From contig JAUVLG010000004.1 in NCBI GenBank assembly GCA_030595835.1, positions 1 to 58,124 of the forward strand: a stretch of 58,124 nucleotides of DNA, in the 5' to 3' direction. The notes beneath the pieces were generated by a model. The model saw only the letters and a program-made list of their open reading frames with translations. It was not told where the DNA came from and did not search any database. Each line of letters starts with the position of its first letter. The first letter of the stretch is position 1. A program made the position numbers and the translations under genes. This document shows, in pieces, positions 1 through 58,124 of this stretch. The stretch comes from Candidatus Eiseniibacteriota bacterium (lineage in GTDB: Bacteria > Joyebacterota > Joyebacteria > Joyebacterales > Joyebacteraceae).

Positions 1-2547
1 CGCTTCACGAGCAGGGAGATAGCTCTCCTTGGTCTGATGGCGGCCCTGTGGGGTGTGATCGAGATCACCGTCGGTGGGATGATCAAGACGTGGCACATCC
101 CGTTCGGTGGCTCGTTCCTTTCGACGTTCGGGGTCGTCATACTCCTCACGGCACGAGGCAGTGTGCCGCGGAGGTGGTCGTCGATTCTGATCGGGGTTGT
201 CGCCGCCGGAGTCCGTCTCATGTCCGGGTTCGGCGGTGCCATTTTCGCGGCGATCGGCATAGTCGCCGAGGCGCTCATCGTCGAACTCGTGCTCAGTCTC
301 TGGTCGAGTACGAAGCTTCGGGCGCGCATGCTTGCCGGTATCCTGGCTGTGATGTGGGCCCTGATCCACCCGTTCGTGGTGCAGGGCTACATGGCCGGTT
401 TGGGTCCGGCGAAGGTTTATTCGTTCACTATTGGTCTGATCGCGGGGCAGGAACCTCTCAGCTCGGGACAGGCCATGCTGGTGTTCTTTTCTTTGGTGCT
501 GGTTCACGCAGTCTTGGGAGGATGCGCCGTGCTCTTCGTTGACAGGATCATACTGGCTCCCTACGCGCGGGCTCATCGGTCCATGGGGACCGGAGGCCGT
601 GACGACGACGGCGGCGGGTCGTCTGGCGGGGGAGGGAATGCCGCGACTCTGGTCGTGTTCGTGGCCGCGCTTCTGCTGACCGCCTTCGTTCCTGGCGCGC
701 AGGCTCAGCAGTCCGAGTCGTCCCGCGTCGCCGCGGGCGTGGGTCCCGCAGGGATGTACTGGTTGCTTCCCGAGTTCACGGTGGTTGGTTCGAGGCTCTT
801 CGGACCCTATTCGGTGTTCGAGATGGAGTCGGAGGACATCCAGCAGGCGGGCGCCAACAACCTGTCAGATGCCCTCAGCCTCGTGCCGGGGATGGTCGTC
901 AGGACGAACTCGCGAGGCGAGGCGAAGCTCTCGACGCGTGGACTTGCCGAGCGCGAGATCGTTGTTCTGGTAGATGGCGTACCGATCGCGGATTCGTACA
1001 CCGGGTCCGTCAATACGGCGATGGTCTTAAGCGGCGCCATCGGGAAGATCAATGTCACGAAAGGCCCGGTCGCGAGCGTCTACGGGGCGAACGCGCTCGG
1101 TGGCATCATCGAGGTGACGACGGCGGGAAGCAAACGAACCGGCTTGGACTATCTTCTATCCGCGGGCAGCGACGGCGGGTACTCCGGCTTCATCTCCGGC
1201 GGAGGCAGCGTGGGGCTGGTCCACCTGACCGGCGGGCTGGCCGCGAACGGGGCTAGTGGGTTCGAGCTTCCGGGATCGTACACTGCGGAGCGATGGGAGG
1301 ACGGTGGAACGCGGGACCACTCGGCTCGCGAGGACATCTTCGCCTGGGGCCGCGCCTCGTGGAAGCTGGCTGGATCCGTCGATGCGTCCCTGTCGATGCA
1401 GGTGGCGGACGGAAGGCGCGACGTCCCGGCGTCAACCAACGCTGACCGCCCGCGGTTCTGGCGGTTCCCCTACTGGCGGGAGACCCGCACCATCGGGTCG
1501 GTCGGATGGAAGCCGAGCGACACGATGCTCGTCGAAGGCAAGGTCTTCTACGGCACCAATGACAACGAACTCGCCGCCTACTCCGACTTCGAACGTACCG
1601 ACCGACGTTGGTTGTCGAGCGTGTCAAACCGGGTCTACGGTGGCTACGTCTACACGGAGCTGGACGCATTCACGACACAGCGGCTCTCGGCGGGACTGAA
1701 CGTCAAACGTGATGTCGCGTCACTGCAGTCGGACATCGGTGAGGAGTGGCGGGACCACGAGGCCACGACCATGTCTCTTTTGGGCCAGGATGTGTTCAAT
1801 CTGGGGCGTGACAGTCAAGTGGCCGTGGCCGTCAATGCGGATGGCATGGTCGGTGAGGGATTCTCGCTGGTCAGAATCAACCCGCAGGCTTCGTGGAGCC
1901 GGCGGCTGCCCGCCGACGTCACGATTCGCGTCCTGGGAGGCATGAAGACGCGTTTTCCGACTCTGAAGGAGTGGTTCAGCCCCGAGATCGGCAATACCGA
2001 CCTCAGGCCCGAGATGAGCACGTCGGTTGAAGCCGAGGTTGCCAAGAGGATCTCAGGCGGCTCCAGACTCTCGTTCCTTGTGTTTGAGCAGTGGGTGAAA
2101 GACATGATCGTGTCGGCAGGTGGTGGAGATCCCTGTCGGAACGTCGGGTCGGTGGAGTCATGGGGAGTGGAAGTGGGTGCGCGGCACAACCTGTACAGAG
2201 AGCTCGACGTCAATCTGAGTGTGGCAATGACGTCGGCCCGAGACACTGAGTCGGGTGGCGACGTGCCCCTTGTGCCGAAGACCATGGTGGTTGCGTCGGC
2301 AACCTACTCGCGTGGCCCGGCCACGTGCCTGGCGCGCGTGACCCGCGTCGGGTCGCGGACCGAGTCGAGCGGTAGCGCGCTGCCGCCCTATGTTCTGATG
2401 GACTTGAGAGGTACATTCGCGACCGCGTGGGGTGACTTCTTCGTGGGTGCGGAGAACGTCCTGGACGTGCTCTATCAGGACGAAGAGGGATTTCCGCAGG
2501 CCGGGCGGAGGTTCGAGCTCGGCGTGATGAGGGATCTCTACCATTAG
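1..2547 (+). CDS. 5'-partial ORF: polytopic membrane domain fused in frame to a TonB-dependent receptor (plug + beta-barrel)
   Basis: The frame is open from nt 1, with no stop before 2547. The first ~180 aa form 6-7 hydrophobic helices. Then come a flexible linker RAHRSMGTGGRDDDGGGSSGGGG, a signal-peptide-like ATLVVFVAALLLTAFVPGAQA/QQ and a TonB-box-like LPEFTVVGS. Plug motifs follow (DALSLVPGMVV, STRGL, VLVDGVPI, ALGGIIEVTT), and the barrel ends ELGVMRDLYH. An in-frame ATG at 583 could yield a stand-alone receptor. Confidence 0.65.
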   Translation, partial: RFTSREIALLGLMAALWGVIEITVGGMIKTWHIPFGGSFLSTFGVVILLTARGSVPRRWSSILIGVVAAGVRLMSGFGGAIFAAIGIVAEALIVELVLSLWSSTKLRARMLAGILAVMWALIHPFVVQGYMAGLGPAKVYSFTIGLIAGQEPLSSGQAMLVFFSLVLVHAVLGGCAVLFVDRIILAPYARAHRSMGTGGRDDDGGGSSGGGGNAATLVVFVAALLLTAFVPGAQAQQSESSRVAAGVGPAGMYWLLPEFTVVGSRLFGPYSVFEMESEDIQQAGANNLSDALSLVPGMVVRTNSRGEAKLSTRGLAEREIVVLVDGVPIADSYTGSVNTAMVLSGAIGKINVTKGPVASVYGANALGGIIEVTTAGSKRTGLDYLLSAGSDGGYSGFISGGGSVGLVHLTGGLAANGASGFELPGSYTAERWEDGGTRDHSAREDIFAWGRASWKLAGSVDASLSMQVADGRRDVPASTNADRPRFWRFPYWRETRTIGSVGWKPSDTMLVEGKVFYGTNDNELAAYSDFERTDRRWLSSVSNRVYGGYVYTELDAFTTQRLSAGLNVKRDVASLQSDIGEEWRDHEATTMSLLGQDVFNLGRDSQVAVAVNADGMVGEGFSLVRINPQASWSRRLPADVTIRVLGGMKTRFPTLKEWFSPEIGNTDLRPEMSTSVEAEVAKRISGGSRLSFLVFEQWVKDMIVSAGGGDPCRNVGSVESWGVEVGARHNLYRELDVNLSVAMTSARDTESGGDVPLVPKTMVVASATYSRGPATCLARVTRVGSRTESSGSALPPYVLMDLRGTFATAWGDFFVGAENVLDVLYQDEEGFPQAGRRFELGVMRDLYH

Positions 2548-2555
2548 GAAGGGTC

Positions 2556-2576
2556 GTCCCGCTGATTTGGCGGGAC
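2556..2576 (+). terminator. hairpin after the receptor gene
   Basis: GTCCCGC-TGATTTG-GCGGGAC lies 9 nt after the stop at 2547. There is no clean T-run. Confidence 0.35.
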
Positions 2577-2865
2577 TGTCTGGGGCGAGCATAGCCGCGG
2601 AGGATCTCAGGCTCGAGGCCGAGGAGTTCCCGGCCTACGGGTCGTACAACATCGGTGGCGAGGATATCAGGGAGTCGTATTGCAGCTATGCGAGTGGAGG
2701 AATGGCCGTCGATGGACTGGACATCCCGAGTGAGTGGTTCAAGCTCAAGGTGTCGATCGCGAGCGGCGGCTGCTACAGTTCGAGAATGGGACTATCAGAG
2801 TGCGTACGATGACACCGGTGGGAGCAACAACCTGGGGCCGCATCAAGAGCATGTATAACAACTAG
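2567..2865 (+). pseudogene. decayed remnant of a CBM6/35-like secreted protein carrying the WGxIK tail
   Basis: Frame 2 reads ..RLEAEEFPAYGSYNIGGEDIRESYCSYASGGMAVDGLDIPSEWFKLKVSIASGGCY and then stops at 2812. Frame 1 (2734-2865) reads ..LQFENGTIRVRTMTPVGATTWGRIKSMYNN*. There is no signal peptide and no ATG/GTG start, and the only TTG sits inside the upstream hairpin. Confidence 0.4.
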
Positions 2866-2929
2866 TGGCCCGCCGTTTGTGCGGGCACGGCCGGACGCAC
2901 CCCCAACTACTCTCTAAAGAGGAGGGAGC

Positions 2930-4129
2930 ATGCGCCATCTCCTTCTGACGCTCGCCGTGCTTATGCTGGCGGTCGTCGCCGCTGCCGACGCCGCCGCGAC
3001 CGTGGCCCGTACCACGATCGGCGACGTCCCCCGAACGTACACACACTTCATGAACGCACAGGAAGCGGCCCTCTGCCGGGCGAACGTGGCGGCCGGGGGC
3101 CTTTCGGCGTACTTCTTCAATCCTGCCGTCATCACCGACCTCGAAGGCATCGCCGGTCAGGCTACAATGCGGGCGAACATGAAGTCCCGTAACTACCTGC
3201 CCGGTGGTGACGACGGCCTGGATGCGTCCAACGACGTTTTCCTCTTCTCGCAGGCCGTGGCGGCTAAGCGCACCGACATGTACGCGCTCGGGTTTGGCTA
3301 CTCCTGCCCGTCGTACAGGCGTCTGGAACTGGACGGCAGTCTGGACGGCGAACCGTACAAGGGGGCCGAGTTCAAAGGCAGCCTGAGGTTCTTCGAGGTC
3401 CTTGCGGCGGCGAGAATCGGCACGGACGCCCAGGGCTCGATCGGCATCGCCGCGGGGATAGCGAACCTGACCGAAAGCGCGAGTGAGCCGGGTCAGAGAA
3501 GGGCCGAGATGGACGGTATCGCGGCCTCGCTCGCCATCGGGATGACCTTCGATGCGATGGAGCGTCTGACGTTTGGTGTGGGCTACCGTTTCAGTACGAA
3601 GGTTGACGTCTCCGGCAGCTGGCACGCCGAGGTCGGGGAGCCCGACAGCACCGATACCGGTACCACGAGGACCGAGCCGGTTGTCGTGGCCGGTGTGCGC
3701 TTCACGGCGAGCGACAATTACATCCTCTACGCGAGCTACATCCACGAGGGATGGGAGGAGGCGCGGTCGACGTTCGCGGCCTACTACCCGACGGGCGACT
3801 GTGATGACTGCAACGAAGAGCACCGCTCGCGAGACGAGTTTGACAGCGCGCTCGGAACGGCGGCCGTCGGTGGGGAGGGCACGCTGATGGACGGGCGCGT
3901 CACCATTCGCGCCGGGTTCTCGATGCCGGTCGGGTCCGATTTCGACAACACGGACGAACCCGAGTACCGAGAGCTGGTGCCCGAGTACGCGGCCGGACTG
4001 GGCGGCACTCTGAGGTTCGAGGAATACTTGGTCGAGGCCGCCTTCGTCCGGGAGCAGTACGCCGATGGAGACGAGGGCGAACAGGTGGTCAACCACGGGA
4101 TCTACGTGACCGTTGGATACGAATTCTGA
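2930..4129 (+). CDS. FadL/OMPP1-like outer-membrane beta-barrel protein
   Basis: Strong RBS AAAGAGGAGGGAGC-ATG. Signal peptide MRHLLLTLAVLMLAVVAAADA. FadL-type N-terminal motif ..AAGGLSAYFFNPAVITDLEG. Alternating beta pattern with a C-terminal OMP signal VTVGYEF. Confidence 0.55.
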   Translation: MRHLLLTLAVLMLAVVAAADAAATVARTTIGDVPRTYTHFMNAQEAALCRANVAAGGLSAYFFNPAVITDLEGIAGQATMRANMKSRNYLPGGDDGLDASNDVFLFSQAVAAKRTDMYALGFGYSCPSYRRLELDGSLDGEPYKGAEFKGSLRFFEVLAAARIGTDAQGSIGIAAGIANLTESASEPGQRRAEMDGIAASLAIGMTFDAMERLTFGVGYRFSTKVDVSGSWHAEVGEPDSTDTGTTRTEPVVVAGVRFTASDNYILYASYIHEGWEEARSTFAAYYPTGDCDDCNEEHRSRDEFDSALGTAAVGGEGTLMDGRVTIRAGFSMPVGSDFDNTDEPEYRELVPEYAAGLGGTLRFEEYLVEAAFVREQYADGDEGEQVVNHGIYVTVGYEF

Positions 4130-4159
4130 CCGACGGCGCGTGCTGCGTGAGCGGGTGAC

Positions 4160-5233
4160 ATGAGGATAGCGGTTGCCATGAGCGGCGGAGTCGACAGCTC
4201 CGTCGCTGCTCATATCCTGAAGGAACAGGGGCACGAGGTCATTGGCCTCACCATGGAGATCCGGCCCTGCGGTGCCGACGCCCAGGGCGGCGGTCGGACT
4301 TGCTGTGATCCTGACTCCATCAGGGACGCGGGACGTGTAGCGGACGAACTCGGGATACGTCACTACGAGTTCGGCATGCGCGCGGCGTTCGAGAGCGCTG
4401 TGGTTCGCGAGTTTCTCACCGAGTACGCGGGCGGCAGGACCCCGAATCCCTGCGTGACCTGCAATCGCCTCATCAAGTTCGACCCGTTCCTCGAGAAGGC
4501 AGTAGCTCTGGGAGCCACGCATCTTGCTACCGGGCACCACGCGGTCGTAACACCCGATGAGCCGACTGGTGCGTACCTCCTGCAAAAGGGAAGGGACCGC
4601 TCCAAGGACCAGAGCTACTTCCTGTACGTCCTGACGCAGAAGCAGCTCCCTCACGTGTTGATGCCAATCGGTGACATGACCAAGACCGAGGTGCGGGACG
4701 CCGCCCGAGCGGCGGGGCTCTCCATTGCGGAGCAGGCGGAGAGCCAGGATGTCTGCTTCGTCCCGGACGGCGACGTTGCCTCCTTCTTCCGCTTGATGAT
4801 GCCTGAGGCCATGCGGCCTGGCCCCATCGAGGACCTTGACGGAAACGTACTTGGTGAGCACGCAGGTCTCCCTCTCTACACCGTGGGTCAGAGGAGCGGG
4901 CTGGGGCTGTCGCGGCCCAGACCCACCTACGTGGTGCGTCTCGACGCAGGGCGCAACGCGGTTGTCGTCGGCGACGACGAGGCACTCTACTCATCGGAAC
5001 TCGCTGCCTCGGGCCTCAACTGGATAGCCGGGGCGCCTCCTGCCGCTCAGTTCCAGGCCGAGGCCAAGATTCGCTATGCCGCGGAGCCTGTGTCGTGCAC
5101 GGCCTCGCTTGACGGGGAGCGTCTCAGGCTTACGTTCGAACGGCCGCTGCGAGCAATAGCACCCGGCCAGTCGGTCGTTCTCTACGATGGGGAGACCGTG
5201 CTCGGTGGGGGCGTGATCGACGGACAATCCTGA
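4160..5233 (+). CDS. mnmA: tRNA 2-thiouridine(34) synthase MnmA
   Basis: PP-loop AMSGGVDSSV, NPCVTCNRLIKF, LATGHHA and KDQSYFLY are all present, at the typical length of 357 aa. Confidence 0.93.
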   Translation: MRIAVAMSGGVDSSVAAHILKEQGHEVIGLTMEIRPCGADAQGGGRTCCDPDSIRDAGRVADELGIRHYEFGMRAAFESAVVREFLTEYAGGRTPNPCVTCNRLIKFDPFLEKAVALGATHLATGHHAVVTPDEPTGAYLLQKGRDRSKDQSYFLYVLTQKQLPHVLMPIGDMTKTEVRDAARAAGLSIAEQAESQDVCFVPDGDVASFFRLMMPEAMRPGPIEDLDGNVLGEHAGLPLYTVGQRSGLGLSRPRPTYVVRLDAGRNAVVVGDDEALYSSELAASGLNWIAGAPPAAQFQAEAKIRYAAEPVSCTASLDGERLRLTFERPLRAIAPGQSVVLYDGETVLGGGVIDGQS

Positions 5234-5258
5234 CTGAGCGCGCCCTCAGTCGCTTTCC

Positions 5259-5287
5259 TTGTGGTCGCTTGCATCCAGTGGTAGAAT
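5259..5287 (+). promoter_or_regulatory. sigma70-type promoter candidate
   Basis: TTGTGG-N17-TAGAAT with a TGG extension, about 125 nt upstream of the GTG at 5414. Confidence 0.45.
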
Positions 5288-5413
5288 GTCCTTGGGTGAC
5301 GCTCATGAACGTGAGCGGATTCCGGCGTGCTCGTCCGGCTGCGTCCCACACGCAGGTGGCGCACCCCGCGCTGTTTCGGACGCTCGCTGGCACATAGAGG
5401 AAGGAGGTTCGCT

Positions 5414-5896
5414 GTGAAAACAGCCTTCTTCGCTATCGTTGCGGCCGTCGTCATCATCGCCGCGCCCCCCGCGTGGGCACAGGAATGCAGTGAGGAGGTC
5501 GTGCTCGAAACGTTCGCCGGCACGATCGTCATGCACCACCGCGAGGCCCTCTTCAACTGCTGCGCCTATCTTGAGATCGAGGTGGAACACGACGCGTTCG
5601 AGGTCGGGATCTTCGAGTGGGAGATGTTTGGGGAGGAGGGTCCCTGCTACTGCATGTGCTGCTTCGCTGCGGAAGCGACCATCAGAGGGCTTGCGTCCGG
5701 GGACTACAACGTCAGTGTGTGGAAGGTCCACGACAACTTCGACGGCACGTGGACTCACGAGTTGATCGGGACCTGGATCGTCCCGGTGACCGGCCATTCC
5801 ACCGCGTCGGTCGAGACGTCATACGTCCCGTGCGTCAGCACGGGCATGGCGGAAGAACCGGACACCTGGAGCACCATCAAGGCACTCTTCCGGTAG
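5414..5896 (+). CDS. small secreted 8-Cys protein with WGxIK-type C-terminal tail (paralog 1)
   Basis: GTG start 6 nt after GAGGAAGGAGG. Signal peptide VKTAFFAIVAAVVIIAAPPAWA/QE. Conserved Cys pattern C..NCC..CxCxCCF..C. Ends EEPDTWSTIKALFR*. Confidence 0.7.
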   Translation: MKTAFFAIVAAVVIIAAPPAWAQECSEEVVLETFAGTIVMHHREALFNCCAYLEIEVEHDAFEVGIFEWEMFGEEGPCYCMCCFAAEATIRGLASGDYNVSVWKVHDNFDGTWTHELIGTWIVPVTGHSTASVETSYVPCVSTGMAEEPDTWSTIKALFR

Positions 5897-5942
5897 TGGG
5901 TAAGCCCGACTGTTCCACGGGATCCCAAAGGAGGTGGTCAGT

Positions 5943-6410
5943 ATGAGAGCCCACACCACCACCGCCGCGGTGCTGGTCGTGCTGTTCCTTGTCTCACTCG
6001 CGTCAGCGCAGACGTGCGACGAAGAGGTGTTCCTTACGACGTCGGACGGCACGATCGAGATTTCCCATCTACAGACCATGTACAACTGCTGCTGCGGGGT
6101 GGACAGCGAGGTGGTTCAGGACGGTTTCTGGATCGATGTCCACGAGTACGAGCGCCTCATCGGGGGCGGGTGCGATTGTCTGTGCTGTTTCGACATCGAG
6201 ATCGTGATCGCAGGGCTGGCCCCTGGTGACTACACTCTGAGCATCATCAAGCACACCGAGCACGGGGGCGTCGAACTGGTCGGGACATGGTTTGTCACCG
6301 TGACGGGGTCGTGTCCTCCTGGGTTTCTCACGACGTATGTGCCTTGCAGTGAGACGGGCATGGCGGATGACGAGACGACGTGGGGCATGATCAAGGCGCT
6401 CTACAGATGA
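5943..6410 (+). CDS. small secreted 8-Cys protein with WGxIK-type C-terminal tail (paralog 2)
   Basis: ATG at 5943 lies 8 nt after AAAGGAGG; the GTG at 5934 overlaps the RBS. Signal peptide ..AAVLVVLFLVSLASA/QT. Same Cys pattern as 5414-5896. Ends DDETTWGMIKALYR*. Confidence 0.75.
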   Translation: MRAHTTTAAVLVVLFLVSLASAQTCDEEVFLTTSDGTIEISHLQTMYNCCCGVDSEVVQDGFWIDVHEYERLIGGGCDCLCCFDIEIVIAGLAPGDYTLSIIKHTEHGGVELVGTWFVTVTGSCPPGFLTTYVPCSETGMADDETTWGMIKALYR

Positions 6411-7471
6411 TGACGGCCAGCGTCAGTGCTGTGGCGCTGATCGCTGTGCTGGCCGCGACGGCACCAGCAGTGACGCTTTCCGCCCGAGCACCTGAGAAGC
6501 CCGGCGGGGTTGCGGTCAGTCCGCCCTGCGGGGACCGCGTCGAGGGCGATACGATTGAGGAGTGCTGGACGATTCCATCGCTGCCCTTCTTCGACACTGG
6601 CAACACCTGCGCCTACGCCAACGACTACGATGAGGTTTGCCCCTACGCGGGCTCGACGGCGCCTGACGTTGTCTACGCCTACGAGCCCCTGTACGACATG
6701 TGCGTGAGCATCAGCCTCTGCGACTCGTACTACGACACGAAGGTCTACATCTACCAGGACGTGGTAGGCAACGTGCCGTGGCCCGACGGCTGCAACGACG
6801 ATAATTACGACTGCGTGGACCCCCCGGTCAACTACACGTCGTGGATTGATGAGATCACCCTGTTCGCGGGCCACACATACTACGTTGTCGTCGATGGCTA
6901 TGGCGGAGAGTGTGGCGACTACGTGCTCGAGGTAGAGGAGGTCGAGTGCACGCCCCCGTGCGACGTCATATGCGTCGGCGTGCCCGAGGGCGAGCCGACC
7001 TGTTACGACGGCTACGAGGACCACTACAACGGCGGCTGCAATTCAACGCCCCATTGTTTCTCGATCGTCTTCTCCAGCCCGGATCCCATCACCTACTGCG
7101 GCGAGAGCGGCGTGTACGAGTACAGCAACGGCGTTACATACAGGGACACGGATTGGTACATGTTCTCAGTGTGGGGCGAGCCCGTGCGCTTCAGCATAAC
7201 GGTCGAGGCCGAGTTCGGCGTGCTGTTCGGGTTCGTCGACGGTCTCTGCGACAATCCGTCATTCGTCAGCTACTCTACGACGCCTGAGTGCACGCCGCAC
7301 ACGATCACGGAGGAGCTGTCCTACGGCACCTACGCGATCTTCGTGTCCACCGATTCGTGGGAGCCGGAGTATGAGTGCGGCATCGAGTACTCGCTCACGA
7401 TCGAGGGATATTCGCCGTTTGTCCCTGTCGATGCCATGAGCTGGGGGAGGGTCAAAGCGCTCTATCAATGA
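6407..7471 (+). CDS. secreted Cys-rich protein with two PPC-like beta-sandwich modules and WGxIK-type tail
   Basis: ATGA overlap with the upstream stop. Signal peptide MMTASVSAVALIAVLAATAPA. FAGHTYYVVVDGYGGECGDYVLEV resembles the pre-peptidase C-terminal (PPC) fold signature. Ends DAMSWGRVKALYQ*. Confidence 0.65.
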   Translation: MMTASVSAVALIAVLAATAPAVTLSARAPEKPGGVAVSPPCGDRVEGDTIEECWTIPSLPFFDTGNTCAYANDYDEVCPYAGSTAPDVVYAYEPLYDMCVSISLCDSYYDTKVYIYQDVVGNVPWPDGCNDDNYDCVDPPVNYTSWIDEITLFAGHTYYVVVDGYGGECGDYVLEVEEVECTPPCDVICVGVPEGEPTCYDGYEDHYNGGCNSTPHCFSIVFSSPDPITYCGESGVYEYSNGVTYRDTDWYMFSVWGEPVRFSITVEAEFGVLFGFVDGLCDNPSFVSYSTTPECTPHTITEELSYGTYAIFVSTDSWEPEYECGIEYSLTIEGYSPFVPVDAMSWGRVKALYQ

Positions 7472-7587
7472 CACGGGACGGTGTCAGCTCTGCAGGCAGG
7501 CACGCCGACCGCGTGCCGGTGAGACTGCAGCGAGGCGACTGAGGGACCGCAAGGTAGCGGTGACACGAAAGGACAGTTGACCAACTC

Positions 7588-9171
7588 ATGAGACACACCC
7601 GCTTCCACGCGGTCGCGGCGCTCGCCGTCGCGGCCGCGCTTCTAGTATCCGGCTGTGGTCCGAGATACGACGTCGAAAACGTGCGCGCCCGCGCGGACGA
7701 GATGTCCGCACGCATCATGGAGGCCTATTACGACAGCGACGCGTACGGCCACGAACTGGACGTGGCAGGCATCATCGCCGAGTATCGCGACCTGGCCGAC
7801 CCGGGTCTCGTGCGTTTCGTCGGTTCGCTGAGGGACCGGGAGCAGGACCCGAGGAGGCGCAAGCAGCTCGACTTCCTGTTCTACGATCTGGTCAGCACCG
7901 CCGTGTGGCATGGCCAGGCGCGGTTCTACGACGAGATAGCGAACATTGAAGCGACCGGTCGGGTGACGGTCGGGGAGGACGAGTTCGCATATAGGGACCT
8001 CGGGATCGAGCTCTACAACGAGACCGACAGCGCGACCAGGAAGCGCTACTACCTGGCGCTCGGTGAGTTCGCGGTTGCCAGGACCAATCCGCTCAGAAAG
8101 GAACTCATCGACTCCACGCGTGAGAGGCTCAAGGGCTTCAGATTCAGCGACCTGGACGACTACGAAGCCGCCAGGCGGGGCATCGACTTCGACGCGTTCG
8201 AGGATGGCGTCGTCGCCTTCCTCGAAGAGACAAACGACATCTATCTCGACCTGACCAGCGAGGCCGCCCGCGAGGTTTTCGGCGTCGAGGTCACCGAGGT
8301 CGAGGACTACGATCGCGGTCGCCTCTTTAGAGGAGCGGAGTTCGACCAGTACTTCCCTGCCGGCGGCACCGTCGGCCTGCTGGAAGACGTGCTCCTGGGG
8401 ATGGGAATCGACCTGGGCAGTCTCCCGGCGGTCAGGATCGACGATGAGGACCGACCCGACAAGGAGCCACGGGCGGCTTCCTACGCGGTCGTCCCGGGCG
8501 AGGACGTGCGTATCCTGGTCAAGCCCGCCGGAGGCGTCGGCGACTACGAGAGCCTCTTCCACGAGATGGGCCACGCGCTCCACGACGCGTACATCGGAGT
8601 GGAGGAGTACGAGTTCCAGCGACTGGGTGACTACGGTACCACTGAAGCTTATGCGTACATCCTTGAGGACCTGCTGTCAGACGAGCGCTTCATCGAGGAG
8701 ACCGGACTGATAGAGGATGCGGACGTTTTGCGGCGCTTTCTGAGGAAGCAGCTTCTGAGCGACCTCGGCAGCGCTCGCTACTACGCCGGCCTCATGAGGT
8801 ACGAGCGGAGGCTGCACCGCGGCGAGCTGTCCGAAGAGGAACTCGTGGCTGCATACGGAGAGCTCATCGGCGAGTCGCGCCTGGTCCCGCTCGAGCATCC
8901 GGAGTTCGGGTATCTGGCGGACAACGAGGATTTCTATGGTGTCAACTACCTCGAGGCGTGGTTTCTCGCGGCGCAGCTAAGAGCCGCGCTCGGGGAGCGC
9001 TTCGGGGAGACGTGGTGGGCCGAGCCCGCGGCGGGGGAGTTCCTCAAGGAACTCTGGGAGTTCGGCGCCGAGCTGCCGCCCGAGGAGGTGGCGCAACGCA
9101 TCGGGTACGACGGGCTCGATTCCGCCTACTACATCAATGAGGTGAGAGCCGCCTACGCGGCATACAGGTAG
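7588..9171 (+). CDS. lipoprotein zinc metallopeptidase, M3 (oligoendopeptidase F)-like
   Basis: Lipobox AALLVSG/C. HEMGHALHD zinc motif with a downstream TTEAYAYILE Glu, as in the M3 family. Confidence 0.55.
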   Translation: MRHTRFHAVAALAVAAALLVSGCGPRYDVENVRARADEMSARIMEAYYDSDAYGHELDVAGIIAEYRDLADPGLVRFVGSLRDREQDPRRRKQLDFLFYDLVSTAVWHGQARFYDEIANIEATGRVTVGEDEFAYRDLGIELYNETDSATRKRYYLALGEFAVARTNPLRKELIDSTRERLKGFRFSDLDDYEAARRGIDFDAFEDGVVAFLEETNDIYLDLTSEAAREVFGVEVTEVEDYDRGRLFRGAEFDQYFPAGGTVGLLEDVLLGMGIDLGSLPAVRIDDEDRPDKEPRAASYAVVPGEDVRILVKPAGGVGDYESLFHEMGHALHDAYIGVEEYEFQRLGDYGTTEAYAYILEDLLSDERFIEETGLIEDADVLRRFLRKQLLSDLGSARYYAGLMRYERRLHRGELSEEELVAAYGELIGESRLVPLEHPEFGYLADNEDFYGVNYLEAWFLAAQLRAALGERFGETWWAEPAAGEFLKELWEFGAELPPEEVAQRIGYDGLDSAYYINEVRAAYAAYR

Positions 9172-9198
9172 TCAAGCGGATTCGGGGGACGGAATCCA

Positions 9199-10005
9199 GT
9201 GGGAGCATTGGGGAATCTGACGGAATCGCTGACCGGCCGACGGGATGCGGTCTTGGAGGGGTTCACGGAGAGCGGCGGACTCCCTGAGACGCTGGCAGCT
9301 GATAAGCGGTACACTGAGATTGAGATCCTGCTGAGGGAAGATTGCAGCACTTGGTCCGTGTCGCCTGATCTCGCGAGGTTGCTCGCGCGCGCCGTCATTG
9401 GTTTGGGGCTCTCCAATGTCCTGGAGTTCGATGCGGGGCTTTCGTCGCTGGTCCTGGCAACATCCCTCTCCCGTCTGTCCGGCGGGAAGCTCACCTCAGT
9501 GGAGCAGAACCTGAGCTGGTGTCGTGACCCGTGGAAGCGCGTGTCCGACCTGGTGAACGTCGACAGTCGAATCGTGGAGTCGAAGCTCAGGTTGTCACTG
9601 AGTGTCATGGGAGTGTGCTATTGCTTCCGGGATGCTGCGGGCATCGGTGCCTCTCGAGGTCCCTACGACCTGGTACTCGTTGACGCTCCACAGGGGTTCT
9701 ACGGGCGCGATGGTGCTCTGCAGATGGCAAGGTGGCATCTCGCGTCCAGAGCGCTCGTCGTCCTTCACGACGCAGGGCGGAGCGGGGAGCGCTGGGCGCT
9801 GTTTCGCAGTCTCGCGACGATACGGGGATACAGGTTACTGTTCTGGGACCCGGAGTTTGGAGGGCGCGGGTGTGCCATCTTGCGCTGGTGCTCAGACCGG
9901 CGGATCCGTCCGAACCTGCTCGCGGTTTCAACGAGCGTCGTCCAGGCGCCTAGATACGCGGGAGGGCGGCGCAGGCGCCACGCCGAGATCGCCGAGTGGA
10001 TGTGA
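9199..10005 (+). CDS. class I methyltransferase-fold protein (degenerate SAM motif)
   Basis: NVLEFDAGLSSLVL (motif I-like, with glycines partly replaced) and YDLVLVDAP (post-II-like, as in the O-MTase 3 / Methyltransf_24 families). GTG start. Confidence 0.4.
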   Translation: MGALGNLTESLTGRRDAVLEGFTESGGLPETLAADKRYTEIEILLREDCSTWSVSPDLARLLARAVIGLGLSNVLEFDAGLSSLVLATSLSRLSGGKLTSVEQNLSWCRDPWKRVSDLVNVDSRIVESKLRLSLSVMGVCYCFRDAAGIGASRGPYDLVLVDAPQGFYGRDGALQMARWHLASRALVVLHDAGRSGERWALFRSLATIRGYRLLFWDPEFGGRGCAILRWCSDRRIRPNLLAVSTSVVQAPRYAGGRRRRHAEIAEWM

Positions 10006-10191
10006 GCTGCGCAGCTGACTGCAACACCTCGAGATCGGAGCTGGTGGATCCGATCTGTCACGATCCCGGAGGCATACGGACGAAGCGCGACCTCCTGAGT
10101 GGGGCCGCGCCTCTATAGCAACTGGTGGTGCCGCTCTGCTCTACTGCTGCCTCGCTACCCTGGTGTCACTGGCCGCCGTGGCCGCTCGCGC

Positions 10192-10890
10192 TCAGCCCGT
10201 GAAGCGGTACCCTATTCCCCGCACCGTCGATATCACCTCGCGTCCCGTCGCGGACGTGAGCTTCGTCCTCAACCTGCTGACTAGGACATCGACGGTCCTG
10301 CCGATGACATCCACATCCTGTCCCCAGACGAGTCGCTTGAGTTCATCGCGTGTGCACGTCCTCTCGCCGTTCAGGGCCAGCGTGTGAAGGAAGCGGAACT
10401 CGCGTTCCGAGAGGTCGATGGGTGCGCCGTCTATCTCGACGGTCAGGTCGCCGGGATCCATCCTGACCGATCCCATCGAGATGGGTTCTGTGAAAAGCTC
10501 CGGGTCCTTGTTGACGGAGAGGTCGAACATCTCATTCACGCGCGTAACCACCTCGTCGACGCTGGACCAGCGGAGGACCGGTTTCTCGATCGCCCCTCCC
10601 ATGAGAATGCAGTCGTCGGCCGCGACGCCGGTGTCGCACACGACGATGGTCCTCACCGGTTCAGACGTACCGTTGGATTCCAGTATCCGCGCGAGGTCCC
10701 TGCCGCCTATGTCCGGCAGGTGGAGTCCCACGACCACAAGGTCCGGGTGCTCCATCTGGACGAAGCGCAGCGCCTCTCTCCCTGATGCTGCTTCCGATGT
10801 TGCATAGCCCGCGCTCCGCAGAGCACGAGCCAGTTGGCTGAGGACGGATGGGTCGCGTTCTGCAATAAGTACCTGCTTCGGAACCGACAT
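10192..10890 (-). CDS. OmpR-family response regulator (REC + winged helix), atypical receiver
   Basis: ATG at 10890 after GGGGAGG. REC-like N-terminus. The C-terminus LSEREFRFLHTLA..VWG..VDVLVSRLRTKL..IxTVRGIGYRF is a Trans_reg_C domain. Confidence 0.8.
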   Translation of the reverse strand: MSVPKQVLIAERDPSVLSQLARALRSAGYATSEAASGREALRFVQMEHPDLVVVGLHLPDIGGRDLARILESNGTSEPVRTIVVCDTGVAADDCILMGGAIEKPVLRWSSVDEVVTRVNEMFDLSVNKDPELFTEPISMGSVRMDPGDLTVEIDGAPIDLSEREFRFLHTLALNGERTCTRDELKRLVWGQDVDVIGRTVDVLVSRLRTKLTSATGREVISTVRGIGYRFTG

Positions 10891-11315
10891 TCTGTGAACC
10901 TCCCCGTGGAGCTGTTTGGCCAGGCACCCTTGTGCCGTGGTCGCCTGGGACATCTGGACAAGATGCAAGGACTGTGCCGAAGAAGACAGGAGAGAAGGGC
11001 TCCGGAATCGGCCGTGTGGAGCCCGGGGAGGCGGCTGGACGGGGTTGCGAGCGGCAGCGACTGATTCACTGATGATGCATGTACTGCACTTTGTGCCGGA
11101 TGTCGCAGCCGTGTGAAGCCCGGTGCAGCGTGCGCCGCGTCGGCGGCCGTGGGGAGTTCGGCTCAGGGGGAGGCGACCAGGTCAGCGGCGCGACCGGTGG
11201 TGCGGACATCGGGGATTTCCCGTATCTGTCCGGTCAATCAAGCGACGGCGGTTGCCCCACCGGTGGTTCCACGCACGGGATGTCGCGCGCCCGGGACTGT
11301 CGCGGGTTCCCGCGC

Positions 11316-11345
11316 TTGACCGGGTGAGCCACCCGGTCTTAGACT
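11316..11345 (+). promoter_or_regulatory. sigma70-type promoter candidate
   Basis: TTGACC-N18-TAGACT, about 110 nt upstream of the ATG at 11457. Confidence 0.35.
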
Positions 11346-11456
11346 CGGCCGTGCGCGAGAAGCAGCGATCCCGACGAGAGGAAGCACAGGTAGCACGAAC
11401 CTGAGGCCGCGGCGCACACGCGCGTGGCCACAGCAACTATGTGTAAGGAGCGGCCG

Positions 11457-12599
11457 ATGAACTGCGTTCGAGGGAAGAAGATCTACACGGGCAAGAAAGT
11501 GGTCGAGGACGCCTACGTGGTGTTCAACGGGAAGAAGATGGTGGGCGTGTCGAAGGAGAAGAAGGGCAAGCTCGTGGGCAGGTTCCCGGTGGTGACACCG
11601 GCGTTCGTGGACCCGCACAGCCACATCGCGATGGTCCGAGCCGGCGAGCCCGGTGCTGAGGCGGAGGCCAACGAGCACATGGACTCCATTCTCGCTGTCC
11701 CCGACGCTCTGGACTCCGTTCAAATGGACGACTCGGCGCTCAAGGACGCGATCGAGGCGGGCGTTTTGTACTCGTGTGTGTTGCCCGGGAGCGGGAACAT
11801 CATCGGCGGGCTCTCGGCCGTCATCAGGCACTACGCAAAGAACACAACGGACGCGCTCGTTGCTCGCGCCGGGATCAAGGCGGCGTTTGGGTACAACCCG
11901 ATGTCGACCGTGGACTGGAAGGGCAAACGGCCGTCGACGCGCATGGGCGCGCTGGCAATCCTGCGCTCCAAACTCACCGATGTCTCGCAGAAGATGGCGA
12001 AGCACAAGAGGGCCAAGGGCGTGAAGAAGCAGGAGGTTACGTTCAGCGCGGAGGAGGCGGTGCTGCGCGACGTGCTCTCCCGGAAGCACGTGCTTCGCGT
12101 GCACGTGCACAAGATAGACGACATCGCGGCTCTGCTCCGGATCGTCGATGAGTTCAAGCTGAAGGTGATTGTCGAGCACGCATGCGACGTGCACGAGCCA
12201 GAGATCTTCGCGGAGCTCAAGAGGCGCGGTATCCCCGTTCTCTACGGGCCGATCGAGTCGCTTGCATACAAGGTGGAGCTCAAGCACGAGAACTGGCGCA
12301 ACATCCGCCACCTCATTGAATCGGGCGTCGAGTACGGGCTCATGACGGACAATCCCGTCAATCTCACGAGACTGCTCTTCCTGCAGACACGGTGGTTCAC
12401 GCGACTGGGGCTCTCCAAGCAGCAGGCGATCGAGCTGGTTTCCCGCAAGAACGCGGAGCTGATAGGTCTTGGCAACATCCTGGGGACGCTGGACCGCGGC
12501 AAGTGGGCATCGTTCACGTGCTGGAACGGGGACCCCTTCGATATCACCTCCTATCCGATTGCGGTCTACGGTGAGGGAGAGCTGCTTTTCTCCGAGTGA
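11457..12599 (+). CDS. metal-dependent amidohydrolase family protein
   Basis: AAGGAG RBS 6 nt upstream. PAFVDPHSHI (HxH metal motif) and the length are typical of the amidohydrolase superfamily. Confidence 0.7.
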   Translation: MNCVRGKKIYTGKKVVEDAYVVFNGKKMVGVSKEKKGKLVGRFPVVTPAFVDPHSHIAMVRAGEPGAEAEANEHMDSILAVPDALDSVQMDDSALKDAIEAGVLYSCVLPGSGNIIGGLSAVIRHYAKNTTDALVARAGIKAAFGYNPMSTVDWKGKRPSTRMGALAILRSKLTDVSQKMAKHKRAKGVKKQEVTFSAEEAVLRDVLSRKHVLRVHVHKIDDIAALLRIVDEFKLKVIVEHACDVHEPEIFAELKRRGIPVLYGPIESLAYKVELKHENWRNIRHLIESGVEYGLMTDNPVNLTRLLFLQTRWFTRLGLSKQQAIELVSRKNAELIGLGNILGTLDRGKWASFTCWNGDPFDITSYPIAVYGEGELLFSE

Positions 12600-12663
12600 A
12601 GGGGGCGCACGGAGTGCACGTTTGGGCGGACCGGGGCCGTGACCCCGGTCCAGCGGGGGTGCC

Positions 12664-13563
12664 ATGAGCCGGCAGCGTTGGGCCTATCTCCACGCGATCG
12701 GGGCCGTGTTGTTGTGGTCGACCGTGGCCTCGGCCTTCAAGCTCTCGCTGCGGTACCTGGACTACGCTCAGCTGCTTCTCTACTCGTCGATAGTGGCGAC
12801 GCTCTTCCTGGGCGCTGTCCTTGCGGTGACGCACCGCCTCGGACGCGTCTTCCCGTGTTCGCGGCGAGAGTGCCTCAAGTCCGTGGGGTTGGGGTTCCTC
12901 AATCCGTTTCTGTACTACGCCGTGCTGTTCAAGGCCTACGCTCTCCTGCCGGCCCAGGTCGCGCAGCCGCTGAACTACACGTGGGCCATCGCTCTGGCGC
13001 TTCTCTCGGTACCCATCCTCAAGCAGAGGATCGGAGCGCGGGACATCGTGGGCGGACTGATCTGCTACGCGGGCGTCCTGGTCATCGCCACGGGAGGGGA
13101 CCTCTTTTCGTTCGGGGTGGTGAGCCCCCTTGGCGTGGCGCTGGCACTGGGCAGCACGGTCGTGTGGGCCCTCTACTGGATCTACAATACGAGGGACGAC
13201 CGCGACCCCGCCGAGCGGCTCTTCCTGAACTTCGTGTTCGGGCTGCCGTTCGTCCTCATCTACTGCCTCGTGTTCTCCGATGTTCGAGTGGCGAATCCCC
13301 TCGGGTTCGTTGGGGCGGCGTACGTCGGGCTGGTGGAGATGGGCGTGGCGTTCGTGCTGTGGTTGTCCGCGCTCAGGCTGTCCGAGACCACTGCCAAGGT
13401 GGGTAATCTCATCTTCTTCTCACCGTTCGTGTCTCTGCTTTTCATCAGGACGTTCGTGGGGGAGGACATCCGCACGGCGACAGTCGTGGGACTCGTGCTG
13501 GTTGTGGCCGGGATCGCGTTCCAGGGGGTGGGGAGGCGAAGCTCGCAAATCTCACGGCAGTGA
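12664..13563 (+). CDS. EamA/DMT-family transporter
   Basis: About ten TM helices in two EamA-like halves. N-terminus AVLLWSTVASAFKLSLRYL. Confidence 0.75.
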   Translation: MSRQRWAYLHAIGAVLLWSTVASAFKLSLRYLDYAQLLLYSSIVATLFLGAVLAVTHRLGRVFPCSRRECLKSVGLGFLNPFLYYAVLFKAYALLPAQVAQPLNYTWAIALALLSVPILKQRIGARDIVGGLICYAGVLVIATGGDLFSFGVVSPLGVALALGSTVVWALYWIYNTRDDRDPAERLFLNFVFGLPFVLIYCLVFSDVRVANPLGFVGAAYVGLVEMGVAFVLWLSALRLSETTAKVGNLIFFSPFVSLLFIRTFVGEDIRTATVVGLVLVVAGIAFQGVGRRSSQISRQ

Positions 13564-13702
13564 GCGACGTCCGACGTGGGTCTGAATCTGAATGTGCACA
13601 GCGAGTTCTACGGGCAGTCCGGGTCCGCGGTGGTCTTGGATCCTGGCAGCGGGCGCGCGCGGAGCCGCCTGCTGCAAACGGTGGCACAACAACGGGGGTG
13701 AC

Positions 13703-14449
13703 ATGGCCGTACGGAAACTGATCGTGATAGACGAGGAGAAGTGCGATGGCTGCGGCCTGTGCGCCACGGCGTGCCACGAGGGCGCCATTCAGATCATCGA
13801 CGGGAAGGCGAAGCTCATCAGCGAATCCTACTGCGACGGGCTGGGCGACTGCATCGGAGAGTGTCCGCGGGATGCGATCACCATCGAGGAGCGTGAGGGG
13901 GCCGCGTATGACCAGGCGGCCGTCGATGCTCACCTCGCCCGCGTGACGGCGGAGACGAAGGAGCAGCAGCCGGAGCCCGCGAGCTGTGCGTGTCCCGGAG
14001 CGGCCGTCCAGAGCTTCGAATCTCAGGCCGAGTCCGGTGGGGACGCCGCCGATCGGCCATCGCGCCTCGAGCAGTGGCCCGTTCTCCTGAATCTGGTCCC
14101 GACGAGCGCCCCGTTCCTGAAGGGCGCAGAATTGCTCATCAGCGCGGACTGCGTCGCCTACGCGACGGCCAACTTCCACGAGCACTACCTTGTCGGCAAG
14201 ACACTCGTGGTCGGATGTCCCAAGTTCGACGACCTGCAGCACTACTACGAGAAACTCAAGGTCATATTCGCGGAGGCGCAGCCGCGCTCGATCAGCGTGG
14301 TCAGGATGCAGGTTCCCTGCTGCGGTGGTCTCCCCAATGTCGTGATCCGGGCGAGGAATGAGACGGTGCCCGACACGGAACTTTCCATCACGACGATAGG
14401 GATAAAGGGGGAAGAGGTGAGCGTGGAGGCGGTTCCTCCCGCCGCGTGA
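13703..14449 (+). CDS. 4Fe-4S dicluster domain protein
   Basis: CDGCGLCATAC and CDGLGDCIGEC cluster motifs at the N-terminus, plus a Cys-rich C-terminal domain (VGCPKF..VPCCGG). Confidence 0.7.
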   Translation: MAVRKLIVIDEEKCDGCGLCATACHEGAIQIIDGKAKLISESYCDGLGDCIGECPRDAITIEEREGAAYDQAAVDAHLARVTAETKEQQPEPASCACPGAAVQSFESQAESGGDAADRPSRLEQWPVLLNLVPTSAPFLKGAELLISADCVAYATANFHEHYLVGKTLVVGCPKFDDLQHYYEKLKVIFAEAQPRSISVVRMQVPCCGGLPNVVIRARNETVPDTELSITTIGIKGEEVSVEAVPPAA

Positions 14450-14468
14450 CGGCAGGGGCGTCTTCCTT

Positions 14469-15752
14469 CTACACGCGGGAGGACGGTCGTCGCCGCCGCG
14501 ATAGAGTGAGGCCGACCGCGACCGCGGCCGCGACGGCGGCGACGGAACAGGCCACGACGAGGATGGCAAGTGCGAGCCGGCGCGGAGTCCGGTCCGGCCC
14601 GGGTGCTGAATTTGCTGGACTCTCGGGTTCCGCGTCGTCCGTGGCCAGCCACCTCACGACGCTTGCCAGGAGCTCGGCGTTTCCAGGAAGCTGAGCGGCC
14701 AGGTCGTCTCTGAACATCATCGAGCCGCCGAAGACGACCATCCTGGTCGGCACGCTTGTTTCGATCATCCCTTCCGGCTCGACGAACCTGACGCTTCCGC
14801 CGCTCTGCACGATCACCCTCTGTCCGGCGAACGCGCTCTTGAAGATGCCCTCCACGGCGATGGCAATCGGAAACCCCAACTCATCTGCGATGCGGTGGAC
14901 GTCGTCGAACTCCTCCGGCGTTTCGAAACTCCGTTCTGGGTCCAGGTCGGCGAACGCCGACACGGTCCACGAGTCAGAGGACGATCTGAGGAGCACGGAT
15001 TCCTCGACGCCTCCTGCTCCGACGCGCCGCGTGGTTATCGATGAGGTCCAGGCGAGTGAGACGCTCGTGATGCCGGACACCACCGCGTGTGTTTCGGCGA
15101 TGTTGGGTGTGCGAACGACAGGCCAGTACGGATAGAAAGAGGACGTGCTGATGTCGCCCCAGGTCGCGCTGCCCGCGCACGACCGGTCGATCACGAGGTC
15201 GGGGTTGACGACGATACCGTAGACGCTGAGGAAACCGAAGATGTTGCCCTCAGAGAGATTCGCCTGGGAGCCCGTCTGCGGGACGACGGCGCCGTCCAAC
15301 AGAAACGCAACGCGCCCTCCACGCATCAGGAACTGGTCAAGCTCGTACAACTCCGCGTCCGGGATGTCAGGACCTCCCGCGACGATGATGACGCCGATAC
15401 CGCTCAGGGCGGAGGGGCCCTCCGAGAGGCGCACGTCCGCAACGGTGTGCGCCCGGCGCAGCTCCTCAGCGACACCGGAGAACTGCCCGTCCAGACTGGG
15501 CTCGCCGTGCCCCGTCACGAAGCCGACAACGGTTCGACCGCGGGCGGCGCGGCCCTCTGTCACCGAGGCCGGTGTGGCATCACGATCGGCAGCGAGCACT
15601 GAGCAGGGCGGACCGAGGGTCGTCGCAGCCACGACGGCAAGTGCGAGGGTGGTGCGCACCGCCAACACGATGGCTCGGGCGCGGCGCACATCGGGACGAA
15701 GGCGTCGAGTCGAGCCACGGCGAGCGATTTTCTTTCTGTCGCGCGGTGCCAT
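14469..15752 (-). CDS. GldG-like ABC-transporter auxiliary (ABC_transp_aux) protein, membrane anchored
   Basis: VVGFVTGHGEP motif. N-terminal and C-terminal TM segments (..LAILVVACSVAAVAAAVAVGL). ATG at 15752 with a GGGGAG RBS. No gldA/gldF lies next to it. Confidence 0.55.
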   Translation of the reverse strand: MAPRDRKKIARRGSTRRLRPDVRRARAIVLAVRTTLALAVVAATTLGPPCSVLAADRDATPASVTEGRAARGRTVVGFVTGHGEPSLDGQFSGVAEELRRAHTVADVRLSEGPSALSGIGVIIVAGGPDIPDAELYELDQFLMRGGRVAFLLDGAVVPQTGSQANLSEGNIFGFLSVYGIVVNPDLVIDRSCAGSATWGDISTSSFYPYWPVVRTPNIAETHAVVSGITSVSLAWTSSITTRRVGAGGVEESVLLRSSSDSWTVSAFADLDPERSFETPEEFDDVHRIADELGFPIAIAVEGIFKSAFAGQRVIVQSGGSVRFVEPEGMIETSVPTRMVVFGGSMMFRDDLAAQLPGNAELLASVVRWLATDDAEPESPANSAPGPDRTPRRLALAILVVACSVAAVAAAVAVGLTLSRRRRPSSRV

Positions 15753-15913
15753 CGGAGGTGCTCCCCGCTGGATTTCCAGCGTAGACATAACGTGTTTATA
15801 ACTGATGAGCCCGCACCGCGCAAGCGACTTGCGGTGATGTGCACTCAACAACATGTGCCGGTCGCGCTGGCGCGGACACGGGGCCGTCCGCGGTTCCCCG
15901 ATCGGGAAACGAC

Positions 15914-15942
15914 TTGACCGCGCGGGAGCGGCGTGCTAATAC
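15914..15942 (+). promoter_or_regulatory. sigma70-type promoter candidate with no CDS downstream
   Basis: TTGACC-N17-TAATAC with a TGc extension, inside a 650-bp non-coding gap. Confidence 0.4.
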
Positions 15943-15948
15943 TATGAG

Positions 15949-16148
15949 CGTCCCCACTGCGTAAGTTACAGAGCGTCCGGAATCCCACACGTCATCGCTG
16001 GTGCATCCTTGAAGCGGAACGGCGGCGCTGTGATGGAAACGAATGTTGCGAATCTCGGTCCTCACGAGATCACCCGGGCGAATCTCTCGGTGATCAGAAT
16101 CTCTCTGCTGCGTCGCGACTCCAACAGAACGGGGTCGCGCTTTGTTTT
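15949..16148 (+). ncRNA. candidate ~200-nt small RNA of unknown class
   Basis: Bounded by the promoter at 15914-15942 and the intrinsic terminator at 16114-16148. Internal hairpins: ATCTCG-N7-CGAGAT and GATCACC-N14-GGTGATC. No credible ORF. Confidence 0.3.
16114..16148 (+). terminator. intrinsic terminator
   Basis: 9-bp stem CGCGACTCC / GGGGTCGCG (one G-U pair), 8-nt loop, followed by CTTTGTTTTG. Confidence 0.6.
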
Positions 16149-16368
16149 GCACGCGGGGTGTGCGGACTCACTCGGAAGAGGGAACACGCAGAAACTACGA
16201 CACTGATGAGCGGGCGACCTTCGGGTCGGACCAGAGTTCAGCAGAACATAGATTGGCCTCTGGGGGTACGTCGAGAGAAGACGGGCTAAAAATAGGTGCC
16301 AAGACTAGCGTCAGCCGCAGCCCAACTCCTACCCTTGACCGTTCCTCCGGAGGCCTTACTGCGTCCAG

Positions 16369-16407
16369 CCCGCGCGGGCGGCCCGGTTGTGAGGCCCGGC
16401 GGGTTTT
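16369..16407 (+). terminator. intrinsic terminator-like hairpin
   Basis: CCCGC(G)CGGGC ... GCCCGGCGGG (10 bp, one bulge) followed by TTTT. No CDS ends upstream of it. Confidence 0.45.
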
Positions 16408-16457
16408 CTCATTGCTGCGGCACTGCGGGACACGCGCCGTGACCCGCCCATTAAGTG

Positions 16458-16486
16458 TTGCCTGCCGGTAGTGCCTTGGCTATTCT
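16458..16486 (+). promoter_or_regulatory. sigma70-type promoter candidate for the rubrerythrin-like operon
   Basis: TTGCCT-N17-TATTCT, about 20 nt upstream of the GTG at 16505. Confidence 0.4.
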
Positions 16487-16504
16487 GTTCGGGTCGGAGA
16501 CCAG

Positions 16505-16834
16505 GTGGTGCTGGCTGGGAGGGGGTATCGCACGAAGAAGGATCTTTTCGATGAGATTGTCCAATTCGTCATCGACGGCGAGCAGGAGGCCGTGGATGCT
16601 TACACGACAGCCAGCGAGATAGTCACCAGGGCGAACGTGAAGAGCATGCTCCTGGATCTGGCCGGGCAGGAGCAGATGCACAAGGAGAGGGCGCACAACC
16701 TCTACTCGACTCTCGCATCGAACACAGATGATGCGGAGCTCAAGAAGGTGTTCGAGGTCCTGGCACAGGAAGAGGCGGGCCACAAGCTCGCGCTCGAGAA
16801 CGAATGCGACGAACACGTTCTGACCGATAACTAG
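16505..16834 (+). CDS. ferritin-like (rubrerythrin-family) diiron domain protein
   Basis: Two ExxH motifs (GQEQMHKE, QEEAGHKL) in a predicted helical 109-aa protein. Confidence 0.6.
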   Translation: MVLAGRGYRTKKDLFDEIVQFVIDGEQEAVDAYTTASEIVTRANVKSMLLDLAGQEQMHKERAHNLYSTLASNTDDAELKKVFEVLAQEEAGHKLALENECDEHVLTDN

Positions 16835-16871
16835 GACGCACGACGACGTTCCCGCAGTCCGGAGGTTCCTT

Positions 16872-17387
16872 ATGATCGAGTACCTGAACGAGGATGAGGT
16901 CTACCGCGTCGGCATGTGCATCGAGGAGGCAGGCCTCGATTTCTACACCAGAATGGCTGAGAAGGCGGACGACCAGGCTACCAAACGGATCTTCCGCCGT
17001 CTCGCGAGAGACGAGAAGGAGCATCTCGCGTTCTTCGAGTCTCTCGAGATCAAGACCGCCAAGGGTCTGGGTTCCAGTCCTGTAGAACACGATGCCGATG
17101 TGTCCAGGTACGTCTGCTCACTCGTGGACGGAGGTATCTTCTCCAGCCTTGGCAAGATGGAGAAGCTGGCGCGTAGCAAGTTCAACCCCGAGAGAGCGCT
17201 GGAGCTTGCGCTCTCGGTGGAGAAGGACGCCGTCCTCTACTATATAGAGGCGCTCTCCGCCACCAGGAAGCGCTCGACGCGTCAGGCGCTCTCCCGGCTC
17301 ATCGACGAGGAGAAGAGCCACGTTGTGCAGATATCGACGAGACTTGCGAATCTGAGGAAGAAGAAAGCGCGCGAGGCTAGGAAGTGA
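16872..17387 (+). CDS. rubrerythrin-family ferritin-like protein
   Basis: GGAGG RBS. EEAGLDFY..LARDEKEHLAFF and EKDAVLYY..IDEEKSHV are paired E..ExxH diiron motifs. Confidence 0.7.
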   Translation: MIEYLNEDEVYRVGMCIEEAGLDFYTRMAEKADDQATKRIFRRLARDEKEHLAFFESLEIKTAKGLGSSPVEHDADVSRYVCSLVDGGIFSSLGKMEKLARSKFNPERALELALSVEKDAVLYYIEALSATRKRSTRQALSRLIDEEKSHVVQISTRLANLRKKKAREARK

Positions 17388-17402
17388 TCGGAGGGTACCC
17401 AA

Positions 17403-17561
17403 TTGAAAAAATACAAGTGTGCTCTGTGTGGCTACATCTACGATCCTGCGGTGGGAGATCCCGATGGTGGCGTCGAGCCGAACACCGCATTTGGCGACGT
17501 TCCTGACGGCTGGGTCTGCCCGGTCTGTGGGGCTGGCAAGGACCAGTTCGAGGAAGTGTAG
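17403..17561 (+). CDS. rubredoxin (52 aa, absent from the ORF track)
   Basis: TTG start 7 nt after [57 protein letters not shown] carries both CxxCG knuckles and the rubredoxin core. Confidence 0.85.
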
Positions 17562-17689
17562 TTGCAGGAGCCAATGGCGGCAGCGGAGCCCGGCCTGAAG
17601 ACGGTCGGGCCCCGTTGCGTACCCACCGCTTGCCGGTCTGCGGCTCTGCCGCCACTCCTGTCGGCAGCTCGCGGGGTCCGGGTTTGCCG

Positions 17690-17719
17690 TTGCCCCTCCC
17701 TCCAACCTTCCGGTAGAAT
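17690..17719 (+). promoter_or_regulatory. sigma70-type promoter candidate
   Basis: TTGCCC-N18-TAGAAT, about 90 nt upstream of the ATG at 17810. Confidence 0.45.
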
Positions 17720-17809
17720 CTCAATATCACCCCTGCTAGGAAGAATGCCCTTTTGGTCGTCACGGCTCGGGTCGCGACGCGCCTTCCAGCCCCGATGGAG
17801 GATATCTGC

Positions 17810-20248
17810 ATGTCGAGGACACTCGCGCGAGTCACTGCGTTGTGGGTTGTTGCGTTGCTCGTGCTTCCGATCCCGGCCTTCAGCGTCGACGGCGCGGCCG
17901 AGTCTGCTCTCAAGCGCGTCACGTTCACGTTCACCGCTCACAGGTCTTTCGATCACGTGTTCCTGGCTGGCACCTTCAACGGCTGGAGCACCGATGCGAC
18001 GCCGATGCACCTGGAGGCAGGCCGGTACGAGGTGACCCTTCCTCTGCCCGCGGGCGAGTATCAGTACAAGTTCGTGGCTGACGGCGAGTGGATCACGGAC
18101 GAGAAGGCCAAGCGCTTCCTCCCTGACGGTTTCGGTGGGGAGAACTCTGTGATCGATGTAGGTGCTGAGTTCGATGGGTTAGATCTATCGAGAGGCGACG
18201 GGCGGATGTTCCTGGACGGGCTCGCTCATCGTGAGGATGCCTGGGAGCGTTCGGTCGAGCCCGACGGTACCGTCAGTATTCGCGCTCGCGCGTGGAAGGA
18301 CGACATCGAGGAAGTCCGCCTGCTCTGGAGCGGAAGCCCGGAAGCTGCAGGGACGAACGCCGGGCGCAGCGCAAGTGCGACCGGCGGTGACCTCATGCTT
18401 CTGTTCGACACGGACGGAATGTACGACTACTACAGCTTCGAGCTGAGTTCGCCTCGCTTCGCCTATCACTTCGTCCTCGTTGACGGTGATTCCAGGGCCG
18501 TGCTTGACCGCGCGGGCCCACATCCGGAGCCTCAGGGCGATCCCGCCCCCTTCGAGTTCAGCGCCGCGGAGCAGGCGGTATTCCGGACTCCCGATTGGGT
18601 CAAGGACGGGGTCATCTACCAGATATTCCCGGAGCGTTTCGCCAACGGGAACCCCGACAACGACCCGGATTTCTCCGAGTGGTACTACGAAGGAGTCGCC
18701 GAGCTGCCTCCGTCCGGCAAGACGAACGGGGAGTACTTCCACCTCGTGGATGACTGGTACGACGTTGGCGGGCTTGTTGCCAGCCCCTACAAGACCGACG
18801 GGAAGCCGGACTGGAACTCCTTCTACGGTGGAGACATCGAGGGCGTGCGTGCGAACCTCGACTATCTGCAAGACCTCGGTGTGACGATCATCTACTTCAA
18901 TCCCATCTTCGAATCGAAGAGCAATCACAAGTACGACGCGGTGACCTATCAGGAAATGGATCCCCACCTCGGGACGAACGAGGAGTTTGCAGCGTTTGTT
19001 CAAGCGTGCCATGAGAGAGGCATGCGGGTCGTGATCGACCTCGCCATCAACCACAGCGGGCACACGCACTGGGCGTTTGTCGACGCCAGGGAGAAGGGCG
19101 AGGAGTCGGAGTATTGGGATTGGTACGAGTGGAAGAAGTGGCCGGTGCCGGGCGGCACGGCATCCGCGCCTGCGAACCCGCTCGAGTACTACGACTGCTG
19201 GTGGGGGTTCGGGCAGATGCCGAACTTCAACTTCGATCTCGAGAGGGCGAACCCGGAGGAGCAGTCGATCACCGATATCGCTGAGGCGAACCCGAACTGG
19301 CCGCTCGTAAATCACCTGCTGGACGTGGCGGAGTATTGGATCGCGGACGTCGGCATCGACGGCTACAGGCTCGATGTGGCGGTGGAGGTGCCGTTCTGGT
19401 TCTGGGAGCTCTTCCGCGAGAGGGTCCGGTCCGCTAACCCGGACGCGTACATCGTGGGTGAGTTGTGGGGAGCCTCACCCGAGTGGGTCAACGGCCGCTA
19501 CTTCGACGCGGTCATGAACTACAAGTTCTTCCGGGACCCCGTGCTCGCCTTCATAGCGCGAGGAGACTACGGAGCATCCGAATTCGACCGCGCTCTCGCT
19601 CCGGGCAGGCTCATCTACGCCGATCAGGGCGTCCGTGCCATGATGAATCTCCTCGATAGTCACGACACCGAGCGTTTCCTGACGACCGTCGGGGGAGACG
19701 CGCGGCGCCTCAAGCTGGCAATCCTGTTCGCGATGACGTATGTCGGTGCGCCCACCATCTACTACGGAGATGAGGTCGCGATGACCGGAGCGCACGACCC
19801 GGACTGCCGGCGACCGTTCCTCTGGAACTGGGCTGAGGACAGCGAGCGTGTCGATATGCACGACTACTTCCGGAGGCTGGCCACGCTCCGGACGAGCCGG
19901 CAGTGCTTCACCAGAGGGGACTACCAGACGCTCCATGCCGCGGGCGCGGTCTTCGCCTTCCGCCGCAGCCTCGGTGACGACCACGCAGTGGTCTTGCTGA
20001 ATGCAGGCGCGGAAGAGGCGACCGTCTCGCTGGTCCTGGGTGAGGAGATCCACCGGTATGTCTCCGGTTCCGGCAGTCCCACCGATTTCTCGCACGCAGT
20101 GCTCAGGGACCACATAATGGGGGCATCTGAGAACATTGATACGTCCGGCGGCACTGCGAGCGTCACGGTAACGGTCCCGCCGCTGACGGGGCGCGTATAC
20201 ATCCCGATGGTGCTTGAGGTCATGTCGCACCCGTCGGGCGGCAAGTAA
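17810..20248 (+). CDS. secreted GH13 alpha-glucan hydrolase (neopullulanase/cyclomaltodextrinase-like) with N-terminal CBM48
   Basis: GGAGGA RBS. Signal peptide MSRTLARVTALWVVALLVLPIPAFS. CBM48 motif LAGTFNGW..YQYKFVADGEW. GH13 regions DGVIYQIFPERF, VIDLAINHSG, GIDGYRLDVA, VGELWG, LLDSHDTERF. Confidence 0.85.
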   Translation: MSRTLARVTALWVVALLVLPIPAFSVDGAAESALKRVTFTFTAHRSFDHVFLAGTFNGWSTDATPMHLEAGRYEVTLPLPAGEYQYKFVADGEWITDEKAKRFLPDGFGGENSVIDVGAEFDGLDLSRGDGRMFLDGLAHREDAWERSVEPDGTVSIRARAWKDDIEEVRLLWSGSPEAAGTNAGRSASATGGDLMLLFDTDGMYDYYSFELSSPRFAYHFVLVDGDSRAVLDRAGPHPEPQGDPAPFEFSAAEQAVFRTPDWVKDGVIYQIFPERFANGNPDNDPDFSEWYYEGVAELPPSGKTNGEYFHLVDDWYDVGGLVASPYKTDGKPDWNSFYGGDIEGVRANLDYLQDLGVTIIYFNPIFESKSNHKYDAVTYQEMDPHLGTNEEFAAFVQACHERGMRVVIDLAINHSGHTHWAFVDAREKGEESEYWDWYEWKKWPVPGGTASAPANPLEYYDCWWGFGQMPNFNFDLERANPEEQSITDIAEANPNWPLVNHLLDVAEYWIADVGIDGYRLDVAVEVPFWFWELFRERVRSANPDAYIVGELWGASPEWVNGRYFDAVMNYKFFRDPVLAFIARGDYGASEFDRALAPGRLIYADQGVRAMMNLLDSHDTERFLTTVGGDARRLKLAILFAMTYVGAPTIYYGDEVAMTGAHDPDCRRPFLWNWAEDSERVDMHDYFRRLATLRTSRQCFTRGDYQTLHAAGAVFAFRRSLGDDHAVVLLNAGAEEATVSLVLGEEIHRYVSGSGSPTDFSHAVLRDHIMGASENIDTSGGTASVTVTVPPLTGRVYIPMVLEVMSHPSGGK

Positions 20249-20359
20249 CACAGGCGCGGCGGGCGGAACGCGCGCGGACCCGTCGCCAGAGAGACGGCTT
20301 CACACATCCGTGATGGTCAGTCACGCGAGCGTGCTCGCGTGCGGTGAACAGGAGAGCAC

Positions 20360-21748
20360 ATGAGGGAGATTCTCAAGGCGGCAGTCAGTGACGCACGGAA
20401 CTGGACCGAGCTCAGAGTGCACAACAGGCGGGCGCTCCAGATCGCCGTGCGCAAGGGAGAGGTCGAGAGCGCCGCGTTCAGGAAGAACTACGGAGTGGGC
20501 GTGCGCGTGCTCGCGAACGGGACCTGGGGGTTCTCCAGCACAGATCGGCTCACCAGGGACGGGATCGACGCGGCGATACGGGAGGCGACCCTGTCGGCCG
20601 AGATGTCGTCCGCCGGAAGGCGTGAGAAGATCGAGCGGCTCGCGGACTGCGACCTCGCCGTGGGTGATTTCAAGACCGGAAACGCGGAGGAAGTTGCGAG
20701 CCACTCAACCGAGGAGAAGACCACGCTGGTCGTCGATACGGAGCGCCGCACTCGCGAGTCGTCCTCCAGCATCCGCTCGGCGATGTGCCGGTACAGCGAA
20801 CTCATCGACGAGAAGTGGATAGTGTCGTCCGAGGGCGCCGACGCCCACATCGAGGACACCAAGCTCGAATTCGTCGTCAGCGCCGTGGCAGGGGATGGCG
20901 ACGACATGCAGGTGGGTTTCCAGGGAGTCGGCGTGACCGGCGGGTGGTCCGAGCTCTTCGCCCGGTGGACACCCGAGCGGCTTTCCGAACACGCGGGCAG
21001 AGTTGCGGTCGATCTCCTGTCGGCGCCCTACGCGCCGGGCGGTTCCGCAACCGTTGTTCTCAATCCGGAACTCGTGGGACTCCTTGCACACGAGGCGATC
21101 GGGCACACCGTCGAGGCCGACTTCGTGCTGTCGGGCTCCGCCGCGGCCGACAGGATGGGCCAGAAGGTCGCCAGTGAACTCGTTACTCTCGTGGACAGCG
21201 GCCCGGCCCTGGTCGGGGAGAAGTCCGCAGGGGGCGTCGTGCTCGTGGACGACGAGGGGGTGCCTGCCGGACGCACCGTTGTGATAGAGAACGGTGTCCT
21301 CAAGTCGTACCTGCACGACCGCGAGACGGCCGCGAGATTCGGCGTCGCGCCGACCGGAAACGCCAGGGCCTGGCAGTACGATGACGAGCCGCTCATAAGG
21401 ATGAGGAACACGTACATCGAACCCGGGGAGTCTTCGTACGATGAACTTATCGCGAGCATAGATGACGGGTTCCTGCTGCGCGGGGCCGGAAGCGGGCAGG
21501 CGGACGCGAACGCCGAGTTCATGTTCGGGGTGCAGGAGGCCTACGAGATCAAGAACGGCAAGGTGGGACGGCTTCTCAGGGGAGCGACCATATCGGGCGA
21601 CGCCTTCGAGGTTCTCAAGAGCGTCGACATGCTCAGCTCAGACTTCGAGTGGGCGATAGGTAACGGTTACTGCGGCAAGGGGCAGGCTGCCAAGGTCGAC
21701 GGCGGCGGGCCGTACGTCAGGTGCAGACTCCTTGTGGGAGGACGATAG
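20360..21748 (+). CDS. tldD: TldD metalloprotease
   Basis: HEAIGHTVEADF (HExxxH), GNARA..EPLIRMRNTYIEPG, and a C-terminal GYCGKGQ motif. Confidence 0.85.
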   Translation: MREILKAAVSDARNWTELRVHNRRALQIAVRKGEVESAAFRKNYGVGVRVLANGTWGFSSTDRLTRDGIDAAIREATLSAEMSSAGRREKIERLADCDLAVGDFKTGNAEEVASHSTEEKTTLVVDTERRTRESSSSIRSAMCRYSELIDEKWIVSSEGADAHIEDTKLEFVVSAVAGDGDDMQVGFQGVGVTGGWSELFARWTPERLSEHAGRVAVDLLSAPYAPGGSATVVLNPELVGLLAHEAIGHTVEADFVLSGSAAADRMGQKVASELVTLVDSGPALVGEKSAGGVVLVDDEGVPAGRTVVIENGVLKSYLHDRETAARFGVAPTGNARAWQYDDEPLIRMRNTYIEPGESSYDELIASIDDGFLLRGAGSGQADANAEFMFGVQEAYEIKNGKVGRLLRGATISGDAFEVLKSVDMLSSDFEWAIGNGYCGKGQAAKVDGGGPYVRCRLLVGGR

Positions 21749-21767
21749 AGGGAAAGGCATACAATCG

Positions 21768-23105
21768 ATGGAGAACCTGCTGACACTGTGTGACCGCGTG
21801 GTCGAGGCCGCGCTCAAGGCCGGCGCCGACGAGGCGGAGGCGATGTCCGTCCGCGTCAGAGACGCGAACGTCGAGCTCGCAAAGAACGACCTCCAGATAG
21901 CGAGAAGCATGAGCGGCAATGGGTTGGGGCTCAGGATTTTCAAGGGGGGAAGCCTGGGGTTCTCGTACGTCAACAGCTTCGACGACGACAGTATTGCGGA
22001 GTCCGTCGAGCGGGCCGTGGGGATAGCCGCCGGGGTGCCCAGCGACGAGAACAACGTGCTGCCGGACCCCACGCCCATCAGGCCTCTCGAGGGAATTCTC
22101 GATGATGCGGCGGACGAATTCAGCGTCGAAACAGCGGTGGAGCGCGCGCTCGCGATGCTTCGCACTGCCAGGGATTTCGACCCTAGGGTGGCTGTCGACT
22201 CCGGTGAGCTTGCCGGTCACTGTGGCGAGAAGGCCATCTCCACGTCTCGGGGTGTGCGTGCGTCGGAGCGAAGCAGTCTCTACTACTGCTACATCTTTGG
22301 GATGGCCAAGGAGGGCGAAGCTGTTTCATCCTTCGACTTCCAGTTCGACGGCGCCCGCGTGGCGTCCGCGATCGACCCCGAGGCGGTGGCGCGCAAGTTC
22401 GCGGAGAACGTCATCGGCTCGCTCGGCGCCGTGAAGGGTGAGAGCTTCAGGGGCCCGGTAATCCTGGCGCCCAAGGCAGCGGCGGAGATACTGGTAGACC
22501 CGATCACCTCGTCCGTGATGGCTTCCTCCGTGCAGCGCGAGACCAGCAGGTTCTGTGGGAAGCTCGGACTGGAGGTCGCTTCGCCCCTTCTGAGCGTCAC
22601 CGACGATTCCACACTCAAGGACGGAGCCGCGACGAGCGCGTTCGACCGGGAGGGACTCACGCCTGAGGTGCTTCCGCTCATCGAAAAGGGCGTGCTGCGG
22701 AACTTCCTCTACGACGCCTACACCGCACGCAAGGAAGGCAGACGCAGCAACGGTCATGCGGGAGGCGGAGCGTCCGCCGTCCCGCTCGTCTCGACCACCA
22801 ACGTCGTTGTGGCGCCCGGGGAGACATCACTCGCCGACATGATCGCGGGGATCGACAAGGGCGTGCTGGCGACGCGGTTCTCCGGGAACGCGGACCCGGT
22901 GAGCGGGGACTTCTCCGGCTCCGTCAAGGGCGGCAGGATGATTCGGGGCGGGAAGCTGGCAGAGCCTCTCTGCGGGACGATGATCGCGGGCAACACGTTT
23001 GAGCTGCTCACTGGTATCACCGCCGTCTCCAGTGAGTACGAACGCATGTTTGGCAGCATCGTCCCCTACATCGCTCTCGAGCAGATTGCGGTCACCGGTG
23101 GGTAG
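21768..23105 (+). CDS. pmbA: PmbA/TldE partner of TldD
   Basis: TldD/PmbA-family length and C-terminal pattern (GNADPVSGDFSGSVKGG..I.GG) without HExxxH. Lies immediately downstream of tldD. Confidence 0.8.
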   Translation: MENLLTLCDRVVEAALKAGADEAEAMSVRVRDANVELAKNDLQIARSMSGNGLGLRIFKGGSLGFSYVNSFDDDSIAESVERAVGIAAGVPSDENNVLPDPTPIRPLEGILDDAADEFSVETAVERALAMLRTARDFDPRVAVDSGELAGHCGEKAISTSRGVRASERSSLYYCYIFGMAKEGEAVSSFDFQFDGARVASAIDPEAVARKFAENVIGSLGAVKGESFRGPVILAPKAAAEILVDPITSSVMASSVQRETSRFCGKLGLEVASPLLSVTDDSTLKDGAATSAFDREGLTPEVLPLIEKGVLRNFLYDAYTARKEGRRSNGHAGGGASAVPLVSTTNVVVAPGETSLADMIAGIDKGVLATRFSGNADPVSGDFSGSVKGGRMIRGGKLAEPLCGTMIAGNTFELLTGITAVSSEYERMFGSIVPYIALEQIAVTGG

Positions 23106-23147
23106 TGGAGGGCCGGCAGCTCGACTGAGCGTTATCCGCTCTGGGGA

Positions 23148-23177
23148 TTGACAGCGTCGGTACCTCAGGGATAGAGT
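23148..23177 (+). promoter_or_regulatory. sigma70-type promoter candidate
   Basis: TTGACA-N18-TAGAGT. It overlaps the track's GTG at 23176 and therefore favours the ATG at 23227. Confidence 0.5.
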
Positions 23178-23226
23178 GGAAGTGCAATCCTTTCTGAGCG
23201 GGTCACTCGGATGTCTTGGGGGGCTC

Positions 23227-24306
23227 ATGTCTGCAATACGTGTGGTTCGAACTCTGGCACTTGTGACCGGACTCGCACTTGTTCTATTGCTGTACTCGTG
23301 CACGTTCATGTCGGACCTCTCAGGTTCGCTCGTCGGCAAGGTGATGGTCGCCGGATCGTCAACGCCCGTCGACGGGGTCCTGGTCGAGTGCGAGGGTGTC
23401 TTCGACGTCTCTGCAGCGGATGGTGCCTACAGTCTGGAAGGCATTCCTCCTGGTGAGCGCGTTGTCCTCGCATCCGCGGCGGATTACGACGACTACTCGG
23501 CGGTCGTGCGCATTGAGGAAACGACCGTGTACGACGTCTACATGACCGCATATGTTGGACCGGCCCGCCTGTTTGGCTACGTGAGGCACGTGGCGCTCGA
23601 CGTCCCGGTCGAAGGCGCGAACGTCCAGATAGGGATCATGAATGTCGTGACCGACGCGCTCGGCTACTACGAGTACCCGAACCTCCAGCAGACCTCGTAC
23701 GACATGACGGTCACGAAGGACGGATACAGGCAGTTCTCGCAGAGCGTGCATCCGACATCGGAGAACTTCCAGTTCGACGTGAACGTGAAGAAGCTGGCAA
23801 CGGCGACACTGTGGCCGAACGCCGATGCTTCGGTCTACGAAAGCTCTCCCGACGACAACACCGGGAATACCACCAGACTCGATCTCTTCGACAACGGGTT
23901 TATTCGCGAGCGGTTCTACATCCGCTTCTCGCTCGACGGCATCGAGGAGACGGCCGAGCCCAGCTCTGCGCTACTGCGGCTCTACCACACGGAGGAGGAA
24001 GGCGAGGAGGCGTCGAGGACGCTGCTCGTCGGGCGCGTGCTTCACTCCTGGTCGGAGAGCAGCGTCACGTGGAACAACGGCCCACAGACGACGGGCGAGT
24101 CGAGCGTGCAGGGCGAGTATGATCTGCGCTGGTACGAAGCTGAGGTGGGATCTTACTTCTCCGACTGGCTCACTCACGGCGAGGCGAATCGGGGTCTCCT
24201 TGTGGACACTCCGGAGCAGCATCAGGCCGGGCGGTTCATCTTCGCCTCGAAGGAGTATTGGGAAGAGGACAAGTGGCCCCACGTGGTTCTTCACTACGCG
24301 TGGTAG
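23227..24306 (+). CDS. lipoprotein with two CarboxypepD_reg-like domains and a DNRLRE-type domain
   Basis: Lipobox LLLYS/C. Two G.V..A....PV.G..V repeats. C-terminal WPNADASVYESSPDDNTGNTTRLDL..ERFYIRFSL..ALLRLY..WSESSVTWNNGP matches the DNRLRE-domain pattern. Confidence 0.6.
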   Translation: MSAIRVVRTLALVTGLALVLLLYSCTFMSDLSGSLVGKVMVAGSSTPVDGVLVECEGVFDVSAADGAYSLEGIPPGERVVLASAADYDDYSAVVRIEETTVYDVYMTAYVGPARLFGYVRHVALDVPVEGANVQIGIMNVVTDALGYYEYPNLQQTSYDMTVTKDGYRQFSQSVHPTSENFQFDVNVKKLATATLWPNADASVYESSPDDNTGNTTRLDLFDNGFIRERFYIRFSLDGIEETAEPSSALLRLYHTEEEGEEASRTLLVGRVLHSWSESSVTWNNGPQTTGESSVQGEYDLRWYEAEVGSYFSDWLTHGEANRGLLVDTPEQHQAGRFIFASKEYWEEDKWPHVVLHYAW

Positions 24307-24320
24307 CCCCGGTCTAACTG

Positions 24321-25097
24321 CTACCTGAACAGATGCTTCATTCGTCCCCAGGACATCTCGTTCTGGAGGCCCGTACCTTCATCGGCAAGGCAGTAGGCGA
24401 GGTCTGCCGCGATTCCCGTCACTGTTGACAGCGGCGTCCATCGCGGTGCGCCGTGCGTTGCGTCGTCCCAGTAGAGTTCCCCGCACCCGTGCAGATCGTC
24501 CGGCTGGGTCAGCGTCAACCCCGCGTAGGGTTGCAGCGGCCAGTCCGTGACGACGTAGGCCCCAAGCGACATACCGGCGGTTATCGTGACCGGGTCCGGG
24601 AGAGCGGCCGTGGCGCCGTAGACGATCTTCATCGGTGGGTTCATGTGTACGAGGTCAGTAGCGAGTCCGCTCCATGCGAAGCTGCAGACGACCGCGGCCT
24701 CGAGAGGGGGCGGGCACTCCCCGTCGTAGAAGCTGATTACCAGACCCGCGGGCTCGACCCACTCGTCGGATCCCCACTCAGTGACGTATAGCGTCACCTC
24801 ACCTATGGTTCGTCCTGTCAGCGAATCCGGTAGGTCGTCGGCGACCTCCGACGCGAAGGCCGTGGAGGCGTTCACCGCATAGTCGAATGAAGGGGTCTGG
24901 ACGTAGAAGGCGCCGCGTGGGGAGCGAGCCGGCGGGTGAGTGCGCGTGGTGGCCGGCGTCTGCGCGTCAAGCGATGTTCCTGCGGCGGGCGCAGTGACGG
25001 CCGTTGGCAGGGCAGGTGGTGTTCCGCCTCCGGGGGCGGGAAGAGACACCACCGTCGCGGAAGCCAGAAGAATCGCAATGACGGGTAACGCTCTCAT
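24321..25097 (-). CDS. secreted protein of unknown function with WGxIK-type tail
   Basis: Signal peptide MRALPVIAILLASATVVS followed by a Pro/Thr-rich linker. Ends LQNEMSWGRMKHLFR*. Starts 24 nt after the nuclease gene. Confidence 0.65.
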   Translation of the reverse strand: MRALPVIAILLASATVVSLPAPGGGTPPALPTAVTAPAAGTSLDAQTPATTRTHPPARSPRGAFYVQTPSFDYAVNASTAFASEVADDLPDSLTGRTIGEVTLYVTEWGSDEWVEPAGLVISFYDGECPPPLEAAVVCSFAWSGLATDLVHMNPPMKIVYGATAALPDPVTITAGMSLGAYVVTDWPLQPYAGLTLTQPDDLHGCGELYWDDATHGAPRWTPLSTVTGIAADLAYCLADEGTGLQNEMSWGRMKHLFR

Positions 25098-25121
25098 CTG
25101 TCTGTCATCCAGTGGGGCCTG

Positions 25122-27095
25122 CTAGCGTAGCAGCACCAGTTTCCGGATATCGGCGTCGTCACCGCAGCTCGCCCGGTTCAGATAGACGCCGGATGCGCAC
25201 GGCCTGCCATGGTCGTCCCTTCCGTCCCACGTCACACGATGCGTCCCCGCGGGGAGTTCATCAGCAACAAGGGTTCGGATGAGTCGTCCCGTTACATCGT
25301 ACACCTGCACGAGCGCTCGTCCGCCGTGTGGCATCCTCAGGACCAGCACCGCTTCATCGCGGAACGGATTGGCGGACCCGAAGGCGAGCGCGAAGTTCCT
25401 CACTTCGTTCTCCGGCACCGACGAGCCGCTCCCCACGAACGCACTCAAATTGACCACGAGGCTGTCGAGGTTGGCCCAGCCATGGACGGTTGTGTCGTCT
25501 CTCGTTTGCAGCGTCAGGACGGCCGAGTAGAGGTTGTCCTGCGTGGCGCCCACATCGTCGAACTCCAGCGTGAACATGGCGGGGCCGGCCCCCACGCTCT
25601 GCGGAATGGCTCCCCCTGTGAGGCTGAAACGGCTCTCACCACCCGCGATCTCCGCCGAGTGGACGTCTAGGAGCGCCTCTAGTCCCGAGTAGTCGAGATT
25701 GAACACGCTGAGGTCCAGCGGCAGGAATTCACCCTCGCCGTGAGTGCCGAAATCGAGGGTCCCGGTGAAGAGAATCCCGGTGTCGCTGAGAGACGGGGCG
25801 GCGTGATCCAGGGTGGTGCCCGACAGTGCCACGCTCCACGACGGGTGATCGACGTCGTCCGATGACACCACGAGTGCGCCTGCGCTTGCGCCCGGGACGC
25901 CCGTGTTCATCGATACGTCGTGGTTGGCGGCGACGCCTGCCTCGAGCTGATACGGGCCGCTCGCCGCGGCGAATCCACTGGGAGCAGCGAGCGAGTAGTC
26001 GAGTTCGTCCGCGGGTGACACGGCGATGTTGTCCACTGTGAGCGGAAGCACGACATACGTCCCCGTGATGGCCTCCCCGAAGTCCAATGCCAGCGGCGCG
26101 TCGATACGGGCGGGCACCTGGAAGTCCGCGTAGACAGGCAGGTGGTCAGCGGCCTCGTGAAGGGCGTTCGCGATCGTTGCTCCGACCGCGTAGTTGGTTC
26201 CGCTGTTGATGGCGGTGTTGAAGTGATAGCCGTCGTTCCCGTAGGAGATGTAGCTGCCGCCGATGTAGTCCAGTCCCTCTCCGTCATGGAGGGCGTAGGA
26301 GGTCAGGATCTGGTCGAACCTGTCGTCCATGCCGCCCGTCGCCCCGCCGCCGAACGCCGTCGTCCGCGGCGACTGAGTGTGAATCCAGGCAAAGCCGGCG
26401 TTGTCGTGCCAGGTGCCCGGTGCGTCGAGCGGGTCCCTCACGCGTCCGTTGTTGTTCGTTTCACTGCCGACGAGCTTCTGGTACGCGCTCTCGCTGCTGG
26501 CTCTGATGTTCAGGTCTCCAGCGACCATGAAGTACTCATCGGCGGGGAAACCGTTCATGTGGTTTCTGAGTATGGTTGCCTCGGCGAGTCGCTTCGTCTT
26601 GTCCGTGGTCGTGGAGCCGGCCTTGAGATGTTGCGAGTAGACCCTGAACTCGGCGCCGCTCGAGGCGTAGCCCACGGGTCTCACGGTGTACTCGGAGATG
26701 TTGCGCAGCGCAGTCGGTATCTCCTGAGATGAGACGAAGTCGATCGTCGACACGCGGTAGAAGAGCGCGTTGTCGGTGTCCGGCCCATTGACAAAAGGCG
26801 CCGCGGCGTACTCGCCGGTGGCGCCGTAGTTGAGCACGTTGTTCAGGAACTGGTTGACGCCCGTGCTGCTGAGCATTTCCTGGACCACGAGGACGTCGGC
26901 ATCCAGCTCTTCGACGACGATGCGGAAGTCGTCCTCGCGTGCCCCGCCGGTGGTTCCTGGGAAGTTGAGTATGTTGTACGTTACGACCCTGACGGCGGCT
27001 GCCGGCTGGGGGGTGAGCATCATCAGCGCCACGCCCAAAGCTACGAGCGCAACGGTACGATCCGGAACACGCCTGGTTCTGCGGGGTCTCTGCAT
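25122..27095 (-). CDS. secreted endonuclease/exonuclease/phosphatase (EEP) family protein with FlgD-like / T9SS-type C-terminal domain
   Basis: Signal peptide ..VALGVALMMLTPQPAAA. EEP motifs VVTYNILNF, VLVVQEM, GDLNI, DDRFDQILTS, ADHLPVYADF. The last ~80 aa (NPFRDEAVLVLRMP..VQVYDVTGRLIRTL..GTHRVTWDGRDDHGRPCASGVY) form a FlgD Ig-like fold. Confidence 0.8.
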   Translation of the reverse strand: MQRPRRTRRVPDRTVALVALGVALMMLTPQPAAAVRVVTYNILNFPGTTGGAREDDFRIVVEELDADVLVVQEMLSSTGVNQFLNNVLNYGATGEYAAAPFVNGPDTDNALFYRVSTIDFVSSQEIPTALRNISEYTVRPVGYASSGAEFRVYSQHLKAGSTTTDKTKRLAEATILRNHMNGFPADEYFMVAGDLNIRASSESAYQKLVGSETNNNGRVRDPLDAPGTWHDNAGFAWIHTQSPRTTAFGGGATGGMDDRFDQILTSYALHDGEGLDYIGGSYISYGNDGYHFNTAINSGTNYAVGATIANALHEAADHLPVYADFQVPARIDAPLALDFGEAITGTYVVLPLTVDNIAVSPADELDYSLAAPSGFAAASGPYQLEAGVAANHDVSMNTGVPGASAGALVVSSDDVDHPSWSVALSGTTLDHAAPSLSDTGILFTGTLDFGTHGEGEFLPLDLSVFNLDYSGLEALLDVHSAEIAGGESRFSLTGGAIPQSVGAGPAMFTLEFDDVGATQDNLYSAVLTLQTRDDTTVHGWANLDSLVVNLSAFVGSGSSVPENEVRNFALAFGSANPFRDEAVLVLRMPHGGRALVQVYDVTGRLIRTLVADELPAGTHRVTWDGRDDHGRPCASGVYLNRASCGDDADIRKLVLLR

Positions 27096-27183
27096 AGGGG
27101 AATCCTCACGAGCCACCGGCAGCTACGCCACTGCCGGATCGAATCCGCGTTTCGTCCGTTTGGGAACTTCCACCGTAACTGAA

Positions 27184-27212
27184 AGTATATCACAGAAACA
27201 GAACTGTGTCAA
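27184..27212 (-). promoter_or_regulatory. sigma70-type promoter for the nuclease operon
   Basis: The minus strand reads caTTGACA-N17-TATACT with a TGa extension, in an AT-rich patch about 80 nt upstream of the ATG at 27095. Confidence 0.55.
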
Positions 27213-27246
27213 TGATAGGTGAGTAGTCGCTCAGGAATTCGTGGAG

Positions 27247-27287
27247 CAACCCAACAAGTCCGGCAGGCTACCGGACTTGTTGGGTTG
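27247..27287 (-). terminator. 17-bp perfect hairpin closing the kinase operon
   Basis: CAACCCAACAAGTCCGG-CAGGCTA-CCGGACTTGTTGGGTTG, 60 nt after the stop at 27347. No U-tract. Confidence 0.55.
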
Positions 27288-27346
27288 TTCGGAGTGGCGG
27301 GCAACGGGCGGGATGTGTCGGGCAGATTCGTCGTCCGCGGGGCGCG

Positions 27347-27691
27347 CTACGGTCTCGGAATCGGGATCTCGATCTTCGGATGCGACTCGCAGGTCACGAA
27401 CTCGCGCTCGGTGTGGTCGTAGATGGCGTACTCGTAGAGGCCGTCCTTGGCATCGCGACGGATCGTCGCCTCAACCACTCCCTTGTGCTGCACGGCGATC
27501 ACGGGCGAGTAGAACACACCCGCGTCCGGGAACCAGATGCTGACGATGTGGTCGGTAGCGGCTTCCCAGCGAATCGTGGTGCCCCTATCCGCCTGGATGC
27601 GGTCGATCTTCAGTTCGTAGCCTCCGCACTGATTCTTCATCTTGCTGACCTTGTACGTCCTCGGATCTGTCTTCACCGATGCATCAGCCAT
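27347..27691 (-). CDS. small SIWFP-motif protein (paralog B), unknown function
   Basis: GGGAGA RBS. Shares ..W....VSIWFP.AG.F..P..AVQ..G..E.....A..G.Y.Y.IY.H...EF....HP..EI with 27911-28225. Confidence 0.65.
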   Translation of the reverse strand: MADASVKTDPRTYKVSKMKNQCGGYELKIDRIQADRGTTIRWEAATDHIVSIWFPDAGVFYSPVIAVQHKGVVEATIRRDAKDGLYEYAIYDHTEREFVTCESHPKIEIPIPRP

Positions 27692-27910
27692 CTCTGTCTC
27701 CCTGGGCCTCAGGCCCGTCGGTCCACTCCAGTCATGGCCTCCGCAAGGGACCAGATCGCGTCGACCTCCGCCGGCTCACGCATCCCGGAGTCAGACTCGT
27801 CCTCGGTGCTGAGTCCGAGAGCTTTCCGCCCCGCTGTCCTCCCGCTATCCTTCCGCACAAAGCGCGGAGTGTCTCCGGCGGCGTTTCTTATCGGGACCGG
27901 GCGCGGGCGC

Positions 27911-28225
27911 CTACGGTTCTGCTATCTCCATGATCGGGTGCCCATCACCCATGGCGAACTCGTCCGTGTCATGGCAGTAGATAACGTACTGGTATCTTCC
28001 CGGCCTTGCGTTTCTCGGGACCACCATCTCGATGTCCCCGCTCTTCTGAACCGCCAGGGCAGGAGCGGGGAAAGCACCGGCCGTCGGGAACCAGATGCTC
28101 ACCCTCCGGTTGTCCACCTTCCAGCAGACCATCTCACCTGGGCTGACCCGGCAGGCCGGCACGGTGAGATGCCCTCCCACGGTCGTGACAGGAACGTCCA
28201 CACGCGTGAAGACAGTTCCGTCCAT
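27911..28225 (-). CDS. small SIWFP-motif protein (paralog A), unknown function
   Basis: ATG at 28225 lies 5 nt after GGGAGG and 37 nt after the kinase stop. Paralogous to 27347-27691. Confidence 0.65.
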   Translation of the reverse strand: MDGTVFTRVDVPVTTVGGHLTVPACRVSPGEMVCWKVDNRRVSIWFPTAGAFPAPALAVQKSGDIEMVVPRNARPGRYQYVIYCHDTDEFAMGDGHPIMEIAEP

Positions 28226-28262
28226 GACACCCTCCCAAGGGGTCGTGCCCCTTCGGTCCCTG

Positions 28263-30884
28263 CTACCTGCGGCTACCGCGTTGGACCAGGCGCCGGTAGC
28301 GTTCATCGGTGCAGAGATCCCGCAGTCCGGGTGTACTCTCCACCAGGTCTTCTGAGAAGCCGTTCTCCAACGCTCTGCCGATCCAGTCGAGCGCCGCTTC
28401 CCTGTCGCCCAGGACCTCGTGAGTCAGGCCGATGTAGAACATCACCTGATCGTCGTCGGGACGGAGCTCGACCGTTCTGTTCAAGAAGCCGTGCGCCCTC
28501 ACGGTATCGCCGAGTTCGGAGCAGTAGGAGGCCATCAGGGCCAGGAGATCCGCGTCGCGAGGCGTGAGCTTGAGCTGCTCCTGCGCGAGTTCGACGGCAC
28601 GGGCGTAGCACTCGCTTGCCCGCTCTTCCTTGTTCTCCATCACATCGCAGGCCGTTGCGAGATTGCCCCAGGTCATGTAGCCCGAGTCGTCCAGCTCCAG
28701 GGCCATTTCGTACATCCTCAGAGCGTCGGCGTAGCGAGCCTCGGCGAAGTAGAGTGTGCCCAGGTTGTTGTAGGCCCTCGACGACGGCGCTAGCTCCGCA
28801 GATCGCTCCATCATGCCCCACGCCTGGTCAAGCCGGTCCGTGTCGTAGTAGATGGCTCCGATGAGGGTATAGGGCGACGGGTTACGTGGCGCGAGCGCCG
28901 CGGCTTCGCTCAGCACTCGCAGCGCGTCGTCGTTTCGACCCCGCGCGTAGTAGAAGAACCCCAGGGCGTAGTGCGCGGACCAGTGCTTCCGCCTGATCTC
29001 GACCGCCTCCTTGAAGGTGATCTCGGCGAGAGTGAAGTCGCCGGCTAACATGCTTGCCGTTGCGAGCTCATGCCGCGCCTCTCTGTTGACCGGATCTATG
29101 TCGAGCGCGCGCCTGAACTCCCGAGCGGCCGAGGAGTAGTTCTCTGCCTGGACCTCGATGAGTCCCAGCGTCACGTGGGCGGCAGCCACGGGGTCGTTCA
29201 GCTCGGTCGCGAGCCGCGCGCTTTCCGCCGCCTTCCTCGATTCCTCCGGATCCTTCGTTGCCTCGAACGCCTTCCAGTGCGCCCGGCCGAGGTCGGCGTG
29301 TGCGAGCGCGAATGCGGGGTCCAGCGCCGTTGCTTTTCCCAGCAGAGCGATCGCGTCTGCCGTGTGGTCGGTCGAGTCGTCCTTCGCGGCCCGCAGCCGC
29401 CCGAGGCCACACACGTACGCGGTGAACGCACTCGGGACGGTTGTGCCCCCAGCGGACGGCGTCCGGCGGGTTCGCTTCTGGAGGGTGAGTCCCAGCATGT
29501 CCGCCGTTGCGACAACGGGGTCCTCCTGGAATGCGGCCACGTTCGCGAGGTTATCCTGGCATTGCCAGGATCTCAGCCTGCGGCGCGATCGCGTATCCAC
29601 GAGGTCAAGTCTCATGCTGACATCATCGCCGCTGCGCTCGACTGTGCCTGTGAGTGCGAGCGTTGCACCAGAGACGTCCAGTGCCGCCGTGGGTGTTGCG
29701 ACGTCGTGTCTGTCCACTTCGCTCGCAGGGACGACGCGGAAGTTGGGGTCGAACTGCTCGAGCCGGCTGAGCCTGAATGTCAGGTGGTGACGCAAGCCCT
29801 CGGCGAACGCCGCGTCTGACCCGTCGTTGCCCGCATCCTGGAAGGGGAGGACCGCCAGCTGCTTCAGCTCCGGCAGCTCCGTGCCGCCGAACCAGCTCCG
29901 TACCACGCCTGTGCCTCCTCGCACGGCGCTTCTGCCCTGTGGCAGCGCGAAGAGCCCCACGCATGCCAGTGCCAGCACGACCGTTGCCACAACGAGGCCG
30001 CGCTTCCGCGCGGGCTCGGTTGGAATTCTCGTTGTGGAGCCGATCTCAATGAGAGAAGAACCGGACGAGCGCCCGTGTCTTAGAGGCTCGAGCGACGCGG
30101 CCAGCTGGTCCGCGCTCCGGAATCGTTCGTCAGGGTCCTTCCTCAGGCACTTGTCGATGATAGCCTCGAGCTCCGGCGGGACATCGTGCCGCAGCGCGCC
30201 CAGCGGCTCGGGCTCCTCGTGCACTACGGAGTACAGCACGGACTCGGGTCGCTCCCCGGGGAACGGCAGTCCTCCCGTCAGGGCTTCGTAGAGCACGACG
30301 CCCAGCGACCATATGTCCGTCGGCGTCTGAACGTCGCCTCCGCGCGCCTGCTCAGGTGACATGTAGGCGACGGTTCCCACCGTGCTGCCGACCTTCGTGA
30401 TCTTCGTCTGCCCGGCGAGCTTCGCGAGGCCGAAGTCCAGTATCTTCGCTCTGCCGTCGTTCGTCAGGAAGATGTTGGCCGGCTTGATATCGCGGTGGAC
30501 GATGCCTTTCGAGTGAGCCTCTTCCAGTCCCCTGGCCACATGCATCGCGAGCCCGACCGCCTCATCGATGGGCATCGGTCCCTTCTCAAGGCGGTCTCTC
30601 ACCGTCTCACCGTCGTAGCAGGATAGAACAAGGAAGAGCTGTCCGTCCTCGGTCTCCTCGATATCGTGAATGGTGCATATGTTCGGATGGTCGAGCTGGG
30701 AAGCGGCCTGAGCCTCTATGACGAACCGACGTTTGGCGCGCTCGTCGCGAGTAAGTTTGGGAGAGAGAAACTTGAGCGCGACCGTGCGTTTGAGCCTTGT
30801 ATCCTCCGCTCGGTAGACGATACCCATGCCGCCGCCGCCGAGCTTCTCGATGATCCTGTAATGACAGACCGTCTCGCCGATCAT
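28263..30884 (-). CDS. Ser/Thr protein kinase with TM segment, middle domain and C-terminal TPR repeats
   Basis: GGGGMGIVY..ALKFL, HRDIKPANIFL, DFGLAK and GTVAYMSPE are intact Hanks motifs. TM segment GLVVATVVLALACVGLFAL. Multiple 34-aa TPR-like repeats in the last ~350 aa. Confidence 0.9.
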   Translation of the reverse strand: MIGETVCHYRIIEKLGGGGMGIVYRAEDTRLKRTVALKFLSPKLTRDERAKRRFVIEAQAASQLDHPNICTIHDIEETEDGQLFLVLSCYDGETVRDRLEKGPMPIDEAVGLAMHVARGLEEAHSKGIVHRDIKPANIFLTNDGRAKILDFGLAKLAGQTKITKVGSTVGTVAYMSPEQARGGDVQTPTDIWSLGVVLYEALTGGLPFPGERPESVLYSVVHEEPEPLGALRHDVPPELEAIIDKCLRKDPDERFRSADQLAASLEPLRHGRSSGSSLIEIGSTTRIPTEPARKRGLVVATVVLALACVGLFALPQGRSAVRGGTGVVRSWFGGTELPELKQLAVLPFQDAGNDGSDAAFAEGLRHHLTFRLSRLEQFDPNFRVVPASEVDRHDVATPTAALDVSGATLALTGTVERSGDDVSMRLDLVDTRSRRRLRSWQCQDNLANVAAFQEDPVVATADMLGLTLQKRTRRTPSAGGTTVPSAFTAYVCGLGRLRAAKDDSTDHTADAIALLGKATALDPAFALAHADLGRAHWKAFEATKDPEESRKAAESARLATELNDPVAAAHVTLGLIEVQAENYSSAAREFRRALDIDPVNREARHELATASMLAGDFTLAEITFKEAVEIRRKHWSAHYALGFFYYARGRNDDALRVLSEAAALAPRNPSPYTLIGAIYYDTDRLDQAWGMMERSAELAPSSRAYNNLGTLYFAEARYADALRMYEMALELDDSGYMTWGNLATACDVMENKEERASECYARAVELAQEQLKLTPRDADLLALMASYCSELGDTVRAHGFLNRTVELRPDDDQVMFYIGLTHEVLGDREAALDWIGRALENGFSEDLVESTPGLRDLCTDERYRRLVQRGSRR

Positions 30885-30995
30885 GGTAGATGCTCCGGGC
30901 GATCCGGCCCTGCTCGTTCGCAGACGTGGCCTATCACAAGGGGCAGCTCTTGGAGTTTGCTGTCCGCGAATCCTGTGGCCTGGATGCCCAATCCC

Positions 30996-31024
30996 ATTCT
31001 ACCTGATTGTCGTTCAGATGTATA
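30996..31024 (-). promoter_or_regulatory. sigma70-type promoter candidate for the kinase operon
   Basis: The minus strand reads TATACA-N17-TAGAAT, about 105 nt upstream of the ATG at 30884. Confidence 0.35.
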
Positions 31025-31116
31025 GTGGATTTCCTTGAATGGGCCTCGCCGGGACGCAGCAGGCCTCCTTGGGTCCCAGTCCGCCGCGTAGTTGGGTCTC
31101 AGGCACAGCGCGTACA

Positions 31117-31148
31117 CGAGAAAGGCCGCCGGAGCGAGTCCGGCGGCC
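31117..31148 (-). terminator. intrinsic terminator
   Basis: The minus strand reads GGCCGCCGGA-CTCGC-TCCGGCGGCC followed by TTTCTCGT, 26 nt after the stop at 31174. Confidence 0.65.
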
Positions 31149-31173
31149 CTCCGAATCGCGTGGGCGGTGGTCG

Positions 31174-31833
31174 CTAGTTGCCCGGGAACATGTCGTAGAT
31201 GTCGAACTCCTCCGTGAAGTCCGCGCGGATTGACAGACATCCGTTCCACGTCATTATCAGCGGCGACTCCTCAGTCGGGCTCGGGCTGATGTCTCCGGTC
31301 TCGCGGTCTGCGTGGAAAACGATGGTCGGGTAGTTCCCGGGATTGTCTTCGGACAAGTAGTCCTCAAGCGCGGCATTGAGAACGGCCAGTCCCGCATCGT
31401 TGGTCGTGATGCGCGCGGGCTCCACCATCGGTACGGTGAGCACGATATCCCGATAGCTTGCGATGAGCGTCGGCTCGCCGCCATCGACCTCGACCCAGAG
31501 CCTCGCCGAGACCGTCCAGCCCGTCGCTGGCGCTGGGGGAGGCGTGGGACCGGTGACAACCTGATGGTACACACCGATGACGGACACCTGCTCGACGTCG
31601 TCCTTGGTCATGTCGTTGTCCGCGAGGATCTCATCCATCTCCTCGAAGACGACGTCGTCGAACGTTATGGTGGCGTCCGTGTAGTTCTCGTCGTCGTGCT
31701 CCTCTTCGAAGCCGGTGCATATGAGGTCGGTGACAGTGATCGTGATCGTCCTCGTTTGGAGAATGCAGCCGTTGAGACAAACGAGGAGGCTCACGAGCAT
31801 GAGGGCACCGAGCAGCGGAAGGGTCTTCTTCAT
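31174..31833 (-). CDS. acidic lipoprotein of unknown function
   Basis: GAGAGGAG RBS. Lipobox LVCLNG/C. No recognisable motif. Confidence 0.6.
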   Translation of the reverse strand: MKKTLPLLGALMLVSLLVCLNGCILQTRTITITVTDLICTGFEEEHDDENYTDATITFDDVVFEEMDEILADNDMTKDDVEQVSVIGVYHQVVTGPTPPPAPATGWTVSARLWVEVDGGEPTLIASYRDIVLTVPMVEPARITTNDAGLAVLNAALEDYLSEDNPGNYPTIVFHADRETGDISPSPTEESPLIMTWNGCLSIRADFTEEFDIYDMFPGN

Positions 31834-31859
31834 GGGTCACACTCCTCTCGCTCGGGTCG

Positions 31860-32783
31860 TTAACTTCCGAAGTTGACGCCTACGCCGAGTGCGAATCCGT
31901 TCATGTTGCCGAAGCTGTACTCGCCGTTGATGTCGAGGAACGCCGCTTGTGCGTGAAGACCGAGCGTCAGGCGAACAGCGCCGTCGCTTTCCATCTCGAG
32001 GTTGATCGTCTCGGCCTCACGGTCTTCACCTTCGAACTCGTACGTGACGTCCATCTTGAACGTATCGTAGGAGATGCACCCGTAGGGCTCGATGACCGCG
32101 AACCCGGAGGAGATGCGCTTGCTCGCCTGGACGCCGAACGTCATTGCCCGCGCGTCGATCAGATCGTCACCCAGCTGAAAGCTCTGCCAGAAGAAGCCTG
32201 CCGCCAGATCGACCGGGAAGTCGGGGCTCATCCACTGCGAAATGCTGTGCCGGCCTCCGACACCGATGAGGCTCATGCTGCCGAACTCGGAGTCCCCGAC
32301 GTCGAGCGCGATGTAGCGGAAGAGCGCTTCCGTGCCCATGAAGGCTCCGATCCTGACCTGTGGTGCGGCCAGCGCGAATGAGTTGATATCGAAGCCCGGA
32401 GCGTACGCGATGTCGGGAGGAATGACCCCTCCTTCCGTATCGCCGACGACGGTCGGCACCTCGAGGGACGCGCCTTCGTCGGGCTCGGAGTCGCCCGGCC
32501 CCGGCGTATACGTGAACGTCCTCTGGTCGTCGCTGAAGAATGCGGCAACAAGACGGGTCTCGAGGCTGACGTAGAAGCCCTTCTGGGGGATGTAGGCCGT
32601 GTGCCAGAGCCCTCCGTTCAGATCTGCGCCAAGCGCGTCCGCCACCGGCTGAAGGTAGCCCTCGCCGTTTGCCTCCGCGTACTCGCTCAGCTGATCCTCG
32701 ATCTGGGCGGTGGCAGTGGACGCGACGATGAGCATCGCGACCGCACAAGCCAGCACTCTCCACGAGCGGATTGGAATTCGCAT
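31860..32783 (-). CDS. putative outer-membrane beta-barrel protein
   Basis: ATG at 32783 after GAGAGGA. Signal peptide ..LACAVAMLIVASTATA/Q. Alternating beta pattern. Ends GVGVNFGS. Confidence 0.5.
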   Translation of the reverse strand: MRIPIRSWRVLACAVAMLIVASTATAQIEDQLSEYAEANGEGYLQPVADALGADLNGGLWHTAYIPQKGFYVSLETRLVAAFFSDDQRTFTYTPGPGDSEPDEGASLEVPTVVGDTEGGVIPPDIAYAPGFDINSFALAAPQVRIGAFMGTEALFRYIALDVGDSEFGSMSLIGVGGRHSISQWMSPDFPVDLAAGFFWQSFQLGDDLIDARAMTFGVQASKRISSGFAVIEPYGCISYDTFKMDVTYEFEGEDREAETINLEMESDGAVRLTLGLHAQAAFLDINGEYSFGNMNGFALGVGVNFGS

Positions 32784-32982
32784 TCCGTCCTCTCTTGATG
32801 GGGGTGGACCCACTTTGCACTTCCTCACGTCTTGAGGGTATGCACTTCTGCGCTTTCGCCGTCAAGCGCAGAACTCATGGGGCGCCTCGTGGAGCATGCG
32901 TCCCCTCGTGCTCCGGCACGAACGTGAACGGAGGCTCACCAGCCTCTGTCCTGTTGACTTTGGGCCGGGGGGCAGAACCCCC

Positions 32983-33011
32983 TTGACAGTGCTTTCAGTA
33001 TTGGCTAACGT
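32983..33011 (+). promoter_or_regulatory. sigma70-type promoter candidate for the ParA-CBM48 operon
   Basis: TTGACA-N17-TAACGT, about 150 nt upstream of the ATG at 33160. Confidence 0.4.
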
Positions 33012-33159
33012 TTCGCCGTCTGCACACTTATCGAGTAAACACAGAAACCCCGTATGCGGCGCCACGAACGCCGGGGACGGGCGTCTCTGTCGGGCATTGC
33101 TTGCCTGCGCTGAGGCATGCGCGGGGCGAGTGCGGGCCCGAGGGCTCGCGGGAGGCGTA

Positions 33160-34281
33160 ATGCGTTCGATCGCCATTGTGAACCAGAAGGGCGGCTGCGG
33201 GAAGACGACCACCGCGGTGAACTTGTCCTCATTCCTTGCGGACATGGGTAAGCGTGTCCTGCTCGTCGACTGCGATCCCCAGTCGCACGCATCGGTGGGT
33301 CTGGGTATTGAGACGGATCACCTCGAGCGGTCGACGTACGACCTTCTGATGGACCCCGCCGCCAAGGTCTCGGACGTTGCGGTACCAGCGGCCGAGAACC
33401 TGGATGTCGTACCCTCCAACGTCGTGCTCTCCGCCGTTGAGCAGCAGCTGTCGGGGCAGCCCGACAGAGAGAACAAGCTGCGATGGAAGCTCGAGAGTGC
33501 GGCCGCCGACTACGACTACGTGTTCATCGACTGTCCACCGAGCGTCGGACTTCTCACGTTCAACGCCATCGTTGCGGCGGGTGAGGTGATCGTCGTGATG
33601 GAGCCGTCCTACTTCGCGCTCCACGGTGCCCTCAAAGTCATGGAGACCCTCAAGCTCGTCCGCAATCAGCTGGGAATGCGGAAGCGAGTGAGGGTGCTCG
33701 TGACGATGTTCGACGGCCGAACCAGATTCTCCAAGGAGTTCTTGCGTGAGGCGAGGACACGCTTCGGACGAGAGATGTTCCAGGTCGTCATACGCAACAC
33801 GGTCCGCTTCAGAGAGGCGGCCAACTGGGGTGTCTCCATCTCGCACTACGCCAGGAGCTGCAAGGGGGCTCTTGACTACGAGCAGCTCGCCAAGGAGGTC
33901 CTGGCGGATGAGGCAGCGCTCGAGGTGGACGACTTCGAGCCCGTGAGCGCGGTTCCCGATTCGGAACTTGCGCCCGGAATGGACGAGTGGATACTCGCGC
34001 AGCCGGGACCGCACTTCATCGAGGGCGGCGTCCTCTTCTCTCTCGTGGCGCCGGAGGCGAACGATGTTGAACTCGTGGGCAGCTTCAACAACTGGGACCG
34101 CGCGCACGGTGTGAAGCTGACGAAGAACAGCAACGGTGTCTGGCACGCCAAGCTGGACCTGATTCCGGGCAGGCACCTCTACAAGTTCGTCATCGATGGG
34201 GCGTGGTGTCCGGACCCGGCCAACGAGAACAGATCCGCGCCGAACGAGGATTGCGTTGTAGAGGTCTACCGCAGGGACTAG
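33160..34281 (+). CDS. ParA/Soj-type ATPase fused to a C-terminal AMPK-beta-type glycogen-binding module (CBM48)
   Basis: GGGAGG RBS. Deviant Walker A IVNQKGGCGKTT, LVDCDPQ and FIDCPPS mark the ParA family. The last ~85 aa, VELVGSFNNWDRAHGVKL..GVWHAKLDLIPGRHLYKFVIDGAWCPDP, match the GSFNNW..YKF..DG.W..DP signature of the AMPK beta GBD. Confidence 0.8.
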   Translation: MRSIAIVNQKGGCGKTTTAVNLSSFLADMGKRVLLVDCDPQSHASVGLGIETDHLERSTYDLLMDPAAKVSDVAVPAAENLDVVPSNVVLSAVEQQLSGQPDRENKLRWKLESAAADYDYVFIDCPPSVGLLTFNAIVAAGEVIVVMEPSYFALHGALKVMETLKLVRNQLGMRKRVRVLVTMFDGRTRFSKEFLREARTRFGREMFQVVIRNTVRFREAANWGVSISHYARSCKGALDYEQLAKEVLADEAALEVDDFEPVSAVPDSELAPGMDEWILAQPGPHFIEGGVLFSLVAPEANDVELVGSFNNWDRAHGVKLTKNSNGVWHAKLDLIPGRHLYKFVIDGAWCPDPANENRSAPNEDCVVEVYRRD

Positions 34282-34360
34282 GTCGAGGTTCGCAGCAGAG
34301 ATTGAGTAGGGACTCGCTCGAGAACGCACCTTGGAATCTGACATCTCCGGACAGGGTGAC

Positions 34361-35302
34361 ATGGACGAGGACGTAAGCAGCAGATCCCCGAAGACGCTTG
34401 CAGATGTTTCTTACCTCTTCTTCTCCCAGACAGAGGAAGGCGCAGAGGAAACGCCGGAGGCGGCGGTGCGCCCAGCCGACGGCAGCGGAGCGGCGGCGGA
34501 CAGCGCTGGGCCGCGCCGGACGCGGCTCTTCGTCGTGACGGGTGGTGACGATTCTCCCGGGAAGTCGACGATCGCCGTCAACCTGGCTCAGGCTCTGGTG
34601 CCGTTCGGTCGTGTGGCGATCTTCGATGCCGATCCCAGAATTCCCAACGCCCGCTACTTCTTCGGTCTTCCTTCATGGCACTACCTGTCTCCTTTGACGG
34701 GCGGCGGAACGCCCGCTCCGAATGTCGTGACCGACGCGGGTGTTGTGGTCACCGACTGGTCGAGTGGGGAGAATGGGGAGTGCGACGCACTGGGCGCCGG
34801 TAGCGTTATCTACATGGACGTTCCGGAATCCGGGCGGACCCCCATGGATTTCGTCGTCGTCGATGTCCCCCTGTCCAGGACAGATCTGCTCTCGCGTCTC
34901 GCCGGGCGCGCGTCTGCCTACATCGTGGCGGCGCGACCCGGTCGCCGGGGCTTTGAGCACGCGTTCGTGGCCGTGAAGCGGGTCCGGAGCGAGTCCGGAG
35001 CGGATTCGGTCGCCCTTGTGGTCAACGTCCCCTCGAGCGAGGATTACGCAAGGGCATTTCATGCGAAGATGAAGGCGGCCGCGAAGCGTCTGTTGTCTGT
35101 GGATGTGCGTTTTCTGGGAACCGTTCCGCTCGAGCCCGGACTTGGCGCAGAACAGCGGGAGAGGGGTGCCATAGTCGCTTCGCGCCCGGACGCCGCGTGT
35201 GCTCTGTCGCTCCGGCAGATAGCAACGCATGCATTGGAACTGACGAGGAGCGACGGTCTGCCGGGGGAGCGAACGGACCCGCCGGACCGCAGGGAGGACT
35301 GA
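34361..35302 (+). CDS. degenerate MinD/ParA-superfamily P-loop protein
   Basis: LFVVTGGDDSPGKSTIAVNLA has the signature Lys replaced by Thr and a loop 2 residues longer. Also IFDADP and VVVDVPLS. Acidic N-terminal extension with ADVSYLFFS. Confidence 0.6.
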   Translation: MDEDVSSRSPKTLADVSYLFFSQTEEGAEETPEAAVRPADGSGAAADSAGPRRTRLFVVTGGDDSPGKSTIAVNLAQALVPFGRVAIFDADPRIPNARYFFGLPSWHYLSPLTGGGTPAPNVVTDAGVVVTDWSSGENGECDALGAGSVIYMDVPESGRTPMDFVVVDVPLSRTDLLSRLAGRASAYIVAARPGRRGFEHAFVAVKRVRSESGADSVALVVNVPSSEDYARAFHAKMKAAAKRLLSVDVRFLGTVPLEPGLGAEQRERGAIVASRPDAACALSLRQIATHALELTRSDGLPGERTDPPDRRED

Positions 35303-35304
35303 CC

Positions 35305-36210
35305 ATGAGTGCGAGAATAGAACGTATCCAGCTGCCCGAGGCGGCCCAGCTGAGGAGGACCCTGGCGGAGAGGGCCGACAGCGTGCACCCCGGTGCCAGG
35401 GTGGTGGACGCCGACGTGCAGGGTCCGTCCGGTGTGGACCTTCTGCTGGTGGACGATGACGGTCGGCCGGTCTTCGTCGACGTTGTGCCGGAGAGCGCAG
35501 GCGATGTCCCGACCCGCATCTTCGATCACACGCGGTGGTACGAACAGAGTCGCCGGCTGTTCCTCAAGGCCTACGCGAACGACGGTGTCGTCCGGATAGA
35601 AGATCCCATCTTCGTGTTCGTCGGTTCGCGGTTCCCCGCGTCCGTGCTTGAGGCGGTCAGAGCGATGCCGGGTGTACCGGTTCGTTTGGTCCGCGCTGAG
35701 TATTTCCTCATCGATGGTGCCGCGGAGGTCCTGCTGGAGGATGTGACGCCCTCGGTGCAGGAGCGGATCAGCACATCGGTGGCGCGCAGGACGGACGACA
35801 TGTCCGCTGGAGGTGAATCGAGGTCTCGGAACGTCATCGAATCTGACGCCGTGCGGACGCTACTCGCTCTCTTCCGGTCCGGAGTCGACGGTCTGGATGG
35901 CCGCATCGCGACCGCGGAATCCAACGACCGCATCTCGTTCAGCATGGGTGACCGCAGGCTGGCTGAGGTGGCGATCTCGCCGGGCAGCTTCACGGTGTCA
36001 CCAGGCGACGGTCTCATCAACCCGATAGTGGTGTCGGACCGCGTGTCGCTCGAGCGAGCGCTGAACTCCGTGGTGTCTCTGTTCGTCCGCGAGGAGCGGA
36101 CGACGGACGGAGGGAACGGTCAGGGGGCGGACGTCGAGCTGACTGACGACGAACGGTCGGCCCTGTCCGACATATGGGGAGCGGGTGTCCGGGCGAGTGA
36201 CCGTAGCTAG
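35305..36210 (+). CDS. hypothetical protein; N-terminus faintly NucS/PD-(D/E)xK-like
   Basis: AGGGAGGA RBS, with the ATG 2 nt after the upstream stop. DLLLVDDDGRPVFVDVV resembles a nuclease-fold core but lacks the Lys. No other motif. Confidence 0.5.
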   Translation: MSARIERIQLPEAAQLRRTLAERADSVHPGARVVDADVQGPSGVDLLLVDDDGRPVFVDVVPESAGDVPTRIFDHTRWYEQSRRLFLKAYANDGVVRIEDPIFVFVGSRFPASVLEAVRAMPGVPVRLVRAEYFLIDGAAEVLLEDVTPSVQERISTSVARRTDDMSAGGESRSRNVIESDAVRTLLALFRSGVDGLDGRIATAESNDRISFSMGDRRLAEVAISPGSFTVSPGDGLINPIVVSDRVSLERALNSVVSLFVREERTTDGGNGQGADVELTDDERSALSDIWGAGVRASDRS

Positions 36211-36312
36211 CCTGGGACACCGATCTGCCGCCGAGTGTCGTCCTGGGAATCCGTTGGCGCTCTGATGTCTGAGGTGAGCGTGTGCTCATGTCTGAGGTGA
36301 CGCTGAATACAC

Positions 36313-36345
36313 GCGAAGAGCCGACCCCATGGGTCGGCTCTTCGC
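36313..36345. terminator. 15-bp perfect palindromic hairpin between convergent genes
   Basis: GCGAAGAGCCGACCC-CAT-GGGTCGGCTCTTCGC. No U-tract on either strand. Confidence 0.4.
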
Positions 36346-36414
36346 AGAATGTGGGCGTGGAAGGCCCGCGTATGTTCAGGTACCTGGCGCATGCGGAACC
36401 GATACATCAGAGCA

Positions 36415-36439
36415 TAAAAAACGGGGCCTCGTCGGCCCC
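36415..36439 (-). terminator. intrinsic terminator
   Basis: The minus strand reads GGGGCC-GACGA-GGCCCC followed by GTTTTTTAT, downstream of the stop at 36552. Confidence 0.65.
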
Positions 36440-36551
36440 TTCATAATGTTAATACCGGGACCCCCCTTGTGATGTGCAGTGTTTTCTTCCCCGTTGGGGC
36501 AACTTCTTTCCAGCAGGTCGAATTCCGGCTCTGGACGGCCAGGAAACGGCT

Positions 36552-37091
36552 CTACTGGGTGGGGTAGCGGGAATCTTCTATCCCGCGGAAAGCGGTCCTG
36601 ATGCGTGCAAGTTCGGTGGCGATTGTCCTGATCGACAGGCTGAGAGCCTGAGCGACCTCTCTTTGAGTGAAACCCTGCGATATTGCGTATAGGATCTCCT
36701 GCTGGCGTGTCGTCAGCTGATTGATCGTGTCATTGACCTCAATAGAGAGGGCGAGGGTGTCCTGGACCATGTCGATGGGGGATGACAACAGGATCTCGTG
36801 CCACTCCGTCGGGACGTATCGGAGAACCTCAGGATCCACGTCGCCCAGGACGCCGTAGAGGATGATCTGACGGTCAAGGTCGCCGTCCGGGCAGTCGATG
36901 GCCGTCCGTGTCATGAATTTCAGGGCCTGCCACCTGGCGCTGGAGAGATACCAACCCTTCGGCTTGCCTTCCGGAGCGCGCCAGATGTCGATCCGCATCT
37001 CCTGTGCGAGATCCAGCTGAAGCATCTCATCGGGGGTGAGGCGCGCTGCAATGCGCGCTATCTCTGGTTCGAGTTCATGCCAGTTGTGCAT
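36552..37091 (-). CDS. sigma-70 r2/r4-like (ECF-like) / LuxR-type HTH regulator
   Basis: DLAQEMRIDIWRA is region-2-like. LTTRQQEILYAISQGFTQREVAQALSLSIRTIATELARIR is a GerE / sigma r4-type HTH. Visibly lower GC than its neighbours. Poor RBS. Confidence 0.55.
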   Translation of the reverse strand: MHNWHELEPEIARIAARLTPDEMLQLDLAQEMRIDIWRAPEGKPKGWYLSSARWQALKFMTRTAIDCPDGDLDRQIILYGVLGDVDPEVLRYVPTEWHEILLSSPIDMVQDTLALSIEVNDTINQLTTRQQEILYAISQGFTQREVAQALSLSIRTIATELARIRTAFRGIEDSRYPTQ

Positions 37092-37297
37092 TCCTGATTC
37101 CCGCCTGCGACAGGGCGCTCAAGCCCGCAATCGAATGTGCAGTTCACGCACTCGTCACAATTGTGGCACGTCGGAGGATCACTGTCAAGAATCCGGGCCG
37201 TTGCGAGGCCCAACGTGCACTCCACGGAGTTGCGATGTGCAGGCCTCGCGGCGCAATGACTCCGAGTATTGCCGCTCAGTCCGGCGGCAAGAGGGGG

Positions 37298-37327
37298 TTG
37301 ACACTGCTTCCGGCCGCCCCCTAGAAT
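37298..37327 (+). promoter_or_regulatory. sigma70-type promoter
   Basis: TTGACA-N18-TAGAAT, about 100 nt upstream of the GTG at 37433. Confidence 0.55.
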
Positions 37328-37432
37328 ATCCATAACAAGTTTCATGCCTGCCGTCCCTGCTGCGGGCAGCTGACTGTCGGTTCAACCGTGTACACCGCGC
37401 GTGACGACGGACCGACTCACAGAGGAGGTAAC

Positions 37433-37756
37433 GTGACTCGACAGGTCGGGAGTGTGGCCGTCTTCTTGCTCGCAGCTGTATGTATCGTTGCGACGGTCGG
37501 ATGCGCCGGAACGACAGTGAGTTCCGATGGTCCCGGTAACCCGGAGCTCATCCGGAAGGAGATCGCGGACATCGACAGTGACATTCTGAACACCGAGGAG
37601 ATCTACAAAGCGAGTCTGACGGCGCTTCAGATGGACGATGACATCGAGCTGAGGCGTCAGGTCAACCGTCTCTGGGTCGAAATCGAGCACCTGCGCTCAC
37701 GGAAGACGGCGCTTGAACAGCGCCTTGCCGAGCTTGCGGCAGGGGAGCAGAAGTAG
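37433..37756 (+). CDS. coiled-coil lipoprotein
   Basis: GTG 4-5 nt after GAGGAGG. Lipobox VATVG/C. Heptad-like helical remainder. Confidence 0.55.
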   Translation: MTRQVGSVAVFLLAAVCIVATVGCAGTTVSSDGPGNPELIRKEIADIDSDILNTEEIYKASLTALQMDDDIELRRQVNRLWVEIEHLRSRKTALEQRLAELAAGEQK

Positions 37757-37815
37757 GTGAGAGAGACATCACGTGTTCTAGATCACACCTCGGCTGCATC
37801 GACGGAGGAGCACTG

Positions 37816-39312
37816 TTGAACATGTGGATACGGAGCACGCCCGCCGCGCTCGCGGTGGCGGCCGCGTTGCTGGCATCGGCGGCGACGGCGGAGGACCTTG
37901 GCGACACCTGGTTCGAGACCAGCCTTGCGGGTGCTGCCATGGGCTACATGCACGAGACCGTGCTGAGAGATGCCGACGGGCAGACGACAACCACCGTCGA
38001 ATCCGACTTCACCATGAGACGCGGCGAGGATCTCGTATCGATCAGGGGAGTTGACGAGTGGGTTGAATCCCCAGACGGCCAGCCTAGAAGCTACCGCCAG
38101 ACGCGAAAGATGGCGGTCGAGACGCTGGAACTCGAGGTGACTGTCGGGCCCGACAGGCTGCGGTTGCGGAAGTCCGACGGCAGGGATGCCGTGTTCAGCA
38201 CGGTCCCGCACGAAGGCGACGTGCTGTTCCCCGCGGCGATCGTGGCGCTGCACGTCTCGCAGGGGTTCGTGGCCGGCAGTGAGTACTCATTCCGGACCTT
38301 CGATCCGGATTTCGAGGAGATCACGACCTACGCGGTGCGTGTCGTCGGTCCGGAGAGACTCGATATTCTCGGGGAGATCCGGGACGTCACGAAGCTCGTG
38401 CTGACATCCGATCTCTATGAGGGTATGGAGTTCATCGAGTGGAGAGACAGCGACGGAGGGCTCTGGCGCGAGGAGGTGCCGGAGATCGAGATGGCCCGTG
38501 AGAGAACCACGAGTGATGTTGCACTTCGAGAGAGAGAAGCGGCGGATCTCCTAGTGGTCTCGACGATCGCGACCAACGTCGCGATACGGTCGACGCGTGA
38601 GGTTGACGACGCGCTCTATGAAGTATGGGTAGAGGGCGGTGACATCTCAGAGCTTCTGATTGAGGATACCAGGCAGCGCATAGAAGGAACTACCGACCGC
38701 GGCGTTCTTCTGAGGGTCTCGCGTGCGGTGCCGAAGCTGGGTACCACGATCAGGTTTCCGGTGAGAAGCACTCCGCTAAAAGACTATCTCGACGGGAATC
38801 CCCTGATGCAGACCTGGTATCCGCGCCTTCTGGGCTCGGCCGCCAAGACGGTGTGGGGTTCTGAGCAGGACTCCTGGCAGGGCGCGGTGCAGATCGAGCG
38901 CTTCGTCTTTGACTACATCGAGGACAAGGGGTTGGGCGTGGGGTTCGCTTCGGCGAGGGAAGTGCTCGAGCGGCTGAGCGGCGACTGCAGCGAACACGCG
39001 GTGCTGATGGCGGCGATGGCGCGCGCCGTCGCGATCCCGGCCAAGGTCGTGTCGGGCATCGTCCACGATCACGGGGAGTTCGCCTACCACATGTGGGTAG
39101 AGGTCTGGACCGGCGAGGCGTGGCACGCCCTCGACCCGACCATCGGGGAGGGTAGTGTCGACGCCACTCACATCAAGCTCGCGGAGAGCGCGATTCCGGC
39201 TGGCCGCGTGGCGGAGCTCTCTCTGGGTATCCTGAGGGTCTTCAACAGATTGGGCATCAGGGTCGTCGAGTACACCGTGGACGGAGAGACCGTCCGCGCT
39301 CCCGCGCAGTAG
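37816..39312 (+). CDS. secreted transglutaminase-like (Cys protease fold) protein
   Basis: Signal peptide ..AALAVAAALLASAATA. C-terminal core GDCSEHAVL..FAYHMWVEVW..ALDPT gives the Cys-His-Asp triad of the transglutaminase core. TTG at 37816, with an alternative ATG at 37822. Confidence 0.7.
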   Translation: MNMWIRSTPAALAVAAALLASAATAEDLGDTWFETSLAGAAMGYMHETVLRDADGQTTTTVESDFTMRRGEDLVSIRGVDEWVESPDGQPRSYRQTRKMAVETLELEVTVGPDRLRLRKSDGRDAVFSTVPHEGDVLFPAAIVALHVSQGFVAGSEYSFRTFDPDFEEITTYAVRVVGPERLDILGEIRDVTKLVLTSDLYEGMEFIEWRDSDGGLWREEVPEIEMARERTTSDVALREREAADLLVVSTIATNVAIRSTREVDDALYEVWVEGGDISELLIEDTRQRIEGTTDRGVLLRVSRAVPKLGTTIRFPVRSTPLKDYLDGNPLMQTWYPRLLGSAAKTVWGSEQDSWQGAVQIERFVFDYIEDKGLGVGFASAREVLERLSGDCSEHAVLMAAMARAVAIPAKVVSGIVHDHGEFAYHMWVEVWTGEAWHALDPTIGEGSVDATHIKLAESAIPAGRVAELSLGILRVFNRLGIRVVEYTVDGETVRAPAQ

Positions 39313-39390
39313 GAACCGCGAGATGTCCGCGAGCCGGCTGGCGAGGCGCGCGGACGCATCGCTTAAGAACAGGTATGGGGGAGGAATCCG

Positions 39391-40023
39391 GTGATCCGGA
39401 CCAACAGGCCGAGGGTTGAAGCTATGAGCAGACTGATCGTAGTGCTGGCGTTCGTGTTTCTAGGGTGTCTCGTCGTTGCCGGGTGCACGAGTTCCGACGA
39501 GCCCGCCGTCGAGTCCGTGCCGGAACCGTTGGACGAGGAGGCGGTGGCGGCGGCAGGGAGTCGTGGGGTCGCCGGCAGCGAGCGGAGTGACGACATGGAG
39601 CCCAAGCCCCAAGTCGTCTTGAGCGAGATGACCTACGAGTGGCGGACATCTCCGGACCGGGGTTTGCACGTGACGCTGGACTTCACGAATCCGGCGGACA
39701 CGTACGAACGCGCCAGGGGGTACGTCTTCCTCATCGCCGAGTCGACAAGATCCGGCTCGCTTGTCAGGGGCATCTACCCGTGGAGCATCAGCATGGAGGG
39801 TAATCTCCCGAAGGATCACACGGATGGCACCCATCTGTTGTACCGGGAGAGACAGCAGGTGAGCGCGTTCATACCCTGCCCGCGTGCGGACGGGTACTTT
39901 GAGATTCTCCGGCTCTACGTGTTCCATGAAAACGGGAGGCTCCTGACCAACAGAACCTACGAACTCGATTTCACCGGAGCGTCAGGTGAGACGAAGACAG
40001 TGAACCCCGGGTTCGACCTCTAG
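39391..40023 (+). CDS. lipoprotein of unknown function
   Basis: GTG 5 nt after GGGGGAGGA. Lipobox LVVAG/C. Confidence 0.55.
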   Translation: MIRTNRPRVEAMSRLIVVLAFVFLGCLVVAGCTSSDEPAVESVPEPLDEEAVAAAGSRGVAGSERSDDMEPKPQVVLSEMTYEWRTSPDRGLHVTLDFTNPADTYERARGYVFLIAESTRSGSLVRGIYPWSISMEGNLPKDHTDGTHLLYRERQQVSAFIPCPRADGYFEILRLYVFHENGRLLTNRTYELDFTGASGETKTVNPGFDL

Positions 40024-40041
40024 CGAAGGGTAGGTGATTGT

Positions 40042-40164
40042 ATGTGCCGCAGAGAGAGAGTCGGTCATCAGGACAAGAAGAAGGCCGTTCTGTCGAAGAA
40101 GGAGAAGAAGCAGAAGAAGAAGGAGAAGAAGGAGAAGAAACAGCAGCAGTCGGGCCTGATCTAA
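40042..40164 (+). CDS. possible 40-aa Lys/Glu-rich microprotein
   Basis: ATG..MCRRERVGHQDKKKAVLSKKEKKQKKKEKKEKKQQQSGLI*. A ~60-nt polypurine tract unique in this GC-rich window. Weak RBS AGGTGA. Confidence 0.3.
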   Translation: MCRRERVGHQDKKKAVLSKKEKKQKKKEKKEKKQQQSGLI

Positions 40165-40224
40165 GATCAGGGCACGCGGGGACCGCGTGAGAGAACGGCT
40201 GTAGGGCCTGAGCAGGCAGCAAGA

Positions 40225-40257
40225 GAAGCCCGAGGACGGAGTACGTCCTCGGGCTTC
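40225..40257. terminator. 14-bp hairpin between convergent genes
   Basis: GAAGCCCGAGGACG-GAGTA-CGTCCTCGGGCTTC. Pyrimidine/T-rich flanks on both strands. Confidence 0.5.
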
Positions 40258-40306
40258 CTGTTGGTCAGCCTTGAGTCACGGCCGGTTCGCGCGAAGGCCG
40301 CACGTC

Positions 40307-40924
40307 CTATTCACTCCACGTCACCACCAGATCTGCGTCGGGCATGAAGTCGATCTGCTTCATGTAGTATACGATCGTGTCGCCGACGACCGTGCGTGTA
40401 TCTGGTTCGAACGAGAGGCTTACACTGTCCAGTTCGGCCGGGATGCGGAACTCGAATTCGGCCAGCTCGATCGGCCGCTTCCACTCCTTCGTGGTCGTGA
40501 CGATGTAGATGGCATGGGGCCGCCTGATCTCCTGCACGTAGTCCACTCGCACCACCTTCTCCTCGCGCGGTTCGAGCTCCATGTTCCACAACACGTAGCG
40601 GTCCCTGTGCACGAATCCCATCGGCCTAAGGCTCTCTTCGCGCTTTTCCCACACGCGGACGATCTTCGGGTAGAGGTGGAACCTGTCCACCGGGAACGGG
40701 TATCGGATTCCCTGCTTCACACATCTGTCGGAGTCGTTGCGGAAGTAGTACAGGGCGCTGACTTTCGTCGATCCCTGGGACGGTGTCACCGTGACGTACT
40801 CACGGCTGAACCTGATGGGCGAGAGCGCGACTGATGCGTTCTCCTCGGGCGCGTTCTTCTCGTCCGCGCACCCTGCCAGCCCTACGACCAGCAGCGCGAT
40901 CGCCAGTGTGTGGATTGTCCGCAC
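40307..40924 (-). CDS. lipoprotein of unknown function
   Basis: GTG after AGGAG. Lipobox VVGLAG/C. Starts 8 nt after the upstream barrel gene. Confidence 0.6.
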   Translation of the reverse strand: MRTIHTLAIALLVVGLAGCADEKNAPEENASVALSPIRFSREYVTVTPSQGSTKVSALYYFRNDSDRCVKQGIRYPFPVDRFHLYPKIVRVWEKREESLRPMGFVHRDRYVLWNMELEPREEKVVRVDYVQEIRRPHAIYIVTTTKEWKRPIELAEFEFRIPAELDSVSLSFEPDTRTVVGDTIVYYMKQIDFMPDADLVVTWSE

Positions 40925-40932
40925 TCGTTCTC

Positions 40933-41427
40933 CTAGAGATAGAAGAAAGCGGCAAGTCTGGTGCCGGTTCCTATCACGATCGAGCCGAAGTAGAGATTGA
41001 AGTTGAGCTCGCCCTCGAAGCTGAGTTCCCTGGTGACGAAGTACTCGCCTCCCAGAATTGCCGTCACTCCGAACTTGGTGTCGTCCACGTCGTTGTGCCC
41101 GTTGTCGCGTGAGTGATGGTGGAATCCGAAGCGGCCGCCGAGGAACGGCTGGAACTGCTTCTGGTCAGTCAGGTATTTCTTGACACCGACAGCCGCCGCG
41201 ATGTCGGTTGACGAGAGATCATCGTCATCCTGAATATCGAGTCCGATCGAGAGCTCCAGTCCCAGGGAGTCTCCTATCCGGGTGATTCCCAGGAGGGTCG
41301 GGGATCCGCTGGGCAGAAGAACGCCACCGATCCCGAAGCCGTCTCCGTAGCTGTGCTGCGCGGCGGCCAGGGACGGGAGAGCAATGAGAGCCAGAGCGGT
41401 GGCGAGCACGAGACTGCGTCTTGTCAT
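40933..41427 (-). CDS. small outer-membrane beta-barrel protein (OmpW / OMP_b-brl-like)
   Basis: ATG at 41427 after GAGGAGGA. Signal peptide MTRRSLVLATALALIALPSLAAA/Q. About 8 beta strands. Ends ..RLAAFFYL. Confidence 0.65.
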   Translation of the reverse strand: MTRRSLVLATALALIALPSLAAAQHSYGDGFGIGGVLLPSGSPTLLGITRIGDSLGLELSIGLDIQDDDDLSSTDIAAAVGVKKYLTDQKQFQPFLGGRFGFHHHSRDNGHNDVDDTKFGVTAILGGEYFVTRELSFEGELNFNLYFGSIVIGTGTRLAAFFYL

Positions 41428-41509
41428 GGTCTTCCTCCTCTTGGGGTGAGGAGCCCCGGATTCCTCATGGAATGGCCCCGACGCGGGCCAACGGGGCGAA
41501 TCGGACGAG

Positions 41510-41538
41510 ACTCTATCACTGCCCCCGCGGGGTGTCAA
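41510..41538 (-). promoter_or_regulatory. sigma70-type promoter
   Basis: The minus strand reads TTGACA-N17-TAGAGT with a TGa extension, about 80 nt upstream of the ATG at 41427. Confidence 0.55.
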
Positions 41539-41568
41539 CTCGCCCGCCGACCCAGGCGGCATTCCGGC

Positions 41569-41597
41569 TTGACCCTGTGTGCCGGCCGTGTTACGAT
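41569..41597 (+). promoter_or_regulatory. sigma70-type promoter (divergent partner)
   Basis: TTGACC-N17-TACGAT with a TGt extension, about 80 nt upstream of the ATG at 41679. Confidence 0.55.
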
Positions 41598-41678
41598 TTG
41601 ATGGAGATTTTGCATAGGCTGTAGTCTGCGGGCGGGCGGGGCCACGAAGTGCCCTGCCGCGTTTCGGGAGGGAGTGAC

Positions 41679-42248
41679 ATGCCAACTACCGAAGAGGTCG
41701 GGAAGCGCCTGAAAGAGGTCCGGAAGCAGAGAGAGATGACGCTCAAGGAGGTCGCCGAGTCCTCGGGGATGTCTCCGACGCACATATCGGAGATCGAACG
41801 GGGGAAGACGTCACCCACCGTGGGGGCACTCCGGCGGATAGCGGGCGCGTTGGGGAGGGACACGGCCTTCTTCGTCGAGGACCAGCCGTTGCCGCGGGTC
41901 TCTGTTGTCAAGAAGGAAGACAGGGAGACCGTGCTTCTGAAAGGCGAGGGCGATGCCTTCGTCAGCGCCAGGGCGCTGACCAGTGGGATTCCTGCGGGTC
42001 GCGTGAAACTGGTTCTCGTGAGCGAAGATAAGGGCGGGACGCTCTCGGCCCACTCGCACGAGGGTGAGGAGGCGATCGTGGTGGTGGCGGGCCAGGCCCG
42101 CGTGACAGTCGATGACGAGGAGTTCATTATCGAGCCGGGGGACTGCCTCCACTACTCCGCCAAGTGCAAGCACACGATCAAGTTCGCAGGCGATGGAAAG
42201 AACAAGGCGCTCTGGATACGAGTGAGTCCCGGCGCCATTCGCTGGTAG
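41679..42248 (+). CDS. XRE-family HTH + cupin domain transcriptional regulator
   Basis: GKRLKEVRKQREMTLKEVAESSGMSPTHISEIERGK is an HTH_3 motif. C-terminal H.HEGEE..V..G motif and beta-rich cupin. Confidence 0.8.
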   Translation: MPTTEEVGKRLKEVRKQREMTLKEVAESSGMSPTHISEIERGKTSPTVGALRRIAGALGRDTAFFVEDQPLPRVSVVKKEDRETVLLKGEGDAFVSARALTSGIPAGRVKLVLVSEDKGGTLSAHSHEGEEAIVVVAGQARVTVDDEEFIIEPGDCLHYSAKCKHTIKFAGDGKNKALWIRVSPGAIRW

Positions 42249-42292
42249 CTTCAAGGCCGTGGAGTGCCCCCAGCTTGGGGGACAAGACATGT

Positions 42293-42330
42293 CGAGGCCG
42301 GGGAGATCTCTCCCCGGCCTCGGTCTTTGG
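42293..42330 (+). terminator. intrinsic terminator (probably bidirectional)
   Basis: CGAGGCCGGGGA-GATCTC-TCCCCGGCCTCG followed by GTCTTTGG. Confidence 0.65.
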
Positions 42331-42377
42331 CATCTTCATTCCGGTGTGTGCGCGCCCGTGCGCGACGGCACCACTTC

Positions 42378-43361
42378 CTAGAGCGCGACTCCGAGCGAGA
42401 AGCGAAGCGTGTCGGCGAGGCGGCCGAACAGGTAGGCGGCGTCGAGGGTCATCACGGTCGCCCCGGCTGGGAAGGTGGCCCCGGCTCCAATTGAGAACTC
42501 ATCAGATTCGTCCTCGGACAGGGTGGTGACGTAGCCGCCACGCAGACAAGCCACGCCGAATAGCGTTAGCTCGGCCCCGGCCCTGACGACACCGTTCGTA
42601 TCACGGTGGAGGGCCTTGTCCAGGTCGACCCCCAGAAGAACGCGGTCGTGAGGCTTCATGGCGACGCCTATCACGAGGGCCGCGGGCACGTTCTCTCCGT
42701 AGGAGCCTGCCGCGGACGAATCCCAGTTCAGCATGCTGATGACGTCACGTCCGGTCACACCCAGCGTGGTTGAATCCGTAAGCGGTATCAGCGCGCCGAC
42801 GTCGAGTCCGAGGCCCAGTGCGCTACCGGTGACCTGTTCTTCCATGCTCTCGTTGTTCCCATACGAGGCCCATCGGGTCCGAAGCGTCGCGCCGAAGCCG
42901 GCGGCTCGGTCGGGCGCCCAGGGCAGCACCTTGAACTCCCTGGCGCCGCCGATCAGCACCGACGTCTCTGACAGCACATCGTCGCCGGAGTAGAGCAGTC
43001 CGACTCCGAGCGTGTAGTCGCCCAATTGCTGAAGCCCGGCGCCGGCCGAGTAGGGTACGAGCCCCATCTGATCGCTGTACGCGACCATGAACTCCCTGGA
43101 GCTTCCTGCCTGTCCCAATCCGGCCGGGTTCCAGAAGAGCGATGACGCTCCCTCTACGGAAGCCACAACCGCCCCACCCATTCCCATTCCGCGCGCTCCG
43201 ATCCCGACGTCGACGAACGCGCCCGGTATGTCCGACAGTTCTTCGCCGTGCGCCGTTTCCGTGCTCAACGACACGGCGGCCAGCACGGACAGGGCGACCG
43301 CCGCAGCGAACAGCCCGCGCGTCAATCCGCGCCGCTCGGCAGTCAGGGTTCTTGCTTTCAT
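42378..43361 (-). CDS. PorV/PorQ (FadL-like) family outer-membrane protein
   Basis: ATG at 43361 after GGAGG. Signal peptide. GIGARGMGMGGAVVASVEGASSLFWNPAGLG is the PorV/FadL N-terminal signature. Ends LRFSLGVAL. Confidence 0.65.
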   Translation of the reverse strand: MKARTLTAERRGLTRGLFAAAVALSVLAAVSLSTETAHGEELSDIPGAFVDVGIGARGMGMGGAVVASVEGASSLFWNPAGLGQAGSSREFMVAYSDQMGLVPYSAGAGLQQLGDYTLGVGLLYSGDDVLSETSVLIGGAREFKVLPWAPDRAAGFGATLRTRWASYGNNESMEEQVTGSALGLGLDVGALIPLTDSTTLGVTGRDVISMLNWDSSAAGSYGENVPAALVIGVAMKPHDRVLLGVDLDKALHRDTNGVVRAGAELTLFGVACLRGGYVTTLSEDESDEFSIGAGATFPAGATVMTLDAAYLFGRLADTLRFSLGVAL

Positions 43362-43430
43362 GTTGCCTCCGCTATCATCGGAATCGCGCCTCACCATCAA
43401 CGGGGTGCGGCGTCACGTCACAGCCCGACG

Positions 43431-46400
43431 CTACTTCACAAGCACCACGGTCCCGAGGGCCGTTTCAGTTCCTGACGTATCCTCTGCACTCACCTCCACG
43501 ACGTACCGTCCGTTTCGGGCGAGCTCCCCTGAGTCAGTCAGTCCGTCCCAGTCGATCGACGCGGGACCCTTGCCCTGAGACCCGTTGGAGATAAGCTCGC
43601 GGACGAACTGGCCCGCCATGTTGTAGATCCTGACGGTTACGAATGGTTCCCGTGCGCTGTCCGAACTGAGTTCGTAGTAGATAGTGACGCATCCGTTGGC
43701 CGGTGCGAACGGGTTGGGTTCGGCCCGCACGTCGGACACTCCGAGCGGTCCCGACCGCGCGCGAACCGCGAACTCCGCCAACGCTGGTATCTCCGCTTCG
43801 AGGTCGCTGCCTACGTGTTCGGCCTCCACCTCGGCCCAGTCGAGCACCTCGCGGTCCCACCTGACGAGGCCGCCGCCTCGGTTGTTGTCGGGAACGGTGA
43901 GTGTCGGATGGTGGTACTCCTCGAAGGACATGCCGTTCGGTTTCAGACGATAGCTTCGGGCCTCAACGATGTGGCCCTTTGAGTAGCGGCGGACGTCCGG
44001 CAGGAACTCGTGCGAGAGATAGATTGATTTGGTCTCAGTGACCGCGCCGGGTTCGATGTGCAGCGTCATTCCCAGCGAGTCGCCCGCGCTGGCGCCCTCG
44101 CCCGGCGTGACCGTCACGTAGACCGTCGCCTCAGCGCGGCCGACTTCACCCGAACTGGGCTCCCGTGCCGAGACGGTGAGTTCACCGATGTAGCCGGCCG
44201 ATATGGACAGCTCGCCCGTTGCCCTGGCGACGGAGGCGGCACAGTCGGGTGCAACCCACCAGTCCAGGTCGACGTTGACGAGCCGCTCTCCCTGCGCGAG
44301 GACGCTACCTGAGAAGGTGGCCGCATGACCTGCCTCTATCTCGTCCGGTCCCGCTACATCGATCCTCTCGATGGTTGCCCGCTCCACGGTGAAGTCGACT
44401 CCGGACACGAGTTCGCCCTCTCCGACGGCGATGCTCACCTGGGCGGGCGTGCCCAGATGAGTTCCGCCCGAGACGGACAGCACGTAGCTGCCGGGACGAA
44501 GCTCGGTGATCTCGTAGGCGCCGAGTGCATCGGGGCTCGCCATCTGAGAGTGTTCAGCGAATGCGATGTTCGTGGCGGCAATCACCGTCTCGCCAAGCTC
44601 TACACCGGCGCCCTGCGGTGTCAGCGTGCCGATGAGCCTGGCGAAGTTTCTCGGCATCTCCAGAGTCAGAGCCTCGCCGCCCGGCGCGACGTCGTACGCG
44701 ACCGCTTCCAGGTACCCATACAGTGAGGTGGACACGTCGTAGGCGCCTATCTCGGCAAGCCCGTCGATCGTGAACAATCCGTCTGCGCCAGAGGTCGTCG
44801 TGCCGAAGTGCCCAAGCCCGTTGTTTGCTGTGACGGATGCGCCCGGCAACGGTTCTCCATCGTCGGCGTCGAGCACGAAGCCCGTGATGACGCCCGCGCA
44901 TTCGCGAAGGGTGAAGTCGATGTCCACGGCATCCGGCGTGATGTTCGTGCGCGGGTTCTCGGAGTCGGAGGAGTAGCCGGCCCTCGAGGCGTGCACGTTG
45001 TAGTCAGTCCCGGGGTAGAGCCCCGAGAGGGCGTATCTGCCGTCGGCGCCGGTCATCGCCGCGGACGCAATGTCGTCGCCGAGCTTGGCTCTGACAGAAA
45101 CGCCGGCTACGGGCAGGCCCGTGCTCGAGTCGGTCACCTGACCCGCAATGGAGCCGGTCAGCCTCACGAGGTGGATGTCATGGTCCCTGATCTCATGCTC
45201 GGCGAGCGTCAGTGCTGTTTCCCCGCTGACGAAGCCACGCTTTGTCGTGACTACGGTGATCTCTCCGGGCACCACCGAGGCCAGTTCGTACTCTCCGCAC
45301 GGGCCGGTGACGGCGGACAGCCCGCCGCCCCAAACGGCCGTGATGACGACGCCCGAGACGGGCTCGCTCGAAACGGAGTTGACGACCGTTCCATGGAGCA
45401 GTGCAAAAACGTCGAGGAGGTTGGAGTTGAGTTCGGTGGTCTCGTCGGCGACGGCGAACACGTCCGCGTGGAGACGCGGCTCGTAGCCGGCTTGGCTGAC
45501 CGACACGTCGTGCAGCCCGGCGTGAACGTAGAGCTCGTAGTCACCGTAGGCGTTCGCTGTGGCGGCGGCTTCTCCGCCCGTCTCTGCTCGGACGAGCGCG
45601 CCCGCGAGCGGCAGTCCGTCCGCACCGGTGACGGTGCCCGCTATTGCGGACTCCCGCGCCGGCAGATGCATGTCCACTACTCGTTCTTCGCCGATGGCCA
45701 ACGCGGCGATCTCCACTTCGGCGGACCCGTGGCCGTGAGCAGCTGCAACAGCCACGTAGGCGGCGCCGGGAGCGACTCGCAGGCAGTAGTGCCCGTCCGA
45801 ATCGGAGGACGTTCGATAGGCGGCTTCTGCCTCGCCGTTGCGGTAGAGGAGCACGAGGGATCTGCGCAGCACCTCACGCGAGTCGGTCACGGAGCCTTCG
45901 ATCGTCGCGTATTCCGGGGCGAGTTCCGGGTCGATCCCGTGTGCCGACTGCCCCGCGGCAACCGCTACGACCTCCGAGGAGGAAGGTGCGAAGCCGTCCT
46001 TCCGCGCCGTGACCGTCCACTCGCCGGCCTCGACGTGCACCACGTAGCTTCCGTTTTCGTCCGCTACGGCCACCACCTCCGTGGCTTCGGACAGCGCGGT
46101 CACTACCGCGCGACCGACTGGCTCGCCGTCTGACAGCGCGTGGCCAGAGATGGCGGATGCGCCGCCCGTGATCTCAAGCTCGAGCCCTTCGAGGGTTTCA
46201 CCGGGATGGGCCGCTACCTGGAGAGGCGCCCCGGACAGATGGCCGTCCTTGAGCGCCGTCAGTTCGTGAAGGCCGGCTGGCACGTCGAGCGAGAACTCGC
46301 CTGCCGCTGATGTCGTCGCTGACGTCCCACCGCTGGTAACGAGCGCGCCGGCAACGGGGTCGGTTCCGTCGACCACCACGCCTGCCAGCTCGCAGTCCGC

Positions 46401-48476
46401 CGGCACTACAATAAGCTCGATGCTCAGATAGGACTCACCGGACTCGACGTTCACTTGGTGCGGAGCCGACGGCGCCAGACCGTCGCTCTCGGCGACCAGC
46501 TCGTACGTGTCCGGAGGCAGCAGGAGGACGAACTCACCGAACGCGTTCGTCGTCGTTTCGAACGGCTCGCCTGCCGGAGGGACCGCAACAACGCGCGCGT
46601 CGGAGTAGTTGACTCGTCCGTCGGTGACTCTGCCCATCACGGCCGAACTGGTCGTCGTGAGAACGATGGGCGGTTCGACCGCCGTGTTGTCGCCCGGGTC
46701 GACGACGATCCCTCTTCCGTCGCTGGGAACGAACCCGCTCTTCTCGGCGGTGAGCGTCCATTCGCCCGGTGCCAGCTCGAGGGAGAAGTAACCACTCGCA
46801 TTCGTGAACGCCGATGACGTTCCGAACGAACTCTGCGCAAGCACTGTGGCGCCGACGATCGGGCTGCCGGCCTCGTTCATGACGTTGCCCGTGGCGGTAC
46901 CGGGTGTTCCTGCGAGCGTGAGTGGGTCCGCGAGTTCGATGTAGTCATTCGCGTGGAGTTCCACGCCGATGGGTGTTGACGGCGCGTACCCCGCCTTCTC
47001 CGCGTGGACCTCCCACACGCCGGCGCTCGCCTGCATGACGAAGTTCCCCGTGGGGTCGCTCTTCGTCTCGAGAACCAGAGCGCCCGAGATCGCCACGACG
47101 TCGGCGTCGAATATGGGCGCACCTGCTTCGTCCTCTACGACGCCGCGCATCCTGGCGGAAGCCTTCCTCATGGTGATCGTGACGTACGGGTTCTCGTTGG
47201 CCACGATGACGGCGGTGGCGGTTGTGTCGACGTAGTCCGGCTTGGACGCGTGGAATGCGTACTCGCCCGGGATCAGCGCGACGTCTCTTCTGCCCAGAGT
47301 GTCTGTCACCGCGGGGAGGACGTTGACGCCACCCGTCAGGAACTCCATTTCGACCAGGACGTTTGGAAGTGGATTCCGATCGTCCTTCCTGGTCCTGATG
47401 AGCGCGGTTCCCGTCTCGGTCGCGTACTCGAAGCTCCTCGTTACGGACGCGACGCCGCTTCCGGACGAATCCAGCGCGACCACTCTCCAGCGGTAGTTGC
47501 CTGAGACCAGGAAACTGCCCAGATGCACCTGCGCAGACGGTGTGGGAGCGGGGCCGTCCCATACCAGGAAGCTGGCCTCTGCCTGGCTCCACTCGCGGTT
47601 CTCAGAGATGTAGACGTGATATCCGGATGCACCGTCCACCGGTGTCCAGCTGAAGTCCAGGTGCTCCTCTGTGACGAGCAGGCTGTCCGGTGGGAACGTG
47701 AGTTCCGGAGGCTCCATAGATACGGTGACGTCGACGTAGAACGACGACAGACCGGCGCCGGCCGTCGATGTCAGGATCGGGTTGTTGCCGAAGTTGTTGA
47801 AGACGAGCCAGTGGTAGCTGAAGCCACTCATGAGAGGAGGGCTCGTGCCGTTCGAGGCGACGAAGTACCCGGACGGATCCGGAGATCCGTACTGTATGAG
47901 GGTCCCGCTCGTGATGGCCTGCCATATGATGTTGGCGCCGCCGACGTGCAGCTCTCCATTCTCCTCCGTGACGCTGAGCTCGTGGTCCGACAGGAGCAGG
48001 TGGTAGTACGGGACACCGTCGACCGCGTCCCATTGGAATGTCGTGGTCGTCTCGTAGATCGTGGACCCGTTGGTCGGGGTCGTGGGGGAGGGGAAGACGG
48101 GCGAATCGAGAATCAGAACGAACTCGTCCGAAGTCTCTCCGCCCCCAAGTTCGCTCACGACGCAGTAGTAAATGCCCCAGGACATCCCCTCGTCGAGAGG
48201 CGTGAAAACGAGCGAGCCCCAGCCCTCGGCTGCAGTCTCATTGGTGTATACGCCGGGAGCCCGCCCGTAGCTCAGGTTGCAGTGGGTTGTTTCCGCCCAG
48301 GTGATGGTGACCTCTTCGTACAGCTGCACGAGGCCGTCGGGAGTCGAAACCAACGTAATGCCCGCCGACGCCGGGGCGGCGAGCGCGAGCACCACGACCA
48401 TCGTCGCGATGGCCGCCCGCACGCGCTGGGACCTCCGATGCCCATCCGGAAGAAGCCGTCGTTCGCTGAGTCTCAT
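43431..48476 (-). CDS. giant secreted repeat protein: FN3/Ig-like N-terminal modules, about a dozen CarboxypepD_reg-like repeats, FlgD-like / T9SS-type C-terminal domain
   Basis: AAGGAG RBS. Signal peptide ..MVVVLALAAPASA. W..V.GA.GYHVY-type modules. Repeated G.V.D..G.P..GA.V..(Gly-rich)..G.Y units. The last ~90 aa are AEPNPFAP..VTVRIYNMAGQFVREL..IDWDGLTDSGELARNGRYVVEV. Confidence 0.85.
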   Translation of the reverse strand: MRLSERRLLPDGHRRSQRVRAAIATMVVVLALAAPASAGITLVSTPDGLVQLYEEVTITWAETTHCNLSYGRAPGVYTNETAAEGWGSLVFTPLDEGMSWGIYYCVVSELGGGETSDEFVLILDSPVFPSPTTPTNGSTIYETTTTFQWDAVDGVPYYHLLLSDHELSVTEENGELHVGGANIIWQAITSGTLIQYGSPDPSGYFVASNGTSPPLMSGFSYHWLVFNNFGNNPILTSTAGAGLSSFYVDVTVSMEPPELTFPPDSLLVTEEHLDFSWTPVDGASGYHVYISENREWSQAEASFLVWDGPAPTPSAQVHLGSFLVSGNYRWRVVALDSSGSGVASVTRSFEYATETGTALIRTRKDDRNPLPNVLVEMEFLTGGVNVLPAVTDTLGRRDVALIPGEYAFHASKPDYVDTTATAVIVANENPYVTITMRKASARMRGVVEDEAGAPIFDADVVAISGALVLETKSDPTGNFVMQASAGVWEVHAEKAGYAPSTPIGVELHANDYIELADPLTLAGTPGTATGNVMNEAGSPIVGATVLAQSSFGTSSAFTNASGYFSLELAPGEWTLTAEKSGFVPSDGRGIVVDPGDNTAVEPPIVLTTTSSAVMGRVTDGRVNYSDARVVAVPPAGEPFETTTNAFGEFVLLLPPDTYELVAESDGLAPSAPHQVNVESGESYLSIELIVVPADCELAGVVVDGTDPVAGALVTSGGTSATTSAAGEFSLDVPAGLHELTALKDGHLSGAPLQVAAHPGETLEGLELEITGGASAISGHALSDGEPVGRAVVTALSEATEVVAVADENGSYVVHVEAGEWTVTARKDGFAPSSSEVVAVAAGQSAHGIDPELAPEYATIEGSVTDSREVLRRSLVLLYRNGEAEAAYRTSSDSDGHYCLRVAPGAAYVAVAAAHGHGSAEVEIAALAIGEERVVDMHLPARESAIAGTVTGADGLPLAGALVRAETGGEAAATANAYGDYELYVHAGLHDVSVSQAGYEPRLHADVFAVADETTELNSNLLDVFALLHGTVVNSVSSEPVSGVVITAVWGGGLSAVTGPCGEYELASVVPGEITVVTTKRGFVSGETALTLAEHEIRDHDIHLVRLTGSIAGQVTDSSTGLPVAGVSVRAKLGDDIASAAMTGADGRYALSGLYPGTDYNVHASRAGYSSDSENPRTNITPDAVDIDFTLRECAGVITGFVLDADDGEPLPGASVTANNGLGHFGTTTSGADGLFTIDGLAEIGAYDVSTSLYGYLEAVAYDVAPGGEALTLEMPRNFARLIGTLTPQGAGVELGETVIAATNIAFAEHSQMASPDALGAYEITELRPGSYVLSVSGGTHLGTPAQVSIAVGEGELVSGVDFTVERATIERIDVAGPDEIEAGHAATFSGSVLAQGERLVNVDLDWWVAPDCAASVARATGELSISAGYIGELTVSAREPSSGEVGRAEATVYVTVTPGEGASAGDSLGMTLHIEPGAVTETKSIYLSHEFLPDVRRYSKGHIVEARSYRLKPNGMSFEEYHHPTLTVPDNNRGGGLVRWDREVLDWAEVEAEHVGSDLEAEIPALAEFAVRARSGPLGVSDVRAEPNPFAPANGCVTIYYELSSDSAREPFVTVRIYNMAGQFVRELISNGSQGKGPASIDWDGLTDSGELARNGRYVVEVSAEDTSGTETALGTVVLVK

Positions 48477-48551
48477 GTATTCGTCTCCTTGTCGTTCGTC
48501 GCCGACCGTGGCCACGCGGCGGTGGGGTCACGGTCGGCATGGCCGAGCGTT

Positions 48552-49982
48552 CTAGAACCCGTATTCCAATGAGACGCGCAGGACCTGAAGCGGCACTGCT
48601 AGTACCATCGTGTCCAGTCTCAGATTCTGGCCGATGTCGATGCCCAGTCCCAGATTGGCGAGCGGGATCAGGATGTCCTCGCCGGCGGACCCTCCCTCGA
48701 GGGTGTCGCCCATCAGCTTGCCGCGAATGACGCCGCCTCCGAGACGAACGCCGCTGAAGTCGAGCTCGAGGCCGAAGCCATCTGTGACGTCTACGCCCTC
48801 GGACACGTCCTGATACTCGAAGCCGAACGCCCCCACAAAGGTACGATACTCGAGGGTGGCCAGCATGAACGGCGCGTGCAGCGACACCGCCAGGCCCGCG
48901 TACGACGGGAGCAGGAGCGTCACCGGGTCGTCCTCGACCGTCTCCGTTCGCTCGGTCAGGGTCGGCTGCGAGTTCAGTATCTGGTCCGCATCGAATTCGC
49001 CGTCGATCAGGCCGGGCATGACGTTCGAGATGGTCGTGAGGGAGCCCTCGAGCTTCAGCGCCGGCATGCTCGCGTAGGACGCGTCGACCGTCACAAGCTT
49101 GATCGGGTGCCACGAGGCCCCGATGTTCCAGCCGAAAGCGTCACCTTCGTAGAGCCCGTGCATCGTCATCCCGAGTTCGTTGTACCAGGGATCGCTCGGA
49201 TCGTTGAATGCGTACTCCTGGCCGCCGTAGCTGACGATGCCGTCTGCTCTAACGCTGCCGGAGGCCGCCGCGCTCGCGTGGTAGCGGCTGACGGACAGAC
49301 CAAGTGCCACGTTCGGGTAGACGTCGGAGGCAGCTGCCAGCGTGGTACGGCTCACCCGGAAGGCGAGATCGGCCGCGGCGTCCGCCATGCATCGCATCTG
49401 GATATCGATCAGGTCATCGCCCTCGTCTTTGCTCGTGTGGCCGAACGCCTCTATCCCGGTGTCGACCATCTTGAGTGCCACTGACATGGGTTCCTCGATG
49501 GCCGCGGCGACGACCGTGCGGCCGAGCCTGACTCCGACGACGCCCGATATCACGCCCCCCTGCTGTCCCACCGCCGCGTCGAACGTCGGGTACGCGGGCT
49601 CGAAGCCGGGGCCGGTGAAGTCGCTGACTGCGTCGTCCAGCGCGTCTGCGGCGATGCTCTCGAAGTCCAGGAAGTCGGAGGCCATGGTTCCGAAGGGAGG
49701 GAGGATGTCCATAACAACTGCATTGGTGGGGATATGGGCGAGCCCCGCCGGGTTTCCGCTGACACAGCCCAATCCAGCTCTGACAGTGCTCACGGGCGTT
49801 CCCAGCCCATCGGGGCGGCTGCCCGCGCCGTAGAGGAAGCCGAGCGACATACGAAAGGAGGACGTCAGACTCCCGCCTTCCAGGATCTCGAGGGTAGCGT
49901 CGTCTCCGTCGGCAGAAGCCCCAGTGCAGAGCGCGCAGAGGATTGCAGTTCCGAGCACGACGACCACAGCATATGACCTCAT
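48552..49982 (-). CDS. FadL-like outer-membrane beta-barrel protein
   Basis: Signal peptide MRSYAVVVVLGTAILCALCTGASA. GCVSGNPAGLAHIP motif. OMP C-terminal signal VSLEYGF. Confidence 0.6.
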   Translation of the reverse strand: MRSYAVVVVLGTAILCALCTGASADGDDATLEILEGGSLTSSFRMSLGFLYGAGSRPDGLGTPVSTVRAGLGCVSGNPAGLAHIPTNAVVMDILPPFGTMASDFLDFESIAADALDDAVSDFTGPGFEPAYPTFDAAVGQQGGVISGVVGVRLGRTVVAAAIEEPMSVALKMVDTGIEAFGHTSKDEGDDLIDIQMRCMADAAADLAFRVSRTTLAAASDVYPNVALGLSVSRYHASAAASGSVRADGIVSYGGQEYAFNDPSDPWYNELGMTMHGLYEGDAFGWNIGASWHPIKLVTVDASYASMPALKLEGSLTTISNVMPGLIDGEFDADQILNSQPTLTERTETVEDDPVTLLLPSYAGLAVSLHAPFMLATLEYRTFVGAFGFEYQDVSEGVDVTDGFGLELDFSGVRLGGGVIRGKLMGDTLEGGSAGEDILIPLANLGLGIDIGQNLRLDTMVLAVPLQVLRVSLEYGF

Positions 49983-50292
49983 GAGTCCTGTCCCCTCGTG
50001 GTAAATGCGTGTAGTACAGCTTGTTACAGGTGACGCCCCGCCCGATGCTCCACCGGATATCCCAGTTGCTGCCGCTTGTCTTGCATGACTCATGCCACAC
50101 ACTGCGCTGATTGGCATCCATAAATACCGACCGCTTGGGGACTTCGCTGACCGCGCCCTCGGTGGGAGAGACTCTGGCGGCGCACGCGTGGCCCGTGCGG
50201 CGAGCCGCGTCCTGCCCGTCCAGTGCGCGAAGACACGGCGGATGACCACCGTCAAGAGGATGAGCGGCCACGGGGGGGCGGGGCGTCGTTCG

Positions 50293-50322
50293 TTGACACT
50301 CGTCTCGGCAACCTGCTAGCCT
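50293..50322 (+). promoter_or_regulatory. sigma70-type promoter candidate
   Basis: TTGACA-N18-TAGCCT, about 60 nt upstream of the GTG at 50384. Confidence 0.35.
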
Positions 50323-50383
50323 CACTCGGCCTACCGCGGGCGACCGCTCGCGGCGTTTGTTCCACATCTGGGGGATGTGAAGC

Positions 50384-51994
50384 GTGCCGGAAGGGAAGCG
50401 CACTTCAAGCGGCAGGGACATCGTCCGCGGCTTCGCGCACATCGGGACGGGAACTCTCGTCTCCCGAGTGTCCGGCTTCGCGCGCGAGGTTGTCACGGCG
50501 GCTCTCTTCGGCGCCGGCACCTCCATGGACATCTTCGTCGCCGCGTTCACCATTCCCAATCTGCTCTGTAGAATCCTCGGCGAGACCACGGTCGAATCCG
50601 CCTTCATGCCGCTTTTCAGAGGGCTGCACGCGCGAGGCGAGACGAAGCGAGCCTGGAGGCTGGCTTCGCGGACGCTGGTCAATCTCACGATGGCTCTCGT
50701 GGTGGTGGTGCTGGTCGGCATCGCTGTCGCGCCTCTCCTCGTTCGCGTCGTCGCGCACGGGTTCACGGACGAGGTCGCCGAGGCGGCCGTCTTCATGACC
50801 AGGCTGATGTTCCCCTTCGGTCTCTTCATCGGCCTCGCGGCACTCATGGGCGCGGTGCTCCTCAGCTTCAGGAGGTACCGCGTCTACAGCCTCGCGCCCG
50901 TTCTTCTGAACGTCAGCATCATCGCATCCGTGCTCGTTCTGTCCGGTCGACTCTCGTACGTCAGTCTGGCGGTGGGCGTGCTGGTCGGCGGGGTGCTCCA
51001 GTTTCTTGTGCAGCTTCCGTTCGTATCGCGGCTGGCTGCGGCCGACGGCCAGCCGCTGCTCAGGCGTGGCGCCGGGCTGGAAGATAAGGACGTGCGGCAC
51101 GTCGCCACCCTCTCAGGTCCCGTGGTGGTCGCGGCCGCGATACAGAGAGTGGGCGTGGTGGTCGATCGGACCATCGCTTCGTTCCTTGTGCCCGGGAGTA
51201 TCTCGTCGCTCTACTACTCTTTCCGGTTGGTGCACCTCCCGTACGCGATCCTCGCGCTGGCGGCGGGTCGCGCGGTCGCGCCGCTGCTCGCGGAACAGCA
51301 CGCGCTCGGCAAGCACGGTGAGTTCAAGGAGACGCTGCTCTCCGGTCTGAGGATGAACCTGACGTTCCTCACGCCCGTCGTCCTGCTGTCTGTCTATCTG
51401 GCCCGTCCGATCGTCGGTGTCGTGTACCAGCGTGGTGCGTTCGACGCGAACGACCTTTCCATGACGGCGTCGGCGCTGGCGATGTACTCGGTCGGGCTGC
51501 TGGGTATGGGCGCCGTCTTCCTGCTCGTGCGCGCCTTCGCGGCCAAGCTGGACACGAAGACCCCCGTCAAGGTCGCGGTCGTGGCATTTTTCCTGAACGT
51601 GGCGCTCAACCTCCTGTTGGTGCGGACGCCCCTCAGACACGCTGGACTGGCGCTAGCGAGCTCGATCTCGTTCTCGGTCCACGCGGTGATCCTCTATATG
51701 ATACTGAACAGGCGCGCGCTCGAGGTCGGTGCCGCGATCCGGCCGATCGAAATCCTGACGCCCGCGCTGAAGATCCTGGTCTCGGGAGCCGTCCTCACCG
51801 TTGTGGTGTGGATGGTCGATACCTGGGGCATTGGCGGTTGGCTTGGCATGCGATTTGCTGATAATCTCATGGCTGAGCGACTGCTGAGAATGATTCTGTC
51901 GAGCGTCGCGGGCGGTGCGGTGTACCTGGCCACCGGTTGGCTCCTGGGTCTGGCGGAGGTACGTCGTCTGCTGCCGGGCGCGAAGCGTCAGTAG
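50384..51994 (+). CDS. murJ: lipid II flippase MurJ
   Basis: SRVSGFAREVVTAALFGAGTSMDIFVAAFTIPNLL is the MurJ/MviN N-terminal signature. About 14 TM helices. Confidence 0.88.
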   Translation: MPEGKRTSSGRDIVRGFAHIGTGTLVSRVSGFAREVVTAALFGAGTSMDIFVAAFTIPNLLCRILGETTVESAFMPLFRGLHARGETKRAWRLASRTLVNLTMALVVVVLVGIAVAPLLVRVVAHGFTDEVAEAAVFMTRLMFPFGLFIGLAALMGAVLLSFRRYRVYSLAPVLLNVSIIASVLVLSGRLSYVSLAVGVLVGGVLQFLVQLPFVSRLAAADGQPLLRRGAGLEDKDVRHVATLSGPVVVAAAIQRVGVVVDRTIASFLVPGSISSLYYSFRLVHLPYAILALAAGRAVAPLLAEQHALGKHGEFKETLLSGLRMNLTFLTPVVLLSVYLARPIVGVVYQRGAFDANDLSMTASALAMYSVGLLGMGAVFLLVRAFAAKLDTKTPVKVAVVAFFLNVALNLLLVRTPLRHAGLALASSISFSVHAVILYMILNRRALEVGAAIRPIEILTPALKILVSGAVLTVVVWMVDTWGIGGWLGMRFADNLMAERLLRMILSSVAGGAVYLATGWLLGLAEVRRLLPGAKRQ

Positions 51995-52057
51995 TCCGAC
52001 CTGGACCCACGGGTTCCTCGTGGGACGGCCGGCATGTGCGATTGTGAAAGGACGAAC

Positions 52058-53044
52058 ATGAGTTCATCGGTGCTGGTCACCGGGGGTGCCGGCTACATCG
52101 GCAGCGTGACGGTGGAGAGACTCCTGACCGCGGGGTGTCGCGTCGTGGTGCTGGACAACCTTAGCAAGGGCCACCGGTTGGCAGTGCGGGCGAACGTGCC
52201 CTTCGTGTCGGGGGACATAGGCGACATCGAGCTTGTCACCGGACTTCTCCGTGAGCACGAGATTGACTCGGTCATCCACTTCGCGGCGATGAGCCTCGTG
52301 GGCGAGTCGATGGAGAAGCCGGCCGAGTACTACGACAACAACGTCGTGCGTGGCAGCAGACTCCTGTCGGCCATGTCGGCCGCCGGCGTTTCGAAGATCG
52401 TCTTCTCCTCGTCCGCCGGCGTCTACGGAGAACCCGAGTCCGTGCCCATCACAGAGACCGCTCCGACCGAGCCCGTGAACGTGTACGGAGACACCAAGCG
52501 CGTCTTCGAGCGGGTGCTGGAATGGCAGGCGCACAGGAGCGGTCTGAAGCACATCGCGCTCCGGTACTTCAACGCCGCCGGCGCGTCAGTGAACTGCGGC
52601 GAGGATCACCATCCGGAGTCGCATCTTATTCCCATTGCGCTACAGGCGGCGGCCGGCACGCGAGCCGAGTTGACTGTCTTCGGTAACGACTACGACACAC
52701 CCGACGGCACCTGCATCCGTGACTACATCGATGTGCGTGACCTGTCGGACGCACACATCGCGGCCCTGGGCGCGCTCGACGAGGGGAAGAGCGGTGTCTA
52801 CAATCTCGGTAACGGTGAGGGGGCCAGCGTCCTCGACGTCATTGAGACGGCGGAGGCCGTGTCGGGGAGGAAGGTGCCCTGGGAGTACGGTCCGAGACGC
52901 GAGGGAGACCCGGCGAGGCTGGTCGCGAGCGCTTCCCTGGCAAAGGAAGAGCTCGGGTGGAAGCCCGAGCATTCGGAACTCTCGGATATGATCGGGGCCG
53001 CATGGGAGTGGATGCAGCGATTCCCTGACGGATATCCGGATTGA
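52058..53044 (+). CDS. galE: UDP-glucose 4-epimerase GalE
   Basis: VLVTGGAGYIGS Rossmann motif, YGDTK catalytic YxxxK, RYFNAAGA, DYIDVRDL. Confidence 0.88.
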   Translation: MSSSVLVTGGAGYIGSVTVERLLTAGCRVVVLDNLSKGHRLAVRANVPFVSGDIGDIELVTGLLREHEIDSVIHFAAMSLVGESMEKPAEYYDNNVVRGSRLLSAMSAAGVSKIVFSSSAGVYGEPESVPITETAPTEPVNVYGDTKRVFERVLEWQAHRSGLKHIALRYFNAAGASVNCGEDHHPESHLIPIALQAAAGTRAELTVFGNDYDTPDGTCIRDYIDVRDLSDAHIAALGALDEGKSGVYNLGNGEGASVLDVIETAEAVSGRKVPWEYGPRREGDPARLVASASLAKEELGWKPEHSELSDMIGAAWEWMQRFPDGYPD

Positions 53045-53056
53045 CGCATGCCACAC

Positions 53057-53084
53057 GGGTACCACCCCTCGGGTACCACCCCTA
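53057..53084. repeat. tandem 14-bp direct repeat
   Basis: GGGTACCACCCCTC GGGTACCACCCCTA (13/14 identical), directly upstream of the tRNA promoter -35. Confidence 0.8.
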
Positions 53085-53089
53085 TCGGC

Positions 53090-53118
53090 TTGACATCGGG
53101 GGTCCGCATTGTTAGTAT
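53090..53118 (+). promoter_or_regulatory. sigma70-type promoter for the tRNA pair
   Basis: TTGACA-N17-TAGTAT with a TGt extension. The -10 ends 17 nt before the tRNA 5' end. Confidence 0.65.
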
Positions 53119-53135
53119 CTTTTCTCTGAACATGT

Positions 53136-53211
53136 GCCGCCCTAGCTCAGTTGGTAGAGCAACGGATTGAAAATCCGTGTGTCCGCAGTTCGATTCTGCG
53201 GGGCGGCACCA
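53136..53211 (+). tRNA. tRNA-Phe (anticodon GAA), CCA encoded
   Basis: Folds by hand into a cloverleaf: acceptor GCCGCCC/GGGCGGC, D-arm GCTC/GAGC, anticodon stem ACGGA/TCCGT with loop TTGAAAA, T-arm CGCAG-TTCGATT-CTGCG, then A-CCA. Confidence 0.95.
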
Positions 53212-53237
53212 CAAGGTAGATGTACTGCGAGGATCGA

Positions 53238-53313
<76 letters not shown>

Positions 53314-53331
53314 GAATCGCGTCGAGACAGG

Positions 53332-53359
53332 CGCGGCCGCCATCAGCGGCCGCGTTTCT
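53332..53359 (+). terminator. intrinsic terminator after the tRNAs
   Basis: CGCGGCCGC-CATCA-GCGGCCGCG followed by TTTCT. Confidence 0.65.
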
Positions 53360-53536
53360 GCGCTCAGTGGCTCGTTCGCGGCGTTCCCCCTTGCCGCACG
53401 GGCGCCGGATCGCCGGTTTCTGCTGTGGGGGTTGCGACCTCGTCCACCTCCCGGCATCAAGTTCACATGCTAAGAGGAATGTTGCTCAGCTCTCCGCACG
53501 GGCCCGTGCACTTTCTGGACAAAAGGAGCTGACGCA

Positions 53537-53565
53537 TTGACACACTCGGATAATTGTGCTATTGT
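53537..53565 (+). promoter_or_regulatory. sigma70-type promoter (twin of 54804)
   Basis: gcaTTGACA-N17-TATTGT with a TGc extension. About 205-nt leader to the ATG at 53778. Confidence 0.55.
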
Positions 53566-53777
53566 TGCTGCGAAGTTGACAGTCGTCGCAGGGCGTCTTC
53601 AACACATGGCAAGTGGTCGATTGCTCGCGCGTGGGCATGCGCGTCGCGCGGACGAGCGGCCCTCGGGTGAGTTTATCGTGGGTGTGCGTCGCCCCTCGCA
53701 GCGGTGCAGGGAGTGGTGTGTATCCGCACGTTCCCATAACGGCGCCCGCATGGGGCGTCAAGGAAAGGGGAAGTGAG

Positions 53778-54602
53778 ATGAAGAGGTTTGCGAGCATCCT
53801 GCTGGCGGGCGTTATGCTGTTCGCGATCGCGGGAGCGGCCCTGGGTAACATTGGCTGGGCTGGCAACATCTGGCCAGTCAACGGCACGAGCTACACGTCG
53901 AACGACAACATCGGCGTGTATGTGCAGGTCTGGAAGGACGGCTGCACTGGCGAGACCAGCGGACCATGTGCTGATATCAGCGCGACGCTCTTCTACCGCT
54001 GCACGGGCGACCCCACGTTCACGTCCGTGCCGATGCCGTTCTTTGGGTTCGCCGGCAACAACGACGAGTTCAGCGCCACTATCCCGAACACGCACGGCTG
54101 CACCGAGGTCGAGTTTTACGTTGAGGTCGTTGACGCCGAGGACAACGAGACACTGTATCCTCAGGACCAGAATGGCAACGCGCCGAACTTCTTCCTGCCG
54201 ATTACCGCGGTGACGTCGCAGGACGTTCTTGTCACCTTCCAGATCTGCATCCCGGAAGGTTCGGCCGGAGACGTCTGTGTGACCGGTAGCGCCCCTGAGC
54301 TCACTGGCTGGAGCCAGCCCGGCGTTCTGATGGCGCAGCCCTGCCCAGCGGTGAGCCCCAATCTCTACGACATCACCGTGACATTCCTGGCCGGCTCGAA
54401 CCCCTTCGTTCAGTACAAGTACCAGAAGGACGACTGTGCGACGTGGGACTGCGATCCGAACCATGAGTTCGTGATCGACGATTCCGGTCCGATGCAGACT
54501 CTGGCGTTGGACACGTGGTGCTGGGGCACGCCTGATTGCCCGGCCTGCGGGAGCCCGGTCGAGGAGACCACCTGGGGCACCGTCAAGGCGCTTTACAGGT
54601 AA
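53778..54602 (+). CDS. secreted non-catalytic protein: N-terminal beta-sandwich + CBM20-like starch-binding module + WGxIK tail
   Basis: Signal peptide MKRFASILLAGVMLFAIAGAALG. VLVTFQIC..GDVCVTGSAPELTGWS..LYDITVTFLAGSNPFVQYKYQKDDCATWDCDPNHEF fits the CBM20 pattern. Ends CPACGSPVEETTWGTVKALYR*. Confidence 0.7.
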   Translation: MKRFASILLAGVMLFAIAGAALGNIGWAGNIWPVNGTSYTSNDNIGVYVQVWKDGCTGETSGPCADISATLFYRCTGDPTFTSVPMPFFGFAGNNDEFSATIPNTHGCTEVEFYVEVVDAEDNETLYPQDQNGNAPNFFLPITAVTSQDVLVTFQICIPEGSAGDVCVTGSAPELTGWSQPGVLMAQPCPAVSPNLYDITVTFLAGSNPFVQYKYQKDDCATWDCDPNHEFVIDDSGPMQTLALDTWCWGTPDCPACGSPVEETTWGTVKALYR

Positions 54603-54803
54603 TCTGGATCAGATCGCGCCGCCGGGCATAGAGCCCGATGGGCGGTCATACTGAGCAGTGGGACGGAGCGGCCTCCGGACGGGGGCCGCTCCTCATGTAC
54701 GGTCCCGGGGTGCGAGGCGGCCCCGCGATCTTGCTCGCATCAGATGGTGTGTGCAGAGGAACGGCGACGCTTGATCCCCCAGGCACAGGGCCGCCTCGCA
54801 GCA

Positions 54804-54832
54804 TTGACATCCGCACTGAATTGTGGTATTGT
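54804..54832 (+). promoter_or_regulatory. sigma70-type promoter (twin of 53537)
   Basis: gcaTTGACA-N17-TATTGT with a TGg extension. About 230-nt leader to the ATG at 55070. Confidence 0.55.
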
Positions 54833-55069
54833 GTCCGCTGGCCAAACACATCCGACTGGTGTCAGCTGAGTATCTTCTGCACTGGCTGGCCCTGGAGTTG
54901 CTATTGGGTTGGGGTACGCGCGCTTCGGTGAAAGGAAGCGTTGCTCAAGGGAGTATTCCGGTATCGGAATGGTAACGGTGGCCGCCCGTGTGGAGGGTGG
55001 CCCGGGTCTCAAAGCGGAGTTCCCCGCGAGTGCCTTCGGCCCGCGCAGGGAACCTGAGAGGAGAGGAAG

Positions 55070-56080
55070 ATGAGACTCATTGCAGCGATAGTGATCGCGC
55101 TTGTGATCCCGGCCTACGCACTTGCGGGCCCGAGCATCGTTGGTAGCATGCAGGGCTGGGACCCGGCCGATCCGGCCTACGATCTTGCGGTCAACGGCAA
55201 CGGTGTCTACGTGCTGACGACGAGCCTGCTCGCCGGCTTCTACGAGTACAAGGTCACGGAGACCGATGCCTGGGACGGCAATGACTGGCCCGGTACGAAC
55301 CAGAGCTTCACGCTTGCGGGCGATGACGACGTCACGTGGTTCGTCAACCTGGGCGCCACGGCCGGCTTGAAGGAGGGCGACGAGTACGTCTTCCACGGCA
55401 TGAATCCCCCGATCGTCGTGGGCGATATGCAGAGCGAGCTCGGCGGCAGCGACTGGGACCCGTTCGACACGGTCAACAGCGTGATGTCCGACCCCGACCT
55501 CGACGACGTCTGGGAACTCACGGTCGTCATCGCGCCCGAGGGCGACTACCAGTGCAAGGTCGTGCTGAACAACAACTGGGACCAGAGCACCGGCGACAAC
55601 GTGTCGTTCCACTCCGACGGCGTGACTCCCGTCACCTTCACGTACGACATGTCGAACAACACGACGACCATCTCGTCGCAGGTCGTGACGCAGCAGGATG
55701 TGCTTGTCACGTTCACCATGTGTCTGCCCGACACCGTCGACAGCTTCTTCGACGTGTGCGTCACCGGCAGTCACCCGTCCCTGACCAACTGGGGATTCGG
55801 TATCGTGATGGGTCAGCCCTGCCCGACCATTCAGGCGAAGCTCTGGTCCGTGGATATTCTGTTCCCGGCGGGCAGTGACCCGTTCGTCGAGTACAAGTAT
55901 AAGAAGGACGACTGCCAGACGTGGGAGAGCACGTGGAACCACAGCTTCGACATCGACGACTCGGCGCCGACGCAGGTTCTGGCGGCGGACGTCTGGGAGT
56001 ACCTGGGGACCGAGTGCCCGACCTGTGCGAGCCCCGTCGAGGACACGAGCTGGGGCACCATCAAGTCGATATACAAGTAG
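55070..56080 (+). CDS. secreted non-catalytic protein: two CBM-like beta-sandwich modules + CBM20-like module + WGxIK tail
   Basis: GAGAGGAGAGGAAG RBS. Signal peptide MRLIAAIVIALVIPAYALA. IVGSMQGWDPADP..GFYEYKV..W and VLNNNWDQS modules. VLVTFTMC..VCVTGSHPSLTNWG..FVEYKYKKDDCQTWE is CBM20-like. Ends CPTCASPVEDTSWGTIKSIYK*. Confidence 0.75.
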   Translation: MRLIAAIVIALVIPAYALAGPSIVGSMQGWDPADPAYDLAVNGNGVYVLTTSLLAGFYEYKVTETDAWDGNDWPGTNQSFTLAGDDDVTWFVNLGATAGLKEGDEYVFHGMNPPIVVGDMQSELGGSDWDPFDTVNSVMSDPDLDDVWELTVVIAPEGDYQCKVVLNNNWDQSTGDNVSFHSDGVTPVTFTYDMSNNTTTISSQVVTQQDVLVTFTMCLPDTVDSFFDVCVTGSHPSLTNWGFGIVMGQPCPTIQAKLWSVDILFPAGSDPFVEYKYKKDDCQTWESTWNHSFDIDDSAPTQVLAADVWEYLGTECPTCASPVEDTSWGTIKSIYK

Positions 56081-56112
56081 CTGGGGCTTGACCATTCTGC
56101 AGTGAAGTAGTG

Positions 56113-56147
56113 CGCAGAGCCCCGGCGGCAGGCGTCGGGGCTCTGCG
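56113..56147 (+). terminator. terminator-like hairpin
   Basis: CGCAGAGCCCCG-N11-CGGGGCTCTGCG followed by TGTT, 33 nt after the stop at 56080. Confidence 0.5.
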
Positions 56148-56237
56148 TGTTCAGCGAACAGCAACACGCGGGGCCCTGGAGAGCGGCCTCTGGTGACTGG
56201 ACGCAGTACTCCTCGATAGGGGAGAAGGAGGTAGAAC

Positions 56238-57944
56238 ATGAAGCTCTTTGCAGCGACCATGGTTCTGGCCATGCTGCTTGTTCCCGCGGCCGCTCTGGCC
56301 GGCCCGAGCATCGTCGGCAACTTCCAGTACTGGGACCCGGCGGACCCGGCGTATGATCTCACGCTCAACGCCAACGGTGTCTACGAGCTGACGATCTCGG
56401 CCGGCGACTCGCTCAACGTGTATAAGGTTACGGAGACGGACGTTTGGGACGGCAACGACTTCCCCTCGGACCAGTCGTTCACACCCGGCACGCCTCAGAG
56501 CGTGACGTTCCACGTCAACCTGGGCGCGGTGCCCGGCACCAAGCAGGGCGACGAGTACGTCTTCCACAGCCTGAACCCACCCATTGTTTGTGGAACCATC
56601 CAGGGCGCGCTCGGCGGCAGCAACTGGGATGCGGGGGACACGAGCACGACCGTTATGTCCGACGGTGACGGTGACGACGTGTGGGAGTTCAGTTCCGTCA
56701 TCACCGCGGGCAGCTACGAGTTCAAGATCGTTCTCAACAACAACTGGGACCAGAACACGTCTCCGGCGGGGAACATACCGTTCGGCTCGGACGGCGTGAA
56801 TCCGGTGACGATCAAGTACTACATGGCGACCAACACGACCGAGGTCGTCACGGCCGCTGCTCCAGCAGTGATCAGCGCTCCCATCGACTACGATGGGACC
56901 GCGGCCGGTCTCCTGTTCGTGCAGTTCTCGAAGGACGTCGAGCAGATCACGGCCGAGACCGAGGCCAACTACGTTATCACGGGAGGTCCGGGCGGGTCCT
57001 ACACGGTCGCGACGGCCACACGCGACGGGTCCGACGCGAGCCGCGTGCACCTCGACCTGGCCACGGCCCTCACGGAGGGCTACGACTACACGGTGACGGT
57101 GACCGGTGTCACCGACCTCGCCGGGACTCCGATCGACCCGTCGGCCAACACGGCCTGCTTCTATCTCCACAGGGTCGATCTCGAGATCAACATGCATATG
57201 TTCATCACCGCGAACGGCGTTCCGACGAGTCTGCACATCCAGGGCGACACGCACCCCCTCACGTGGGACCAGTGCGGCGGCGCCGAGACGTTCGACGGTG
57301 ATGCAGACTCCACGTATGTCGTGACCGAGTACTTCACGATGCACTACACCTGTGGCGCCAACGCCGAGTCGACGCTGGTCAAGTACAAGTACGTCGTCGA
57401 CTGCGCGACCTGGGAAGGCGATTTCGAGTTCGGTCACTTCGTGACGCTCGATCCAAACGCCGCGAGCCAGACCATGAACGTCTGGTGGGAGGACGTAGCT
57501 CCGGTCGACAACATCACGTGCGACGTGGGTGTGCTCTTCCAGGTCCACAACTCGCCCGCGTGCGCCGGCGGTCTGTTCGTCCGCGGAACCGAGCTGCCGC
57601 TCGATTGGTCGACGGGCGTTGAGCTGCTCGACGACGGCACTGGCGGTGACGTCACATCCGGTGACGACATCTTCAGCGCACAGGTCGTGTTCCCGACCGG
57701 CACATACAAGTTCCTGGAGTACAAGTACTTCTGCGCCGATGCAGGTACGACCGGTGTCTACGAGTGCGACGTGCTTCCGAACAGGAACCTCACGCTCGAC
57801 GACGTCAACGGCTGCATGGCGGTCCGTGAGGGCCCGATGGAGCTGGTGGACCTCTGGAACTGGTGCGAGCCCGTGACGGGCATGGGCCAGAACGTCCAGC
57901 AGAAGACGTGGGGTGAGATCAAGCACATATACAGGGCCAGGTAG
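56238..57944 (+). CDS. secreted non-catalytic protein: two CBM-like modules + SbsA/Big_5-like Ig domain + two CBM20-like modules + WGxIK tail
   Basis: GGAGAAGGAGG RBS. Signal peptide MKLFAATMVLAMLLVPAAALA. The first ~200 aa are paralogous to 55070-56080, also at the DNA level. FVQFSKDV..ANYVITGG..YTVTVTGVTDLAGTPI is Ig-like. LVKYKYVVDCATWEGD and FLEYKYFC..NRNLTLDD modules. Ends QQKTWGEIKHIYRAR*. Confidence 0.75.
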   Translation: MKLFAATMVLAMLLVPAAALAGPSIVGNFQYWDPADPAYDLTLNANGVYELTISAGDSLNVYKVTETDVWDGNDFPSDQSFTPGTPQSVTFHVNLGAVPGTKQGDEYVFHSLNPPIVCGTIQGALGGSNWDAGDTSTTVMSDGDGDDVWEFSSVITAGSYEFKIVLNNNWDQNTSPAGNIPFGSDGVNPVTIKYYMATNTTEVVTAAAPAVISAPIDYDGTAAGLLFVQFSKDVEQITAETEANYVITGGPGGSYTVATATRDGSDASRVHLDLATALTEGYDYTVTVTGVTDLAGTPIDPSANTACFYLHRVDLEINMHMFITANGVPTSLHIQGDTHPLTWDQCGGAETFDGDADSTYVVTEYFTMHYTCGANAESTLVKYKYVVDCATWEGDFEFGHFVTLDPNAASQTMNVWWEDVAPVDNITCDVGVLFQVHNSPACAGGLFVRGTELPLDWSTGVELLDDGTGGDVTSGDDIFSAQVVFPTGTYKFLEYKYFCADAGTTGVYECDVLPNRNLTLDDVNGCMAVREGPMELVDLWNWCEPVTGMGQNVQQKTWGEIKHIYRAR

Positions 57945-58091
57945 CAGCAGCGCAAACGACGCGACGGGCCGTCAGGGACGGCGCGCTCACAGCGCGAAGC
58001 ACGACATGAAGAGAGGCCGGACGGGGTGCAACCCAGTCCGGCTTCCTCTTGTCCTAAGAGGGGAGAGAGACGACCATCCCGGAAGTGACCA

Positions 58092-58120
58092 TTGACAGTC
58101 TGGTGCCCGTGTCATAGTTT
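58092..58120 (+). promoter_or_regulatory. sigma70-type promoter candidate reading out of the window
   Basis: caTTGACA-N17-TAGTTT at the right edge. Confidence 0.4.
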
Positions 58121-58124
58121 GGGC

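Follow-up and report, generated by a model that had tools for sequence, protein, structure and literature searches.

A short peptide closes seven exported proteins, of four unrelated groups, encoded in a 58,124-nt stretch of DNA from Candidatus Eiseniibacteriota (hereafter the window), and the same peptide recurs, as the distal part of a conserved unit of about 17 residues, (C)-x-[ST]-P-V-E-x-x-[ST]-W-G-x-[IV]-K-A-L-Y-R, on exported proteins of many folds from several phyla. The unit is conserved at the protein level, predominantly terminal, linked to export and portable, and it replaces another C-terminal sorting domain on a homologous passenger. It contains neither a transmembrane (TM) segment nor a β-sandwich, and no curated model describes it. 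Our tentative reading, which we rate a little short of even, is that Eisenbacteria and allied FCB-type phyla use this module as a label by which Sec-exported proteins are addressed or docked.

The tag in the window

The original prediction described a C-terminal motif of about ten residues on seven intact ORFs and one remnant. A scan of all six frames of the window with its strict form, [ST]W[GS].[IVM]K[AHS][LIM][YF][RKQN], gave exactly these eight matches, with stops ending at 2865, 5896, 6410, 7471, 24321 (minus strand), 54602, 56080 and 57944; all eight are terminal, lying 0–3 residues ahead of the stop codon (0–2 if the count starts at the last motif position), where 0 terminal copies would be expected. 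A looser pattern, W[GS]..K..[YF], found the same eight copies in the six frames and nothing else. Residue shuffles of the six frames contained on average 0.0 strict and 0.15 loose matches, and 0.003 loose matches within three residues of a stop, and the DNA pattern of the motif matched three times in the window as compared with 0.00 across 100 dinucleotide shuffles. The observation is correct and far above chance. Since the codons of the motif differ between the window copies, it is, as had been proposed, conserved as protein and not a recent DNA repeat.

Sec-type N-termini were likewise found on 7/7 of the intact proteins (Table 1). The passengers form four unrelated groups, namely the paralogs A and B, gene C, gene D, and genes E, F and G with X25 and/or CBM20; the predicted diversity of at least four architectures stands, but with no Pfam match to C its label 'PPC-like' could not be reproduced. 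Gene A has no match in Pfam or NCBIfam, and its true start is probably near 5390–5417, directly 5′ of the signal peptide ...KTAFFAIVAAVVIIAAPPAWA. The likely start of C is the ATG at 6407, which overlaps the stop codon of B (AGATGATGA), and that of E is the ATG at 53778 (MKRFASILL...). Homologs of C are also tagged (L010, L027, P0003, P0004 and P0008), and the tag is retained in the E orthologs P0116–P0119. In structure comparison the fold of F is similar to CBM20, X25 (Sca5 X25 domain) and SusF; these are matches to surface starch binders, proteins that are of use at the cell surface only. The remnant is real: the gene, which syntenic relatives have in intact form, has here been frame-shifted and has lost by deletion the part for the middle of the protein. 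The intact homologs in L105 and L103 are flanked by the same two genes, one TonB-receptor-like and one FadL-like. The FlgD-like/T9SS-type tails of about 80 aa noted on two other proteins of the window were confirmed, and gene D lies directly downstream of one of these T9SS-type cargo genes (25122–27116) on the same strand.

Table 1. Tag-bearing genes of the window, with contrast and barrel genes
Feature	Position	Strand	Description	Tag unit
Gene A	5327..5896	+	Small Cys-rich exported protein; paralog of B	5843–5893 (STGMAEEPDTWSTIKALFR)
Gene B	5934..6410	+	Paralog of A; signal peptide MRAHTTTAAVLVVLFLVSLASA	6357–6407 (ETGMADDETTWGMIKALYR)
Gene C	6380..7471	+	Cys-rich, exported, no known fold	7418–7468 (SPFVPVDAMSWGRVKALYQ)
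Gene D	24321..25097	-	Exported, without known domain	24324–24374 (EGTGLQNEMSWGRMKHLFR)
Gene E	53613..54602	+	CBM20	54549–54599 (CGSPVEETTWGTVKALYR)
Gene F	55070..56080	+	X25 + CBM20 starch-binding modules	56027–56077 (CASPVEDTSWGTIKSIYK)
Gene G	56238..57944	+	X25, Big_5, choice-of-anchor X and CBM-like domains	57885–57941 (GQNVQQKTWGEIKHIYRAR)
Pseudogene remnant	2567..2865	+	N-terminal part in one frame (2567–2812), tag in another	2809–2862 (TPVGATTWGRIKSMYNN)
Contrast gene	25122..27116	-	Exported; Exo_endo_phos, choice-of-anchor D, ~80-aa FlgD_ig/T9SS-type CTD ending ...RKLVLLR	
Contrast gene	43431..48515	-	1694 aa; CarboxypepD_reg repeats, FlgD_ig/T9SS-type CTD ending ...TVVLVK	
Barrel gene	42378–43400		PorV/PorQ family (79.8 bits, below the cut-off of 90); adjoins contrast gene 43431..48515	

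Distribution, conserved unit and predicted structure

The tag is not lineage-specific, contrary to what had been suggested. A degenerate DNA pattern, which required [RKQN]-stop for most copies, was run on species-representative genomes and returned at least 120 tag loci from at least 85 species-level MAGs; the listed loci come from Eisenbacteria, Krumholzibacteriota, Latescibacteria, "Fibrobacteraceae", Gemmatimonadota and others, representing at least six candidate or FCB-type phyla. The 120 loci among the matches listed contain 173 genuine tags, as compared with 7 loose matches of random origin over 1.63 M residues of six-frame translation. An HMM of the tail matched 332 protein clusters at E ≤ 1e-3 among 1.84 billion, and in 142 of the 147 best HMM matches the tag ends within five residues of the C-terminus. 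Signal-peptide-like N-termini were seen in 115/127 carriers in the listed loci and in 74/86 in the library (about 90% overall), some with lipoboxes. The folds that bear the tag include PD40, NHL, beta-helix, LTD, CBM20, X25 and FG-GAP as well as unknown ones, and the passenger families comprise choice-of-anchor W, X and J, a ScyF-type PEP-CTERM NHL protein, rhombosortase- and myxosortase-dependent M36, LTD, beta-helix and PMP repeats. Elsewhere, the same passenger domains bear PEP-CTERM, GlyGly-CTERM or T9SS signals. The tail itself has no match in Pfam, NCBIfam, the PDB or the literature; none of the NCBIfam sorting-signal models matched the tails at E ≤ 10, and no curated model in Pfam or NCBIfam covers the motif.

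The signature is thus genuine and export-linked, but the conserved unit is longer than the ten residues originally described, since it includes the upstream [ST]-P-V-E. This (C)-x-[ST]-P-V-E portion is conserved although it was absent from the search pattern, which made no demand for Cys either; a Cys occurs at −9 to −11 in 47% of tags. K, W and G are invariant, the Lys lying five residues from the tag end, Y is nearly so, and an E-x-[ST]-[ST] element is conserved. In 88% of tags the last residue, immediately 5′ of the stop codon, is Arg, at a position where the scan pattern allowed only R, K, Q or N for most copies.

More than 95% of copies lie at the extreme C-terminus, but the position is not strictly terminal as had been thought: the tag follows directly on the signal peptide in P0125, P0131, P0134 and P0184, stands between repeated domains in P0132, P0148, P0151, P0158, P0214 and P0218, and is arrayed in tandem, as 3–5 units, in P0122 and P0142. 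The HMM scores of such copies are similar to, or modestly below, those of terminal ones. Their existence is evidence against a mechanism that needs a free C-terminus; a portable docking peptide becomes more likely than a signal that is cleaved and depends on the C-terminus, and the pattern would fit a peptide that binds with greater avidity the more copies there are. Conversely, the strong terminal bias and the prevalence of Arg-stop could mean that a free C-terminus does matter, and the internal copies, most of which belong to one lipoprotein family, could be gene-fusion relics or part of the fold of that family.

AlphaFold models of two families, F and G, present the tail, with low to moderate confidence, as a flexible linker followed by a short helix over WGxIKxxY, with no strand assigned. 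In the F model (mean pLDDT 86.5) tail helices span 322–325 and 328–335 at pLDDT 66–70; in the G model a linker with pLDDT below 50 at 545–549 precedes a helix at 558–567. Overall, the tail helix has pLDDT 54–70. The N-termini of both models are low-confidence helices, as expected of signal peptides. The basic amphipathic helix that had been predicted is thus partly upheld: a short helix is modelled, but its amphipathicity is not statistically distinctive, the hydrophobic moment not exceeding that of permuted sequences (p about 0.18).

Comparison with known sorting and anchoring systems

[quoted passage not shown] Like the tag, it lacks a TM helix and marks the C-terminus of Sec-exported FCB-group proteins, which in the case of the CTD are bound for the surface and in that of the tag presumably so; the two endings are alike in character, with Lys, hydrophobic residues and a final basic residue. 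The two share genomes and often gene clusters: 38 FlgD_ig/T9SS-type CTD proteins are encoded in the 120 loci among the matches listed and two in the window, and a tag gene often has a CTD gene as its direct neighbour on the same strand. They also share a slot on homologous passengers. Residues 1–317 of F align with residues 1–306 of P0089 (41% identity, E 2e-73); the similarity stops at a Cys-Pro present in both, beyond which F ends in a 19-aa tag and P0089 runs on into a 94-aa T9SS type A CTD; similar swaps occur within the listed loci. As the tag occupies the exact slot of the T9SS domain in related proteins, it looks like an envelope sorting or anchoring label. The tag is nevertheless not a CTD. 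The latter is a 70–100 aa Ig-like β-sandwich with several conserved motifs, the former a unit of about 17 aa, predicted as linker plus helix, which TIGR04183, PF18962 and PF13860 fail to match in the 7 window proteins, 8 isolated tails and 127 carriers, although the same models do match both genuine CTD proteins of the window. Furthermore, the tag also occurs N-proximally, internally and in tandem, and its carriers are about three times smaller (median about 255 aa as compared with 797 aa for CTD carriers).

The tripartite signals LPXTG/sortase, PEP-CTERM/exosortase, GlyGly-CTERM/rhombosortase and MYXO-CTERM/myxosortase are, like the tag, short C-terminal signatures on unrelated exported proteins, and they share its passenger families (choice-of-anchor domains, ScyF-like NHL, M36 peptidases); the P-V-E of the tag, often with a Cys nearby, is reminiscent of their signature motif. 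However, the tag has no hydrophobic TM helix, no basic cluster (as had been observed for the motif, no Arg cluster occurs in the tail), no sortase-like gene that recurs in its 8-kb neighbourhoods and no sign of cleavage, and its Cys is not invariant. It was rejected as a signal of these types, with only 8–9 residues after W, no hydrophobic stretch and no NCBIfam match. Among non-covalent surface-docking systems, dockerin–cohesin, SLH, GW and choline-binding repeats are also portable modules, single or in tandem, attached to enzymes and binding proteins of many kinds, which they tether to a receptor on the cell surface, but they are folded domains or repeats of 20–70 aa in known families, whereas the tag is a single short peptide without sequence similarity to them; a dockerin, with its duplicated Ca-binding segment of about 70 aa, was rejected because no tail gave a dockerin match and the unit has 17 aa. 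Two further candidates do not fit the sequence. The C-terminal β-signal of barrels that are BAM substrates ends in an aromatic residue, usually Phe or Trp, which closes the final strand of the barrel, and the genuine barrels of the window end ...YEF, ...YGF or ...VAL; most tags end in Arg, within the R/K/Q/N limit of the scan for most copies, and their passengers are soluble (CBM20, X25, NHL, beta-helix). Peptidoglycan attachment of the Braun lipoprotein (Lpp) type uses the ε-amino group of a C-terminal Lys, which in the tag is replaced by a terminal Arg, the invariant Lys lying upstream.

Possible function of the tag

Surface retention or outer-membrane targeting, as originally proposed, is consistent with the sorting-signal slot, with passengers of the choice-of-anchor and sortase-dependent types and with the exchange between F and P0089, but neither the lineage limit nor the suggested FadL/PorV-like barrel partners found support. 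None of the three barrels of the window recurs beside tag genes in the 120 independent loci among the matches listed, two syntenic relatives aside; the one at 42378, PorV/PorQ-like, lies beside T9SS-type cargo. Clustering of neighbours in the same 120 loci revealed no recurrent partner gene, and the 8 kb around tag genes contain no recurrent sortase, exosortase, rhombosortase or myxosortase gene.

One alternative, which we regard as unlikely though well worth considering, is that the tag is a minimal type IX (or T9SS-like) secretion signal, read by PorV or the Sov/SprA translocon instead of a folded CTD of about 80 aa, and driving outer-membrane translocation, possibly also surface attachment, of small cargoes. 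This would account for the size partition between the two sets of carriers, for the proximity of their genes and the exchange of labels on homologous passengers, and for the occurrence of the tag, among the matches listed, only in FCB-type lineages rich in FlgD_ig/T9SS-type CTD proteins; the window also encodes the PorV/PorQ-family barrel. The tag end, I-K-A-L-Y-R*, also recalls the CTD end of the same genomes, [RK]-K-Φ-V-L-L-[KR]*, a likeness of character only, offset by one residue and too short for statistics. Published work on the CTD reports that the motif at its very C-terminal end, which has a conserved Lys, is essential, and it places the signal of HBP35 within the last 22 residues; however, the same paper reports that the Ig-like β-sandwich is essential too (PMC11285876), and the tag has no such domain. 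The failure of the CTD models to match the tail, the prediction of a helix and not a β-strand, and the N-proximal, internal and tandem copies, which are hard to square with a signal that a translocon would read from the C-terminal end, also speak against it.

It seems improbable that the tag is a generic in-plane anchor whose terminal helix enters a membrane leaflet directly, without need of a dedicated receptor. Such anchors (E. coli PBP5/PBP6; MinD, FtsA) are likewise short, transplantable terminal helices with a hydrophobic face and basic flanks, and the modelled tag helix, with W, I/V, L and Y on one face, K and R flanking, a terminal position and no TM segment, is compatible with this. 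Yet it has only 9–10 residues and an undistinguished hydrophobic moment, and some carriers are already lipoproteins. Moreover, amphipathic anchors are conserved in physicochemical character and not in sequence, whereas W, G, K, Y, R and P-V-E are nearly invariant across phyla and folds, far beyond the needs of lipid binding, which implies a specific partner. In a further alternative the tag would be a site of covalent attachment or modification: an envelope enzyme would act on the invariant Lys, or on the conserved Ser/Thr pair that follows an acidic residue (for example by Lpp-like L,D-transpeptidase linkage to peptidoglycan, or by O-glycosylation), with the motif as its recognition sequence. 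The conservation of K, W, G, Y and E-x-[ST]-[ST] would suit this, modification would work at internal and N-proximal positions, and K-x-x-Y-R loosely recalls the Lpp terminus, ...K-Y-R-K. But the case is one of analogy, the terminal residue is Arg and not Lys, the Bacteroidota sequon D-[ST]-[AILVMT] is not matched, and no enzyme gene is recurrent near tag genes in the listed loci, so that we consider it doubtful. Finally, A/B and E/F/G are paralog groups and all data stem from MAGs, which might suggest that the tag has no signal function and merely reflects repeated DNA, errors of annotation or assembly, or the shared ancestry of one family's C-terminal parts; with codons varying between copies, passengers of so many folds, MAGs from many different projects and no matches in shuffles, such an origin is effectively refuted.

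The docking reading, which we tentatively prefer, would operate as follows. The module would begin with a flexible linker, in many cases preceded by a Cys; [ST]-P-V-E-x-x would follow, and [ST]-W-G-x-[IV]-K-A-L-Y-R would form a helix of two turns. After the protein has passed the inner membrane by Sec, in a minority of cases as a lipoprotein, we infer that the tethered peptide would be bound non-covalently by a putative conserved envelope receptor, and this binding would keep small binding proteins and enzymes at the outer membrane or cell surface, or deliver them there; the starch binders E, F and G, with X25/CBM20, are examples. The tag would do for its carriers what the T9SS CTD or PEP-CTERM-type anchors do where homologous passengers occur in other proteins or in other phyla. 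It is about evenly balanced, in our judgement, whether uncultured FCB-type phyla (Eisenbacteria, Krumholzibacteriota, Latescibacteria and relatives) have an unrecognised receptor-based addressing system, in which the 17 residues PVE-x2-[ST]WGx[IV]KALYR would suffice for the docking or sorting of much of the small exported proteome at the envelope, in parallel to, or feeding into, the type IX secretion system. If this is true, the tag would define a new class of sorting signal in bacteria, one that lacks both a TM anchor and a folded domain.

Tagged genes and their surroundings

A six-frame scan of the window for the strict motif of the tag, a terminal peptide of about 17 residues with the core [ST]-W-G-x-[IV]-K-A-L-Y-R, returned eight copies, every one of them 0–2 residues before a stop codon, thereby reproducing the coordinates of the original prediction. 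The loose pattern W[GS]..K..[YF] recovered the identical eight sites and no others, as compared with means of 0.0 strict and 0.15 loose matches in residue shuffles of the six frames; the DNA version of the motif matched three times in the window versus 0.00 times in 100 dinucleotide shuffles. Tag codons vary among the copies and conservation is at the protein level, as had been claimed, which rules out a DNA repeat or mobile element as the origin of the tag. Artefact is also excluded as an explanation. All seven intact ORFs (A–G in the table) carry classical Sec signal peptides and their mature parts fall into four unrelated passenger groups, in agreement with the proposed Sec-type export of otherwise unrelated proteins. 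Among the exported non-barrel proteins of the window, seven are tagged versus two with a T9SS CTD (the FlgD_ig-like C-terminal domain of about 80 residues used in type IX secretion), and the tag marks a large fraction of this class.

Features of the window and of two tag loci from the species-level genome scan (L103, L105)
Feature	Position	Strand	Description
Tagged gene A	5327-5896		Cys-rich paralog of B; passenger group 1
Tagged gene B	5934-6410		Cys-rich paralog of A; passenger group 1
Tagged gene C	6380-7471		Without known domain; passenger group 2
Tagged gene D	24321-25097	minus	Without known domain; passenger group 3
Tagged gene E	53613-54602		X25 and/or CBM20 starch-binding modules; passenger group 4
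Tagged gene F	55070-56080		X25 and/or CBM20 starch-binding modules; passenger group 4
Tagged gene G	56238-57944		X25 and/or CBM20 starch-binding modules, Big_5, choice-of-anchor X domain; passenger group 4
Eighth tag copy	2567-2865		Pseudogene, deleted and frame-shifted
B/C overlap	6405-6412		Stop codon of B, likely ATG of C
M3-like lipoprotein gene	7588-9171		Downstream of A-B-C
GH13 alpha-amylase gene	17753-20248		Secreted, with CBM48/X25
Barrel gene	42378-43400	minus	PorV/PorQ family (NF033709, 79.8 bits, cut-off 90)
Cargo and barrel region	42378-48515	minus	1694-aa T9SS-type cargo and the PorV/PorQ-family barrel
Conserved gene order, window	37-4129		TonB-dependent-receptor-like (Plug), small tagged protein(s), FadL-like barrel
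Conserved gene order, L105	4810-7999		Same order
Conserved gene order, L103	1243-6432		Same order
Pseudogene homolog, L105	about 5990-6790	minus	Intact
Pseudogene homologs, L103	2476-3700	minus	Intact, two tandem copies

The stop codon of B overlaps the likely start codon of C (AGATGATGA); on this evidence, A, B and C are tightly coupled in one operon. The M3-like lipoprotein gene downstream of it occupies the same position in L105, which together with L022 belongs to close relatives of the window organism. The latter is therefore of the Eisenbacteria type, in accord with the NCBI names of F orthologs. The M3-like lipoprotein was rejected as a candidate processing enzyme, being conserved, among the tag loci listed, only in the syntenic L105. 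A search for contigs encoding D returned only one 1-kb Logan contig, and a search for contigs encoding F returned no record.

The gene order shared by the window, L105 and L103 looks like an uptake module, and its tagged protein could be a surface-bound ligand binder. At a conserved site (...GWGFG-TGA-GPF...), all intact homologs of the pseudogene have a TGA in frame, and a GC-rich hairpin, of a folding energy unexceptional for GC-rich sequence, starts 15–20 nt 3′ of this TGA. No SECIS element was recognized when L103 and L105 were searched with Rfam. These homologs are candidates for a family of secreted selenoproteins bearing the tag; in the window copy the middle part is lost, TGA site included.

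Spread, position and anatomy of the tag

The degenerate DNA pattern [ST]WGx[IV]KA[LIM]Y[RKQN]-stop matched at least 120 loci in a scan with each GTDB species represented by a single genome. Those listed belong to 85 different genomes, all of them MAGs: about 33 loci are from Candidatus Eisenbacteria, about nine each from Krumholzibacteriota and Latescibacteria, about six from uncultured Fibrobacteraceae, two each from Effluviviaceae and Gemmatimonadota and one from Coatesbacteria, the remainder being labelled 'bacterium' only. Tag-bearing MAGs that are complete or nearly so include OY970173.1, OZ244210.1, CP070633.1 and CAVXKA01. The loose pattern, applied to the 1.63 million six-frame residues of these listed loci, found 173 genuine tags versus seven random matches; 168 of the 173 end within four residues of the stop, and five have extensions of 5–9 residues. 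A 30-position HMM of the tail, run against 1.84 billion cluster representatives, matched at least 332 proteins with E≤0.001; this is a minimum, since the weakest listed match, at 37.3 bits, scores only just above the cut-off. Among the best 147 matches, 142 tags end within five residues of the C-terminus. The C-terminal position postulated in the original prediction thus stands in both the listed loci and the library, whereas the supposed restriction to one lineage does not, given the several phyla represented among the 85 MAGs.

By a crude rule, signal-peptide-like N-termini are present on 115 of 127 complete carriers in the listed loci and on 74 of 86 full-length carriers from the library search; a minority of carriers have lipoboxes. 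One library protein of 247 aa (P0179) combines a terminal tag-like match with a DnaB-helicase-like N-terminus and lacks a signal peptide; probably the match arose by chance or the ORF is chimeric. Carriers in the listed loci are about three times shorter than T9SS-type CTD proteins (median 255 versus 797 aa). Their Pfam passengers include beta-helix, lamin-tail, PMP repeats, NHL, PD40, FG-GAP, MAM, CBM20 and X25, and no Pfam family is common to all carriers. Passengers recognized by NCBIfam comprise choice-of-anchor W, X and J domains, a ScyF-type 'PEP-CTERM' NHL protein, rhombosortase- and myxosortase-dependent M36 peptidases, the PEP-CTERM flocculation protein PepA and the GlyGly-type exonuclease ExeM; such families are defined by a C-terminal sorting signal after them.

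The alignment centred on the Trp shows conservation at upstream positions, which lay outside the search pattern: P at -8, [VTS] at -7, P at -6 (50%), V at -5 (51%) and E at -4 (53%), and 47% of tags have a Cys between -9 and -11. The unit thus reads (C)-x-[ST]-P-V-E-x-x-[ST]-W-G-x-[IV]-K-A-L-Y-R, longer than first described. AlphaFold, working from a 53-sequence alignment, gave a model of F with a mean pLDDT of 86.5 and with two short tail helices, over P-V-E-D (322-325) and W-G-T-I-K-S-I-Y (328-335), at pLDDT 66-70; its model of G (mean pLDDT 83.2, from 48 sequences) has a linker at 545-549 with pLDDT below 50, followed by helices at 549-552 and 558-567 with pLDDT of about 55. DSSP assigned no beta-strand to either tail. 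On the strength of the two models, the tail is taken to be a tethered peptide inclined to form a helix. As for the amphipathic helix proposed for it, W, I/V, L and Y do share one face of the helical wheel and a helix is modelled, but the hydrophobic moment does not significantly exceed the values for permuted sequences, nor does it discriminate helix from strand.

Non-terminal copies were met in the library search. Four proteins (P0125, P0131, P0134, P0184) have a second copy directly behind the signal peptide; lipoproteins of two or three NTF2-like modules (P0132, P0147, P0148, P0151, P0158, P0214, P0218) carry the motif after each module; and two proteins (P0122, P0142) end in 3–5 tandem units about 19 residues apart. 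These copies retain the core E-x-[ST]-[ST]-W-G-x-[IV]-K-x-[LF]-[YF] and often miss the final Arg; N-proximal ones score as high as terminal ones with the HMM, internal ones somewhat lower. No internal copy was found among the 793 ORFs of the listed loci. The C-terminal position is thus overwhelmingly the rule, though not strictly required. A family of 213-aa X25 proteins homologous to F (P0094, P0097, P0098, P0102, P0106, P0107, P0109) ends in ...[ILF]-S-[QGE]-[VI]-K-[AST]-[SLI]-[YF], without W-G and without the terminal Arg. This ending is a degenerate relative of the tag; the core may be Φ-x-x-[IV]-K-x-Φ-[YF], and the tag family broader than the census indicates.

Proposed sorting function and candidate mechanisms

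The tag is retained in the F and G orthologs of other Eisenbacteria. In the more distant X25 homologs P0043, P0089, P0091, P0095 and P0120, some of which are from Cloacimonadota, a T9SS type A sorting domain replaces it. Residues 1-317 of F align with 1-306 of P0089 (41% identity, E 2e-73) from the signal peptide through a shared Cys-Pro, past which F has 19 tag residues and P0089 a 94-residue CTD with the typical NYPNPFNP...KMLLIK. Likewise, the passenger of six tag-bearing proteins of the loci recurs in the repeats of L019_1, a protein with a CTD. Since homologous passengers bear either the tag or a CTD, the tag takes, in structure and in evolution, the place of a surface-sorting signal. The fold of F resembles CBM20, the X25 module of the Ruminococcus amylosome scaffoldin and SusF, and proteins of this kind would make sense only at the cell surface. 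The GH13 alpha-amylase and the non-catalytic X25/CBM20 proteins E, F and G (53613-57944) suggest a starch-capture system, which would be analogous to SusE/F/G, with the tag in place of their lipid anchors.

The explanation that fits best, held tentatively and at a little short of an even chance, is that the tag is a docking peptide. It would be bound non-covalently by a conserved envelope receptor, and this binding would tether small exported proteins at the outer membrane or the surface. This reading is favoured because the tag is a portable, flexibly linked peptide of near-invariant sequence across phyla, with no transmembrane segment or folded domain, occasionally present in multiple copies and found at either end of the mature chain. 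The main rival, which we regard as unlikely, is that the tag is a minimal T9SS or T9SS-like signal. It would account for the restriction of the tag to FCB-type lineages and for its coexistence with T9SS-type cargoes, often encoded next door (22 adjacent pairs of tag and T9SS-CTD genes in the listed loci and the window, 20 of them on the same strand, in a sampling centred on tag genes). A PorV/PorQ-family barrel is also encoded in the window, and the tag end K-A-L-Y-R resembles the CTD end K-Φ-V-L-L-[KR]. The extreme C-terminal motif of the CTD, including a conserved Lys, is reported to be essential, but so is its β-sandwich architecture (PMC11285876); the tag, by contrast, is predicted to be helical and also occurs in non-terminal copies. 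A generic lipid-binding helix is improbable, since support for amphipathicity is too weak and the invariance of the sequence would be left unexplained; the tag as a modification or covalent-attachment site, a reading by analogy, is similarly improbable.

As partners of the tag, the original prediction had put forward three barrels of the window. This proposal found no support: tblastn against the 120 listed loci revealed no recurrence beside tag genes apart from syntenic relatives, the barrel at 2930 recurring beside a tagged gene only in L105 and L103 among the listed loci. The barrels at 2930-4129 and 48552-50255 have sub-threshold FadL-like matches only. The PorV/PorQ-family barrel gene lies directly downstream of the gene for the 1694-aa cargo, which has 11 CarboxypepD_reg repeats and a FlgD_ig-type CTD, and the pairing recalls T9SS cargo-plus-dedicated-barrel pairs. 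All-against-all clustering of the 793 ORFs from the listed loci produced one large cluster, joined by the T9SS-type CTD; other recurrent neighbours are generic (sigma factors, sigma-54 activators, radical SAM proteins), and no candidate receptor or sorting or processing enzyme emerged among them.

Significance of the tag

In kind, the tag belongs with the C-terminal protein-sorting or anchoring signals, and it is described by no curated model, solved structure or paper found. The tails gave zero Pfam or NCBIfam matches, even when searched alone at E≤10, as the original prediction had anticipated; the tail profile, searched against PDB sequences, had chance-level matches only (E≥0.69), and no description was found in the literature. 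The tag differs from tripartite sorting signals in lacking their transmembrane tripartite tail, and from the T9SS CTD in lacking a β-sandwich domain. LPXTG, PEP-CTERM, the T9SS CTD and other such signals have in each case led researchers to a dedicated machine of the envelope, and C-terminal sorting signals serve in predicting surface proteomes. The tag marks hundreds of protein clusters in phyla without cultured members, for which source annotations give 'hypothetical' or the name of a passenger domain, and its recognition immediately improves localization prediction for these lineages. Its presence in place of the T9SS CTD on homologous proteins makes it relevant, too, to the question of what minimal information T9SS-type targeting requires. 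It offers a handle, as peptide bait or in phylogenetic profiling, for finding the receptor or pathway, and could provide a very short, transplantable surface-display tag.

Follow-up and report, generated by a model that had tools for sequence, protein, structure and literature searches.

A three-gene operon in 58,124 nt of contig JAUVLG010000004.1 (the window), from a Candidatus Eiseniibacteriota bacterium, encodes a Soj-type ParA ATPase that ends in a carbohydrate-binding module of the CBM48/AMPK beta type. We tentatively propose, stopping somewhat short of calling it probable, that the operon is a self-contained spatial-organization module of the ParA/MinD type, in which the ATPase itself bears the domain that recognizes cytoplasmic alpha-glucan (glycogen). 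ParA/MinD ATPases are a general bacterial means of placing large cytoplasmic objects, among them chromosomes and plasmids, carboxysomes, chemoreceptor arrays and the division site. To our knowledge these cargos do not yet extend to a polysaccharide store, and we know of essentially no study of glycogen distribution at bacterial division. The literature searched gave no description of a glycogen-related ParA or of the whole three-gene system, in agreement with the initial annotation of this DNA, which knew of no glycogen-partitioning ParA system.

The operon and its ParA-CBM48 ATPase

The operon consists of three forward-strand open reading frames, all with ATG starts: gene 1 (33160..34281, 373 aa), the ParA/Soj-type ATPase with its CBM48/AMPK-beta-type module; gene 2 (34361..35302, 313 aa), a partner with a degenerate MinD/ParA fold; and gene 3 (35305..36210, 301 aa), a partner with an apparently inactivated NucS/EndoMS-like PD-(D/E)XK fold. 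The gap between genes 1 and 2 is 79 nt, and the tight spacing originally reported for genes 2 and 3 is indeed 2 nt from stop to start. A GGGAGG lies 6 nt 5′ of the gene 1 start, and the gene 2 start is ATG 34361 in all homologs, not TTG 34331. The promoter claimed for the operon, TTGACA-N17-TAACGT, can be read directly at 32984..33012 (forward strand), 148 nt 5′ of the gene 1 start codon, and an ortholog (L129) has TTGACA-N17-TAGCGT at the equivalent position; however, a standard sigma-70 scan called no promoter at 32984-33012, because the −10 of this promoter-like element matches consensus at only three of six positions. Between gene 3 and a convergent sigma-factor gene (36552-37091, reverse strand), an inverted repeat with a perfect 15-bp stem and a 3-nt loop (36313..36345) is a possible operon terminator without a T-run, missed by the terminator scan because that scan requires one.

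Gene 1 comprises an ATPase domain (aa 1-250), a linker (aa 251-282) and the CBM48/AMPK-beta-type module (aa 283-370). The ATPase domain matches Pfam AAA_31 (E 3e-53, residues 1-171, 180.7 bits vs. a cutoff of 27) and CbiA (E 8e-22, 77.9 bits vs. 25.4), and has the deviant Walker A with its signature Lys (NQKGGCGKTT) as well as DCDPQ and DCPPS, all consistent with its first description as a canonical Soj/ParA. In an alignment of 115 family members, K10 and K15 are found in 114, the remaining row being gapped; D37 and D39 are likewise absent from a single gapped row only, and no sequence lacks D124. The best solved structure for this domain is Myxococcus xanthus (Mx) ParA (8ray, E 3.6e-51), followed by Thermus thermophilus Soj (E 1e-47); matches to MinD (E 1e-16 to 1e-18) are weaker than that to Soj, and the match to McdA (6noo, E 2e-14) is weak. 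Gene 1 R216, a position that is Arg or Lys throughout the 115 members, aligns with R238 of Mx ParA, whose R238E variant lacks non-specific DNA binding. By these motifs gene 1 is a complete Soj-type ParA with intact catalytic residues, for which ATP-dependent dimerization and partner-stimulated hydrolysis are predicted.

The two-domain architecture is borne out by profile searches, in which the same protein that matches AAA_31 and CbiA also matches CBM_48 (E 1.2e-11, residues 283-349, 45.2 bits vs. a cutoff of 22.4) and AMPK1_CBM (E 4e-11, residues 299-356, 43.4 bits vs. 26.8). All 115 aligned family members share this architecture, with the catalytic motifs intact apart from gapped positions. 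The GSFNNW, YKF and DGAW motifs on which the fold had first been recognized are all found by direct reading. The closest solved structure for the module is the AMPK beta1 CBM (4yef/1z0m, E 2.4e-8), and the predicted glucan-contact residues W312, K342 and W349 (codons 34093-34095, 34183-34185 and 34204-34206, forward strand), which lie inside the GSFNNW ... YKF ... DGAW stretch, align on its W100, K126 and W133. Glycogen binding by AMPK beta1 is lost in the W100G and K126Q mutants and reduced in W133L (PMC6274970). In the 115 sequences W312 is conserved at 100%, K342 at 100% (as K or R) and W349 at 99%; these are the most conserved module positions across phyla, at 98-100% among homologs only 41-47% identical. 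The C-terminus of gene 1 thus keeps the glycogen-contact residues, and alpha-1,4/1,6-glucan binding can reasonably be predicted. A related module also heads the secreted GH13 amylase of the window (17753-20248), as had been pointed out: AMPK1_CBM (E 5e-14) follows its signal peptide and is 32% identical to the module of gene 1.

The partner proteins

Gene 2 has a conserved N-terminal peptide (PKTLADVSYLFFS, aa 10-22), a linker that varies and is acidic or rich in Pro (aa 23-55) and a MinD/ParA-fold domain (aa 56-290), whose match to CbiA (E 2e-7, 31.5 bits vs. a cutoff of 25.4) agrees with its earlier placement in the MinD/ParA superfamily. Its P-loop, TGGDDSPGKST, was correctly said to lack the signature Lys, which is replaced by Thr, but with the GG pair aligned it exceeds KGGxGKT by three residues rather than by the two first stated. 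The same sequence also fits the classical Walker A GxxxxGKST; GK[ST] is kept in Eisenbacteria and gone in the L002, L004 and L005 orthologs.

The N-terminal peptide is nearly invariant among 21 Eisenbacteria homologs of gene 2 and is recognizable in distant orthologs as K/R-LGRGLxxVxHLFLS. ParB's motif for binding ParA follows the pattern L11-x-R13-x-L15-x-x-L18, and LGRGLE(E/D)V/I-S of the distant orthologs matches the L, R, L and V/I of the ParB motif L-x-R/K-x-L-x-x-L-I. The peptide in the window (PKTLADVSYLF) is a partial match, with K, L and V kept and the first Leu absent, and searches of gene 2 peptide against the PDB and plasmids returned no match. The peptide of the distant orthologs resembles the motif by which chromosomal ParB binds ParA, and that of the window does so in part. 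On the side of the ATPase, five of the six residues of the ParB-peptide pocket of Mx ParA are hydrophobic and conserved in the ParA-CBM48 family; Q95 and F134 are nearly invariant in the family where Mx ParA has V116 and L155, and such family-specific residues suggest insulation from the chromosomal ParA system.

Gene 3 is made up of a nuclease-like fold (aa 1-150), a disordered linker, an alpha/beta domain (aa 175-265) and an acidic helix (aa 280-293, ELTDDERSALSDIW). It has no match in Pfam or NCBIfam. In an AlphaFold2 model (mean pLDDT 72.7, N-domain 80-93), Foldseek related it to EndoMS/NucS (5gke, 2vld) at a probability of 0.99-1.0 but with weak E values (7e-3 to 2.5e-2) and a TM of ~0.3; NucS_C matched two relatives below threshold, and the C-domain had no significant structural neighbor. 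These results accord with the initial reading of gene 3 as a protein of no recognizable family with a faint nuclease-like core lacking the catalytic Lys. The catalytic D..(D/E)xK is not conserved in Eisenbacteria or distant alignments of gene 3 orthologs: D45 is invariant in the former and Asp in three of four distant orthologs (Glu in L001), whereas the second acidic position is variable (D, E, Q, I, C), without a following Lys. Judged by these positions, the nuclease-like fold has lost its catalytic function in every ortholog. A profile search with gene 3 retrieved 283 cluster representatives, the majority matching the N-domain alone.

Fusion proteins of genes 2 and 3, or of the peptide and the gene 3 domain, are encoded directly downstream of ParA-CBM48 genes, and the minimal natural partner is the peptide with the nuclease-fold domain alone (P0336/L125, L086). 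Because fusions of both exist, genes 2 and 3 form one conserved partner unit and are not bystanders; of their earlier description as a degenerate ATPase and an orphan, the degenerate fold holds and the orphan status does not.

Proposed glycogen positioning and alternative readings

A survey of genomes for the same fusion, as first suggested, found it in more than 110 protein clusters, distinct at 90% identity and with both domains in a protein of 350-420 aa, from NCBI, JGI, ENA and Logan assemblies. In addition, at least 35 ORFs with both domains were found in independent species-representative genomes; among the matches listed, these belong to Planctomycetota, Omnitrophota, Myxococcota, Gemmatimonadota, Rokubacteria, Gammaproteobacteria and Eisenbacteria. 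The three-gene neighborhood is conserved as well: gene 2 and gene 3 homologs follow ParA-CBM48 in all four distant loci examined, and the order is kept in L001, L002, L004, L005 and L129 with unrelated flanks. At Omnitrophota and some Planctomycetia loci, Lys-rich proteins are found downstream instead and no gene 2 or gene 3 was detected, which makes the CBM-ATPase look like the constant core, with a partner side that may vary.

The type of CBM present and the conservation of its binding residues make glycogen a reasonable candidate for ligand or cargo. In the mechanism that we infer, which would entail binding to both glucan and DNA, stimulation of the ATPase and granule distribution or inheritance, gene 1 would bind ATP and form a sandwich dimer that binds the nucleoid non-specifically through its conserved Arg216 surface. 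The dimer would display two CBM48 modules, making weak single-site sugar binding bivalent and dimer-dependent, and glycogen particles would thereby be tethered to the nucleoid and spread across it until triggered ATP hydrolysis frees the ATPase from both DNA and granule. The dead nuclease fold of gene 3, by itself or together with the pseudo-ATPase body of gene 2, would most likely dimerize, cluster or anchor the peptides. Since the CBM is on the ATPase and the DNA-binding Arg is kept, this geometry differs from the adaptor-on-cargo model of the initial annotation. Bacterial glycogen usually consists of numerous small particles with no evident need for active partitioning, and in classical ParA systems it is the activator, not the ATPase, that sits on the cargo; both points weigh against glycogen positioning, as do the altered last CBM loop of the Eisenbacteria clade (described below) and the partial ParB match of the window's own gene 2 peptide.

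Genomic context does not independently point to glycogen, since an intracellular glycogen enzyme is nearby in only one of seven Pfam-annotated neighborhoods; in L001 a GH57 branching enzyme is encoded upstream of the ParA-CBM48 gene at a distance of ~6-8 kb, and within Eisenbacteria a secreted GH13 is 5-13 kb from the operon. Alternatively, glycogen might be a signal, with CBM48 making the ParA a sensor or sink for glucan reserves, which glycogen titrates or inhibits, while the cargo that is really positioned is another one, for instance a protein assembly, the division site or some region of DNA. This alternative, which we consider unlikely but worth serious attention, fits the flanking genes, unrelated to glycogen in most loci, the varying downstream genes of Omnitrophota and Planctomycetia, and the partner unit's own folds, either of which could bind a separate cargo. 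It also has a precedent in the AMPK CBM, described as a glycogen sensor inhibiting the kinase (PMC6274970, PMC2642990). However, no candidate cargo gene is conserved beside the module in the seven annotated loci, which have no FtsZ, chemotaxis, flagellar or microcompartment genes. A CBM acting as reserve sensor would be a prokaryotic parallel to AMPK glycogen sensing and equally interesting.

A further alternative is that the C-terminal module has lost sugar binding and serves as a beta-sandwich for protein contacts, for example with the acidic helix of gene 3, in a system unrelated to glucans. In AMPK beta, the CBM48 fold additionally contacts the kinase domain, and a conserved acidic amphipathic helix closes every gene 3 ortholog. 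The last CBM loop, moreover, is three residues shorter in the Eisenbacteria clade, window included, where D-C replaces the N-S of the G-x-x-N-S loop kept in distant homologs; the Asn common to these and AMPK beta1, which we take to be N150, is Asp in this clade. This second binding loop (AMPK beta1 ~146-150) falls outside the HMMER alignment of the module. Loss of binding is nevertheless improbable, as the two Trp and the Lys/Arg required in AMPK beta1 are the very positions most conserved across phyla, the pattern that purifying selection for sugar binding predicts.

A DNA-segregation-like system whose centromere-binding protein is non-canonical, and in which the dead nuclease fold of gene 3, alone or with gene 2, binds a specific DNA site, the peptide activates ParA and the CBM anchors or biases the ATPase, would account for the ParB-like peptide, the closeness of the ATPase to chromosomal Soj/ParA and the minimal partner of peptide and nuclease fold. 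It would also resemble type Ib ParA with its small ParG- or omega-like protein, and PD-(D/E)XK folds often bind DNA. We nonetheless give it a low probability. No ParBc/Srx, RHH or HTH domain was found in gene 2, gene 3 or their neighbors, and beside the operon there are only short two-copy repeats and one hairpin, with no parS-like iterated or palindromic arrays, as the initial annotation had remarked of parB and parS-like repeats. The modules occur in ordinary chromosomal contexts on 165-661 kb contigs with no plasmid or origin genes nearby, and the strictly conserved CBM would be left without a role. PADLOC defense models matched neither gene 2 nor gene 3, and gene 1 only at the P-loop level (21.8 bits). 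An artefactual origin of the fusion, through assembly or gene calling, has a negligible probability; nothing was found in its favor, and it was rejected, given the recurrence of the fusion in clusters from four sequence sources and in independent genomes.

If glycogen positioning holds, it would add a new cargo class to the ParA/MinD ATPases and a new design principle, a recognition domain on the ATPase, whereby ATP-driven dimerization might control cargo binding through avidity. The partner would represent a novel kind of activator, with a ParB-like peptide reused on an unrelated scaffold. The fullest form of the proposal is possible but rather doubtful: a first dedicated bacterial machine for a polysaccharide storage granule, spanning at least seven phyla, in which ParA binds glycogen via CBM48 with the nucleoid as its track and is switched off by an activator class combining ParB-like peptide, pseudo-ATPase and dead nuclease fold. 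With its two or three genes the system is compact and self-contained, and it is present in MAGs of Myxococcota, Planctomycetota and Gammaproteobacteria; for these reasons it should lend itself to tests by heterologous expression and straightforward biochemical assays.

Comparison with known systems

Chromosomal ParABS is nearest to the ATPase domain of gene 1, in which the signature Lys and the DNA-binding Arg are retained along with most pocket residues, and the partner of gene 1 has a putatively ParB-like peptide at its N-terminus, with a flexible linker after it (gene 2). In contrast to ParABS, the operon has neither a ParB/Srx CTPase domain nor parS beside it, its ATPase bears an additional C-terminal CBM48, and the partner is a pseudo-ATPase with a dead nuclease fold. 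McdAB, PomXYZ, ParC/ParP and PpfA also employ a ParA-type ATPase for a non-DNA cytoplasmic structure, as proposed here, with activating partners encoded adjacently; PomXYZ likewise has two partner proteins (PMC13170346). In these systems, however, cargo is recognized by the partner protein and not by the ATPase, and none is known to have a carbohydrate-binding module, a pseudo-ATPase or a nuclease-fold partner. MinD shares the ParA/MinD-fold ATPase with a C-terminal surface-targeting appendage, and by analogy with its membrane helix the CBM may be a low-affinity appendage effective only in the ATP dimer. The proposed target is a polysaccharide rather than a membrane, the sequence of gene 1 is nearer to Soj, and there is no MinC or MinE.

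A functional analogy is offered by PhaM/PhaF, which tether PHB granules to the nucleoid for distribution at division, although these proteins are unrelated to those of the operon and are not known to involve an ATPase cycle. The AMPK beta CBM, the best structural relative of the gene 1 module, with W100, K126 and W133 equivalents kept, is similarly a non-catalytic CBM48 through which a regulatory protein is recruited to a storage glucan, as predicted here; the host in this case is a bacterial P-loop ATPase, and members of the Eisenbacteria clade have a shorter last loop. Gene 1 may also be likened to the plant PTST proteins, in which a CBM48 serves as a starch-targeting device.

Gene 1, a ParA ATPase with a carbohydrate-binding module

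The operon comprises three co-directional genes on the forward strand: gene 1 (33160–34281, 373 aa, with GGGAGG upstream), gene 2 (34361–35302, 313 aa) and gene 3 (35305–36210, 301 aa). Only 2 nt separate the gene 2 stop from the gene 3 start, which bears out the tightly spaced operon of the initial annotation. All gene 1 homologs start at MRSIAIV and none uses the longer upstream ORF from 32896, while the Met at 34361 that opens gene 2 is invariant across 23 aligned homologs. The promoter proposed for the operon, TTGACA-N17-TAACGT, is present at 32984–33012 but fails a consensus sigma-70 scan; on L129, another Eisenbacteria contig, TTGACA-N17-TAGCGT is found at the equivalent position upstream of the ortholog. 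A terminator scan, which requires a T-run, detected no intrinsic terminator for the operon. Between the operon and the convergent sigma-factor gene lies a hairpin (36313–36345) whose perfect 15-bp stem closes on a 3-nt loop and which lacks a T-run, and closer to gene 3 a direct repeat, CTSATGTCTGAGGTGA, occurs in two copies 23 nt apart (36262–36300).

Gene 1 matches AAA_31 (E 3e-53), CbiA, CBM_48 (E 1.2e-11) and AMPK1_CBM (E 4e-11), all above curated Pfam cutoffs, so that its earlier description as a canonical Soj/ParA joined to a CBM in a two-domain protein is upheld. The closest structures to the ATPase part are chromosomal ParA/Soj proteins (M. xanthus ParA, 8ray, E 3.6e-51; T. thermophilus Soj, E 1e-47), and it is remote from MinD (about 1e-16 to 1e-18) and McdA (2e-14). 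In a 115-member family alignment, the signature Lys, the P-loop Lys, the Walker A′ aspartates and the Walker B aspartate are invariant except in one gapped row. R216 aligns with R238 of M. xanthus ParA, and all 115 sequences have R or K at this position; the R238E variant of M. xanthus ParA is devoid of non-specific DNA binding (PMC12462528). Five of the six residues that form the ParB-peptide pocket in M. xanthus ParA (L150, L152, L155, L187, and L192) correspond to conserved hydrophobics in the ParA-CBM48 family (V129, L131, F134, L166, and L171). The sixth, V116, is replaced by a nearly invariant Gln95 (114/115), and Phe134, at the position of M. xanthus L155, is present in 110 of the 115 members. 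Gln95 and Phe134 are candidate specificity determinants that would insulate the system from chromosomal ParAB, and the conservation pattern of the pocket fits a related but private peptide-pocket pair between gene 1 and gene 2.

The best solved relatives of the C-terminal module are the CBMs of AMPK beta1 and beta2 (E 2.4e-8), followed by the CBM48s of GH13 pullulanase, GlgB and SEX4. Residues W312, K342, and W349 of gene 1 align with W100, K126, and W133 of AMPK beta1, whose glycogen binding is lost in the W100G and K126Q variants and reduced in W133L (PMC6274970). Together with Y341, D352, and N355, these three are the most conserved positions of the module, even among homologs with only 41–47% overall identity. 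In the Eisenbacteria clade, including the window, the last CBM loop is three residues shorter and carries Asp-Cys, whereas distant homologs carry Asn-Ser. An alternative is that the CBM has been turned into a protein-binding domain.

The fusion is widespread. A homolog search of NCBI, JGI, ENA, and Logan assemblies recovered both domains in single proteins of 350–420 aa in more than 110 distinct 90%-identity clusters. Relatives with 70–94% identity are annotated as Candidatus Eisenbacteria, which makes this the most likely phylum of the window. Source annotations name the family proteins only as “chromosome partitioning protein,” “AAA family ATPase” or “Soj.” A second scan, with one genome per species, used a degenerate DNA pattern for the CBM core Y-[KR]-x2-[VIL]-DG-x-W-x2-DP-x-N; its counts are lower bounds and give no frequencies. 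For at least 35 of the 133 pattern matches listed, KGGxGK[ST] is present in the same ORF. The fusion ORFs among these matches come from Pirellulales, Planctomycetia, Phycisphaerae, Sedimentisphaerales, and Tepidisphaerales, from Omnitrophota, Myxococcota/Myxococcales, “Deltaproteobacteria,” Gemmatimonadales, and Rokubacteria, from Thiogranum and another gammaproteobacterium, and from unclassified bacteria. Recurrence in more than 110 clusters and at least 35 ORFs from many assemblies excludes an assembly chimera, a concern raised at the outset, as the source of the fusion. Close Eisenbacteria relatives also include a ParA of 257 aa without a CBM (P0065, 75% identity, on an 81 kb contig) and a separate 216-aa protein with only the linker and the CBM (P0066); these may be frameshifts, gene-call splits, or natural split versions.

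Genes 2 and 3 and their conservation

At four distant loci (L001, L002/L003, L004, and L005) whose flanks are unrelated, ParA-CBM48 is followed by a protein of 248–310 aa with a faint CbiA signal or none, and then by one of 184–267 aa without any Pfam match. BLAST and HMM comparisons showed these neighbors to be homologous to genes 2 and 3. The three-gene order is conserved there and in L129, which keeps the entire local synteny of the window. Natural fusions of the two downstream genes also occur. In P0336 (locus L125) and a protein of locus L086, the N-terminal peptide of gene 2 is attached to the nuclease-like domain of gene 3, whereas P0463 (locus L126) combines that domain with an entire gene 2. 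Likewise, six ParA-CBM48 genes of the Phycisphaerae class, among them L081 from Tepidisphaerales, have downstream of them proteins of 418–535 aa that are gene 2-gene 3 fusions (hhalign probabilities 86.5% and 90%). All of these fusion genes lie directly downstream of a ParA-CBM48 gene. Such fusions indicate that genes 2 and 3 work as one unit, and judged by homology and gene order they are the conserved partner of the ATPase.

Gene 2 begins with a nearly invariant peptide, PKTLADVSHLFFS in Eisenbacteria, RKLGRGLADVAHVFLS, KRLGRGLEEVSHLFLS, RSLGRGLEDISHVFLS and KPLGRGLEDVSHLFLS in distant orthologs, and EYDALADLFLG in Phycisphaerae, followed by a variable and probably disordered linker. In M. 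xanthus ParB, the motif that binds and activates ParA spans residues 11–19, of which L11, L15, L18, and I19 are essential for binding; stimulation of ParA requires the central R13, which is replaced by Lys in roughly half of ParBs (PMC12462528). The LGRGLxxV of distant orthologs matches the ParB pattern L-x-R-x-L-x-x-L, and of these positions the window's own peptide retains the second Leu, the Val and, in place of the Arg, the Lys. Searches of the peptide against the PDB and plasmids returned no match, so the likeness rests on the published motif (PMC12462528) and on the N-termini of Spo0J/ParB. The body of gene 2 has a MinD/ParA fold (CbiA, 31.5 bits) with a P-loop that is lengthened and, as initially described, lacks the signature Lys. 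GK[ST] is also absent from several distant orthologs, and catalysis is therefore not a conserved property of gene 2.

The N-terminal domain of gene 3 (aa 1–150, model pLDDT 80–93) resembles the NucS/EndoMS nuclease domain (Foldseek probability 0.99–1.0, but E values no better than 7e-3 to 2.5e-2); its likeness to the nuclease domains of restriction enzymes and Shedu is weaker. The orthologs do not preserve the D...(D/E)xK triad, in keeping with the faint nuclease-fold core lacking a catalytic Lys that had been noticed before. A profile search recovered 283 cluster representatives, which mostly share the N-terminal domain only. In the Eisenbacteria protein, the alpha/beta domain in the middle (model pLDDT 71.8) had no significant structural neighbor, frataxin/YdhG-like matches having E > 0.05, and it is not part of the core, since the short orthologs in L002, L004, and L005 lack it. 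Common to all gene 3 orthologs is a short C-terminal helix, acidic and amphipathic, that follows L-[TS]-x-[DE]-E-[RI]-x-x-[LF]. Gene 3 could alternatively serve in a ParG-like DNA-binding role.

Related domains and neighbors occur in other settings. The dead-nuclease domain heads Ala/Pro-rich proteins of 550–650 aa with a conserved ...FP.DGVLTRQWMEFLNQMA tail (P0371, P0395), and on L128 a long gene of this kind (861–2504) lies between a sigma-54 activator and response regulators with no ParA adjacent; these long proteins were set aside as a separate use of the domain, as no ParA adjoins them. In Omnitrophota and one Planctomycetales genome (L016, L042, L053, L074, L095, and L123), ParA-CBM48 is followed not by genes like 2 and 3 but by a small Lys-rich protein (e.g., MPPKKKKITVRKPARKALSIKKKK...), sometimes with a small membrane protein intervening; the Lys-rich protein may serve as a different partner, one whose N-terminus is basic. 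Two unrelated distant loci encode a giant BcrAD_BadFG/DUF2229/HGD-D protein (~1430 aa) 2–7 kb from the module (L001, 1744–6051; L002, 15825–17098), which may be coincidence.

Genomic context and the proposed glycogen assignment

None of the genes immediately flanking the operon in the window has a link to glycogen or DNA partition. Upstream of it, the opposite strand carries a DUF6588 protein, a lipoprotein-like ORF, and a Ser/Thr kinase with TPR repeats; on the downstream side, a sigma-70/GerE-type regulator converges on the operon, and a transglutaminase-like protein comes after it. Farther away, 13 kb upstream, a secreted GH13 alpha-amylase-family enzyme (17753–20248, forward strand, signal peptide MSRTLARVTALWVVALLVLPIPAFS) carries an N-terminal AMPK1_CBM, the same module type as gene 1, as had been reported. 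The GH13 gene of L129 (2947–5298) is 5 kb from the ParA-CBM48 module, inside a syntenic block that runs GH13, two PmbA-TldD genes, lipoprotein, DUF6588, ParA-CBM48 operon, sigma-GerE, and transglutaminase; relative to it, the window has ~8 kb inserted, encoding a CBM96 protein, an Exo_endo_phos protein and the Ser/Thr kinase with TPR repeats. In L001, a GH57 branching enzyme is encoded ~6–8 kb upstream of the ParA-CBM48 gene, and the other annotated loci have no glycogen-related genes. Given this thin gene context, the glycogen assignment rests on the CBM itself, and its conserved residues make glycogen a plausible cargo.

Proposed cycle and comparison with known systems

Proteins of the ParA family bind ATP, dimerize, attach to a surface, which is DNA in the case of ParA and the membrane in that of MinD, and are released when a partner peptide stimulates hydrolysis. 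Gene 1 keeps every residue required for this cycle, plus the DNA-binding arginine, and the C-terminal CBM48 is the added element. An ATP dimer of gene 1 would display two CBMs, converting a weak sugar site into an avidity-dependent tether, by analogy with the C-terminal helix of MinD. Such a tether could link glycogen particles to the nucleoid-bound ATPase, which the gene 2/gene 3 unit would reset by supplying paired activating peptides. The least secure point of this scheme is the placement of that unit, which may be on the granule, on DNA or free. The outcome would be glycogen dynamically spread along the nucleoid and shared between daughter cells. Glycogen might instead be a regulatory signal. 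An anti-phage defense function was rejected, given the lack of a PADLOC match, the dead nuclease triad, and the conserved synteny within Eisenbacteria.

Glycogen positioning was the proposal of the initial annotation, whose underlying observation is confirmed from genes, domains, and conserved residues and whose interpretation has partial support; the architecture, conservation and absence of ParB all hold in Pfam searches, the family alignment and the neighborhood comparison. In the literature searched, no publication that connects a ParA-type ATPase to glycogen or to a CBM turned up, an absence that is not proof, as most subscription journals were outside the coverage. Gene 1 belongs to the ParA/MinD ATPase family, and the system is predicted from its sequences to work like a ParA/MinD positioning module. 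It is not ParABS, because it has neither a ParB/Srx domain nor parS, and it is none of McdAB, PomXYZ, or MinCDE. The ATPase engine is familiar. What is new is the cargo or ligand proposed for it, the fact that the recognition domain sits on the ATPase, and the make-up of the activator.
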